Assembly: GCF_964204645.1 (NCBI RefSeq)
Contig: NC_134035.1
Coordinates: 372,001 to 436,000 of the forward strand
Reading direction: 5' to 3'
DNA length: 64,000 nucleotides
Origin: Tubulanus polymorphus
Taxonomy: Eukaryota; Animalia; Nemertea
This document shows, piece after piece, positions 1-64,000 of the stretch. The position numbers and the translations under genes were made by a program. The notes beneath the pieces are model-generated. The model did not search any database. It was not told where the DNA came from and saw only the letters and a list, made by a program, of their open reading frames with translations. How positions within the stretch are numbered: position 1 is the first letter of the stretch; every line of letters begins with the position of its first letter.

Positions 1-275
1 CGTGGTGAGTTGACAGTAGATTCAGTTGACCACCGCGCGTTGACGGTAAATGATAGCAGAGCCAGTTTATCACGCGGTGAGTTGACATTAGGTTCAGTTG
101 ACCACCGCGCGGTGACGGTAAATGATAGCAGAGCCAGTTTATCACGCGGTGAGTTGACATTAGGTTCAGTTGACCACCGCACGTTGACGGTAAATGATAG
201 CAGAGCCAGTTTATCAGGCGGTGAGTTGACATTAGGTTCAGTTGACCACCGCGCGTTGACGGTAAATGATAGCAG
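1..275 (+). repeat. 72-bp tandem repeat (about 4 copies, runs off the window edge), open as a 24-aa repeat
   Basis: Units at about 1, 73, 145, 217; frame 1 is open to TAA at 324. Confidence 0.85.
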
Positions 276-704
276 TGCCAGTCGATCGCTACTTCAATCA
301 AAACGTAAACGTAGACGATCATAAGCGGAATATCGCGATGGTAGCGGATCCGGGTTCGACGACGACGACGAATCGAGACAAGTAAAAGGATGGTCCGGGT
401 AAAGCCTTTTTACGAAATACAATCGAACAAAAACCATTTATGATTACAATTAAGCTCCACTGCGGCATAAAAATCCCTCAACTAACCCGTGGTATATCCC
501 TGAACCAAATAAACAAGAATCCTATATTGGGCGGGTAAAATGTGATAATATGAGAGGAACAAGTTTATCGCGATATCAATATTAAAAAGTTAACAGGGTA
601 AAACATTTCTTCACAGGAATGTTTTCATGTACAGTAAAAATACCAAGGTTACGCCCTCAGTTACAACTGATCTAAACATTAAGTCAGTTTGTATTATTGA
701 ATCT

Positions 705-1195
705 ATTTACATAAGATGGCAGTTAAACTGCGTAATGAAATATGGTTTCAGTAAAAAACGGCGAAGGTATCTTCAGATAGATCGAAGGGAAAAAAATCTC
801 AATGAAATCTGGTTTCAGTAAAAATTGTAAACCTTCAGCAATCTATTTCATCGCAAAATATCAGAGTACAGCAAAACTCTGCATTCAACATTAGATCAGA
901 TTTTAAAACTTATTACATAAGATGGCAGTTAAACTGTGCAATGAAATATGGTTTCAGTAAAAAACGGCGAAGGTATCTTCAGAAGGGAAAAAAATCTCAA
1001 TGAAATCTGGTTTCAGTAAAAACTGTAAACCTTCAGCAATCTATTTCATTGCAAAATATCAGAGTACAGCAAAACTCTGCATTCAACATTAGATCAGATT
1101 TTAAAACTTTTTACATAAGATGGCAGTTAAACTGCGTAATGAAATATGGTTTCAGGAAAACCGTAAACCTTTAGCAATCTATTTCATTGTGAAAT
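705..1195. repeat. ~200-bp tandem repeat, about 2.5 copies
   Basis: ttacataagatggcagttaaactg recurs at about 707, 913 and 1111. Confidence 0.85.
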
Positions 1196-1724
1196 AGATG
1201 AAAATATATATAGTTGACCTCATCATCACATTGTTATAACGGGTGGGTGGGGCCCCCCAAAACATATTGAAGTCCAAGGGCCCCCAACTAGATCTAATTG
1301 CCAAGCCACATAAAGATCAGTAATAATATATATACAAAGACCATCAACGGTCCACAGTTAAAGTGTCACAACACTGCAACACATATTCGGATGATAATAA
1401 TTATCATCGTTATCCCGAGGCTCACGCCAATTTATCGAGTTCAAAAAAGTGACTTGGCAATGTTCCGCAGCGGAGAAAAAAACCAATAAAAAACATCCCG
1501 GGACCCACCAAAAAAATAAAAGGGTACTTACTGGCAAAAGCAAACGCATACAGTCGACAGAGGCTCAGATCACAGCGCCGCAGCATAAACCGTGGAACAG
1601 CGCAGAAGCAGTGAAGCACGGACAGAGGAGAGCATGGAAGAGGCGAAGGTATCTTCAGATAGATCGAAGGCAAAAAAAGGGTAACCAGCAGCAAAACACA
1701 CGTAGTCAACTAATTTGACCTACG

Positions 1725-3080
1725 AAATAACGAATGAGTAGTCATATACTTGAACTAACGAATGAGTAGTCGTATACTTGAACTAACGAATGAGTAGTCG
1801 TATACTTGAACTAACGAATGAGTAGTCATATACTTGAACTAACGAATGAGTAGTCATATACTTGAACTAACGAATGAGTAGTCGTATACTAGAACTAACG
1901 AATGAGTAGTCATATACTAGAACTAACGAATGAGTAGTCGTATACTTGAACTAACGAATGAGTAGTCGTATACTAGAACTAACGAAAGAGTAGTCGTATA
2001 CTTGAACTAACGAATGAGTAGTCGTATACTTGAACTAACGAATGAGTAGTCGTATACTTGAACTAACGAATGAGTAGTCATATACTTGAACTAACGAATG
2101 AGTAGTCATATACTTGAACTAACGAATGAGTAGTCGTATACTAGAACTAACGAATGAGTAGTCATATACTAGAACTAACGAATGAGTAGTCGTATACTTG
2201 AACTAACGAATGAGTAGTCGTATACTAGAACTAACGAAAGAGTAGTCGTATACTTGAACTAACGAATGAGTAGTCGTATACTTGAACTAACGAATGAGTA
2301 GTCGTATACTTGAACTAACGAATGAGTAGTCATATACTTGAACTAACGAATGAGTAGTCGTATACTAGAACTAACGAATGAGTAGTCATATACTAGAACT
2401 AACGAATGAGTAGTCATATACTTGAACTAACGAATGAGTAGTCATATACTTGAACTAACGAATGAGTAGTCGTATACTAGAACTAACGAATGAGTAGTCG
2501 TATACTAGAACTAACGAATGAGTAGTCATATACTAGAACTAACGAATGAGTAGTCATATACTTGAACTAACGAATGAGTAGTCATATACTTGAACTAACG
2601 AATGAGTAGTCGTATACTAGAACTAACGAATGAGTAGTCATATACTAGAACTAACGAATGAGTAGTCGTATACTTGAACTAACGAATGAGTAGTCGTATA
2701 CTAGAACTAACGAATGAGTAGTCATATACTAGAACTAACGAATGAGTAGTCATATACTTGAACTAACGAATGAGTAGTCATATACTTGAACTAACGAATG
2801 AGTAGTCGTATACTAGAACTAACGAATGAGTAGTCATATACTAGAACTAACGAATGAGTAGTCGTATACTTGAACTAACGAATGAGTAGTCGTATACTAG
2901 AACTAACGAAAGAGTAGTCGTATACTTGAACTAACGAATGAGTAGTCGTATACTTGAACTAACGAATGAGTAGTCGTATACTTGAACTAACGAATGAGTA
3001 GTCGTATACTTGAACTAACGAATGAGTAGTCGTATACTTGAACTAACGAATGAGTAGTCATACTCTTTGAACTAACGAAC
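1725..3080. repeat. 28-bp minisatellite, about 48 copies (AACTAACGAATGAGTAGTCRTATACTWG)
   Basis: Direct reading; 28-bp period. Confidence 0.95.
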
Positions 3081-3319
3081 ACACTTAGTTTTACATCCAA
3101 GATAAAAGCTTGGTTTAGTTGTAGTGAGTATGTTGTAAACATACTTACATCAAAAATATTGAAAATATTCCTGGATAAGATGCAGAAAGCGAGTGCAACT
3201 TCATACATAGAGAAAGGCTAATGCCTGAACTTTTAACATGAATAACTGCATCGTACTGTAAACTCATTAACAATTACTACCAATTAATGAAACGAATATC
3301 TCGGCATTTTTATATATAG

Positions 3320-6300
3320 GGGATATAGTTTATCTTACCCCAAAGTGAAGAAATGATTCTTGTGGAGCTTATCTTACTCCAAAGAGAATTTCCATGTATT
3401 ACTAAATAAATAGGGGTTATATTCATCTTACTTCAAAGTAAAAGATTCTTACAGGAGCAGCTTGTCTTGTATTTCTTATGTTATATTTATCTTACCCGTA
3501 GGAAAAATGAGATTCTAACAGGGGTGGCTTATCTTACCCCATAGTGAAATGATTCTGACAGGGGTAGCTCATCTTACCCCAAAGTGAAGATTCATGTATT
3601 ACCTAAATAAATAGGGGTTATATTCATCTTACCCCAAAGTAAAAGATTCTCACAGGGGTAGTTTATCTTACCCCAAAGTAAAAGATTCTGACAGGGGTAG
3701 TTTATCTTACCCCAAAGAGAAGATCATGTATTGCTAAATAAATAGGGGTTATATTCATCTTACCCCAAAGTAAAAGATTCTTACAGGGGTAGCTTATCTT
3801 ACTCCAAAGAGAAAAGAGATTCTTACAGGGGTAGTTTATCTTACCCCATAGTAAAATGATTCTTACAGAGATAGCTTATCTTACCCCAAAGGTAAAAGAT
3901 TCTTACAGGGGTAGTTTATCTTACCCCATAGTAAAATGATTCTTACAGGGATAGCTTATCTTACCCCAAAGTAAAAGATTCTTACAGGGATAGCTTATCT
4001 TACCCCAAAGTAAAAGATTCTTACACGGGTAGCTTATCTTACTCCAAAGGTAAAAGAGATTCTTACAGGGGTAGTTTATCTTACCCCAAAGAGAAGATTC
4101 ATGTATTACTAAATAAATAGGGGTTATATTTATCTTACCCCAAAGGTAAAAGATTCTTACAGGGGTAGTTTATCTTACCCCAAAGTAAACAGATTCTTAC
4201 AGGGGTAGTTTATCTTACCCCAAAGAGAAGATTCATGTATTACTAAATAAATAGGGGTTATATTTATCTTACCCCAAAGGTAAAAGATTCTTACAGGGGT
4301 AGTTTATCTTACCCCAAAGTAAACAGATTCTTACAGGGGCAGTTTATCTTACCCCAAAGAGAAGATTCATGTATTACTAAATAAATAGGGGTTATATTTA
4401 TCTTACCCCAAAGGTAAAAGATTCTTACAGGGGTAGTTTATCTTACCCCAAAGTAAACAGATTCTTACAGGGGTAGTTTATCTTACCCCAAAGTAAACAG
4501 ATTCTTACAGGGGCAGTTTATCTTACCCCAAAGAGAAGATTCATGTATTACTAAATAAATAGGGGTTATATTTATCTTACCCCAAAGGTAAAAGATTCTT
4601 ACAGGGGTAGTTTATCTTACCCCAAAGTAAACAGATTCTTACAGGGGTAGCTTATCTTACCCCGAAAAGAAGATCGGGGTTTGAACTCACAGACTGAGCT
4701 CAAACTAGTAAGCCTTACCTCTCCTCAAGGGTACATAACATACACCAAGCTTATCTTACCCCAAGTGAAACATTTTTACAGGGGTTACATTTATCTTACC
4801 CCAAAGTTAAAATAGATTCTTACATGAACAGTTTATCTTACTCCAAAAAGAAGAAAAGATTCATGTATTACTAAACAAGGGTTGTAGTTTATTTTACCCA
4901 AAAGGTAAAAAATAAACACTTTTACAGGACTAGTTTATCTAGGTCAAAAGTGAAAAGCATATATCACCACAAAGTACAGATTCATGCCTTACTAAACAGG
5001 GTTTGTAGCTTAACCTACCCCAAAGTAATAAGATTCTTACAGGGGTAGCTTATCTTACCCCAAAGAGAAGATTCACTGAATAAACAGGTTAGCTTATCTT
5101 ACCCTAAAGTAAAAATAGATTCTTACATGAACAGTTTATCTTTCCCCAAAAAGAAGAAAAGATTCATGTATTACTAAACAAGGGTTGTAGTTTATTTTAC
5201 CCAAAAGGTAAAAAATAAACACTTTTACAGGAATAGTTTATCTAGGTCAAAAGTGAAAAGCATATATCACCACAAAGTACAGATTCATGCCTTACTAAAC
5301 AGGGTTTGTAGCTTAACCTACCCCAAAGTAATAAGATTCTTACAGGGGTAGCTTATCTTACCCCAAAGAGAAGATTCACTGAATAAACAGGTTAGCTTAT
5401 CTTACCCTAAAGTAAAAATAGATTCTTACATGAACAGTTTATCTTTCCCCAAAAAGAAGAAAAGATTCATGTATTAATAAACAAGGGTTGTAGTTTATTT
5501 TACCCAAAAGGTAAATAAACACTTTTACAGGACTAGTTTATCTAGGTTAAAAGCATATATCACCACAAAGTACAGATTCATGCCTTACTAAACAGGGTTT
5601 GTAGCTTAACCTACCCCAAAGTAATAAGATTCTTACAGGGGTAGCTTATCTTACCCCGAAAAGAAGATCGGGGTTTGAACTCACAGACTGAGCTCAAACT
5701 AGTAAGCCTTACCTCTCCTCAAGGGTACATAACATACACCAAGCTTATCTTACCCCAAGTGAAACATTTTTACAGGGGTTGTAGCCTATCTTACCTCAAA
5801 GTGAAGAAAAGATTCTGACAAGTTTTTCTTTTATTAATAATGTTATATCTATCTTACCCGTAGGAGAAATGAGATTCTAGGAGTAGTTTACCCCAAAGTG
5901 ATATGATTCTTACAGGGGTAGCTCATATTACCCCAAAGTGAAGAAAAGATACATGAGCAGTTTGTCTTGTACTTTTACGATAGATATTTATCTAAGAAAT
6001 GTTGTTGCTTATGAGAGAAATGAGATTCTAACAGGGGTAGTTTATCTTACCCCACAGGGCAAAGAGATTCTAACAGGAGCAGTTTATCTTGCCCCAAAAT
6101 AAAAACATTTTTCCAGGGGTAGCTTATCTTACCCCAAAGAGAAGAGATTCTTACAGGAGCAGTTTGTTTTCCCCCAAAATAAACAGATTCTTACAGGGAT
6201 AGTTTATCTTACCCCAAAGAGAAGATTCACTGAATAAACAGGGGTTGTAGCTTATCTTACCCCAAAGATACTCACAGGGGAAGTATGTCTTACCCCAAAG

Positions 6301-7770
6301 AGAAGATTGTTTGGGGTTTGAACTCATCTAGTTAGCCATACCTCTCCTCAAGGGTACTTAACATACATCAAGCTTATCTTACCCCAAGTGAAACATTTTT
6401 ACAGGGGTTACATTTATCTTACCCCAAAGTTAAAATAGATTCTTACATGAACAGTTTATCTTACTCCAAAAAGAAGAAAAGATTCATGTATTACTAAACA
6501 AGGGTTGTAGTTTATTTTACCCCAAAGGTAAATAAACACTTTTACAGGACTATTTTATCTAGGTTAAAAGCATATATCACCACTAAGTACAGATTCATGC
6601 CTTACTAAACAGGGTTTGTAGCTTAACCTACCCCAAAGTAATAAGATTCTTACAGGGGAAGCTTATCTCGCCCCAAAAAGAAGATTGGGGTTTGAACTCA
6701 CTGACTGAGCTCAAACTAGTAAGCCATCCCTCTCCTCAAGGATAGCTATACATAACATACACCAAGCTTATCTATTCATTTATTAATTATCTATCTTACC
6801 CGTAGGAGAAAAGAGATTCTTACAGGGGTAGCTTATCTTACCCCAAAGATTCTCACAGGGGTAGTTTGTCTTACCCCAAGATAAACAGATTCTTACAGGG
6901 GTAGCTTATCTTACCCCCAAAGAAAAGATTCACTGAATAAACAGGGTAGCTTATCTTACCCCAAAGAGAAGATTCACTGAATAAACAGGGGTTGTAGCTT
7001 ATCTTACCCCAAAGATTCTGACAGGGGAAGTATGTCTTACCCCAAAGAGAGGATTGTTTGGGGTTTGAACTCATCTAGTTAGCCATACCTCTCCTCAAGG
7101 GTACTTAACATACATCAAGCTTATCTTACCCCAAGTGAAACATTTTTACAGGGGTTACATTTATCTTACCCCAACGGAAAAAGTTTCTTGCAGGGGTAGT
7201 TTATCTTACCCCAAAGTAAGAATAGACTCTTACATGAACAGTTTATCTTTCCCCAAAAAGAAAAGATTCATGTATTACTAAACAGGGTTTGTAGCGTTTA
7301 TTTTACCCCAAAAGAGAAGGGATTCTTACTCTTACAGGAGCAGTATATTGATCTTCTACCCAAAAAGATTCTTGTATTACTAAAATAAACATGGGTAGTT
7401 TATCTTACCCCAAAGAGAAAGGTGATTCTAACAGGGGTATTCCGTCGTACCCCAAAGAGATTCTAACAGGGGTAGTCACCCTAATAATAAAAAGATTCTA
7501 ACAGGGGTAGTTTATCTTACCCTAAAGAGAAGAGATTCTAACAGGGGTAGTTTATCTTACCCCAAAGTGGAAATATTATTACAGGTGCAGTTTATATAGG
7601 TCAAAAGTGAAAAGCTTATATTAGCACAAAGTACAGATTCATGTATTGCTAAACAGGGGTTGATAGCTTAAATCTTACCCCAAAGTGATTCCAACAGGTG
7701 CAGTTTATCTTACTTCAAAAAGAAGATTCTTGTATTACTAAACTGGGGCGGTATTCAACTTATCCCAAAG
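3320..7770. repeat. Complex satellite built on a ~40-bp monomer (GATTCTTACAGGGGTAGYTTATCTTACCCCAAAG) with higher-order blocks
   Basis: Dozens of TATCTTACCCCAAAG copies; ~300-bp block repeated at about 4810, 5110, 5410 and 6430. Confidence 0.9.
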
Positions 7771-8206
7771 TGAAAAAAGATTCGTATGATAATAACCGAT
7801 GCATCATTAACCGGGTATTGATACAAAAATAAGTGTTAGATACGCATATTCTCAAATTATAGACACCACACAAAAACCATAAGATTCTACCGCATTTGAA
7901 TCGAACTATAACGTTGTCCGCCCTTCACGGAGGAAATAGTAAAGGGCGCAGAATTCATACAGAAAACAATAGTTTCAACGACAGTCTTAATAACGACCCA
8001 GCTAAATTCAGGGAAGTAAAACCCATTTGGAAATATGGTTATGAACGTCCATTTCAATCGTAATCTAATTTTGCTAGATTTTAATCTAAGTTTGCTCCGA
8101 ATTGGTAATGAACGTCTCCATTTCAATTCTAATGAAATAAATCATTTTGCAAAATTATCGAAGTCTAATTATACTTTTTCTTCTAATTTTAATTCTAATT
8201 TTACAG

Positions 8207-10400
8207 TGGAACAAATTTTTATTGATAGGGTGGAGAATGGTCCGGAGGACATGAAAGAGGCCATAGACCACTTGAACCTTAGTCCCGTGTTGGACGACCA
8301 GCTGGCAGACCCCGTTCCAGCTGCTGCCTTCCCAGTTAGGCGGCCTAGGCAGCGGACCCTCCGGCAGCCGCACCCTGCTGCACAGAGGTGATCCCGTCGC
8401 GTGGACGGGCGGCTGTGGGAGGGGGAGTTACGGGAGGTAAGCATCATTTCAACATCAATGAGATTTGATATTGTACTAACCAGGTGGCGATCGCGTCACC
8501 GAAACCACCAGATGGCGATCCCACCATTTATGCCACCAGATGGAAATTTTATGCTTCATCAGCTAATAACGAAAATGTTGCAGCCGCCGTGATATTTCAA
8601 GGTAAGACATATTCGATTTTAATCAATTAAATCTCAACATCGTCGAGAAGAAAATGTAGCCCCTGATGCAGTCGCCGCTGATGCCACAGAAAATAGTAAG
8701 TCTACACATATTCATGATCCTATTTTAGATATGTCCGTTTGTAGCCAGACATTTTTGGTGGATGGGTTTATATATACTTATGTAAAAGTGGCAAATCTCA
8801 CTTGGCGGAACCAAGAATTCTAAATAAGAGCTGAAACGTTCATATTTTCAGTTGTACATATTGAATACACGCATACCAAGCGGTCCAGTTCCAGTTAAGA
8901 TTCGACTCAGTAGAGTTAAAACATCAAAACGAATTAATTCTATAACTAAATGATCGAAAATATCCATTTCGATTGTGATCAAATTGATAAGTTTAACTAG
9001 ATTCTCAAAGTTCACCAGATGGCGATCCCACCAGTTACGCCACCAGATGGCGATCCCACCAGTTATTACCAGATGGAAATTTTACGCTTCATTAGCTGAT
9101 AATGAAAATGTTGCGGCCGCCGTGACATCTTAGGACGTATTCAATTTTAATCAATTAAATCTTAACATCATGATTGTTATTATATTATAGGAAGAAAATG
9201 CAGCTCCTGCCGCTGCTGCAGTTGTCGCCGCACCTGCACCTGAGCCAGCCCGAAAAGGGCCCGCGTTGGTGCCGTGAAAGTAAGTTTGATTTGCGTCAAA
9301 TCATTTTAAGTTCGATAATCTGGGCAGGGTTTTATAGACCACATCATTTTCTCCTAGGGGTAAATCCTCAACCTTGGCCCGATTTCATAGACCGGGTTTC
9401 AATGTTGCCCCTAGCGGTAAATCCTCAACATAGGTGACAACCACCATTGTAACAATGATAAACTATGGTAATAACTGACAAATTTTTAAATGTTTCCATT
9501 TCGAACCACTTTTCAAGTGATTTTCGCGTCTCTGCACCCACAGTTCATGGTTATTCATGAAGACTTGACCATTATTTCCTGTTTTAAGTCATGTAGATTA
9601 TTATCATTGTGGTTCACCAATGATTATGAGGATATTTTATTGTTTTCAAAATTTGCATCGGAAAAAGAATTATCCCTGAATCTCTCTGGTCCTACCGAGC
9701 TATTCACATATAAGAATCCCTGAACCTTTCCAGTCCTACCGAGCTATTCACATATAGAATCCCTGAACCGAGCTATTCACATATAGAATCCCTGAATCTC
9801 TGGTCCTACCGAGCTATTCACATATAGAATCCCTGAACCTTTCCGGTCCTATAAAACCAAGTTATTCTGATACCGAATTCTCCAAACAGTAAGAAATCAT
9901 TTAATGTTTCGATGATTTAATCAATGTTGATCGTTTTGTTTTTTCCAGAGAGACGAGATACCGTTACGGCGTTCGCCGCAGCTCCGACGCCGTAGAGTAA
10001 GTTTGAATTGTTTACTGAGTTAGTGGTATTCCAGACCTGATAACGACTTTGAGAGTAGTGCCTACATTTTTATGAGCTTTGAAATATCAAAATACTTTCA
10101 AGATCACAATGATTTCTAGTTGTGGTTATTTTTCGATCTCTTTCATCTGAACCTTGGCTGTGGGAGGGGGAGTTACGGGAGGTAAGCATCATCTCAATTT
10201 GTTTATTTAACAATCATTGAAGAGATTAGGCGGAATATCGCCGTGGATCCGCGGTATTTAGTTAATTTTTTGACGCGATGTAAGTACAACTTTTTGCACT
10301 TATATTATACTCTCTACTTTCTCTTTTCACTGATCACATCATTTTTCATCCCCCGCTCGTGTTGAGATAAATATCCTCAACGTATATTGAATAAAGTACT
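8207..10400 (+). pseudogene. Inverted, rearranged pseudogene copy of the 3' part of the micro-exon gene
   Basis: 8207-8436 is an exon 41 paralog with TGG>TGA (8389-8391) and a 6-nt deletion. About 8647-8695 is an exon 40 paralog with a decayed acceptor. 9191-9279 is an exon 40/37 hybrid (89 nt, frameshifted). 9949-9996 is an exon 39 paralog (RDEIPLRRSPQLRRRR). 10157-10195 is a second exon-41 donor end. Flanking introns are also homologous. Confidence 0.8.
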
Positions 10401-11419
10401 GGCTGTAATGGTGTAAAACTATCTTGCTCTATCCGTTATCAATTACACTTTCCTGTTCGACCGATAATCAGAAGATTATGTATCAAAAGAAATCCTAAAT
10501 TATCTCAAATACTGACAAAACTTGAGAGTGAGAAGCAAAAAACATTTTCATGCTGGTATCACGGTTCCCTCAGTTATATGAATTCAGAATTCCCAAGTAT
10601 TTCATGGGTGATTTTTCAATTTTCCCAAATGGCAATGAACACATATCGTCATGCAACAGTCAACATTTTAGCGGTGACTGGTTGATAAAGGTGATTTTCA
10701 ACGGAAATTGCTGAAGAAAGTTGCCCTTGGCAAATACAACATGTGAAATATAATGAATTTCCCAAGTATTTTCCTGATATAAGGAAAATTTTTTCAAATT
10801 CCCAAATATTTCCAAACCGGGAATTATTATTACCAAATTCCCAAGTTTTCCCAATTTCCCTGTTCTGTGGGAACCATACGGTATAATACGCACATCGTAA
10901 ACGGATGCATAGCAAAAATCGAAAAAATAATTTGGTGTCTATAATTTGAGAATGTACCTTTATAAGAATAACTTAGTATACATGTGACTAAATATACACA
11001 TAACTAGACATACACAAACCTAGACATACACATGCCTAGACATACACATGACTAGACATACACATGACTAGACATACACATGACTAGATACACACATGAC
11101 TAGATACACACATGACTAGATACACACATGACTAAGTATTCAGGTGACTAGTCAGAGACTGCATTCGTGTTTTAATAGTTGTTATCATTGTTTCCAGAGG
11201 GTTGGAGAAACCTCTGGGGAGTTACTGGACATATCCCGTGAATCGTAGCGGTCTAACCAGGAAGATGACCATATCCAGACCAACCAGAATACCCGCTTTT
11301 GAAAACCCTTTTACATCTTCCCATATTGCTGGCTGAATGCGTGCTCGCGGCGCGTGTTGGGCGTAAATTCTTGATATCTGCACCGGCAACGTGGACCTGA
11401 GTAAAAGCTCAGCAACAAT

Positions 11420-11830
11420 TTAGAGGGGAGTGGGTAGACCAGGGAGGGAATAGGGCAGGACTATGGGAGAATTTGGGAGGGGAGCAGAAATGGGAGTAAG
11501 AGGGAGATAGAAAAGAGGTAAGGAGGAGGGCAGAGTATAAAGAGAAGAGGATATGAGGGAGGGATGCAGGGAGGGAGGGAGGGATGCAGGGAGGGAGGAC
11601 AAGAAGAAGTGAAAGAGGAGGGCAGAGCATAGAGAGAAGAGATTAGGGCAGGGTAGGGAAGAGGATGTGAAGAGGAAAGGGAGAGAGGGAGGATCAGGTA
11701 TGGGAGAGGATGAGAGGAAGAGGGTTAGGGTAAGGAGAGGGTGGTAAAGGAGAGAGGCAAGAAACGTGGAAGGGAGGAGGAAAAGAAGAGAGAGGAGGAG
11801 CAGGGTAGAGGGTAGAGGAAAGAGGGAGCC
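11420..11830. repeat. Polypurine (GA-rich) low-complexity tract
   Basis: Almost exclusively G/A on the plus strand. Confidence 0.8.
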
Positions 11831-12639
11831 AAAACTAGGGATGCAATATCCAGTTATACTAAGTGAAAATACCAAGAATTTACGTGCCAAGATAAATGGG
11901 GAGGGCCTACAAAAAAGTCTAAGAAAAAAAAACCTAAGAAAACGAAATACCTAAAAAAGTGTTTGGAAAAAAATCAGGAATTTCTGAAAATATTGTGACA
12001 AATTTTGAATATTTTTGCTATATGATTTTTAAGAATGGTCTAAAGAGCAACGAACCCAGTTTCACGAAGTATAATTTGACAATGATTGGTTCTAACTCAA
12101 TCCTAAACTGAATATCTTCGTGAAACTGGGCCCACATAGGAATACCAACCACCCCCATAACCCGAACCCATCCTCAACCATGTCCCTACACCCCATCCCA
12201 GGGTTTAATGGGTTCAGACGACACGCGTGAAGAACTAACAATCATTCTCGCAAAAACAGAACCAACATTCACTGTATACAACATTCACACACACACACGC
12301 ACACACATACTAAGAGAAGCTTCGTAATTGAAACGTTGAAATTAATTTCGAATATTTCATTCAATTAATGGATTCACAAAAAAGCATCAACTCCTTAAAC
12401 GAGTTTCCAAACGTTTTTGTTTAACTTTGCCTAGGATCGAAACATCACGAATTGTTATGAAATCCAAACTCCAAATCTATTTCAAATTTTCAATTACGTT
12501 CTTCTGAGAAAAAACAAAAGAAGACCAATCTTAATAATGATTATTTCAAAAATTTTCTAAAATATCAAAACATTCTCAGTAGTTCCCGACGCAGAAAAAA
12601 TTTTGCCTAGAATTTTGCCTAAGTTAAACCTAATTTAAC

Positions 12640-13170
12640 CTAATATATTTTGTCTGGGATCGATTTTTTCGGATATTTCCTTGAATCATTTGAACACTTG
12701 CCTCAACTTGGGCTTAAACGACAAGTGAAACTGTGTACTCTGAATAAAACATTGTTTCTTATAATCCATTTTACACTGTATCGAAGAATTGTCAACAAGT
12801 CTAATAGGGAGAACAATAGACTCAATTTTTTTAAATAAATCAAAAATAAATTAAGTTCAGAAATTAGCCTACACCTTTCACGCCTAAATACTGAAATATT
12901 TTCCAAATGATCAAAATTATAATTTGTCGGCTTGAAAAAATTGGAAACACATTGTTAGAAATGAAAAAAATGGAGTCTCTTTTCTCTTATTCAACTAGAG
13001 TAGATTCTTTTTCTATCTTTCAATACAGCATAAAATGGATATAAAAGCTAGTTCATTTAGACTGCACCGTTTCACTATCATATCAAGACCAAACTCGAGG
13101 CATGTGTTCAAAAGATTAAGAAAATTATCCCGAAAAATCTACCACAGACAGAAAAATATAAGACTTACGT
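12640..13170. mobile_element. Diverged fold-back element, same family as 39330-39810
   Basis: Left and right halves are reverse-complementary (caacttgg...gtgaaactg...atccattttacactgt versus aaaatggat...gtttcact...ccaaactcg). Confidence 0.6.
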
Positions 13171-14220
13171 TAGACTTACGTTAGATAAGAAAAAAAAAGA
13201 AAAAAAACCGAACTCCTTAAAATTGTAATAATAAATCCTAAACTATCACTAAACCTAAACTATAAAAAAAAAGGTAGGAAGAGGGGGGCCAAGATCTCGG
13301 CACAGCGAGCCAGGGGGGTTAGTGCACATCCTGCGCTCGCTAGGAGGGTACATGACCACCCTCCTGCAACCTCGGGAGGACCTCCTACTGCAGCCTCGGG
13401 AGGTCTTATGCCTCGTGCTACAGCCTCGAGAGATTTTATACCTCCTATTCCGTCACTTCCGACGGAAATACGCCATTGCCAGCTATGGAAGAATGGGATG
13501 TATGTTTTGTGCGAGTTTATCTCCGGAAGGCCCGGATCTGCGGCCATCAACCCAGCACCGTACGATTCATATCGAGATATGACTAGTAACTCCGAGAGGT
13601 AGCCCAACCATAGAAACAATGATAGCAACTAGTAAAACAGAATACAGAGTCTGACTAGTCACAAGAATACCTAGCCACGTATATACCTAGTCATGTGCAC
13701 ACCCAGCCATGTGTACATCCAGCCATGTGCACACCTAGTCATGTGTACACCTAGTCATGTGCACACCCAGCCATGTGTACATCCAGCCATGCGCACACCC
13801 AGCCATGTGTACAACTGGTCATATGCATACTTAGTACCTGAATACATATGTACCAAGCACCTAACAGCACCTGCACCTAAAAGGATCTGCACCTGTACCT
13901 GAGAGCATCTGCACCTGTACCTAAAAGGATCTGCACCTGTACCTAAAAGGATCTGCACCTGTACCTTATAGTATCTGCACTTGGAAAATTGACTGCAATT
14001 TTCGCAGAGTAATTTTTACTCAAATTGCTGAAAATTAGAAAATATCGACGAGGCGAACACGTCGAAAAAACGTTTGACACGCAAAATATTGTTTTAGAAA
14101 AAATCGGTTTAAGAAAATGCCGAGATATCGATCGACGGTTTTTCGAATAATCTGAACTCAATTGAGCTGATTATCAATTTATCGACTGATCGACTTTCAA
14201 CTGACTACTACGACCGAGTC

Positions 14221-14855
14221 ACTGACTTATAAAGACTTACTGACTACTACTGAACATGACTACTGTGATTGAGTGACTGCTACAGAGTCACCAATACTAT
14301 TACTATTAATGACAAAATGACTACTACGAGTCACTGACTACAACTTAGTGACTACTATTAACCAAAAAATGACTACTACAACTGACTTATAAAGACTTAC
14401 TGACTACTACTGATCATGACTGCTGTGATTGAGTGACTGCTACAGAGTCACCAATACTATTACTATTAATAACAAAATGACTACTACGAGTCACTGACTA
14501 CAACTTAGTGACTACTACTAACCAAAAAATGACTACTACAACTGACTTATAAAGACTTACTGACTACTACTGATCATGACTACTGTGATTGAGTGACTGC
14601 TACAGAGTCACCAATACTATTACTATTAATGACAAAATAACTACTACGAGTCACTGACTACAACTTAGTGACTACTATTAACCAAAAAATGACTACTACA
14701 ACTGACTTATAAAGACTTACTGACTACTACTGATCATGACTGCTGTGATTGAGTGACTGCTACAGAGTCACCAATACTATTACTATTAATGACAAAATGA
14801 CTACTACGAGTCACTGACTACAACTTAGTGACTACTACTAACCAAAAAATGACTA
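14221..14855. repeat. 160-bp minisatellite, 4 copies, just 3' of the micro-exon gene stop codon
   Basis: actgacttataaagacttac at 14221, 14381, 14541 and 14701. Confidence 0.95.
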
Positions 14856-15043
14856 GTATGACTGCGTAACTTGACTGAATGACTACACTACTACTGCTGA
14901 TTAACTGACTACCATGACCGATGAAAAAAACTGTTTCGTTGAACTGCTGATTACCCGGATACAGGAAGCAGTTGAATTGTAAATGACCCAGTGAAGCAGT
15001 GAACAAACAAGCCTACCTCGTTACTGGATCATTTACGATTCAT

Positions 15044-15511
15044 CTACTCCCTGTACCCACGCCTAAACAAGACCGATTTTAAATCATGTAAAAGAGCCTT
15101 TGATCTATCCGAAGATAGAAGCTCCTCCCACGGTCCCACGGAACCGCGAGCCACCACCCGCACTTCGGCGCGGCATCGGTCGCTGGACAGAACTCTGTCC
15201 AGCGCCGAAACCGGGGCAGCGGCCAACGGCTCCACGGGGGCAGGAGGAACCCCTCTTACCTCCTCAACCTCCACGACCATCTCCTCTTCTACCAGTTCCG
15301 GCTCCGGCTCCGGCTCCGGGACCGGTTCAAACACCGGTTCCGGTTCCGGCTCCGGCTCCGGCACCGGCACCGCCTCCACCACCTCCGGAACTACCACGAC
15401 GCCGATCTCCTCCCCTCCGCCACCGCGTCGCTCCCCCTCGGGAGGCGCCACACCACCGCGACGAACCGCCGGACGGCGTCGTCTTCGATGCCGAGCGGTG
15501 CGCGTGCCCGT
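15044..15511 (-). CDS. Terminal coding exon (42) of the micro-exon gene: TGTRTARHRRRRRP...(PE)n...LLHDLKSVLFRRGYRE*
   Basis: GC-rich ORF after the acceptor ttttttttgcag, in phase 0 with exon 41; matches ORF 15044..15535. Confidence 0.85.
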   Translation of the reverse strand, partial: TGTRTARHRRRRRPAVRRGGVAPPEGERRGGGGEEIGVVVVPEVVEAVPVPEPEPEPEPVFEPVPEPEPEPELVEEEMVVEVEEVRGVPPAPVEPLAAAPVSALDRVLSSDRCRAEVRVVARGSVGPWEELLSSDRSKALLHDLKSVLFRRGYRE

Positions 15512-16932
15512 CTGCAAAAAAAAGAAAACATTCATTTACTAAATGATCGGTTGAAAAGTGATTTTTTACAGAAAATTTTCGGATCAGTAACCGAGCTGAA
15601 ATAATGGAACAATTGATTACATATAAACAAAGAGATAAATCGTCGCGATCTGGGAAACAATATTCTAAAGGGTTAGAAAATAAAGCAAAAAAAAAAATGA
15701 CGATGGCTCGCTGAAAATGAAAGTATTATTTAAGAAAAGATATTATAAGTGATTCATAAAAACTGTTCGTGTGAGAGAAATTCATTCGAAATCAAAACTG
15801 AGAGAAATATAAAAAAAACAGTTAATGTTGAGATGATGCTTACCTCCCGTAACTCCCCCTCCCACAGCCGCCCGTCCACGCGACGGGACCACCTCTGTGC
15901 AAGAGGGTGCGGCTGCCGGAGGGTCCGCTGCCTAGGGCGCCTATCCGGGGAGGCAGCAGCTGGAACGGGGTCTGCCAGCTGGTCATCCAAGACAGGACCA
16001 AGGTTCAAGTGAAAGAGGTCTATGGCCTCTTTCACGTCCTCCGGACCATCCTCCACCGTCTCAATTAATATTGGTTCCACTGTAAAATATAAAATAGAAA
16101 GAAATACATTAACAATCAGGAGAAACAATTAATATATCAAGGGCGGATCCAGTCCCCCGCCTTTAATATCTTGAGGTGCCCTCGAGATATTTTAGGAATT
16201 TCTTTTTCCATTTTATAAAGAAATATCAAGTATTCCCTCATGATGGCTATCGAATAGCCTCGGGCAACAAAATTTCAAAATTTTCTGGGGAGAAACACTT
16301 AAGACCCCTTTCATCCCTTCACGAGTGCTCATGTGCCCTTCAGTAAACCTTCCAAAAATCCTGGCTCAGCCCTTGTAGATTTACAGTGAACCCAGTGTAG
16401 CTAGTAATCTCATTAATACAAAATGGTTGACTTTCCACTTGAAGCGTGATTGGTTGCCAATAATTTGTGACATCATCATGCAGCAGAATGGGGGATGCGG
16501 AAAGAAGACAATATGAGTCTCGATGAGTGACATTGATGGGCTGGTTGAGAGTTTAGGTTTGTCGGGACAGGGTTACTACAGTACAGCACAGAAGTAACTA
16601 AACATTGTATCATTGTATTGTTCAGTCACATGAACAAATAAATAGGTGTCATACCATCAGCGAACCATCACTTAACCATCAGGTGAACCCCTGCCATAAC
16701 CGCAAACCATGATTCATGATGATTTGAAAATAATTCTAAATGGTAGGCATGGAAACTTGTTAAAATTGATGGTTTATTCAGACCGCGCGGTATCACTGGT
16801 CGTATTTAAACCAAATTTGATGCGGTATGTGTTTAAAACAATGAGCGACATATGGTATATGGAGTATATTACTTCATGCCTTGCCAAACACTAATTACTT
16901 ACTCACCAAATCACTCAATTAACCTGTTCTTA

Positions 16933-17019
<87 letters not shown>

Positions 17020-20000
17020 TTTTAGTCAATATCTCACACCTGACGATGATCTCTAGGGTGAGATCGAAACGTCGTGTTCTTATGTTTTAGATTGTTTCCA
17101 TAAATAAATTCTCGATTTTAGAATTCTTTTAATTTGTAAATAAAGTTGGTTTTTATCTTATTAACCCTTTCAGTGCTGACTGATCAATACCCTATAGTGC
17201 TGGAGATAATTTGAAAATTTTGAAAAATTCCACCCAAGTGTGTTGAATAACGGGAATAGCACTACAGTGCGTCTACACCACGGCGCGGTGTATCGTTAGT
17301 TACTGATATTTCACGATGTGTCTGAAAATGGTTGACGCCGCACGAAAATAAATAGGCTTTTGTTATACAGAATTCTGTTGTAAACAGAAAGGGAACAATG
17401 ATCTCGTTTTTCGATTTCAATTATTTCTAGGATGTACCGTCAATAAGACCCGGGGCTTGATGAGGCAGTGGCTGCGTTACTGTGGCAAGCGAGGATCAGC
17501 TAGTGGTTACTCCTCAATTACCGTGCTTCAATTTCGTCGACACTTCCCGATTGAACTGTAGCCGACTCATCGCTTTATCAATACGCGAAAGTTCACGATT
17601 GGTAGAACACTTTATCCGTGTTGACGCGATGAGGAGAGAATCCCACAATGATAATAAAAAGTCCGAAAATGAAACTTCGAGATAGTAGTTTATTTCAACG
17701 TTTTGACTATATCCTAATAGTCATCTTCAGGAATAATTCCTGATTATTCCTGAAGATGACTATTAGGATATAGTCGAAACGTTGAAATAAACTACTATCT
17801 CGAAGTTTCATTTTCGGACTTTTTATTATCATTGTGGGATTCTCTCCTCAACGTGAAAGTTGCTCGAACAAAAATTCGTTTGATTATATTTGAATTTTGT
17901 AAGCGAAAATCGAGTTCGAAAATAAACTAATTTCATCGCGTATCAACGAGTGTACCAGTACCTTATTCAATGTACGTTGAGGATACTTATCTCAACACGA
18001 GCGGGGGGGGGGGGGATGAAAAATGATGTGATCAGTGGAAAGAGAGAGGAGAGAGTATAAATGCAAAAAGTTGTACTTACATCGCGTCAAAAAATTAAGT
18101 AGATACCGCGGATCCGCGGCGATATTCCGCCTTATCTCTTCGATGACTGTAAAATAAATAAATGAGAAAAATTATTAGTATTTCATTAAATCATGGACGA
18201 TCAATAGGAGTTTTACGACGTGGACAATACAGTCAAAGTCCGTTATACTGCCGCCATACTCCATCAGGAGTGACATGATTTTGGGCATTTTAACGTGCTG
18301 GATCCAGTTCCACAAATGAGTTAACTCTGAACTCATAATCTAGTTCTACATTTGCGAGAGTTAACTCTGAACTCAGAATCTAGTTCTACATTTGCGAGAG
18401 TTAACTCTGAACTCAGGATCCAGTTCCACAGATGAGTTAGATTTAACTCTGAACACAGAATCCAGTGCTACAGTTACGAGTTAAAGTTAACTCTGAACTC
18501 AGGATCCAGTTCTACAGTTACGAGTTAAAGTTAACTCTGAACTCGGGATCCAGGACCCAGTTCCACAGTTGTGAGTTACAGTTAACTAAATTAATCATCA
18601 GTTATCAACAGTAAGGCGCTCAGTAACATCTTTCATATTTCTGTTCAAATCAGAGACAAATTCAGTATTTCTTGTCATAAAATAGTAACAAATACCGAAA
18701 ATCAGTAACAGTTTGGGCAGCTCTGCTAAAAATGTCTGGCTACAAACGGACATATCTAAATAGGATCATGAATATGTGTAGACTTACCATTTTCCGTCGC
18801 ATCGACGGGGGCGGCATGGGCGGCAGCTGCATTTTCTGCCTATAATATAATAACAATCATGATGTTAAGGTTTAAGAAAACAACAAAAAAATTTGTCAAA
18901 ATTTATGCAGTTTTTACTAGCGTTTCGATAACACGAATCGTAATTAGAGAGATAATGGGGCCAATTCCCTATATGAAATCAAAAGCTGAAATAGAGCCTG
19001 CAAACAAGAGCATTTCAAGAGCTCAACTAATGCAGCGCAAAGTTTCCAAACAAACCAAGAAATCACAATTTCAAAGTTTTTTTTGATTTCTCTTTATAGT
19101 ACATTCGCCGTTTATGTATAGCAGTTCCGGTCCATTGGATAATCCTTTCATCATCGCTTTAATGAAATTTGAACAGTAGGGAACTGGCACGCCAGCTATC
19201 CCTTCAGATGGCACCGCTTAGGTATGTGAGACAATCTAATGGGACAGAAAGTGAATTTCAGAGACGTCGTCTGCGCGACAAAAAGTCGTCAAATTAGAGC
19301 ATCGATATTTTTTCGCGCATCTCTTATTGTATTAATAGTGAGCACTGGATCATATCATTACGGTTAAAAATACCTGACAATTTGATATCTCTAATTTGAG
19401 TAGTTTTCACCTGAATATATGACAGCGCAAGGGCTCTAATATCAAAAATGGTAGTTGAAAAAGAAATAACCACAACTAGAAATCATTGTGATCTTGAAAG
19501 TATTTTGATATTTCAAAGCTCTTAAAATGGAGGCACTACTCTCAAAGTCGTTATCAGGTCTGGATCGGAATACCACTAACTCAGTAAACAATTCAAACTT
19601 ACTCTACGGCGTCGGAGCCGCGGGGAGCGCCGCAATTGCGGTATCTCGTCTCTCTGGAAAAAACAAAACGATCAACATTGATTAAATCATCGAAACATTA
19701 AATGATATCTTACTGTTTGGAGAGTTCGGTATCAGAATAAGCTCGGTAGGACCAGAGAGATTCAGGGATTCTATATGTGAATAGCTCGGTAGGACCTGCG
19801 AGGTTCAGGGATTCTACATGTGAATAGCTCGGTAGGACCTGCGAGGTTCAGGGATTCTACATGTGAATAGCTCGGTAGGACCAGCGAGGTTCAGGGATTC
19901 TATATGCGAATAGCTCGGTAGGACCAGAGAGATTCAGGGATTCTATATGTGAATAGCTCGGTAGGACCTGCGAGGTTCAGGGATTCTACATGTGAATAGC

Positions 20001-23000
20001 TCGGTAGGACCTGCGAGGTTCAGGGATTCTACATGTGAATAGCTCGGTAGGACCAGCGAGGTTCAGGGATTCTATATGCGAATAGCTCGGTAGGACCAGA
20101 GAGATTCAGGGATTCTATATGTGAATAGCTCGGTAGGACCAGAGATTCAGGGATTCTACATGTGAATAGCTCGGTAGGACCAGAGATTCAGGGATTCTAT
20201 ATGTGAATAGCTCGGTAGGACCAGAGATTCAGGGATTCTATGTGAATAGCTCGGTAGGACCAGAGATTCAGGGATTCTGTATGTCTTCCTGTTCATTGAC
20301 GTGTCAGTAATGATCAACACATTCAGTGTATTTGATGCATTATAATTATTTTCACTTATAGTTCAAACTTACATCAGCTTGCGGCGGCGGCGGCGGCGTC
20401 GCAGGTGTTTCAGTCTAAAAAGTAAAAAAACGATATTTCCATTGGTTATAAAAACATGAAAATGATTCATTTCAATTTAATATAATAAAACTTGGTTCCA
20501 CAGTTCAGGACCCAGTCCCACAGTTACAGAACCTGGCTCCGCAGTTCTGGACCCAGTTCCACAGTTTGAAGTTATGATCTAGTAAAGAGTTACCGATGCT
20601 GGATCCTAGTTTTCCAGCCAATGATATTCAGTTAGTTCCGTGCGATAGTCATCAAGCCGATTGTCATAAATTTCTAGATCTCTCCCTGTCCCGCCGCCCC
20701 AGAATTAGGTATTTTTACTTTTTTTTGGTTTCGATTTTTTGGTGCCACGAGATCCAAAGCAGAAGAATTCTACACTATTTTAATTCTTTTTCCGATGCAG
20801 ATTTTGAAAACAATAAAATATCCTCATAATCATTGGTGAACCACAATGATGATAATCTACAGGACTTAAAACAGGTCAATTTGTCAGTTTTTACCATAGT
20901 TTATCATTGTTACAATGGTGGTTGTCACCTATGTTGAGGATTTACCGCTAGGGGCAACATTGAAACCCGGTCTATGAAATCGGGCCACGGTTGAGGATTT
21001 ACCCCTAGGAGAAAATGATGTGGTCTATAAAACCCTGCCCAGATTATCAATAAACTTATTTGAAATTAGCTTCACTTAAAATGATTTGACTCAAATCAAA
21101 CTTACTTTAACCGGTCCGACGCGTGCCCGTTTAGGGCTAACGGGGTCCTATAAAATAAAAACAAGTTGAAATCAACATCCAGAATTTTCAAACATATTTC
21201 TGAAGGAAATCTCAATTTCAGATTATCTTAATAATCTTTGGTGAGCCACGAAAATGATAATCTACACAACTAAAAAATGGAAATGAATAACCATGAACTG
21301 CGGGTGCAGAAACGACAACACCACTTGCAAAAAGGGCTTCAACAAACTCTCCACAATCACAAGAGGCACGTACTACCATCGCGAAAATCTTCTGCCTTTT
21401 TTTCCATGCCCAAAATAGATGTTCAAGCCACTTGGAAAGTGGTTTTTTTCGCATCGACAAACTCTCGTCGCAATCACAAATCATACTTGTCGTAAGCTTA
21501 AACTTTCACAAGATCCCGTCGGCAGGCGGACAGACGGAGAGACAGGCGGACAGACGGAGAGACAGGCACACAGACGAACGGACTGTAAAATGATTTGATG
21601 AAATTCAAACTCACCGATGCCGGTACCTCGAGCTTCCTCTTCTATAAAATAAAAAATCAACTTTAGTTTAACAACGTCAACAAAAATTCAGACATATTTC
21701 ATCTGCAGTCGTTTGTGTTCAACTGTAAATTCAATAGAAATGTTCACAATATTTACCGGCACATTCACGCACGTGTGGAATTCATTTCTCTACATAAAAA
21801 GAAAAACAAGAGCTCAATTTAGCTCAATTTAAATGAAAATCAGAATAAATAATCTTAAATCTCGCATTTTTTTAATAGCTTGGTTGACAGGGTAGACTAT
21901 TGAAATATCATTTCGGAAAATTTAAAAAAAAAGAACTCGCTCAGCGCGATAAACACAGTTTTTGAAGGAAGAGGGAACGATCGATAGGGCAATATACATA
22001 TGTCCAAAACAATGATCCTTGGAAAGTTCGAATTCTGCACACAAATGTGATCAAAAAAAAGAATAAACGCGCGGTTTTCAATTTTTTCATCATTCAAGCC
22101 GGGATTCTCATTCGGCGAAGGTGAAAAACTTTTTTGCTCGTTTTCCACTGAATTTGTTCCACGATTGGGAGTAAAAAAAATTCTACTTTTGTTTGACTTT
22201 TCTTCAAATTTCGGGAGGCGGTTCCCGTAAACCAAGCTATTTAAGAAAAAGCCTCATCTGGTGAACCATCAAAAATAGTTATTATTACGTTATAGGTTGT
22301 TACTAATGATCGGATTTATGAGAACCACAACGGTATAGTGTACATTATGGAATAAAGTTCAAGTTTTTGTCAGTAGATGGCAGGCAGGTGGTATTTATTA
22401 AGTGACTGGGTGTCAACATGTGTAACTGAAATTGTCTATTGTAAACTTACGTCAATTTGCACAATACGCGCGATTTCCGATTCCTAGAAATGTAAAGAAA
22501 AAAAATTCTGAAATCAAGTTTTGAATAACTATACCACGGATGAAAGATTCCATGATCTAAATTCTTAGTTGACCCTCGATTTAGAGACTATTTTGAGGAT
22601 AATTGAACCGATGGATGCTGCGTGACATGATTTCAATATTCTACTAACTCGGTCTGAAGAATATTCACATCGATACAAAACTGTGACCGAGCCGCAACTT
22701 TTAAACATTCTTAGTTTCACTTAAAAACATTGCTTCACACTATTATCAATACCAATTTTACGAATAATATGAACTTGGTAAGATAAATATTCACATCGAT
22801 ACAAACTGTGACCGAGTGCGACTACTTTCAAACACTCTTTAGATATAACTGGCTTCAGCTGTGATTAATTTAGGACCGAAGATACTACTCTATATAGCTT
22901 AATCAGTAGCGGATCCAAACTAGATTCCATTGTATTCCCGAATATAGTCAGAATAACATTTTTTTTTTTTTAAGTAACTCGATCCAACAGAATGTCCCAG

Positions 23001-26000
23001 ATACAAGGAAATTAGAACATATTTCAAAATTTTTATTGGTTAGGACCCCTAAACTGCGGCAGCTGCAGCGGTCAGGCAAAAAATATCTTTAAGGAATATA
23101 GCCAAATTCACCAGTCCCCCACGGAACTGCCCCTAAGTAATGACTTTAGAATTGAACCCATGATACCGTATAGCGGCTGCAAACAGATCGGTCACAATTA
23201 CCAGTGTTTATGTTTTCCAACAACAAATAAGCTAGCAAAAACTAGGTGCCTTTAGCCTACGAGCAAAATTGGTCGTAGCTTTAGCCAAGTTTGACCTTGG
23301 TGGAGATATGCTATGGGATCTCATAGAACATGGATATTTCAGCAGGAAAATCAATATCAGATTATAATAATCTGGTGAACTACGAAAATAATTATCTTTT
23401 ACAACTTACGATAATGGTAGGAGCCTCGGGCTCCGGCGGCGGCGGCTCTGGGAAATCATCATTCTAGTAATCAAAATAACATGAAATATCATGAAAAATT
23501 CTAGCTAACCCTAAAAGCGAGTATATATGGAGCCACCCACTAATGAAAGGGATGGCTCCAAATTCACTGAGAACGAGTAGGCGATCAAAAGGATATTTAC
23601 CCAAAGGTCGTCGAATAAATTGATGTCCTATAAAAAAGAATACAAAAAATTTATTACGATAAAATGTACGTATGTTTTTGGTAAATGACACTTACTGATC
23701 ACAAGTGACATATGGTCACGATAGTATCACAATTGCTTGCCAGTGAGGCTAGGCGTTCACCAGAGCCAAGTTTCATAGATGTTGGGAAAAAATAATACCA
23801 GCTGGGATCATTTCGAAATTTTTCAGTTATTACCAAGGTTTTCATTATGAAGTTGTCACCTATGTTGAAGATTTACCTATAGGCAACCAACAGGGCTGCC
23901 AACCTCTGAAAAGTGCTATCAGTAACAAATTGTAATATGAAAATAAATGTTCAAATCAATCAGTAATCAACAGTAAGACCCTCAGTTAGATCTTTCATAC
24001 TTCTCATATGCATCGAACAAATCAAATCAGTATTTCTTGTCATAAAAGAGTAACAAATACCGAAAATCAGGAACAGTTGGCAACTCTGGGTAACATTGAT
24101 ATCCGGTTTACAAAATCGGGCTCAGGTTGAAGAAATACCTCCAGGGTATTATTGATATACAGTCTATGAAACAGGGCTAAGGTTATCAATATTTAACATC
24201 GATATCGAAAATGATTTAATGAAATTGAAACTTACCTCGTCACGCGGAATCTTCGGCGGGCTTACGGGTTGCTGTAAAATATTTTTAAAAAAGTTGAAAT
24301 CAACATTCAGAATTTTGATACACATTGATAATAATCTACACGACTTAAAACAGGAAATAATGGTCAAGTCTTCATGAATAACCATAAGCTGTGGGTTCAG
24401 AGACGTGAACATCACCGACCGACCGACCGACCGACCGACCGACCGACCGACCGACCGACCGACCGACCGACCGACCGACCGACCGACCGACCGACCGACC
24501 GACCGACCGACCGATTCAATGAGATTGCCAGGTTTTCTAGGACATTAGCACCCTTGAATTGCTGAACAATGCCTATACCACTGGCGATTGTGAGATCCTA
24601 TCTATGGACGAAAAGACAGATTGAAAGTAATAACGGGAGAACGATTCGATAGAATTCAAACTGACCTCGTCGACGGATCGGCGTCGCTTTCTGGTGACCT
24701 ATAAAATAAACGAGCAACATTTAGATTTAATCATTTTTCATTTTCAAGTTCATGATCACGTGTAGTTCGAACATGGAAAGCATTTCATGAGAGAAATTGA
24801 GTGGAGCCGATTTAAGACTGCGAGGAAAGATATCAGTAATGTCAGTGATGAGCGAAAACTAAAAACATGGCCAAAACTTACTTCTTTCGTTGTTGTTATT
24901 GTTTGTTTGCTCTGATGCCATGAAAGAAAAAAAGAGAATTAATTTTAGTTTTGTTATTTTATGTTCAGTAGCACACGTAGGTATCAATATACGTAATAAA
25001 TGAGTTCTAAGCGACGGATGCCTCGTTATAGATATTGTTTTGATTCTGTATCGTTATTTAATAAAACGAACAGGAGAATTTTTATGACTTTGTTCGGTAT
25101 GAAATACATTGGCTGTCAGATAGAAATGAACACGACAGAAAATCCATGATACAGAAAAATGCTGACTTACTTCCTTCGGTGCTGCTGCTGTTGGTTTCTG
25201 TTGCAATAAAAGAAAGAAAATTCAGTAAGTTTTTTTTTTTAATATTTCATATACAGCAGCAAACGTTAATAAACACAGTAGACATAAAAACTGGACAGGT
25301 TTATATAGATGTCTGTATCTGAAAAATGATTTTGATGTCATTAGCATAAATATCTTACATTAAGTTAAGTGCAATTCCTGAGTGCTAATGGATTAAAGTT
25401 GATGTTAAGACAGGATCATCTACGAGGGAATACACGGGAAACGAATGACGCTCAATTATAAAATTGAAACTTACTCGTGCAGGAATGGCCGCTACCGCTG
25501 CTGTTGCCGTTGGTGTTGGTTTCTGTTGCAATAAAAGAAAGAAAATTCAGTAAGTTTTTTTTTTTATATTTCATATTCAGCAGCAAACGTTAAACACAGA
25601 AGACACAAAAACTGGGCAGGTTTAATATCTGTGTCTGGAAATCGATGAAAATCGCAAAAAATAATTGCCCATAGGCCAAGAGGTTTACCACAGCCTTATG
25701 AAATGCTTATATCAGGTAACGAAATAGGGATGTAAAGTGTAAGGTGCGAGAAGTTTCGGTCTCGGTTAGAGAAATGAACGTTATCGCGGACCCAAGACAG
25801 AGCCGCTATACCGCGCCGTTCATCAGTCAGAATAGGACCGATTCCATCGCATCTCAGCTGCAGCCTCGGTACGGGAATTCAGAGCGTCGTTACGAAATGC
25901 GAGTTAAACACACCTACTTCCCACTTAACCCATTAGCACTCAAGCCGCCCGAATCCGCCCCGGTACTTTTTTTGTATCCTGCACAAAAACGGTTATAGTG

Positions 26001-29000
26001 GGATTCGAACCCAATAGCTTATAACAATCTACACACCTAAGTCCTCGAAATACCGAACAGAAAATCGACATCCTCCTATTTCAATTTCTCAAGTATTTCG
26101 AGTTTGAACATGAAATATCTGAGCGTTCACTTAAAATACAAGTAGCGGTATGTTTGGATGAATTTCAAGGGGGGCCAAAAGGACACAAGGATTTTGGTGG
26201 CCCATCTCATCAAATCTTACATCATATGAAAGCCATGATTATTTACTACAAAATAACACTAACTTGTAATGCATGGAAATAAACAGCCAATGAGCTATTC
26301 GGTATCGCGATAAACTTGGATTTTAATTTGAATTTTCTGAGGAGTAATCGACACTACATAGTGCAATTCCTGAGTGCTAATGGATTAAAGTTGATGTAAA
26401 GTTGATGTTAAGACAGGATCATCTACGAGGGAATACACGGGAAACGAATGACGCTTAATTATAAAATTGAAACTTACTCGTGCAGGAATGGCCGCTGCCG
26501 CTGTTGGTTTCGTCTGCAATAAAAGAAAGAAAATTCAGTAAGTTTTTTTTTAAATATTTCATATTCAGCAGCAAACGTTAAACACAGAAGACACAAAAAC
26601 TGGGCAGGTTTAATATCTGTGTCTGGAAATCGATGAAAATCGCAAAAAATAATTGCCCATAGGCCAAGAGGTTTACCACAGCCTTATGAAATGCTTATAT
26701 CAGGTAACGAAATAGGGATGTAAAGTGTAAGGTGCGAGAAGTTTTGGTCTCGGTTAGAGAAATGAACGTAATCATAAAATCGTAATTATAAAATAGAAAC
26801 TTACTCGTGCAGGAATGGCCGCTGCCGCTGTTGTTGTTGTTGGTGGTTGTTTCTGCTGCAATAAAAGAAAGAAAATTCAGTTTTGTTTTAAATTTCATAT
26901 TCAGCAGCAAACGTTAATAAACACAGTAGACATAAAAACTGGACAGGTTCATATAGATATCTGTATCTGAAAAATGATTTTGATGTCATTAGCATAAATT
27001 TCTTACATTAAGTTAAAATCAAACATGCCACATGGTAAATCATTTTGAAGGGAATCGAACTCAGATTAAATTCTGTAACTTTTGACAAAATTCTGATGAA
27101 AAGCTCTTTAAGAATCGATTGTTATATTATTTGATGATCATTGGTTTACATATATCTGTTGGTTAATATTATCAATGAACTTGTGGTCCAGTCGCCAATC
27201 CCACGCGAAAAATGATTTGGACGCTTGATAATCAGACTTATTTGATATTCAACGCCCCCTGGTGAAAATATACAAAAACCGTTGACCTTGAAACTCGTCA
27301 CTATCATAGAAAATGTCGCAAGTGAACAGATGGAGAGATGAACAGACGGACAAAAAAGTCCATGATACAGAAAACTTCAAACTTACAAATGCTGCTGCTG
27401 TTTTTGCTGCTGTTTTTGCTGCTGCTGCTGCTGCTGCTGCTGCTTTCGTCTGCTATAAAAGAAAAGAGAATTCATGAATTTCTTGCGTTATTTCGTATTC
27501 AGTTGCAAACATTAAACATAGATCATATCTTGATTAAAACAAAAGAAACAAAAAACAAGTTTTTTATCTGTGTTTGGAAAAACTCTGATATTTATGTAAC
27601 TTTGAAATTGATATTTCTGTATTCGTTTGTTTTACGGTTTAAAAGATATAAAGTCCATTAAACAGACAAATTCAAACTTACTTCTAATGCTTTTTTTTTC
27701 CTTTCCCTCTGGAAAGAAAAGAGAATTAATTTATTTAGTTTTGTTATTTCAGACTCAGTAACTGTGTGACCTAAATCCGCCTGTAATTATTCGAAAGAAT
27801 TTACTTACTTCCATTTTTCTCTTCTCTTTCAGAGTCTATTAAATAAAAACGATTCAATTAAATTCTTTTTCTATTTTCAAGAGTGATGAGAGTAATCAAC
27901 AAAAGAAATTTCGGCGACGATAAACTAGAAATTATTGTGTGATTGTTTGGTATCAGCTGAGCTGTTAAAATGAGGAGAAACTAAAACTTAGCAAAGTGGC
28001 AACAACTGGAAGACAGGTAAAGAATGTTGCAGTCTTCGTAAAAAACGACAGAGTTTACTTAATTTGTTATTGACTTCGAAAGAATTAAGCTTAGCCGTCT
28101 TAAAGCGAAGTTTCACGGGAATCCATCGAGAAATACAGGGCAAACTTTGGTTTTTCGTAGCTAGTCGACCAATGGTTGGAAATCACTGAACGCCCGATAG
28201 CTCAGTCGAAACATATTCCAGCCATCTTGGAATCATGAAGTCCGAACTACAGCGACCGTGCTCAATACCACAGTCGATCATTTCTGACTATAGTCATAAC
28301 TGACATTCTGTTGCACTTAGTTCACAAATAGTCGACTAACTGCGATAACCAAAGTTCGTCCAGGCTTTGTAGCGCTAAAAATAAATTCAAGATGGCCGCC
28401 GATGACATCCTTCAATAGGGGTTAACGTGTGCCCTATATCGCACCGAGGATTGCAGGCTGGATGATGCTGGGACTGCACACACTGAGTAAGATTAGATGG
28501 CCCCCACAACCGAAGAAACATTAATATACTCTCATATTATAGTTGTCATAATCAAGTATGGATATTATTAACACTATTATTCTTACCTCCTGCGCGACGA
28601 GCCGGTCGCGTAGTTCGTGGGCGTACTCGTAGCAGTTGTCAACTGCTACTTTCGGCCCACGAACTACCACGATGGCATGAACTCTCGGCAAATCTACCAT
28701 CACTTGCTGTAAATAGAGAACAAAAGAGACCGTATGAGCATTTTAAATCAGTAGCAGTTTGAAAGTGATGAGAAATAAACGTCATTCACTGAAAGCTCGT
28801 TATATACAACAATGAATTTCAGTAATCTGTTCGTTTATAATCGATATGAAATTATTAAAATGTTTTATTTTGGACGGAATTCTCAGGTTTATAATAAAAC
28901 TAACAAATAGTTAGATAAGTCGTTATATCCAAAGTCATTTTAACGTGAAAGTAATGAATTGAATACAAAATGTATAGAGCATTTTCACCCTTTGACTGTT

Positions 29001-32000
29001 TAATTTATGTAATCAAAGTGGCTCCCCCTAGGGTAAGCTGCACTTCCTTTGAAATCAATCTTTTTCACATTACCGGATGTTTTCGCGTCAGCGTCTTCTG
29101 GAACGAGGCCCTGAGCGACGTCCCCAACTTTAATTCGAAAACTGTTTCGATTTCCTGAAATATAAATGAAAAATTTTACATCTCCATAAATATCAATTAG
29201 AGGAAAACTGAAAGAGGTGTTTATTGACACCTTGAATGACACATGAATTGCTTGTCAACGATTGACGATATATGAATTAATCGGGGTCGAATTCTGTATT
29301 TTCCTTTCATAGGAATGAAAGTTACGAAAGCAGTGTTGTCGTATGTCAGTTACATCTTTATTCTTCAAGTTCTCCGTGTTCCTGTTCCGTCCGATGAGTC
29401 GGGGTAGTCAATCAGTGTGACTACTAGCAGGATCAATAAATATATGTTGAATTTGAATATATCGATGATTGAATTGAACTGACCGGCAAAATCTCTAGTC
29501 TCTAGCCCCGATATATCAACGAGGTAATACCGGTACACAAATGTCTATTGCCAATAAGACATATATAAAATTTATCGAACAGAAAACATACAGAATGAAA
29601 TATGTTATATTCAGAGTTGCCACTTATGTGAAGCTAAAAATCCGGAAAATAAGTCGGGGGTCTGGGGCCCTCCCCCAAAAATTTTTTTTAAATTAGAACG
29701 CCAGGAGATGCGTTCTGGCGCAATACGCGTTATAGGCCTCACTTTCATTACCGCCTATAGATCTTTTTTTCAAATAGCAATTGGCTCCGGCAAATACACC
29801 TCATATATAAACCAGAGCCAAAAAACAAACGAAGCGTCAGTCGATTTCGATCGTCGCGTCATCTTGGTTTAATCGTGTACTGCACGCGGGGTTGTTGCCA
29901 CTACGTGGCAGCACAATACGGCTTTTTCGAACCCTCTACGGAGCCGTCACGTTTTGATGTTTAGGGTCGAATCCCGAATTGATTTTATTTTTTTCGCGAT
30001 GTTTTCTTTTGTGGTTATTTGACTTCTCCCGAAAATCCGGAAATGAAATTGGATTTTTTTTAAATCCGGAATTCCGGAGAAATCCGGAGAAGTGGCAACA
30101 CTGTATATTACAAAATGGATAAGCGAACATTCACAATTGTAATTGTTATTTTGAAATGCTTCAATATTGAAATCTTCACCTGTCAAGGGATTTGAACCCA
30201 CTACGCTAAAGCTGTTCCCCGAACCCCCTGACCTCACGAGTCGTTGGAGTCGTTACTAGCCGACCAGAATCCGGTCGTACCAATCACAGCGCTTGTAACA
30301 AACCGTCAGTAGACTTATGTTGGTTTTCCCGTTAAATAGACCAATCAGCGAACGTTTTACCGAACAAGGAAGTATTTCGCAAATCGATATATGACGTCAC
30401 GCGCAACAGCGCCAGTAATGAAATCACACTTCATGAGGCCAGGGGGCTGGTGGAAGCGAGTTCGGGAGTGATACCGGACCCCTGGCAAGCGTTATATTAC
30501 AAAATGGATAAGCGAACATTCACAATTGTAACTGTTATTTTGAAATGCTCCAATATTGATGACGTAGCGCACATTGACTCACACAAAACCATAGGCGTCC
30601 CCGAGGGGTGCAGGGGTAGCGGACCCTTTTCAAGATAGCTAACTTCTCAAGTTAACATGTAATCAATGTTCAAGATTTTTCTTGCCAATTTGACTTAAGT
30701 CCTTTAACTCTAAGTGATTCATTTAGAGCCTGGAAAACGTCTCTAAAGCCTCAAATTTAAAAAAAAGTTTTTTGGGGGAGGCCCCCCAAACACCAGACAT
30801 TGTGCTTGGATGCTGGATTGATGCTTATTCGAACCCCGTATGAAAATTTCTGGGGACGCCTATGAGAACCTGTTTTAAATAACGCACAGGTATGAATGTA
30901 TATGAACATCGTTGTAATTCCGGTTTTTACGGCATCAAAAAAGTTGCGATATTTGCTTCGCTATTAACACTCCCTCCCGTTAAATAATACAGTCGAAGTA
31001 CCAAAAAATTGCATCAAAAGATTGAATCGTGAGAGCATCTCAAAAACGACATTTCAATAAATTGTCGTTAAGCCCTTGGGTTGTTTATCCTATACCTGAA
31101 ATTTAAGGAGTTAGCAAATAAACTGGTCGCTGAGCTATAATTAATTGGAGAGGCGCAGTGGCCAAGTGGACTAAGCCGCCGGTCACTGGTCTCGTCAATC
31201 CAGGGTTTATAGGTTCAAACCCTTGTGACGACAGAGTTTCTTAGTCGAATGTTTTTCTCTGGTCTCTTAAACAACGAATCCACTTATAATGCCATGTGTG
31301 GCGCTTAGCGTTTTGAGGCTCTTAAAAAGAGCTATAATTCGTGCAAATTAGATCATTTTTCAAAAAATTGTTACCAATCTTTTCTAAGGGTCAGTCATAC
31401 CCTAGAAACCTTTCAATTAACATTAAGCTCATCTCTTACAGTTTTCACTCTATGGAGCTCGAAAGTTTCTATCGATTTTCCTACTTTTATGTTACCAATG
31501 ATGGGCACTCTGAGTGTTTTTTTTTATCAAATCACCCGTGAGTGCTGAAAGAGTTATGCCCTTGGATGATATATACTGGGAGGTGGGTTGATCCGACGTG
31601 GCTCCTTAACTCATTTCCACCCAAACACGTACTCGTATGTTCGTTATCTCCCATCACATTCCTGCCAAAACCGTACTGGCAAAATGGTTGGCTTGTTTCT
31701 TAACTCAAAACCGTACCGATACGGTTGGCTTGTTTCTTAACTCAAAACCGTACCGATACGGTTTGCTTGATTCTTAACTCAAAACCGTACCGATACGGTT
31801 GGCTTGATTCTTAACTCAAAACCGTACGGATACGGTTGGCTTGGTTCTTAACTCTAACGATAGATGGCGAATTCATCGCACAACACCAGTTAGTTTAATG
31901 CCTTTTACTACTAAACAAACTCATCAGTTGTTCTATACAGTGTGCGAGTGACATCATCTATTGAAATGGGGGCTGAACACGCATGAACGAGCATATATTC

Positions 32001-35000
32001 TGCAAAATACTCCCTCTGCACTGGTTATCGCTACAGATTTTATCACTCTTAGAAGAAATGCCGCTTATTTTACATGAAAATGCAAGACCAGATCAAAGAT
32101 ATAAAACAAATTTGATGAGAAGATATCTCTTCTTGTTTTTGTTTTATGAATCTCTGAAAAACACGGAAATCCTGGCAAAACGCAGCATTGCCTGAAAAAT
32201 AGGCGTGGCAGGCAAAGAGTTACGAATGTTCTTCATTTATATTCCCGCTTTTTTTCTCATATACCCTAATTATTCACTCGCCTTAAGCCCGCCGCACCGG
32301 CATAACATTTGTTTCGCCAAAACATAAAACACACTTTTCAGAACACGTTTTGCCCACAAACAATAAAATGTTCAACGGACACGACATTTTGCTGTTCGGC
32401 GTTTTGTGTTTTGCCTTCCCCGCACACGGCATAACAAAAAACAGGCTTTAACCTCATGTACTAACACAATACAAATCATTTTCATCTCAAGTCTCAACAT
32501 ATTACAATTGATAACCAGCCAACAGAATGGATACATCTAAACTTACTTCGATGTCTGGGGACGCCAACGTGGACCTCGTTCCAGTGTGATGCTGTAAAAG
32601 AATAAAATTCATTAATACAAAGCCTAGGAATTGGTAAATCGACCATGGAAAACATCATCTTGTTTTGCAGAAAATCTACCAGGCGAAAGAAAAAAACGAG
32701 TCGGAATCTATTCAATCGTTGCGCTTATGAAAATCAGCACCAGTTTATGGGCATAAAAATGTGCGCCAAGAATTGAATTTGATGACCAATACAAATAAAC
32801 CAAAAATAGACAGGTTTGATATCTGTAACCGAACTGGATTTAGAGCCGCCTTTTTTCAGGTCAAAAACGATAAGTTACGAAGGGAATCGAACTCCGATTA
32901 AATTCTGTAACTTTGATGATAATTCTGACGAAAAACTCATAAGAATCGGTTGTTTCAAGGTAACAGAAGAATTTATACTTACTGCCTTTGCTGCTGTTTG
33001 TTTACGCTGATGATATGAAAGAAAAAAAGAGAATTCCTTTTAGTTTTGTTATTTCACGTTCACACGTTAAATACAGTAAATATAAATACATCAATAAGAG
33101 ATACATAAAATATATGCACATATATCCGTGAGCAAATGCTTCCAGATTTTACTGTGTGTGCTAATGTTATATAAAAGAAACTTGATATATAAAATAATTC
33201 TAAGTGACGGGAATTTATTTCATTGAAAGCAGGATTATTTTCATGACTTTGTTCCTGGTATGAAATATACGATGAAAATCACAAACAAATCATCGTCTGT
33301 CAGAAAGAAATAAACACCACAGAAATTCCATGATACAGAAAACTTCTCACTTACTTCTGGTGCTGTTGTTCTTGTCGTCGTCGAATTCTGTCGCAATAAA
33401 AAAAAAAGAGAATTCATGAATTTCTTGCATTATTTCATATTCAGTAGCAAACATTAAACACAGGAGATCATATTATAATTAAAACAAAAGACAAGTTTTA
33501 TATCTGTATTCGGGAAAAACCTCGATATTTCAGTATTCGTTTGTTTTAGGGTTTTATTTAAACAATATAAAGTCCATTAAACAGAAAAATTCAAACTTAC
33601 TGTATTCGTCGCTGTTTGTCTGTTCTGTTGCAATAAAAGAAAAGAGAATTCATTAATTTCTTGCATTAAAACTCTGATCTCTGTAACTTTGATATTTCTG
33701 TATTCGTTTGTTTTACAGTTTGATTCAAACGATATAGAGTCCATGAAACAGAAAAATTCAAACTTCTGTTGTCGTTGCTGCTGCTGCTGCTGCTGCAGCA
33801 GCAAACTGTCGCGATGAAAGAATAGTAATTAATTGCGTTGTTATTTCATATTGAGTAGCACACATTTAACAGAGATCATTATTAAAACGAATACCAGACA
33901 GGTTTAATATCTGGAAAAAAATTTCATCAGAGTAAACTTGTTACAATGAGAGAAAACCAAAAACACCACGCGATAAATCAGTTTGATAATTCCTGTTATC
34001 GGGATATTTGCACTTTAAAAATGACAATTGTAATTATCATCATTACTATTATCGTTGTTACTACGAGTATGATGATAATTATGAAAGACGAAATCAGTTA
34101 CAACTTGCTTAAAGAGTTATGAAGTTTCAATGACTCTCAGCGAAAATGGTAGATATCATATTCCACCGAGGAGATTAATAGAAAACTTACAAAATGAATT
34201 TCCGCTTCTACTGTTATCTAGAAAAGAGAATTAACATTCATATCTATAAAAATCATTCATTAAATGATCAATGAATCTAAGCACCAGTTTTATGGAGACC
34301 AATGTTTACTTTAATAAATCTGGGTTAACTTGATTAAAAGTGAATTCAGTTAACTGAGCACGGGTTAAACATAATACCAGTCTAACCGGCTTCAGAGGAC
34401 CAGGTTAAACAAAACAGGTTTACATAAAATGATATCATAAAATCTAAACTTACTGGCGGCGGAATTTCCTCCAGGACTTCTGGCTGTTAGAAAAGAACAA
34501 TAACATTCACATTCAGGTCAAAAACGATAAGTTATGAAGGGAATCAAACTCCGATTAAATTCTGTAATTTTGATGATAATTCTGTTGAAAAACTCATAAG
34601 AATCGGTTGTTTCAAGGTAACAGAAGAATTAATACTTACTGCCTTTGCTGCTGTTTGTTTACGCTGATGACATGAAAGAAAAAAAGAGAATTCATTTTAG
34701 TTTTGTTATTTCACGTTCACACGTTAAATACAGTAAATATAAATACATCAATAAGAGATACATAAAATATATGCACATATATCCGTGAGCAAATGCTTCC
34801 AGATTTTACTGTGTGCGCTAATGTTATATAAAAAAAACTTGATTATAAAATAATTCTAAGTGACGGGAATTTATTTCATTGAAAGCAGGATTATTTTCAT
34901 GACTTTGTTCCCGGTATGAAATATACGATGAAAATCACAAACAAATCATCGTCTGTCAGAAAGAAATAAACACGACTAGAAATTCCATGATACAGAAAAC

Positions 35001-38000
35001 TTCTCACTTACTTCTGGTGCTGTCGTTTTTGTCGTCGTCGTCGTCGTCGCTGAATTCTGTCGCAATAAAAAAAGAAGAGAATTCATGAATTTCTTGCATT
35101 ATTTCATATTCAGTAGCAAACATTAAACACAGGAGATCATATTATAATTAAAACAAGAGACAAGTTTTATATCTGTATTTGGAAAAACCCTGAAATTTCT
35201 GTATTCGTTTGTTTTAGGGTTTTATTTAAACAATATAAAGTCCATTAAACAGAAAAATTCAAACTTACTGTATTCGTCGCTGTTTGTCTGTTCTGTTGCA
35301 ATAAAAGAAAAGAGAATTCATTAATTTCTTGCATTAAAACTCTGATCTCGGTAACTTTGATATTTCTGTATTCGTTTGTTTTACAGTTTGATTCAAACGA
35401 TATAGAGTCCATGAAACAGAAAAATTCAAACTTCTGTTGTCGCTGCTGCTGCTGTTGCAGCAGCAAACTGTCGCGATGAAAGAATAGTAATTAATTGCGT
35501 TGTTATTTCATATTGAGTAGCACACATTTAACAGAGATCATTATTAAAACAAATACCAGACAGGTTTAATATCTGGAAAAAGATTTCATCAGAGTAAACT
35601 TGTTACAATGAGAGAAAACCAAAAACACCACGTGATAAATCAGTTTGATAATTCCTTTCATCGGGATATTTGCACTTAAAAAATGACAATTGTAATTATT
35701 ATCATTACTATTATCGTTGTTACTACGAGTTTGATGATAATTATGAACTATATGCGCAAATATAAGCGTATGTGTAAGTGAGCGCGCACACAAACTGAAG
35801 ACGAAATCAGTTACAACTTGCTTAAAGAGTTATGAAGTTTCAATGACTCTCAGCGAAAATGGTAGATATTATATTCCACCGAGGAGATTAATAGAAAACT
35901 TACAAAATGAATTTCCGCTTCTACTGTTATCTAGAAAAGAGAATTAACATTCATATCTATAAAAATCATTCATTAAATGATCAATGAATCTAAGCACCAG
36001 TTTTATGGAGACCAATGTTTACTTTAATAAATCTGGGTTAACTTGATTAAAAGTGAATTCAGTTAACTGAGCACGGGTTAAACATAATACCAGTCTAACC
36101 GGCTTCAGAGGACCAGGTTAAACAAAACAGGTTTACATAAAATGATATCATAAAATCTAAACTTACTGGCGGCGGAATTTCCTCCAGGACTTCTGGCTGT
36201 TAGAAAAGAACAATAACATTCACATTCAGGTCAAAAACGATAAGTTATGAAGGGAATCAAACTCCGATTAAATTCTGTAATTTTGATGATAATTCTGTTG
36301 AAAAACTCATAAGAATCGGTTGTTTCAAGGTAACAGAAGAATTAATACTTACTGCCTTTGCTGCTGTTTGTTTACGCTGATGACATGAAAGAAAAAAAGA
36401 GAATTCATTTTAGTTTTGTTATTTCGTTCACACGTTAAATACAGTAAATATAAATACATCAATAAAAGAGATACATAAAATATATGCACATATATCCGTG
36501 AGCAAATGCTTCCAGATTTTACTGTGTGCGCTAATGTTATATAAAAAAAAATTGATATATAAAATAATTCTAAGTGATGGGAATTTATTTCATTGAAAGC
36601 AGGATTATTTTCATGACTTTGTTCCCGGTATGAAATATACGATGAAAATCACAAACAAATCATCGTCTGTCAGAAAGAAATAAACACCACAGAAATTCCA
36701 TGATACAGAAAACTTCTCACTTACTTCTGGTGCTGTTGTTCTTGTCGTCGTCGAATTCTGTCGCAATAAAAAAAAAAAAGAGAATTCATGAATTTCTTGC
36801 ATTTTTTCATATTCAGTAGCAAACATTAAACACAGGAGATCATATTATAATTAAAACAAAAGACAAGTTTTATATCTGTATTCGGAAAAACCCTGAAATT
36901 TCTGTATTCGTTTGTTTTAGGGTTTTATTTAAACAATATAAAGTCCATTAAACAGAAAAATTCAAACTTACTGTATTCGTTGCTGTTTGTCTGTTCTGTT
37001 GCAATAAAAGAAAAGAGAATTCATTAATTTCTTGCATTAAAACTCTGATATCTGTAACTTTGATATTTCTGTATTCGTTTGTTTTACAGTTTGATTCAAA
37101 CGATATAGAGTCCATGAAACAGAAAAATTCAAACTTCTGTTGTCGTTGCTGCTGCTGCTGCTGCTGCAGCAGCAGCAGCAGCAGCAAACTGTCGCGATGA
37201 AAGAATAGTAATTAGTTGCATTGTTATTTCATATTGAGTGGCACACATTTAACAAAGATCATGATTAAAACGAATACCAGACAGGTTTAATATCTGGAAA
37301 AAGATTTCATCAGAGTAAACTTGTTACAATGAGAGAAAACCAAAAACACCACGCGATAAATCAGTTTGATAATTCCTTTTATCGGGATATTTGCACTTTA
37401 AAAATGACAATTGTAATTATCATCATTACTATTATCGTTATTACGAGTTTGATGATAATTATGAACTACATGCGCAAATATAAGCGTATGTGTAAGTGAG
37501 CGCGCGCACAAACTGAAGACGAAATCAGTTACAACTTGCTTAAAGAGTTATGAAGTTTCAATGACTCTCAGCGAAAATGGTAGATATCATATTCCACCGA
37601 GGAGATTAATAGAAAACTTACAAAATGAATTTCCGCTTCTACTGTTATCTAGAAAAGAGAATTAACATTCATATCTATAAAAATTATTCATTAAATGATC
37701 AATGAATCTAAGCGCCAGTTTTATGGAGACCAATGTTTACTTTAATAAATCTGGGTTAACTTGATTAAAAGTGAATTCAGTTAACTGAGCACGGGTTAAA
37801 CATAATACCAGTCTAACCGGCTTCAGAGGACCAGGTTAAACAAAACAGGTTTATATAAAATGATATCATGAAATCTAAACTTACTGGCGGCGGAATTTCC
37901 TCCAGGACTTCTGGCTGTTAGAAAAGAACAATAACATTCACATTCATTAGAATTATTTGAAAAATAAGCATCTGGGGGCGGTTGCACGTCAATCGAGACT

Positions 38001-38468
38001 TAAGTCCGAAAGTGGTCTTAAATCTTAAGACTGGTCTTAAGTTGTTAGATTGGCTATAGAACCAAGTTGGTCTTAGACTGATCTTAAGTCTAAGCCCTGA
38101 CTATGGAACGGGCCCCAGAAAATGTTTCAGTTTTGAATATTGATTGTAACATCAAATGATAATCGGTCCCGGGTTCAATTCCACATTTAATTCAATATTA
38201 TATATAATATCTGTATCCTGGATGGTTAGTGAGGTGTAGTGGACGGTATCTTTGATGGGTTGGTATGAACGCCAACACCAGGGGGAGTGGGGGCGGGGGA
38301 TTTAAATCTAGCTCCGATATATCAATGAAATAGTGCGCACTATCTCAAAAATATCGATGACGTAGTGCACATCTACTCAGGTAAGTATACTAGGTATCAA
38401 TGTAGATACAGACATATTATTGGAACAAAAAAATGAATACTTACTATCTGCTTTCGTTTTGGAGCCAT
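15044..38468 (-). CDS. Micro-exon gene: 42 coding exons, about 746 aa, low-complexity A/T/K/P/R/E-rich putative nuclear protein with one KH-like module
   Basis: Each exon has a polypyrimidine-AG acceptor and a GT donor on the minus strand. In order: 38445-38472 (MAPKRKQI, ATG at 38468), 37885-37914, 37622-37648, 37135-37188, 36972-36995, 36725-36757, 36353-36376, 36167-36196, 35904-35930, 35432-35467, 35269-35292, 35012-35056, 34640-34663, 34454-34483, 34191-34217, 33764-33805, 33601-33624, 33355-33387, 32983-33006, 32547-32591, 29074-29154, 28587-28706, 27809-27835, 27682-27708, 27387-27449, 26805-26852, 26478-26513, 25475-25522, 25171-25197, 24882-24911, 24666-24698, 24236-24271, 23410-23463, 22451-22483, 21757-21789, 21615-21641, 21106-21147, 20373-20414, 19603-19653, 18788-18839, 15844-16079, 15044-15511 (stop). 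Exons 2-39 are all multiples of 3 and stop-free. The 52-nt exon 40 (phase 1) is exactly compensated by the 236-nt exon 41. Total 2241 nt. Confidence 0.85.
15844..16079 (-). CDS. Exon 41 of the micro-exon gene (VEPILIETVEDGPED...LWEGELRE)
   Basis: Acceptor attttacag, donor GAG|gtaagc; GC-rich; a paralogous copy at 8207-8436 has the same boundaries. Confidence 0.85.
16138..16375. mobile_element. hAT-like MITE
   Basis: CAAGGGCGGATCCAG...CTGGCTCAGCCCTTG; flanks TATAT/TAGAT. Confidence 0.6.
16934..17015. repeat. (TA)n microsatellite
   Basis: Direct reading. Confidence 0.98.
17036..17077 (+). ncRNA. Penelope-type minimal type I hammerhead ribozyme
   Basis: ACAC-CTGACGA-T-GATCTC-tagggt-GAGATC-GAAA-C-GTC-GTGT: conserved core, 6-bp stem II, palindromic ACGT stem III, GUC cleavage triplet, ACAC/GTGT stem I. 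Followed by AATAAA and adjacent to (TA)n. Confidence 0.75.
17630..17850. mobile_element. Head-to-head inverted Penelope pLTR fragment (108-bp arms, 5-bp spacer)
   Basis: 17630-17737 is the reverse complement of 17743-17850 except at one base; each arm carries the hammerhead motif. Confidence 0.75.
17745..17790 (+). ncRNA. Penelope-type minimal hammerhead ribozyme in the right arm of a palindrome
   Basis: TTC-CTGAAGA-T-GACTAT-taggat-ATAGTC-GAAA-C-GTT-GAA followed by AATAAA. Confidence 0.65.
18300..18590. repeat. Degenerate ~40-bp repeat (GAGTTAACTCTGAACTCAGGATCCAGTTCYACA)
   Basis: About 6 copies; the related GGAYCCAGTTCCACAG motif recurs at about 20500 and 42525. Confidence 0.8.
19735..20280. 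repeat. 39/41-bp intronic minisatellite, about 13 copies
   Basis: GAATAGCTCGGTAGGACC...TTCAGGGATTCTAYATGT; a shorter inverted copy lies at about 9675-9850 in the pseudogene. Confidence 0.95.
23891..24088. mobile_element. hAT-like MITE
   Basis: CAGGGCTGCCAAC...GTTGGCAACTCTG; absent from the paralogous intron at about 20950. Confidence 0.6.
24415..24514. repeat. (CCGA)n microsatellite
   Basis: Direct reading. Confidence 0.98.
25925..26388. mobile_element. piggyBac-like MITE
   Basis: TTAA-CCCATTAGCACTCA ... TGAGTGCTAATGGA-TTAA; an orphan right end lies at about 25368-25396. Confidence 0.75.
28587..29154 (-). CDS. Exons 21-22 (29074-29154, 28587-28706): degenerate KH-like module
   Basis: EIETVFELKLGTSLRASFQKTLTRKHP|QVMVDLPRVHAIVVVRGPKVAVDNCYEYAHELRDRLVAQE. 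The VVVRGPKVAVD-helix segment resembles the C-terminal strand-G-helix of type I KH folds; no GXXG loop. Confidence 0.55.
29612..30103. mobile_element. hAT-like MITE with 6-bp TSD
   Basis: CAGAGTTGCCACT...AGTGGCAACACTG flanked by TATATT on both sides. Confidence 0.75.
30590..30864. mobile_element. hAT-like MITE
   Basis: TIR CATAGGCGTCCCC / GGGGACGCCTATG; flanks AAAAC/AGAAC. Confidence 0.7.
31147..31345 (+). mobile_element. tRNA-derived SINE
   Basis: A box TGGCCAAGTGG and B box GGTTCAAACCC; no closed acceptor stem. Confidence 0.6.
32857..37945. repeat. Tandem triplication of a ~1.7-kb unit, each carrying 6 micro-exons
   Basis: Units start at caggtcaaaaacgataag (32857, 34514, 36227); near-identical introns; the leftmost unit lacks a ~56-bp segment. 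Confidence 0.95.
37974..38117. mobile_element. Short palindromic Harbinger-like MITE
   Basis: GGGGGCGGTTGCA...TGGAACGGGCCCC ends; internal CTTAAG repeats. Confidence 0.45.
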
Positions 38469-39813
38469 ATTTCTAGAAAACAAAATAGAGACATCATAAA
38501 CATTTGAGCGACGACACTTATCATCATTTGAAAATTGGCATATCGATTGTAAACAAATCCGCCAGATGACAGATCTGTAATCAGTCAGTGCTATGGAGGG
38601 TAGCCCTTGGGTTTTAATAGAAACAATTTCAGAGACAACACATTAACAACTTTCGTCAACGAATTCCCTTGAGAATCATCTGTATCAACCAGTTACAGAT
38701 GATTCTCAAGGGAATTCGCTGACGAAAGTTGCACTTGGTAAATACACAAAATATAAATGAATTACCCAAATATTTCCTTGATTTTAGGAAAATTTCCGAA
38801 ATTTATTTTTGGAAATATTTCCAAACTAGGAATTATCATTTCAAAATTCCAAAGTTTTTCCCAATTTCCGCGTTCTGTGGGAACCATGAGTATGCCTGTT
38901 TATCTAAGTGCTGAGGTGGAATTTTTTAAATCTTACATCTCCAGCACTTTCGAGTATTGATTAGTTCAATGAAATGCTTAACGCACCTTAAAATTTCAAC
39001 AAAATATTTTGTTTAGGGTTTCATTCAGTAAACCATCAGGCCATACATGCAGTTCAACAGTTTTGGACGCAATGGGATACCGGCAAGGCTAATGAATGAA
39101 TAAGACCCTAAAGATATTTTCTGTTGAAGACATTTTGAGGGCACCAACGATTCCCTACCATTTTTCATTACCAGTTGAAATTTGGTTTATTTCAGAATGT
39201 TTTAAATCTAAAAAACTGATCAAGAAATGTGGAACTGGGGGGTCCAGAACGGTGGAACTGGATCCTGATAGCCGCTTTAAATGAAATCTTTTTGACATTT
39301 TTGTTGAAGAAATTAAATTTGTGTAGGGTGCCAAAAATCCCAGATCAGTTATCCAAAGTAATACACACTAAATTTTTTATTTTCGTGTTTAAACTTTTCT
39401 CAACTTGGTCTCAACAGGACCAGTGAAACTGTATAGTCCAGATAAACCATCGTTTCTATATCCATCTGACACTGTTTTCAAAGGATTGTCAAAAAATCGT
39501 CTTTAACTGATTTGAATCAGAGAAAAGAGACTCCATTTTATGAACTAAATAAATTTTAACAATATGTTCCATGCCTACCATTTTAAATTATTTTCAAACC
39601 ATCAAGAATCATATTTCAGAGGCATGGAAACACAAGAAACATTTTGTTAGAATTTCAAAAATGGCTGATCTTTTGTAATTGCAACATGAGAAAATGAAGA
39701 CTTTTTGGCAATTCTTCAATATGGTGTAAAGTGGATGTAAATACAACTGTTTATTCAGACTGCACATTTTCACTCTGGTCGTATCGAGACCAAATTGAGG
39801 TGTTTTCAAAAGT

Positions 39814-40706
39814 TTAACCCCTTTAGTGTGTCTACAGCACAGTGTGGTATATAAATCAGTGATAGATTTTGCTAATTCACCGCACTGTGGTGTCTTGATG
39901 TAATAAGTAATTAGTTTTTATCTCTATTGAAAGATGACAGCACCTGTCAAACATAGTGAAATACTAGTACCGTATTTTCCGGCCAATAAGCCGATTTTCT
40001 AGCCTCAGATTTTTACCCAAAATATCGTGATCGGCTTATTGGGCGGATACGATCTGACATAAAAAATCACTTCCCGATCTATGCCACTCTAATGCTCTCA
40101 ATGATCGTCAAAATCAAGAAAAGTGGTCGATATTTATTGGAGGTCATTATTTACTACCAATTATAATCTATTTTGAACTATTTTATTTTTACTTTGATTG
40201 TTCCATCACCGCACAGCGGCAATGGTATACATTTATATAATGCGCGAGTTCATCGCACTACCACGTGTCAGTTCATACATTAGTATTTATGCAAATCAGC
40301 AGTGAGCCGCGTACTGCGTGTATAGTAATCAGCTGAGTGATTCTATATATAGCACAGTCACTCGGCGATGATAGTATACACAGCACTCTCACACATCGGC
40401 GGGCGCTACTGTCAGCCTCTTAAATGTCAATTAAGACGAACTAATTGACAAATCAGTGAATTAAAATCTCCGATGAAGGGCCTCGGCTTATTGGGCGAAG
40501 CTTTATGAAATCCATGTATTTTAGGCTAAAAAACTGCCCTTGGCTTATTGGCTGGAAAATACGGTAGCTAATGATACACCGCGCCGCGGTGTAGACGCAC
40601 TATAGTGGTATTCCCGTTATTCAACAAACTAGGGCAGAATTTTTCAAAATTTTAAAATTATCTCCAGCACTATAAGCTATTGATCAGTCAGCACTGAAAG
40701 GGTTAA
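39814..40706. mobile_element. piggyBac-like MITE (TTAA-CCC...GGG-TTAA) hosting the Tc2-like MITE
   Basis: ttaacccctttagtg ... cactgaaagggttaa; its right end matches 17161-17305 in inverted orientation. Confidence 0.65.
39970..40564. mobile_element. Tc1/mariner (Tc2/pogo-like) MITE
   Basis: TIRs CCGTATTTTCCGGCCAATAAGCC / GGCTTATTGGCTGGAAAATACGG with TA TSD. Confidence 0.85.
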
Positions 40707-40789
40707 GAGAAATATCACAAAGTAACGGATGTCATGCAAAAATTATGAAGACATCGGTCCATTCCGTTTCATGAACGTAAAAATAAAAC

Positions 40790-42475
40790 CCTGTAAATCA
40801 ATTCAACATTCACTAAATTCACCTGCATTAATGAAGAAATTTAAAATCGATTTTAAGTGTAAGATATTTTTTATGTAAGTGGGTCCTAGTCTAATTGGGT
40901 CTAACAGTCAGTTTCACAAAAATTTTATTGGCGAGATAAACTTTAGTTAATGATGAAATTTTATAATCGATTCTAAGTGTAAGGCTAAACAAAAATGATA
41001 CCTTGTTTCTCCGCAGCCGCCGGGTCATTTTTGTAAAATATGATAAAATTTATAAACAGTTCATTTCTATAGCGGCCGGGTCTGTTATGGTAAAATTGAT
41101 CACGATTTTTAAAAAAGTAATGTATAGGGTAGATAGGCGGCCGGCCGGGTCAACATTTAAGTTCAGCAGAGTGGAGAAACAAGGTATCAATTTTTTTTAG
41201 CCTAAGATATTCTTCATCTAAGTGGGTCCAAGCCTAATTGGGTCCAAGAGTCAGTTTCTCGAAAATTGTACAGCTATTTTCTATTTCGACTTGACTTGCA
41301 CATCAGGTGGCCTAGCTCAGTCAGTTTTAGTGGTATATACCTGATAGAAGTCTTATTAGGACCAGAAAGGACTGGCAGTTGACGAAAAACATTGTTTTCT
41401 GATCCATTCTACACTGTATTTAAGGATTGCAAAAAAAGTCTTCATTGAAAACAGTTAAAATAAAGAAAAGTTGCTCTATGATTCTAACATTCTAACAAAA
41501 GTGGCTCTATGATTCCAACATTAAATTCTAACAATTTATTTCCATGCCTACATAGCAAACTTCAGTTGCTAAGGCTTTTTTGTAATCATTTGATACAGTG
41601 TGCAATGGATTAAAAAACGACTGCCCCTCAGTAAGTTTAGGTAAAAGGGTCAAAAGGGTAAGCACAGATGGGCAGCTGATCTAAAAGCATCGGTTCCATT
41701 TAAACTGCATTGAGGGATAACCTAAATCTTCTTTAACTCAAATGATCTTCAATACAACGTAAAATGGATTAAATATCAAAGTTTAAGGTTGGCCGCCTAT
41801 CTGTGCCATCTCATTTGAGACAACAGGTTACGTACTACCAAAACTGACTGAGCTAGGCCACCTGATGTGCGGCCAAATCTAGTTGAAATAGAAATTAATC
41901 AAAAAACAATATTCTTTACCAACACTAATGGATACAAAAATCTTGTAAAACCAGGGCAACTAAAATCGGGGAAGCAATTTCATGACATAAATTTGACACC
42001 AAAATCTATTTCATGGCTCAGTATTTTATGAGAATAGATAATTCTAGAATATAATAATATTTTGCCTAGTATTTGTTGATTTGTATCAACATCATCCACA
42101 GCTAATAGTGATCTAAGGTCTCAGTGAGTTGTATTGTATTCAAACAACTGTAAGACATGCCGCTACATTTTGAGCAGCCAGGGTTTGACTAAGGGTTTGC
42201 CAGGGTTTGACTAGTTCGCCATCTAGTGGATACTATGAATTATGAGTGTCTATCGGATTAAATTGTCAGCTGGCAGATGAGCTTGGCAAGAAAGTTTTTC
42301 AAATCGATTCTAAAAATATTTACATTTAATACAGTTTATCTCACCAATAAATTTTTTGTGAAACTGACCCCTGGACCTAATTAGACTAGGCCCTACGTGA
42401 AGAAAATCTTACTCTAAAATCGCTTTTAAATTACTTCAACACGGGTGCATATTGAATCGATTTAGGATTAATTTC
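40790..42475. mobile_element. Diverged fold-back element
   Basis: About 40790-40975 is inverted at about 42300-42475; inner arms at 41297-41340 and 41833-41870. The core is related to fold-backs at about 12640-13170 and 39330-39810. Confidence 0.6.
40983..41202. mobile_element. PIF/Harbinger-type MITE
   Basis: ~30-bp TIR starting GGCTAAA, TAA TSD; an empty paralogous site gtgtaagatat at about 40857. Confidence 0.85.
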
Positions 42476-42928
42476 GTTTTGGGAAAATGTACCCAGGGTC
42501 GTATATTTCATATAGGCAGCTATCAGGATCCAGTTTCACAGTTCTGGACCCAGTTCCACAGTTGTAAGTTAGAGCTAACTGAGTTCATTTTCAATGTTTT
42601 AACTACAATCAATTTTGAACTCAGATTTAGAGTTCAGGTTTAAAGCAAATTGAAATGAACTAATTTTAACTCAAAGTAAACCAAAGATGAAACCGAGATC
42701 GAATGCTGATTTTCAGATGCAGCTCTCAATTCAGAATAATTCTTATCAAAATAATTTCTGATCTTTAGGACTAATGACCCTTCATTTCACACCCCTTAAC
42801 ACTGGACAAAAATGAACTCAGCTAGCTCTACCCCAACCTGGAAGCTTTGTTTATTTTCTACCCTTAGCTACGTATAAAGCTCGGGTCTAAAATCAAAACT
42901 TCACTTCAAAAACTTAGGCCTAGTTTAC

Positions 42929-43063
42929 AAAAAATGGCCACCGGGCTGAAGAGGTAGGAGGGAGAGGGATCGCCGCCGACGGGGCTTTGTTTCTTCAGTT
43001 TTCTTCTGCCGTTCGTTCGACCATCTCATTTTTTCAACCAGTCGCTGCTGTGATGATATTCTC
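42929..43063 (-). CDS. Possible upstream exon of the micro-exon gene (ATG at 43029, MRWSNERQKKTEETKPRRRRSLSLLPLQPGGHF)
   Basis: Acceptor tttctgcag, donor gtaaac. 101 coding nt (phase 2) joins in frame to exon 38445-38472 as TT+A AAT ATG GCT. Confidence 0.45.
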
Positions 43064-43352
43064 CTGCAGAAATTTGAGATCTCAAAAAGATCGGCCTCAA
43101 GAATATCGGCGGCGATCAGGATTGAGGAGCGGGATGGGTGCGGAAAGTGGCGCCATTTCAGACGACGGAATATCGAGTTAAAACATCGTCTGAAATATCA
43201 GTTTACATCAATAGATGATCGTCAAAAACTATTTCTACGCCGTCCAAACGACCTCTTCTGTGATATTGGCCGTAAAATCTACCGCAAAACGATCCGATTT
43301 AACGGATGTAAAGAGATTTAAATCGAAAAAAATCACCAACACGTTTACTTAC

Positions 43353-43580
43353 ATCGCTCGATTTAGCATGAATGATAATGCGCGCAACGGGCGAGCCAAT
43401 CACCGTGACGGAAACAATAGGATCCAATCAACGGAACGGATACTATCGGATGCCGGACCACGTGGTGTGTTTGAATCGGCGACACTCGGATACGGATTCT
43501 ATAACCGAACCGTCGAAATGATATATCATTATCAATTTCAATTGATGTATCGAAATATCAATTCGACTATCGATAGAAAT
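43353..43580 (-). promoter_or_regulatory. Putative core promoter and short first non-coding exon (about 43373-43353) of the micro-exon gene
   Basis: Inr-like TCATTC (43375-43370) about 20 nt upstream of a GTAAGT donor; two CCAATCA boxes (about 43396, 43424), E-box CCACGTGG (about 43458), DRE-like TATCGATA (about 43568); CpG-rich. Confidence 0.5.
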
Positions 43581-43746
43581 AGAAATGATTATATCGTAGA
43601 TCTTTTAATATCAGTATCGGATTTTTTTTAGATTTTACGGACGCCCGACGACCAAACAACTCACATCATCCTCGATTGCCAGGGGCCGGATGAAACGTTG
43701 AACGCGGACTGCGTATCGGCCATCGGCACTATCTAGGCTATGAACC

Positions 43747-44515
43747 CAGGGGCGGATACAGGGGGTCGCACCTGCGGCACGTGGAATTTGTGAAGTGCCC
43801 TTTTCAAAAAGATTCTCATGAAAATACAGCGCCTGCAAAATCCGACGTCCGGACCTATGAAATTAATTAGAATTTGAATTATTGCGGAAAAGGGCACTTT
43901 ATATTGCAAAAAATGGCACGTTTCATTGAATCAATTGCCAAAAGGCACGTTATATTGTCAAGAAGGGCACATATATTGCGAAAAAGGGCACGTTCATTTG
44001 CAAAAAATTTAGAAAAGGGCTCCAAAAATAGTTTGAAAAATCCTGTTATGGGCACGATTAATCTCCAAAATGAGGGCGCATGTGTTCAATCATATTACCG
44101 TACTGATGTGCTCTGACAGGGCACAACTCTGTGACTATCGGCACGTTCAAATTGCCAAAAAAATCCTAAAGGCACATTGTATTGCCAAAAGGGCACGTTC
44201 ATAAAAATTCAGAAAAGGGTTCAAAAATAGTTGGCTCAAAAAAATGACTAATAACTATCACATTCTAAAAGGGGCACATTCAAATTGCAATAAATACTAA
44301 GAGTGGTTTGTTATTGCCTAAAATTCAGACAAGGGTATTTTTGCTATTTTGATGCCTCAGATGCTCTGATAGCTGGGCTTCAAATTTTTAACTGATTCTA
44401 AACCCCTTGGTGGCTTCGTACCTTCGGTGCTCGCCTCGTCGTGGTAATACAAATCCGGACAGGTGCCCTCTTGAATGAGTGCTACCCCTTGAATTTGGGC
44501 CTAGATCCGCCCCTG
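43747..44515. mobile_element. hAT-like MITE with 5-bp TSD
   Basis: CAGGGGCGGAT...ATCCGCCCCTG flanked by GAACC on both sides; internal AAGGGCAC repeats. Confidence 0.8.
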
Positions 44516-44943
44516 GAACCGATACCAACCAAACACTTTCAAAAATAACTTGAAACCTTATTTAGAAATAATTGCGATTAAGATTTCATCCCCGGCTTTA
44601 ATTACTCTTGTTAGCTCATGTTTTATTAGTAAAAATGTTCATGTAAGTCCCAGACGAAGTCTCTTGATATTTCGGCTAAAACATTTACATGGTGTATTGT
44701 TTTTATATACTTGTAATCGATTCTAATAAATTAATCGATTTTCAATCGTCATTGTAATAATTTTGTTCTTTTTGAATAAATTTCTTTTTAATGTTTCGGA
44801 TAATTCTATTGATTTTCCTTGTGTAACAATGAGTGAATTGCTAGCTACCTCCTGAGGGAGAGACTCTCTTTAGTGCCTGCGGACCATGGGGGAGACCATG
44901 GGGGAGACCATGGGGGAGAACATGGGGGAGAACATGGAAGAGG

Positions 44944-47900
44944 CGTATCTCTTTAACACCCGTATTGCTCGGGTTAGTTTTACTACCAACGGGTGGCGCT
45001 GTATGTAAATTTCACATAAATCAACGACTTTCGGCTATAAGCGGTACATAAGACCACTTGAAAACATCATAGTCAATTACGGAAGTAGTGAAAATAAAAA
45101 GATACAGTACAAAGATACAGTACGGTGTACAGACATGATTCCATAGCACCCATACTAGAGACATTTTATTCAGACAAGGACTATTAGTTAAACATAATCT
45201 TCATGACATTTTCAGCAATTAATGATCTGTTGAATTAATTAGTAATTCGGTCTTTCGTTGGTTCGAGATAAAATGCCTCGAGATAAAATGTAATATTCAT
45301 TATCGTGTTTTATTATGAACTATTTTCAGTAAAGCCCATCCTTTCATCAGTCAATCTATTATTGTGCTGTATTTCTGTAGAATTTGCAGCGCACGACTTA
45401 ATTAGACTTAAAAGTGAAATCAGATACTGAACCGACAGAGCGTAACGAACGACTCGCGTGCCGCTTGTCAAAAGCCAGAATGATTCGCTGAAACGACAAA
45501 GCGTAACCGACTGGTTTAACGTGCACTTGGTGGGCTTCCTGGTCGTCCCACTTCGGTGCACACAAATTCACTCCTTTGAGGCAATCATGAAATTCAATTT
45601 CAGCTTTTAAAGCTCAAAGGAAAATAGCTAAAAGTTTTAGTTATTTCAAAAATGTTTAGCCGGTAAGAAGGTCAATTTTGACTCGGACACAAGCAAGATT
45701 TGGGTGCAGGTAGGTGGCCGTAGGATTTTCAACGCCAATGCGTAAATCAAAATTATCGCTTAAAATACTGAGCTCTATTAAAAAGCTGCTCAAAGATTCT
45801 ACGTTTGTTGAACGCTTTTTTATTACTCGCATGCCGCAGAAAGTGTCATATCAACCTCTACCGTCAAGTGCTGCCAAATAGCAGTGAAAACGTGTGGACT
45901 CCAGTTACTTATCAGAAATTATTGAAACATGAAACATGAAGCTAGGTCAATAAGCAATTTCTTTTTATGAATGACTTTAAGAAAACTGGAAAAAGAGAAA
46001 CATCTGTACCGGTATCGTACCGGTACATTTTTTTGCCATTATGAGAATGCCTGTTTGCTAGCGTATCTCTTTAACACCCGTATTGCTCGGGTTAGTTTTA
46101 CTACCAACGGGTGGCGCTGTATGTAAATTTCACATAAATCAACGACTTTCGGCTATTAGCGGTACTTAAGACCACTTGAAAACATCATAGTCAATTACGG
46201 TAGTAGTGAAAATAAAAAGATACAGTACAAAGATACAGTACGGTGTACAGACATGATTCCATAGCACCCATACTAGAGACATTTTATTCAGACAAGGACT
46301 ATTAGTTAAACATAATCTTCATGACATTTTCAGCAATTAATGATCTGTTGAATTAATTAGTAATTCAGTCTTTCGGTGGTTCGAGATAAAATGCCCGCAA
46401 AATAAGAACCTAACGAACCAGGGCTGACCACAAATTGCCCACCAGATAAATTTTCGAAACGACACAATCCAATCATGTTTGGTATCAAATGTGGCTCGGA
46501 CCATGGTCTATTAACTGACCACTGCATGACCAGTACCATATATAGTAAATTATTTGTTTTGCAAACAATCATGTTGTTTGGTGTCAAATAACTAGAAATG
46601 ATGTGGGCATTAATCTAAAAATTGTTTAACTGACCAATTATTGACCAGTACTGACCAGTTATCAGTGCTAACCATAACCCCCATAAGTAATTTATATGTT
46701 TAGTAAAGCCATAAAATCGTGTTTGGGCGTCGAGCGACTAAATCTGGCGCGGGCTATGATCTAACAACTATTTAACTGACCTATTTTTTTACCAATACTG
46801 AACTTTAAGTAATTTGTCTATTTTAGAAGCAACACAGTCGTGTTTGGTATCTAATAATTAGATATTGTGTGGGCTTTCATCTAACAACACTATTCCAACT
46901 GACCAAATCTTGACCAATACTGACCACATAGCTATATTTATCTGTTTCAGAAACAACTTAGTCGTATCTGGTATCAAATGATTTCATTTGGCCTGAACGT
47001 AAATATAACAGCTCTTCTAGATGTATAAGCTACACAAGTACTCTCTAATTACCGGTTAAATGTTTTTAGAAATGACACGGGGTTTTGCCTGAACCCTTCG
47101 TTAGAACTACTAGCTCTTATATTTAAATTTGTCGCTTGAAAAGTCTTGTCAGATTTTTATTGTAGGTAGCGAGCTAACTTTGGAATTTCCTATTAAAGTC
47201 TATCCCAGTGGTTATGATCGCGGTGCATCAAACAGTTCATATCATCGCAGATCTGGAACCCTGTGGTTTCTATGTGCTCAACCCTGCAAGTAACTGAGGT
47301 CAGGCAACTGCTACACTCAAGAGTGAATAATACTAAAGTTTTCCCATCCTGGTCATTCACTTCTCTTTATTCCTCTAGATTTGGTTTTTTCTTGTATATT
47401 CTCAAAAGTGCTGCCAAATAGCAGTGAAAACGTGTGGACTCCAGTCAGGTCCAGGCTTCTACTTCTTCTTCTTCTCAGAAATTATTGAAACATGTGAGAT
47501 TTACGGGCCCAAACCCGGAGCTGTGATAGACTGCTTGACGACTACAGAACCTAACGCTGTGTATTCTATACTACAACTGACTTTATTGTTCTCATGAAAA
47601 TGTTACAGTGCTAAAGATCGACAAGGGTCGCTTCAACTGGGTCGACTTAAGGTCGACTGTCTCTGACAAAACATGAAGCTAGGTCAATAAGCAATTTCTT
47701 TTTATAAATGACTTTAAGAAAACTGGAAAAAGAGAAACATCTGTACCGGTATCGTACCGGTACATTTTTTTGCCATTATGAGAATGCCGGTTTGCTAGCG
47801 TATCTCTTTAACACCCGTATTGCTCGGGTTAGTTTTACTACCAACGGGTGGCGCTGTATGTAATTTCACATAAATCAACGACTTTCGGCTATTAGCGGTA

Positions 47901-48938
47901 CTTAGGACCACTTGAAAACATCATAGTCAATTACGGTAGTAGTGAAAATAAAAAGATACAGTACAAAGATACAGTACGGTGTACAGACATGATTCCATAG
48001 CACCCATACTAGAGACATTTTATTCAGACAAGGACTATTAGTTAAACATAATCTTCATGACATTTTCAGCAATTAATTATCTGTTGAATTAATTAGTAAT
48101 TCAGTCTTTCGGTGGTTCGAGATAAAATGCCCGCAAAATAAGAACCTAACGAACCAGGGCTGACCACAAATTGCCCAACATAAATTTTCGAAACGACACA
48201 ATCCAATCATGTTTGGTATCAAATGTGGCTCGGACCATGGTCTATTAACTGACCACTGCATGACCAGTACCATATATAGTAAATTATTTGTTTTGCAAAC
48301 AATTAAGTTGTTTGGTGTCAAATAACTAGAAATGATGAGGGCATTAATCTAAAAATTGTTTAACTGACCAATACTTGACCAGTACTGACCAGTTATCAGT
48401 GCTAACCATAACCCCCCATAAGTAATTTATATGTTTAGTAAAGCCATAAAATCGTGTTTGGGCGTCGAGCGACTAAATATGGCGCGGGCTATGATCTAAC
48501 AACTATTTAACTGACCTATTTTTTACCAATACTGACTAATACTTTAAGTAATTTGTCTATTTTAGAAGCAACGCAGTCGTGTTTGGTGTCTAATAATTAG
48601 ATATTGTGTATGGGCTTTCATCTAACAACACTATTCCAACTGGCCAAATCTTGACCAATACTGACCACATAGCTATATTTATCTGTTTCAGAAACAACTT
48701 AGTCGTGTCTGGTATCAAATGATTTCATTTGGCCTGAACGTAAATATAACATCTCTTTTACATGTATAAGCTACACAAGTTCTCTCTAATTACTGGTTAA
48801 ATGTTTTTAGAAATGACACGGGGTTTTGCCTGAACCCTTCGTTAGTACTACTAACTCTTATATTTAAATCTGTCGCTTGAAAAGTCTTGTCAGATTTTTA
48901 AAGTAGGTAGCAAACTAACTTTGGAATTTCCTACTAAA
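44944..48938. repeat. Local segmental duplication: about 45866-47197 and 47406-48938, plus a partial copy at 44944-45290
   Basis: gcgtatctctttaacacccgtattgctcggg at about 44944, 46061 and 47798, with long near-identical continuations. Confidence 0.9.
47493..47668 (-). mobile_element. Solo LTR (176 bp)
   Basis: TG...CA ends with imperfect inverted termini (TGTGAGA/TCTGACA), 5-bp TSD AAACA, AATAAAG on the minus strand; absent from the paralogous duplicate at about 45930. Confidence 0.8.
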
Positions 48939-49259
48939 TGCAAAAGATTTATCTCGTGGGGTTTTGAACGAACAATGTTTCGATTTGTAATTGTAACGTG
49001 CGCATTTGAGCCTGTAACGTGCACATTTCACTCGCGTGAACGTGCCTATCGGTACCATTATGCGAGACTTGTTCAAACTGAACATTAAAGAAGATATTAT
49101 ATCATATCATATGTATGAATATAGAAGGAATGATAATGTAGTAGTTTCGTAGCTGCTGTCCACTGACCACAGATCAAAGTTAATCGCCTGATATGAAGTA
49201 TATATTGTTATAGGGATGTAGTAGTTCTGCGAGAATTCAAACTTATGGGTAATTCTGAG

Positions 49260-50850
49260 TGATCACTCAAAATTACCCATAAGTTTACGCTGACCAATAG
49301 AGAAAGCTGTAAGGCCTAAGAAAAGATGCATTAAGTATAACGTATCTTTCAATATAATGAAGAAGTATTCAATTGGCCATCTGATCACAACAATAGTGAC
49401 TTGTCTTATTGAAGCAATTGTAAAATACCGGAGAGTTAATTGGAGAACCCTGAATTCAAAACAATTCCACACTCAATCGTTTACTTTGAAAACACAATTT
49501 ACAATTAGTGGACATGCATTTTTTCTGCACGAAAAGCATGAAGTATATTATATTTGCTTGTAAAAATTTGAAGTTTTCGGGGAAGATTTTTGGCCTAACC
49601 TGTGAACACGTCCTTGATATATTTTCTTCATATAAGACCGTTGAAATAATGCTGAGAGTTTCGAGGAAAATTGTGGTAGGATGTAAACTTAGGCCGCTTC
49701 GTATCCGTGGAAGGTTGCTAATTATTGAATACACAATAATCATAAGTACCATGAGACTCGATAGAATATCGTTTTTCAATCATACGTACGCGAATTATCG
49801 CGATATAAAGATAAATGGTACTTTAATATACTTGTTAAGTCTTATAATGTATATTTCTTTGGTAGTACAAATCAAGAGTGGATCTGCAGGCCACCTGAGA
49901 CTATTCCACGATCTAAGGTCAGTTGCCAAAAGTAAGTAAGTTTACCAGTGGATAGTTAACATTAATAATGACAATTAAAACTTCATTGCTAAAATAACTT
50001 TGTACTTGTAAAATAGTCACACTCAAATGCGGAGAATCGATAATACGATAATACGATACGAAAACTCACTGTGTACAAACAAATTCAAAAAGATGACCTC
50101 TAGTGAGAAATTGAACGTTGTGTCGTAATGTTCTAATGATAAAACTTGGTTTGAAATTTGAAATCTGTACATAGTGGATCTTTTACATATTAACAGTGTA
50201 TTTGGCCATGTATCATATTGTATAATGGTTAATCTAAACTAACTGGTCCCAGAGTTGTATCCTTAATTCCTGTAATAGAGGATGCAATCTTTTTGCGGCA
50301 AACAGTACAAATAGCTAGAAAAAGCAACGATAGTGCATTGGCAAACTTAAAGCAAGCGTACATTGGTTTGTTTAGGTTTTTCGTTGGGAAAATTAATGTT
50401 TAATCATTATTGAAATATCCGAGGCGAGCTTTTCCAGGAATTTACAAAGTTGAGCTTTACACAAGGAATGCTTTTGTAGTCCGATATCCGTGATTACCTC
50501 TGGCGTGGAGAGATACAATCTAAAACGTAGAGTCAAATATTTTACCACAATTTTCTATGATTAGTAAAAAGATTGGGTACCGGTGATAGACATAAACATG
50601 CAAACAGTAATATCTGAATTCCACTCCATTTCAAACTCATTCATCTTTACACAAACTCCAACTTGTTGAACAGTTCAAAATCGCGTGGCTTGAATTATTG
50701 CGATAGCTAAAATTAGGGACCACGATACTTGCTCATCTACACTGGCTACCAATTTAACAAAGGATTGAATTTGTGTGTTTGATGTTGTAACAATACCATA
50801 CTGAATTATGGTTTCAGTTTCTACTTTTTGATTGAACATTTATATCACAT
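49260..50850 (-). pseudogene. Possible decayed family-B (methuselah/adhesion-like) GPCR fragments
   Basis: 50250-50580 reads YPIFLLIIENCG.IF..T and FKFANALSLLFLAICTVCRKKI (TM5/TM7-like) in one frame with 4 stops. 49460-49780 reads SSLMVLMIIVYSIISNLPRIRSGLSL...YFML (TM1-3-like). Confidence 0.3.
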
Positions 50851-50959
50851 ATTGGGCATCATTTTTACCAGTATATATGGAATAACTTATCCATATATCA
50901 TTTTTTATTTTATATAATCTGACTTTTGAGATGTCATTCAATCAGATGTCATTCATATG

Positions 50960-51200
50960 CGGTCGTCGCTTTCAATAGCCACCACGGACTGGCTCCTTGG
51001 CGATACCTTGGCGGACGATCCCACACGTTTCTTGCTCCAGCCCTAGAATGCTCAATTATAGTCGATATGAACACCCGATTTGAATTCAAATTCTTAAAGA
51101 CTCCTAAAAACACACCTGTGAATTCGATTACTCTAAAGCGCCTTTGAACATTTATATGCAAGAACCAGTGAAATTGGCGCTTTATCAGTTGTATTCATCA
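50960..51200 (+). mobile_element. Decayed 3' end of an L2/CR1-type LINE
   Basis: GGRSHTFLAPAL...FKFLKT resembles the L2 ORF2 terminus (GDRAFSVAAP.LWN...FK..LKT), followed by a GCGCCTTTGA...GGCGCTTTAT tail. Confidence 0.5.
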
Positions 51201-52278
51201 TTCGAACCCACAATTCTCCTTATCCTATGAATGTGGAGACCCATCCTCGTAAGAGAATGAATATATAGGCTCTGTCATTTGATATGAGGCTACGTGTCAT
51301 CTTTAATTGAAATCATGTGATTTCAATTAAAGATGACGCGTGGCCTCATATCATTACTTTATGTTTTTTTTTTAAGGCTGGGCGAGAATATATTCTTATG
51401 TTTTTGTTTCTCTGAATGTTGCTATTTAAGAGTTCAATAATTTCAGTCTTCCAAACAAAGGGTTTTTCTTTATGTTTCGTGTCCTGTTTTTCCATAACCC
51501 TATCGCATTTTAGGTATCTTTTCGCGGATAACCGAAAGTTGTTGTCCGTTTCTAGTAATTTGATGATATATGTCGAATTTAAATTTTAAAAAGAAATCAG
51601 GCATATCTCCTTGTTTGACTAAGTATGAACTCAATTTTAAGGGACACTCCCTTAAAAGGCGCCGAAGTGAAATCATGTGTCGAGTGGAGATGACAGAATT
51701 TCTTCAAAATCGGCGGAGAAAATTGAGTATTTTGAAAATAATAATTTTACATGTATGCAAATCCGTTATATCTCTCTAGAAATAACAATACGACGACAAG
51801 CACTTTCGAATCCGACCACGATATTCGAGAAGTTTCACTAGGGCAGTGGTGGTCAGTGATGGTCAATTTATGAATTTTCAATGGCGAATCCTTTCTAGTT
51901 TGACACCATAATGCGGTATCAGGTAGTGGTCTTTCTACGAAGCCCACGCGGTGAGCGTATTATTATGAAATCTTTTTTTTTTAAACCACGGTACCACGAA
52001 GTAATAAGCATCGTTTAAGCACTTGAAACAGCCATTAACCACTTGAAACTGTCATCATACCGCATCCCCGCAAAGAGGGGTAGTTCAGCAAACCGGAGTT
52101 TTCATTGGCCTCTCTAGACTACCCCGGAAAACTCATAATGGCCGGGAATCGGGGCGGGGTTAGGTTTAGAGATAGAGGTTAGGGGACCAAACCGAAGGTC
52201 TGGAGACCCCACTAGTGCACGGGCAGCGGGTTATCCCTGTAAAAAAGTAGTAAGAGTTAATTGTTGTAGTGAGGCGGT

Positions 52279-53120
52279 CTACGGGACGTTCATGCCTCGG
52301 GGCGTGTTCGTGTCGAGTCGTCGTGTTCGTGTCGAGTCGTCGTATCCAGTCTTGTTCGGCTGCTTCGCGGTTCGGTCTCGTGGACCCTGTAGGTGTTGGA
52401 GACCGTACACCCGAAAGTGTTCGCGGATGTGGTCGACTTGGTTGAAGTGGTCCGAGACTGGAGTCGAATTCTTCGTTCTGATGCGTGAGACGTGATGCGT
52501 GACGCGTTCTCGTAGAGACATTCCGGTTTGGCCGACGTACAGCATGTTGCACTTGGTGCATTCGATGCAGTATACAATTTCACGGGTCGCGCAATTAATT
52601 GTGCTGCGGATCGCGTGCATTTTGTTGTGGCTGCGGCAAACGGTTGTTTCTCGGACGAGTGTACACGTACGACATCTCGGTGTTCTGCATTTCTTGGTGC
52701 CTCGACGTCGGGTTGACGGAGTTCTTTGAGTAGACCTGGATATAGAAGAATTGGAAACAACGGAAGTATTTCTGTTACGATGCGGTGAAGAGGGGACTCG
52801 GGGAGGGGGTGGCTCCGTGGGTTTGAGCTGCGACGAAGTTAGGAGTTCTTTGAGACTCTTGTGCTTGGTGTAGGCGGTGACCGTGGTTACCTCGTCCGAC
52901 CGGGCGGTGGCCGTAGCCAGTTCCGTAAATCTGGTTCGGATGTTACGGGCTAGGGTTCGGTTGGCTTCGGAGTGAGGTAAGATAAGCGGTAAACGCTTTT
53001 TCGGCGGTTCGTTGGCCCGTTGTTGTTCTCGTAGATCTCGTTCGGCGTGGTGCCGTAGAGCTTGGATTTTGATGTGTCGCAGTTCGCGGTCTTTGTAGCC
53101 ACCTCTGAGTACTTTAAGTT
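52279..53120 (-). mobile_element. 5'-truncated, frameshifted Penelope-like element (Neptune type): post-RT region, Zn-finger linker and GIY-YIG endonuclease
   Basis: Minus-strand frames read LRGGYKDREL...LPLILP...TAYTKHKSLKELLTSS, then C-RTPR-C-RT-C, then INCATREIVYCIECTKCNMLYVGQTG-SLRERVTHH...PVSDHF, E-QDWIRRLDT-PRGMN; at least two frameshifts. Confidence 0.9.
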
Positions 53121-53173
53121 TTAGTTAGGGGTCATAGTAGTTAGTTATCTAGTAGTAGTTAGTTGCTCTTCTC

Positions 53174-55724
<2,551 letters not shown>

Positions 55725-56466
55725 TAATCGTTGGTGGTAAGCTTTTACAATCGGATGGGCTTATACTTATGGTTACGTTAGGGGTTATAGATGTTATAAG
55801 TGGTGTCGGGTCAACACGTCCTCGCAGACCCGGTCAAAACGTCCTCGCTTTCGTCGGTCAAAACGTCCTCACTCACGCCGGAATAATTACAAATAATTAC
55901 AACTCACAAAAACATCATGATATCAAACGCTGAGATAGGCCTTCCCCGATGACACTTCGGCAGAACACGTTCTTCAGCGAGAGATGTCCTTTACAATATG
56001 AATTGATGGCGTAGGTTTCGAGATGCGATTGTTGTTTAGAACAAGCACCTGAATTTCATTTTTCTTTTGTTTGTTGTTTCATAGCTTTACATTGATTTTA
56101 AATTCCTGTAGCGTACAAAAAAATAGAAACACACATTAACTTTACGTTTATTATATTATTTATTCCGTCAATACTCAAAATTTTAGATACATACTCTAAA
56201 AATGGAAATGGTACTTGTTCATTGGTCGTCATGATTTAGTATAATATTCATCTTATCGTAGTTTAATTTAGAACTTATTCAGGACGATTGATTTCGGCGC
56301 GTTGTCGTCAAACCATAGGAACGACTAATTCAATCAGTCAGCAGCTGTGTCAGTTTAAACGTTATGGTCGTAATTGTATTTGTAAAACTGAATACAAGAA
56401 ACTGCTGCATTTATCTATTGATGAAATGTTTAGTTTAATTCATCAGTTCTATCATAGAGAACGAGG

Positions 56467-57402
56467 ATGAACGCAACGATTTTCAAGAGGTCGTACGTCG
56501 ACAAATGGATTTTGGCCGCATATGTATTGCCGCCTCTAATCCCGGTCGGTGTTGGTTTAAACGCGATGATCATTGTCATATTTGTCAAACTGAAAACTAA
56601 AAATCGCTGCATCTATTTACTGAAATGTCTCGCTGTTGTCGATATCATATTTCTGGTGATGAAACTCATTCAGGACCCGGTGCGGTTTTATATTCACTAT
56701 GCCACGTGCGGTGATATGATCATTTATTTCGTAGCGCCGCGAATTTCCCCGTACATTTACATATGGCTGACAATGTTGAATAACGGATTTCAAATGTTTC
56801 GTAATTATTTAACTGTAATTATTCAATGCGAACGATTAGTGACTATCATTTTTCTACTGAAGGTACGATATAGGATAAATTTTCTTATCTTATTCTCGTG
56901 TGTCTTTTCTGTGGCTATGTGTTCGTATTACCCGATCACGATGCGTGTAATCTATCAGCCCACATCGAAGCTCGGTCCTCATTACAAAGCATCATTTGCG
57001 CGTGACAGTGTCTTTCTACTAATGAACCGATACATCGACCCGATCTTCCGTATTTTCATACCGAATCTATTAGTTTTCGTAGCGAATATAGCTCTTCTAA
57101 TTGTATTACACGTTAAAACGACGCGTAGGCAAGATATGACCGCCACAACTAGCGATCCGAAACCGCAAAAGGGCATGGCAAAAGCCACGAAAATGGTGCT
57201 TACAATGAGTATCATTTTCACGATTTTAGAATTTCCAGGTTTGCTCGGTAAAATCGGTGGACGCTACGTCCTCGGGCGCGGTTTAAACGTATTAACATTC
57301 TATCTGGTTACATCGATCATCAATTCTTGTATAAATCTTATTCTTTATATAATTGTGAACAAGCAATTTAGAGAAAAGTTCGTTCAGTTGTTGAAATGCT
57401 GA
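56467..57402 (+). CDS. Intronless class A (rhodopsin-like) GPCR, FMRFamide/peptide-receptor-like orphan of an invertebrate expanded family
   Basis: 311 aa with 7 hydrophobic segments: TM1 G-x-x-x-N, TM2 LAVVD, TM3 ERL (DRY equivalent), TM5 IP, TM6 ATKM...FTILEFP, TM7 NSCINLILY, helix 8 NKQFREKF. Confidence 0.9.
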   Translation: MNATIFKRSYVDKWILAAYVLPPLIPVGVGLNAMIIVIFVKLKTKNRCIYLLKCLAVVDIIFLVMKLIQDPVRFYIHYATCGDMIIYFVAPRISPYIYIWLTMLNNGFQMFRNYLTVIIQCERLVTIIFLLKVRYRINFLILFSCVFSVAMCSYYPITMRVIYQPTSKLGPHYKASFARDSVFLLMNRYIDPIFRIFIPNLLVFVANIALLIVLHVKTTRRQDMTATTSDPKPQKGMAKATKMVLTMSIIFTILEFPGLLGKIGGRYVLGRGLNVLTFYLVTSIINSCINLILYIIVNKQFREKFVQLLKC

Positions 57403-59115
57403 TTAAGATCGACATGAGGTTATCCCGCGCTGCTTGCACCGAATAGTCGCTCGGATTTCTTCAGTTCGAGGAATTGAATAAATATAAAAGTTTCCCAAAT
57501 TTAGAGGGTTGTTTTTTGCTCTTTTTTAAAATCTATACACTGCGGCTATATACTGACCAGTGACACTCATAGACTGGTATTAACATTTTATCTCTAGCCT
57601 ATAATCTGTGTAGTGACTGGGGAGTAGTAACTTCCGAACAACCGGGCCTGCAGCGGAGTGTGGTATAGTTCAGGTGGTTTACGACAAACCGCCGGAAATC
57701 CCAAAACAGTTCGCTCTGAAAAATGAATTTGCTGGAAATGAATAAAATCCTAGGCTTGCCGTATGTCCTACCCAATCTTATAGTGCTACAGATACCTAGG
57801 ACTAGCGTTGGACTCCGTAGGGAGCCTTGCATTGCTAACACATAAGTCACTAGGCTCCGTTTTTACCTTCGAGCGCCTTTTCAAAAAGGTCCACTTAAAA
57901 GTCCACATTTTAAGGAAACTTTTATCTATAGGGAAAGCAAACTGCCTATAAAATCGGCCACATTACAGGCCTGGCTACGATATCAATCATCTATCCATTT
58001 ACTCCGGAGAATGAAGCGGAGAATTTCTCCTGCCCCCATAGGAAAATACTGCTTCCCGGAATTAAAACCACCATCGATCACCATTTCTGAGGCTTAGTGC
58101 GTATTGGATTACTGAATAAGTAATACGTATGATTCAGTCTGGTGCCACATTTTCTCCTTCGAATACGCTTCATTCATTTTGCACAGTTATTGACGGGGTC
58201 CAGAGGTCTATGTCTCAGATCCCCGCCTTAAGGGTCCTCTGTGATTTCTGCATTTCCTAGATTGTATTGTTAAGAATATCTCATCAATCAGTCGCTCGGT
58301 CATTCGGTCACCAGTCATCCATTTATCCAGTCAGGCATCAGACCATATTTGTAATGAAGAGGGACCCCAAATCCATTGGCCTGAGAGACAGATTGATGAT
58401 AAAACAAGGGATTTTCTGGACTTTTTCGCCTGGAGAAAGAGTACCAAACAGGTGGGGGATTTCCTTCTATATTCGGCTCGGATGTACTCGCATACCTGTA
58501 CTGGGATACCCCTCTTTCTAAAGGTTTGATTATTTCAAAAGTTAGTTTGGTTATGTGGGGCGAAAACCATTATCAGCCGAGCCCAACTTTCGTTCGACAA
58601 TGAATGGCCAAGGAATGGTTTTGGCCGTTGATGATAGTGACATTAAAAGTAAAATAATCATTCCTTAACTATAATCGAAGTTTTTTAAGGGTTAAGAGGC
58701 GCAAGTTGCGTACATATTTGAACAAAATGTGTCGCGCACGACTTAACTGGAACCATGGCCGTGACCGGGACGTGATTAGTCTATATATATTCTGTACATG
58801 AGTCAGATCGGCTGTCATACGAGACGCACGTAGAGTTTTGTGGGATTCAGGATATTGGATTTTTGAAACGGAAATACGCTATTTAGAACTCTCAAATTCA
58901 AAAACCACCCGTCGTATCTAGGACTAATATGCTGCAACGATCAGTATATATTTGTAGAGATTCAAGATATAGACTCTGGAGCTGCAAGTTTGGTCAGAAA
59001 CGGGCGATTTCAGTCTGAGTCGACATCGTCACGGCGTTGACCATTGTGACGTCATGGTCTTTTGTCCGAATGTGAATGGCCGTGGAATATGTTCGAATGT
59101 TTTCCTGTCACAATC

Positions 59116-59300
59116 GGGCGGACCGGATGGCTTAGTCGGTCGGCGACTAGCGTGTCACCGCTGTGGCCCAGGTTCGAGTCTCGGAGGAGGCGGGTCAGGA
59201 TGTGGCAAGTGATCTCCGGTAAGCGGGCGAGTCGAGAGTACTGTCCTCCCTGGAATGAGGTTGCTAATGCGTGAGTCCTACAAAATAACTGGTGTGGGGT
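59116..59300 (+). mobile_element. tRNA-derived SINE (Asp-like head)
   Basis: TGGCTTAGTCGG A box, AGCG-TGTCAC-CGCT arm and GGTTCGAGTCT B box. Confidence 0.55.
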
Positions 59301-60779
59301 AAATTATGTTTAATTCAGTCGTTTCTGGCTGAATTATTTATTTATCCCACAATACCGGTCCCGGCAGCGGAGTAATTCCCCCAGGGACCTTCGACTTTTT
59401 TACAATATTAGTTTGTTATTTTAAGTTGAGTGGTGAGGGTTTGGGTCATTTTATATTTATTTAATTCCTCGAACTGAAGAAATCCAAGCGACTATTCGGT
59501 ACAAGCAGCGCGCGGTGATCAATCACAGTTCTTTCTCAACTTCCATAATTTTTCACCAGATTTCAGTTAAAGTAGATGTGTACGCGGCGATGTCTGGTGA
59601 ACTTGTGTATAAATTCGGATTGAAAACGACTCTATCCAATAGAGAATCACTCTCTGGAGACCTGCCATACGCTCTACTACACAATTGTGCCGCGTCACTG
59701 CACAAACCCTTAAGCAAACTTCAATATCATAAAGCAAAACTCGAAAAAAGTAAAATTGAGCCGGTATTACAGTTCAAAACCAGACTTAAATAGAAGGGAA
59801 ATCTACACTAAAGTTTGTTGGAGTTTATCTAAACCATTAGCTAAAATTTCAGCATACAATTTTAGGCTAAAATCGTAGCATTCGATATTTCTATCTTTAA
59901 CAATATGTGCCTCTATGAATAGTCGAATTAAACTCGATGACCTGTAGGCCCCATTGAAAATGTTTGGCACGAATTGAATGGTTCTTGCGGATTAGCGTCA
60001 CGGACTCGGGTCTGTCACAGGAATGCGCGATCGAGCTTTCTGATTGATCCAATCCGGTCGCATCGATGATGCACCGTCGCTGATTGGTTGACGTAGGTAT
60101 TAGAAGCGCGGTTCGAGCCGCCCGATGCCAGTCCGAGAACTGATGTCCAGCGATGAAGGTCACCTATAAGAGCTCTGCAACAAGGCGTGAAGAAAGTGTG
60201 GCTTCAAGCGAACAACCAACTAATAAGCGGCTGATGATGTAAGGAGAGACTGGAACGTGAAGGAATTTGTGACGCCTAGCGATTGAGAACGCAAGATGAG
60301 ACTGGCGGCTGATGGTGCAGATGATCGCGGAGGAGATCCCGATACTGCTGCTGCTGTTACTGGTGTTGCTGCTGCTGTTGATGTCGGATTTCAACTACAA
60401 ACAGATGACGGCTAATTTGCTGATGAAGACTAGTTGCTGTTGTCGCTGATTTCCGATGTTCTATTTCGCGCACATTCATACATTATGAATATTGTGTCTT
60501 TTTAGGGTTAAACCGAAACCAGTTCGCTACTACTGACAACTACATGTACACACAATTCGTTTGTCGCAACGTCCTGAACTAGTCTGCTGCTGCTGCTGCT
60601 ACTGCTGCTGCTGCTGCTGCTGCATTGGGAACCGCATCAACTCACATTTTGCTGTTTCGGTATCTTTACATTAAGATAAGGTAATTATATTAAACTTACC
60701 CATCCGTACATTTTGCATCTTCATTAGCTTGACGATTATCCGATTTGTTTTTCAGCTGGCAATATTTGAGTGACGGCAA

Positions 60780-61412
60780 CATCTTCAAACCTCGAGACGC
60801 AGACTCTACCCCGACTACAGAACCATCTTCAAACCTCGAGACGCAGACCCTACTCCGACTACAGTACCATCTTCAAACCTCGAGAAGCAGACTCTACTCC
60901 GACTACAGTACCATCTTCAAACCTCGAGACGCAGACTCTACTCCGACTACAGTACCATCCTCAAACCTCGAGACGCAGACTCTACTCCGACTACAGAACC
61001 ATCTCCAAACCTCGAGACGCACTCCGACTACAGTACCATCTTCAAACCTCGAGACGCAGACCCTACTCCGACTACAGTACCATCTTCAAACCTCGAGACG
61101 CAGACTCTACTCCGACTACAGTACCATCTTCAAACCTCGAGAAGCAGACTCTACTCCGACTACAGTACCATCTTCAAACCTCGAGACGCAGACTCTACTC
61201 CGACTACAGAACCATCTTCAAACCTCGAGACGCAGACTCTACTCCGACTACAGAACCATTCTCAAACCTCGAGACGCACTCCGACTACAGTACCATCTTC
61301 AAACCTCGAGACGCAGACTCTACTCCGACTACAGAACCATCTTCAAACCTCGAGACGCAGACTCTACTCCGACTTCAGAACCATCTCCAAACCTCGAGAC
61401 GCAGACTCTACT
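60780..61412. repeat. 44-bp minisatellite, about 14-15 copies
   Basis: CATCTTCAAACCTCGAGACGCAGACTCTACTCCGACTACAGWAC; two units are 7 bp shorter. Confidence 0.95.
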
Positions 61413-61774
61413 CGTCATTATTTCGTTTTGCCGCATGTTATAAAAAGTAACGTAAATAAATAAACGTCCATATATAAAATGCTCTCTTTAATAAAATCTC
61501 TTTGTCTCGGGCACTTTGCCCCGGAAAGGACTCTCCCCTCTCACAACTTCCACTTGCCCCGGACTCTCGTACAACTTCTCACGTTCAAGGAAAGGACAAA
61601 GTCAAAAAGGAAAGGACAAACGCAAAGTACAATCAAAGGATTTATTCCAAATTCAAAGTAGGAATTTGTTACAGCTTGTTTGCAAAAGTAAAATTCAACA
61701 TTTTATTGAAACGAACAAAATCAAAATTCAACATTTTTATTTAATCAACAACCAATAAAATTTTATTTAAAATA

Positions 61775-61837
61775 CGGGATTTGAACCACCAACCACTGTC
61801 TAGCAGTCCAGCACCCTACCCACTACGCTATAGGGAC
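61775..61837 (-). mobile_element. tRNA-derived SINE head or pseudo-tRNA
   Basis: GTCCCTATAGCGTAGTGGGTAGGGTGCTGGACTGCTAGACAGTGGTTGGTGGTTCAAATCCCG; the 3' acceptor strand is missing. Confidence 0.55.
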
Positions 61838-61964
61838 GTACTGACAGCCTACAGGGGAACTCATATTTATCCATTGCTTAAGCAAATTTTATCAAAAAAA
61901 TAATGCCATCTACCGGGCGAGACAGGAACTAGTTCCTATCACAACCCGGTAGATGGTGGAGAAT

Positions 61965-62610
61965 GAGACCAGAGATGAGAGATGAGATGAGTATGAGAGA
62001 TGAGAATGAGAAATGAGTATGAGAGATGAGAATGAGAGATGAGGATGAGATGAGGATGAAAGAGTGAGATGAGGATGAGTATGAGATGAGAGATGAGTAT
62101 GAGATGAGTATGAGAGATGAGGATGAGAGATGAGTATGAGATGAGGATGAAAGAGTGAGATGAGTATGAGAGATGAGGATGAGAGATGAGAATGAAGTAT
62201 GAGAGATGAGGATGAGAGATGGCTATGAGAGATGAGGATGAGAAATGAGTATGAGATGAGGATGAAAGAGTGAGATGAGTATGAGAGATGAGGATGAGAG
62301 ATGAGAATGAAGTATGAGAGATGAGGATGAGAGATGGCTATGAGAGATGAGGATGAGAAATGAGTATGAGAGATGAGAAATGAGAATGAGAAATGAGTAT
62401 GAGAGATGAGTATGAGAGATGAGTATGAGAGATGAGTATGAGAGATGAGTATGAGATGAGGATGAAAGAGTGAGATGAGGATGAGTATGAGATGAGTATG
62501 AGAGATGAGTATGAGATGAGGATGAAAGAGTGAGATGAGGATGAGTATGAGAGATGAGTATGAGAGATGAGTATGAGAGATGAGGATGAGAGATGATAGA
62601 GAGAGACAGA
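61965..62610. repeat. Degenerate (ATGAG)n purine-rich simple repeat
   Basis: Direct reading. Confidence 0.9.
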
Positions 62611-64000
62611 GGATAGGATTGTATATCACCTGAACTTCTATGTTCCTCGTTGTTTTCTATCCGGCAGATTCTAGATGCCGTCAGTAGTTTTAGTTTTACA
62701 GTTTTTAGTTCAAACAGATATTTATCCCATCAGCAGCAAAGTCATCACATAGTTAGTCCTCGTGGACATAAAGTTCACTATAACTGAAGTCAAGTTCTCC
62801 CAATATTTGTTCGTTTGTTTGTTTATCCTCCCGGTGAGTTCTAACGCTGCCAACACATATTTTATCCAGTTCATCTGATGTAGTCCTGATCATCAAACAC
62901 AAACGTCAATAATTCCATCCTAATGATGACAAACATCCTAAAAGATATAAATGAAACTTTATAGATTTGAGGCAACCAATCAGTTATACACAGTGTAAAA
63001 GTTAAGTAAAGTTACTGGTGTATCAGAGAAATGGTAGGCTACTCCCCAAAATGAGTGTCAGGGGTCAAATATTTTTTGTCTCCGATTTTGATGAAATTCA
63101 GTATAAACATGTATTCTTGGGTGTTGATCACAAATCTGAACGAATTTTTCGGATCTGAGGCCCAGAAAATGAGAAATTCGAATTATTGGGGGACCCCCTA
63201 AATTTTCAAAAGGCCTTGGACCCCAGAGTTTTCGAGATATTCAAAATCTGATTGCAGATTTGGAATCAGCACCCCTGAAAATATAAAGGACTAAAATTTC
63301 AAGCAAATCGAAGAGATTCGGTTTTTTGGCCAAAAATGGCAAAAATCTAAGGTGTTAGTCCAGGAGTTTTTTTTCGGCGAAAAATTTTTTTTCCCTGATT
63401 CCTTCTAAAATTGGTAGGAATATGTATTCTAAGGTGTAGATTCCGGATCCGCAATCAGATTTTGAATCGGAATTCATCTTCATGGGCAAATATGGGTTTT
63501 AATGCCCAAAATATGCACCCCAAAAATGGGGTACAAAGTCAAAATTTTTTTTTGGCCCAATTTTAATGACACTTAGTGCAGACATGTTTTTTGGGGTGCT
63601 GATTACGAATATGGGGTTAGATTTTGGATCCGAGGCAACTAAAATGAGATATTCAGGATTTCGTGTTTTGACCCCCTTAATTTCGTCACAAATTTTGATG
63701 AAATTTGCCTGGGAAATTCGGCCCAAAATCGAATTTTATTCAATGATCAAATATTCAATTAATTTTTAAGGTAGAAATTGATGCTCTTACTAAAACCCTG
63801 TATTATAATTCCTGCAACAGAATTACAGGCTGCTTCAAATAACCACATTGACAATTCTTATGAAATGCAGTGAACAGTGTTTACAGATAAACTGCTTTCT
63901 CATAATTGTTTTGGAAACTTATAAGAAATTCTACTCACACACTCACTAGCCCTTGTCTAGCAGTAATGGTAGTCCACTGAGTTCCACAAATCCACACCTC

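What the first reader, a model, noticed from the sequence alone, without database searches (positions are those of the whole stretch)
15044..38472. Hidden 42-exon micro-exon gene with nearly all-symmetric phase-0 exons, encoding an apparently nuclear protein
Seen: 38 exons of 24-63 nt (8-21 aa), each with canonical splice signals. Exons 2-39 are all multiples of 3, phase 0 and stop-free, and the single phase-1 junction (exon 40/41) closes the frame exactly, giving 746 aa. Known: arrays of symmetric micro-exons define the MEGs of schistosomes, which encode secreted proteins diversified by exon skipping. Inference: this is a MEG-like gene with no signal peptide and many basic NLS-like clusters. 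Any subset of exons 2-39 could be skipped in frame, so it may produce a combinatorial set of nuclear disordered isoforms. Standard gene finders would likely miss most of it.
Basis: partly seen in the sequence, partly recalled or inferred. Interest (0 to 1): 0.95.

Follow-up and report, generated by a model that had tools for sequence, protein, structure and literature searches.

The report
Multi-copy micro-exon gene, disordered protein
This is a real protein-coding gene built from about 40 tiny in-frame exons; it exists in about ten near-identical copies plus some forty distant relatives in this genome and encodes an orphan, mostly disordered, probably nuclear protein, but whether its exons are mixed and matched by splicing could not be tested.

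Summary
Forty exons are 24-66 nt, and exons 2-39 are all phase 0 and multiples of three. 33 of 42 donors read GTAAGT.

It is a coding gene, not chance:
- The opposite strand gives 3 such candidate exons against 36.
- Four full-length paralogous copies (94-98% identical, introns included) all keep an intact frame.
- 34 of 36 exon indels are multiples of three, against 35 of 192 in introns.
- pN/pS is 0.32-0.49 in the predicted frame and 0.69-1.36 in shifted frames.

New here:
- The gene sits in a segmental repeat (amplicon) of at least 45 kb, present about ten times near the ends of three contigs.
- It has about 40 diverged paralogues in 33-45 kb tandem arrays.
- No homologue was found in 1.84 billion representative proteins, Pfam or PDB.

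The schistosome MEG comparison fits the architecture only. There is no signal peptide and the protein is far longer. No RNA data could be reached, because the runs found were DNA. Splicing itself and combinatorial skipping are therefore untested. The H3-tail likeness is not above composition.

The scan has already flagged paralogous copies of this gene on other DNA of the same genome.

The parts
38445..38468 (-). Exon 1 as modelled: start codon, MAPKRKQI (24 nt). An acceptor AG lies 4 nt upstream of the ATG, so at least one non-coding 5' exon probably lies further upstream.
   Evidence: identical in 4/4 paralogous copies
32983..37914 (-). Three tandem copies (about 1.72 kb each) of a six-micro-exon cassette, exons 2-19. 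Each cassette holds PEVLEEIPPP (30 nt), ITVEAEIHF (27), a poly-Ala exon F(A)nTTTE (36-54 nt, weak GTTTGA donor), NRQTATNT (24), NS(T)nAPE (33-45) and RKQTAAKA (24). Exon coordinates are listed.
   Evidence: the C8 copy has only two cassettes
32547..32591 (-). Exon 20, 45 nt, HHTGTRSTLASPDIE
28587..28706 (-). Exon 21, 120 nt, phase 0, not low-complexity (QVMVDLPRVHAIVVVRGPKVAVDNCYEYAHELRDRLVAQE). It lies inside what otherwise looks like a 5-kb intron.
   Evidence: 6 synonymous against 3 non-synonymous codon changes in the C8 copy
27682..27835 (-). Exons 22-23: 27835-27809 TLKEKRKME and 27708-27682 RERKKKALE (27 nt each)
24882..27452 (-). Exons 24-29, Ala/Thr/Pro/Lys-rich micro-exons ending in ..IPAR or ..KE: 27452-27387, 26855-26805, 26513-26478, 25522-25475, 25197-25171, 24911-24882. 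Their lengths differ between paralogues, always by multiples of 3. Exon 26 is absent from the two C9 copies.
19603..24698 (-). Exons 30-39, unrelated micro-exons of 27-54 nt: 24698-24666 VTRKRRRSVDE, 24271-24236 QPVSPPKIPRDE, 23627-23601 DINLFDDLW, 23463-23410, 22483-22451, 21789-21757, 21641-21615 KRKLEVPAS, 21147-21106 DPVSPKRARVGPVK, 20414-20373, 19653-19603 RDEIPQLRRSPRLRRRR
18788..18839 (-). Exon 40, 52 nt, phase 0 to 1 (AENAAAAHAAPVDATEN).
   Evidence: lengths in the copies are 52 or 46, the same class mod 3
18081..18146 (-). Exon 41, 66 nt, phase 1 to 1 ((V)IEEIRRNIAADPRYLLNFLTR)
   Evidence: all four changes seen between copies are synonymous in this frame (read by eye)
15844..16079 (-). 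Exon 42, 236 nt, phase 1 to 0. It is conserved at 46-57% amino-acid identity in the distant subfamily, with the same exon end (..G.L.E|gtaag).
15044..15511 (-). Exon 43, the last coding exon: 155 aa plus stop at 15046-15044. In order it holds a basic run (RHRRRRRP), an acidic (PE)n run, and a conserved C-terminal helical segment of about 55 aa ending ..LLxDLKxxLxxxGY.
8207..10400 (+). Inverted, scrambled partial copy of the gene's 3' exons with their introns. It carries a TGG>TGA stop in the exon-42 copy. It travels with the gene in every copy of the large repeat (amplicon).

Best explanation
The region holds one member of a lineage-restricted, amplified protein-coding gene family.

Shown:
- A 43-exon gene on the minus strand has about 64% of its coding sequence in 40 symmetric micro-exons of 24-66 nt.
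- The array grew by tandem duplication of exon-plus-flank modules and of a six-exon cassette. The exons then changed length by whole codons.
- The gene lies in a segmental repeat (amplicon) of at least 45 kb, present about ten times near the ends of three contigs.
- At least five copies keep intact frames of 680-757 aa under moderate purifying selection.
- About 40 more distant paralogues form 33-45 kb tandem arrays. They share only the last two exons and their splice phases.

Inferred:
- The product is a largely disordered protein rich in Ala, Pro, Glu, Thr and Arg. It has no secretion signal, several basic clusters that look like nuclear localisation signals, Ser/Thr-Pro sites and a short helical C-terminal module.
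- It most likely acts in the nucleus as a multivalent scaffold or binding partner. Its length and module number are tuned genomically, by exon and cassette gain and loss between copies.
- Because almost all splice signals are near-consensus, I expect mostly constitutive splicing. The three weak-donor poly-Ala exons are the likeliest optional ones.
For: - Strand-specific excess of strong phase-0 micro-exons: 36 against 3.
- One uninterrupted 752-aa frame over 43 exons.
- Four full-length paralogues align over the whole 23 kb at 94-98% identity. Each keeps an intact frame with 37-43 exons, and AG/GT is kept at all but three sites.
- Exon indels are multiples of 3 in 34 of 36 cases, against 35 of 192 in introns.
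- pN/pS is 0.32-0.49 in frame and 0.69-1.36 out of frame. There are 58 synonymous and 66 non-synonymous distinct codon changes.
- Copy number and the distant arrays. Extent of the amplicon.
- The distant subfamily keeps the exon-42/43 boundaries and the C-terminal motif.
- Composition, lack of an N-terminal hydrophobic stretch and basic clusters.
- Only C-terminal helices are predicted.
- Contigs from independent DNA runs are colinear with the window, so the assembly is sound here.
Against: - There is no transcript evidence at all. The runs that hold the locus are DNA, and the one possible RNA run holds next to none of it. Splicing of the micro-exons is inferred from sequence and evolution only.
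- Nuclear localisation rests on motif patterns, not on a predictor or an experiment. The protein is overall neutral (pI about 7).
- Function is unknown: there were no hits in Pfam, PDB, the Atlas or 1.84 billion representative proteins.
- Trinucleotide repeats inside exons would favour indels of 3n even without selection.
- Exons diverge about twice as fast as their flanks, which is unusual for a constrained gene.
Confidence: 0.75

Rival explanations
1. MEG-like diversity generator. Because exons 2-39 are all phase 0, the cell skips subsets of them and makes a combinatorial set of nuclear isoforms from each copy.
For: - All 38 internal exons are symmetric.
- Paralogues that lack a whole cassette or single exons still keep the frame, so the protein tolerates exon loss.
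- Three exons have weak GTTTGA donors.
Against: - 33 of 42 donors are GTAAGT, and acceptors have strong pyrimidine tracts. This is the mark of efficient constitutive recognition.
- No RNA data could be obtained.
- Symmetry follows automatically from growth by duplication of phase-0 modules.
Confidence: 0.2
2. Histone H3-tail mimic array. Junction peptides such as ..PAR|TKPTAAAA, ..PAR|KPT.. and RKQTAAKA imitate H3 residues 1-27, and the protein titrates readers or writers of the H3 tail.
For: By eye, NRQTATNT / ..TTAPE / RKQTAAKA line up in order with the genome's own H3 tail, [24 protein letters not shown] (H3 read).
Against: The best local alignment of the H3 tail to the modelled protein scores 37. 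Composition-preserving shuffles give a mean of 34 (SD 4.2), and 24% reach the observed score. The likeness is therefore explained by shared Ala/Thr/Lys/Arg/Gln composition.
Confidence: 0.07
3. Secreted or extracellular Thr/Ala/Pro-rich (mucin-like) protein whose true start and signal peptide lie in an unseen upstream exon.
For: An acceptor AG lies 4 nt upstream of the ATG, so there is an upstream exon. Thr/Pro/Ala-rich runs resemble O-glycosylated linkers.
Against: - In the distant subfamily the ATG sits 3 nt after the equivalent acceptor, not 4. An upstream reading frame is therefore not conserved, and the ATG is the likely start.
- There are many Arg/Lys clusters and an acidic (PE)n run.
- There are almost no cysteines (0.4%).
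Confidence: 0.05
4. Non-functional repeat: the frame is a by-product of trinucleotide-rich amplified DNA and is not expressed as protein.
For: - Many exons are built of GCA/GCT/ACG/ACA repeats that slip by 3 nt.
- The locus lies in repeat-rich DNA near contig ends and has a broken inverted partial copy.
- There is no expression evidence.
Against: - Non-repetitive exons also show an excess of synonymous change. One 51-nt exon has 7 synonymous codon changes, and one 120-nt exon has 6 of 9.
- Frames are intact in five copies despite 2-5% divergence.
- Amino-acid and splice-phase conservation with paralogues only 37-57% identical.
Confidence: 0.03

Closest known systems
Schistosome micro-exon genes (MEGs)
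   Same: Most of the coding sequence lies in very short symmetric exons whose lengths are multiples of three. They are separated by introns of 100 nt to a few kb and flanked by ordinary exons. Both are multi-copy, lineage-restricted and hard for gene finders (MEG description: PMC10526429).
   Different: MEG proteins always carry a signal peptide, are secreted, are at most about 190 aa and have 10-20 exons, often of 15 nt. This gene has no signal peptide, encodes 752 aa from 43 exons of mostly 24-54 nt, and has basic clusters of the nuclear type. No sequence relation was found.
Phase-0 repeat-exon genes for extended or disordered proteins (fibrillar collagen 54-nt exons, titin PEVK exons), from established knowledge, not tested here
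   Same: Arrays of symmetric short exons grew by tandem exon duplication. Each exon encodes one low-complexity module.
   Different: There is no Gly-X-Y or PEVK periodicity. The exons are shorter and heterogeneous, and the protein is not predicted to be extracellular or sarcomeric.
Ampliconic gene families in large segmental or palindromic repeats (for example on sex chromosomes or in subtelomeres), from established knowledge
   Same: - About ten copies at 94-100% identity inside repeat units of at least 45 kb.
- An inverted partial copy travels with each unit.
- Sequence exchange between the gene and its inverted partner.
   Different: Chromosome type, germline expression and any drive or conflict role are unknown here.

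Membership tests
Schistosome-type micro-exon gene (MEG) | Bulk of the coding sequence in symmetric exons of 6-81 nt whose lengths are multiples of three | tested here: met
   40 of 43 exons are 24-66 nt (1435 of 2259 coding nt, 64%). Exons 2-39 are all 3n and phase 0.
Schistosome-type micro-exon gene (MEG) | N-terminal signal peptide; secreted product | tested here: not met
   The N-terminus MAPKRKQIPEVLEEIPPP.. is charged, with mean hydropathy about 0 over the first 30 residues. No dedicated predictor was available.
Schistosome-type micro-exon gene (MEG) | Small protein (at most about 190 aa) from 10-20 exons | tested here: not met
   752 aa and 43 exons, against the description in PMC10526429.
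Schistosome-type micro-exon gene (MEG) | Protein variation by skipping of micro-exons in transcripts | not testable with these tools
   The only runs found that hold the locus are DNA contigs.
Ampliconic / segmentally duplicated gene family | Several near-identical copies embedded in large repeat units | tested here: met
   9-10 copies at 96-100% amino-acid identity in the last two exons. Colinear at 94-98% nucleotide identity over 23 kb. Flanks are co-duplicated over at least 45 kb.
Ampliconic / segmentally duplicated gene family | Inverted repeat partner with sequence exchange between the arms | tested here: met
   Each copy has an inverted partial copy about 7.6 kb away. In the window, exon 39 and its downstream intron match the partner at 9882-10095 and not the other gene copies.
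Histone H3 tail mimic | Similarity to the H3 N-terminal tail beyond what composition gives | tested here: not met
   Smith-Waterman score 37 against a shuffle mean of 34 (SD 4.2); 24% of shuffles reach it.
Any described protein domain family | Significant profile match | tested here: not met
   Pfam gave nothing over cut-off for the three largest 3' exons. PDB gave nothing. There were 0 hits at E<=0.001 among 1.84 billion representative proteins with a profile of the last exon.

The most novel reading that the evidence does not exclude
An amplified family of non-secreted, nuclear disordered proteins uses a MEG-like all-symmetric micro-exon array as a diversity engine at two levels. The first is exon and cassette gain, loss and patchwise sequence exchange between the roughly ten genomic copies. 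The second is in-frame exon skipping in transcripts. This would be the first such system outside secreted parasite proteins.
Probability: 0.12. Interest if true: 0.8.

Novelty: new variant of a known kind. Interest (0 to 1): 0.55.

Why it matters
If transcripts confirm the model, this is a micro-exon gene architecture so far linked to secreted parasite proteins, found here in an orphan, probably nuclear protein family that is also amplified in large repeats. It is a clean natural example of how a long disordered protein is built and resized by duplication of phase-0 exon modules. It is also a warning for annotation: such genes, and their roughly 50 relatives in this genome, are likely to be missed or fragmented. 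The paralogue comparison used here (indel mod-3 classes, frame-specific pN/pS, intact frames) validates such models when no RNA data exist.

Tried and rejected
- RNA evidence. The look-up of sequencing runs gave three runs whose word shares looked like spliced RNA (0.67-0.80). Read laying on 24520-30519 showed them to be genomic contigs colinear through introns, with no splice joints. The 2015 'RNA?' run holds next to nothing.
- Processed retrocopy as a record of splicing. The copy at 8207-10400 keeps its introns, so it is a genomic partial duplicate, not a retrocopy.
- Homology. Pfam, PDB by sequence, a profile search of 1.84 billion representatives, the ESM Atlas (best 0.87, below the level of a lead) and an exact look-up of the last-exon ORF all gave nothing.
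- Structure. The AlphaFold model of the last exon has mean pLDDT 55.7. That is too poor for a fold search, so none was run.
- H3-tail mimicry. Not above composition.
- Exon-restricted hyper-divergence as something exotic. For exon 39 it is a mosaic shared with the inverted partner that also includes the downstream intron. For the other hot exons it remains unexplained.
- Literature searches for micro-exon genes in cnidarians or for nuclear proteins found nothing relevant.
- The joined (spliced) protein was never sent to any search, fold or look-up tool. Exons were searched one by one by reference. The joined model was used only inside local scripts, for frame bookkeeping, composition and the shuffle test.


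Full report
**What is in the sequence**

The window is AT-rich eukaryotic DNA (GC 0.31-0.45 in the region). It contains short GC-rich islands that, read on the minus strand, are bounded by pyrimidine-tract-AG and GTAAGT.

A script that lists AG..GT segments with strong signals, a length divisible by three and no stop found 36 on the minus strand of 15000-38500. It found 3 on the plus strand, and 2-3 per strand in 21 kb elsewhere in the window.

Chaining these, and adding four weaker-scoring exons that are perfectly conserved in paralogues, gives 43 exons and 2259 coding nt. That is 752 aa with a single stop at 15046-15044.

- The start codon is at 38468 (MAPKRKQI).
- Exons 2-39 are all phase 0.
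- Forty exons are 24-66 nt and carry 64% of the coding sequence. The others are 120, 236 and 468 nt.
- 33 of 42 donors are GTAAGT.
- Introns are 100-955 nt, except two of 2.0 and 3.8 kb.
- Exon GC is 0.56 against 0.354 in introns.

The main difference concerns phase. With the strongest acceptors there are two phase-1 junctions, around the 66-nt exon 18146-18081, instead of one.

Twelve micro-exons are recent duplicates, because a six-exon cassette is repeated three times between 37914 and 32983. Several others share older exon-plus-flank modules, seen in the acceptor and donor flanks. About 20 have unrelated flanks and are still all symmetric.

**Is it a gene? Transcript evidence**

Transcript evidence could not be obtained. 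The three runs that hold the locus turned out to be genomic contigs that run straight through introns, and a possible RNA run holds almost none of it. Those contigs do confirm the assembly.

**Is it a gene? Evidence from paralogues**

Searching the window's own genome with the two largest 3' exons was the turning point.

- The gene exists in 9-10 copies at 96-100% amino-acid identity, on C11 (seven), C9 (two) and C8 (one).
- About 40 further copies are 45-57% identical and lie in regular 33-45 kb arrays on C6, C3 and C8.
- All of these loci lie within about 3 Mb of a contig end.
- Flanking DNA on both sides is co-duplicated, so the repeat unit (amplicon) is at least 45 kb.

I fetched four full-length copies. 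They are colinear with the window gene over 23 kb at 94-98% identity, introns included. I aligned them. Four results speak for coding constraint.

- Every copy keeps an uninterrupted frame (680-757 aa, 37-43 exons), and AG/GT is retained at all but three sites.
- 34 of 36 distinct indels inside exons are multiples of three, against 35 of 192 in introns. In one search every exon in every copy keeps its length class mod 3.
- pN/pS is 0.32-0.49 in the predicted frame and 0.69-1.36 in the two shifted frames. There are 58 synonymous and 66 non-synonymous distinct codon changes.
- Non-repetitive exons carry the signal too. Exon 19653-19603 has seven synonymous codon changes and one replacement. The 120-nt exon has six synonymous changes out of nine.

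The distant subfamily keeps the exon-42 donor, the exon-43 acceptor and a C-terminal motif, EV.VVAR...G.WEE.L.S.....LL.DLK..L...GY. Its first coding exon also starts M-P-K just after an acceptor.

Chance, or a non-coding repeat, is thus excluded for practical purposes. What is not shown is splicing itself.

**What it encodes**

The modelled protein is rich in Ala (16%), Pro (11%), Glu (11%), Thr (10%) and Arg (10%). It has pI about 7 and GRAVY -0.59. It has no N-terminal hydrophobic stretch.

Its recognisable features are:
- basic clusters: PKRK at the N-terminus, RKRRR, KRAR, RRRR and RRRRR;
- three S/T-P-x-K/R sites;
- an acidic-aromatic DINLFDDLW exon;
- a (PE)n acidic run.

AlphaFold on the last exon, using the small paralogue alignment, gives low confidence (mean pLDDT 55.7). 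It predicts only four helices, in residues 98-150.

Nothing matches in Pfam, PDB, the ESM Atlas or a profile search of 1.84 billion representative proteins. The family is an orphan as far as these libraries reach.

I tested this against the genome's own H3. The score is not above that of composition-matched shuffles (24% of shuffles reach it).

**How it most likely works**

Shown:
- The array was built by tandem duplication of phase-0 exon modules and cassettes.
- It keeps changing by whole-codon slippage and by exon or cassette gain and loss between copies. The C8 copy has two cassettes. The two C9 copies lack exon 26. Poly-Ala, poly-Thr and Ala/Thr exons range from 33 to 66 nt.

Inferred:
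- The product is a nuclear, intrinsically disordered, multivalent protein with a small conserved C-terminal interaction module.
- Its dosage, or its variety, is supplied by gene amplification.
- Because almost all splice sites are near-consensus, I expect constitutive inclusion of most micro-exons. The three exons with GTTTGA donors are the best candidates for optional exons.

**An oddity**

Exons differ about twice as much between copies as their 150-nt intron flanks do (4.8% against 2.9% for the C8 copy, and about 2% against 1% for the other three). The excess is concentrated in a few exons.

For exon 39 the cause is visible. In the window copy, the 3' part of the exon and at least 95 nt of the downstream intron match the inverted partial copy at 9882-10095, not the other gene copies. 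This is a recombination or conversion mosaic between the gene and its inverted partner.

For exons 21, 25, 31 and 37 no donor was identified.

**Comparison with the known**

The architecture matches schistosome MEGs: short symmetric exons in multiples of three, introns of 100 nt to 5 kb, and difficulty for annotation (PMC10526429). Membership fails on three points: signal peptide, size and exon number. No sequence relation was found. It works like a module-duplication gene of the collagen or PEVK type and sits in an ampliconic setting.

Notes of this scan on other windows of the same genome describe the paralogous copies: s1-492695 (41 exons, 1.6 Mb away) and s1-500185 (33 exons on another contig). 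They also list many other micro-exon genes. The architecture is therefore common in this genome, and this finding is not unique to the window. Those notes also hint, unverified, that the organism is a cnidarian. Its name is coded in the tools, and I did not establish it.

**Limits**

- No RNA data were available.
- There was no signal-peptide or NLS predictor.
Only single exons were searched, by reference.

**Verdict**

This is a real gene in a new, amplified orphan family with MEG-like architecture but a non-secreted product. I rate it of moderate interest.

Noticed in passing
window 8207-10400 (+): Inverted, exon-scrambled partial copy of the gene's 3' end that keeps intron sequence. It carries TGG>TGA in the exon-42 copy. 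An equivalent partner accompanies every copy of the large repeat in the genome.
   Followed up: partly
window 19500-19720 (-) against 9882-10095 (+): Exon 39 and its downstream intron in the window copy match the inverted partner (93%), not the orthologous stretch of other gene copies. This is a conversion or recombination mosaic between the arms.
   Followed up: yes
window exons 28706-28587, 26855-26805, 24271-24236, 21147-21106: These exons differ between near-identical paralogues several times more than their 150-nt intron flanks, for example 7/36 against 1/98 and 1/150. Many of the changes are synonymous. No cause was found.
   Followed up: partly
G000 C6 0.65-1.75 Mb, C3 0.42-1.33 Mb, C8 15.1-16.3 Mb (L021-L031): About 40 nearly identical members of a distant subfamily lie in tandem arrays with a 33-45 kb period. 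The gene there has fewer small exons but the same last two exons. All family loci lie within about 3 Mb of contig ends.
   Followed up: partly
window 53163-55727: About 2.5 kb of (CCAT/CCAC)n microsatellite. It gives false long ORFs on both strands and a GC skew of -0.79.
   Followed up: no
window 17660-17850: Perfect inverted repeat of about 190 nt inside the intron between exons 41 and 42. I did not check this.
   Followed up: no
window 30120-30519 and 27120-27319: Very high-copy repeats inside introns, with summed contig depth up to about 100,000 in the DNA runs. Loose ends read like a tRNA-derived element (GGGATTCGAACCC..).
   Followed up: no
window 24898 (exon 29) and 25094 (intron): All three DNA runs carry a 3-nt insertion inside exon 29 and a 2-nt insertion in the next intron, relative to the window. 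The exon variant equals the one in the paralogous copies, so cross-mapping from paralogues cannot be excluded.
   Followed up: no
window 19735-20284 and 9690-9850: A 43-nt tandem repeat (13 copies) lies in the intron upstream of exon 39. A shorter array of the same unit lies in the inverted partner.
   Followed up: no
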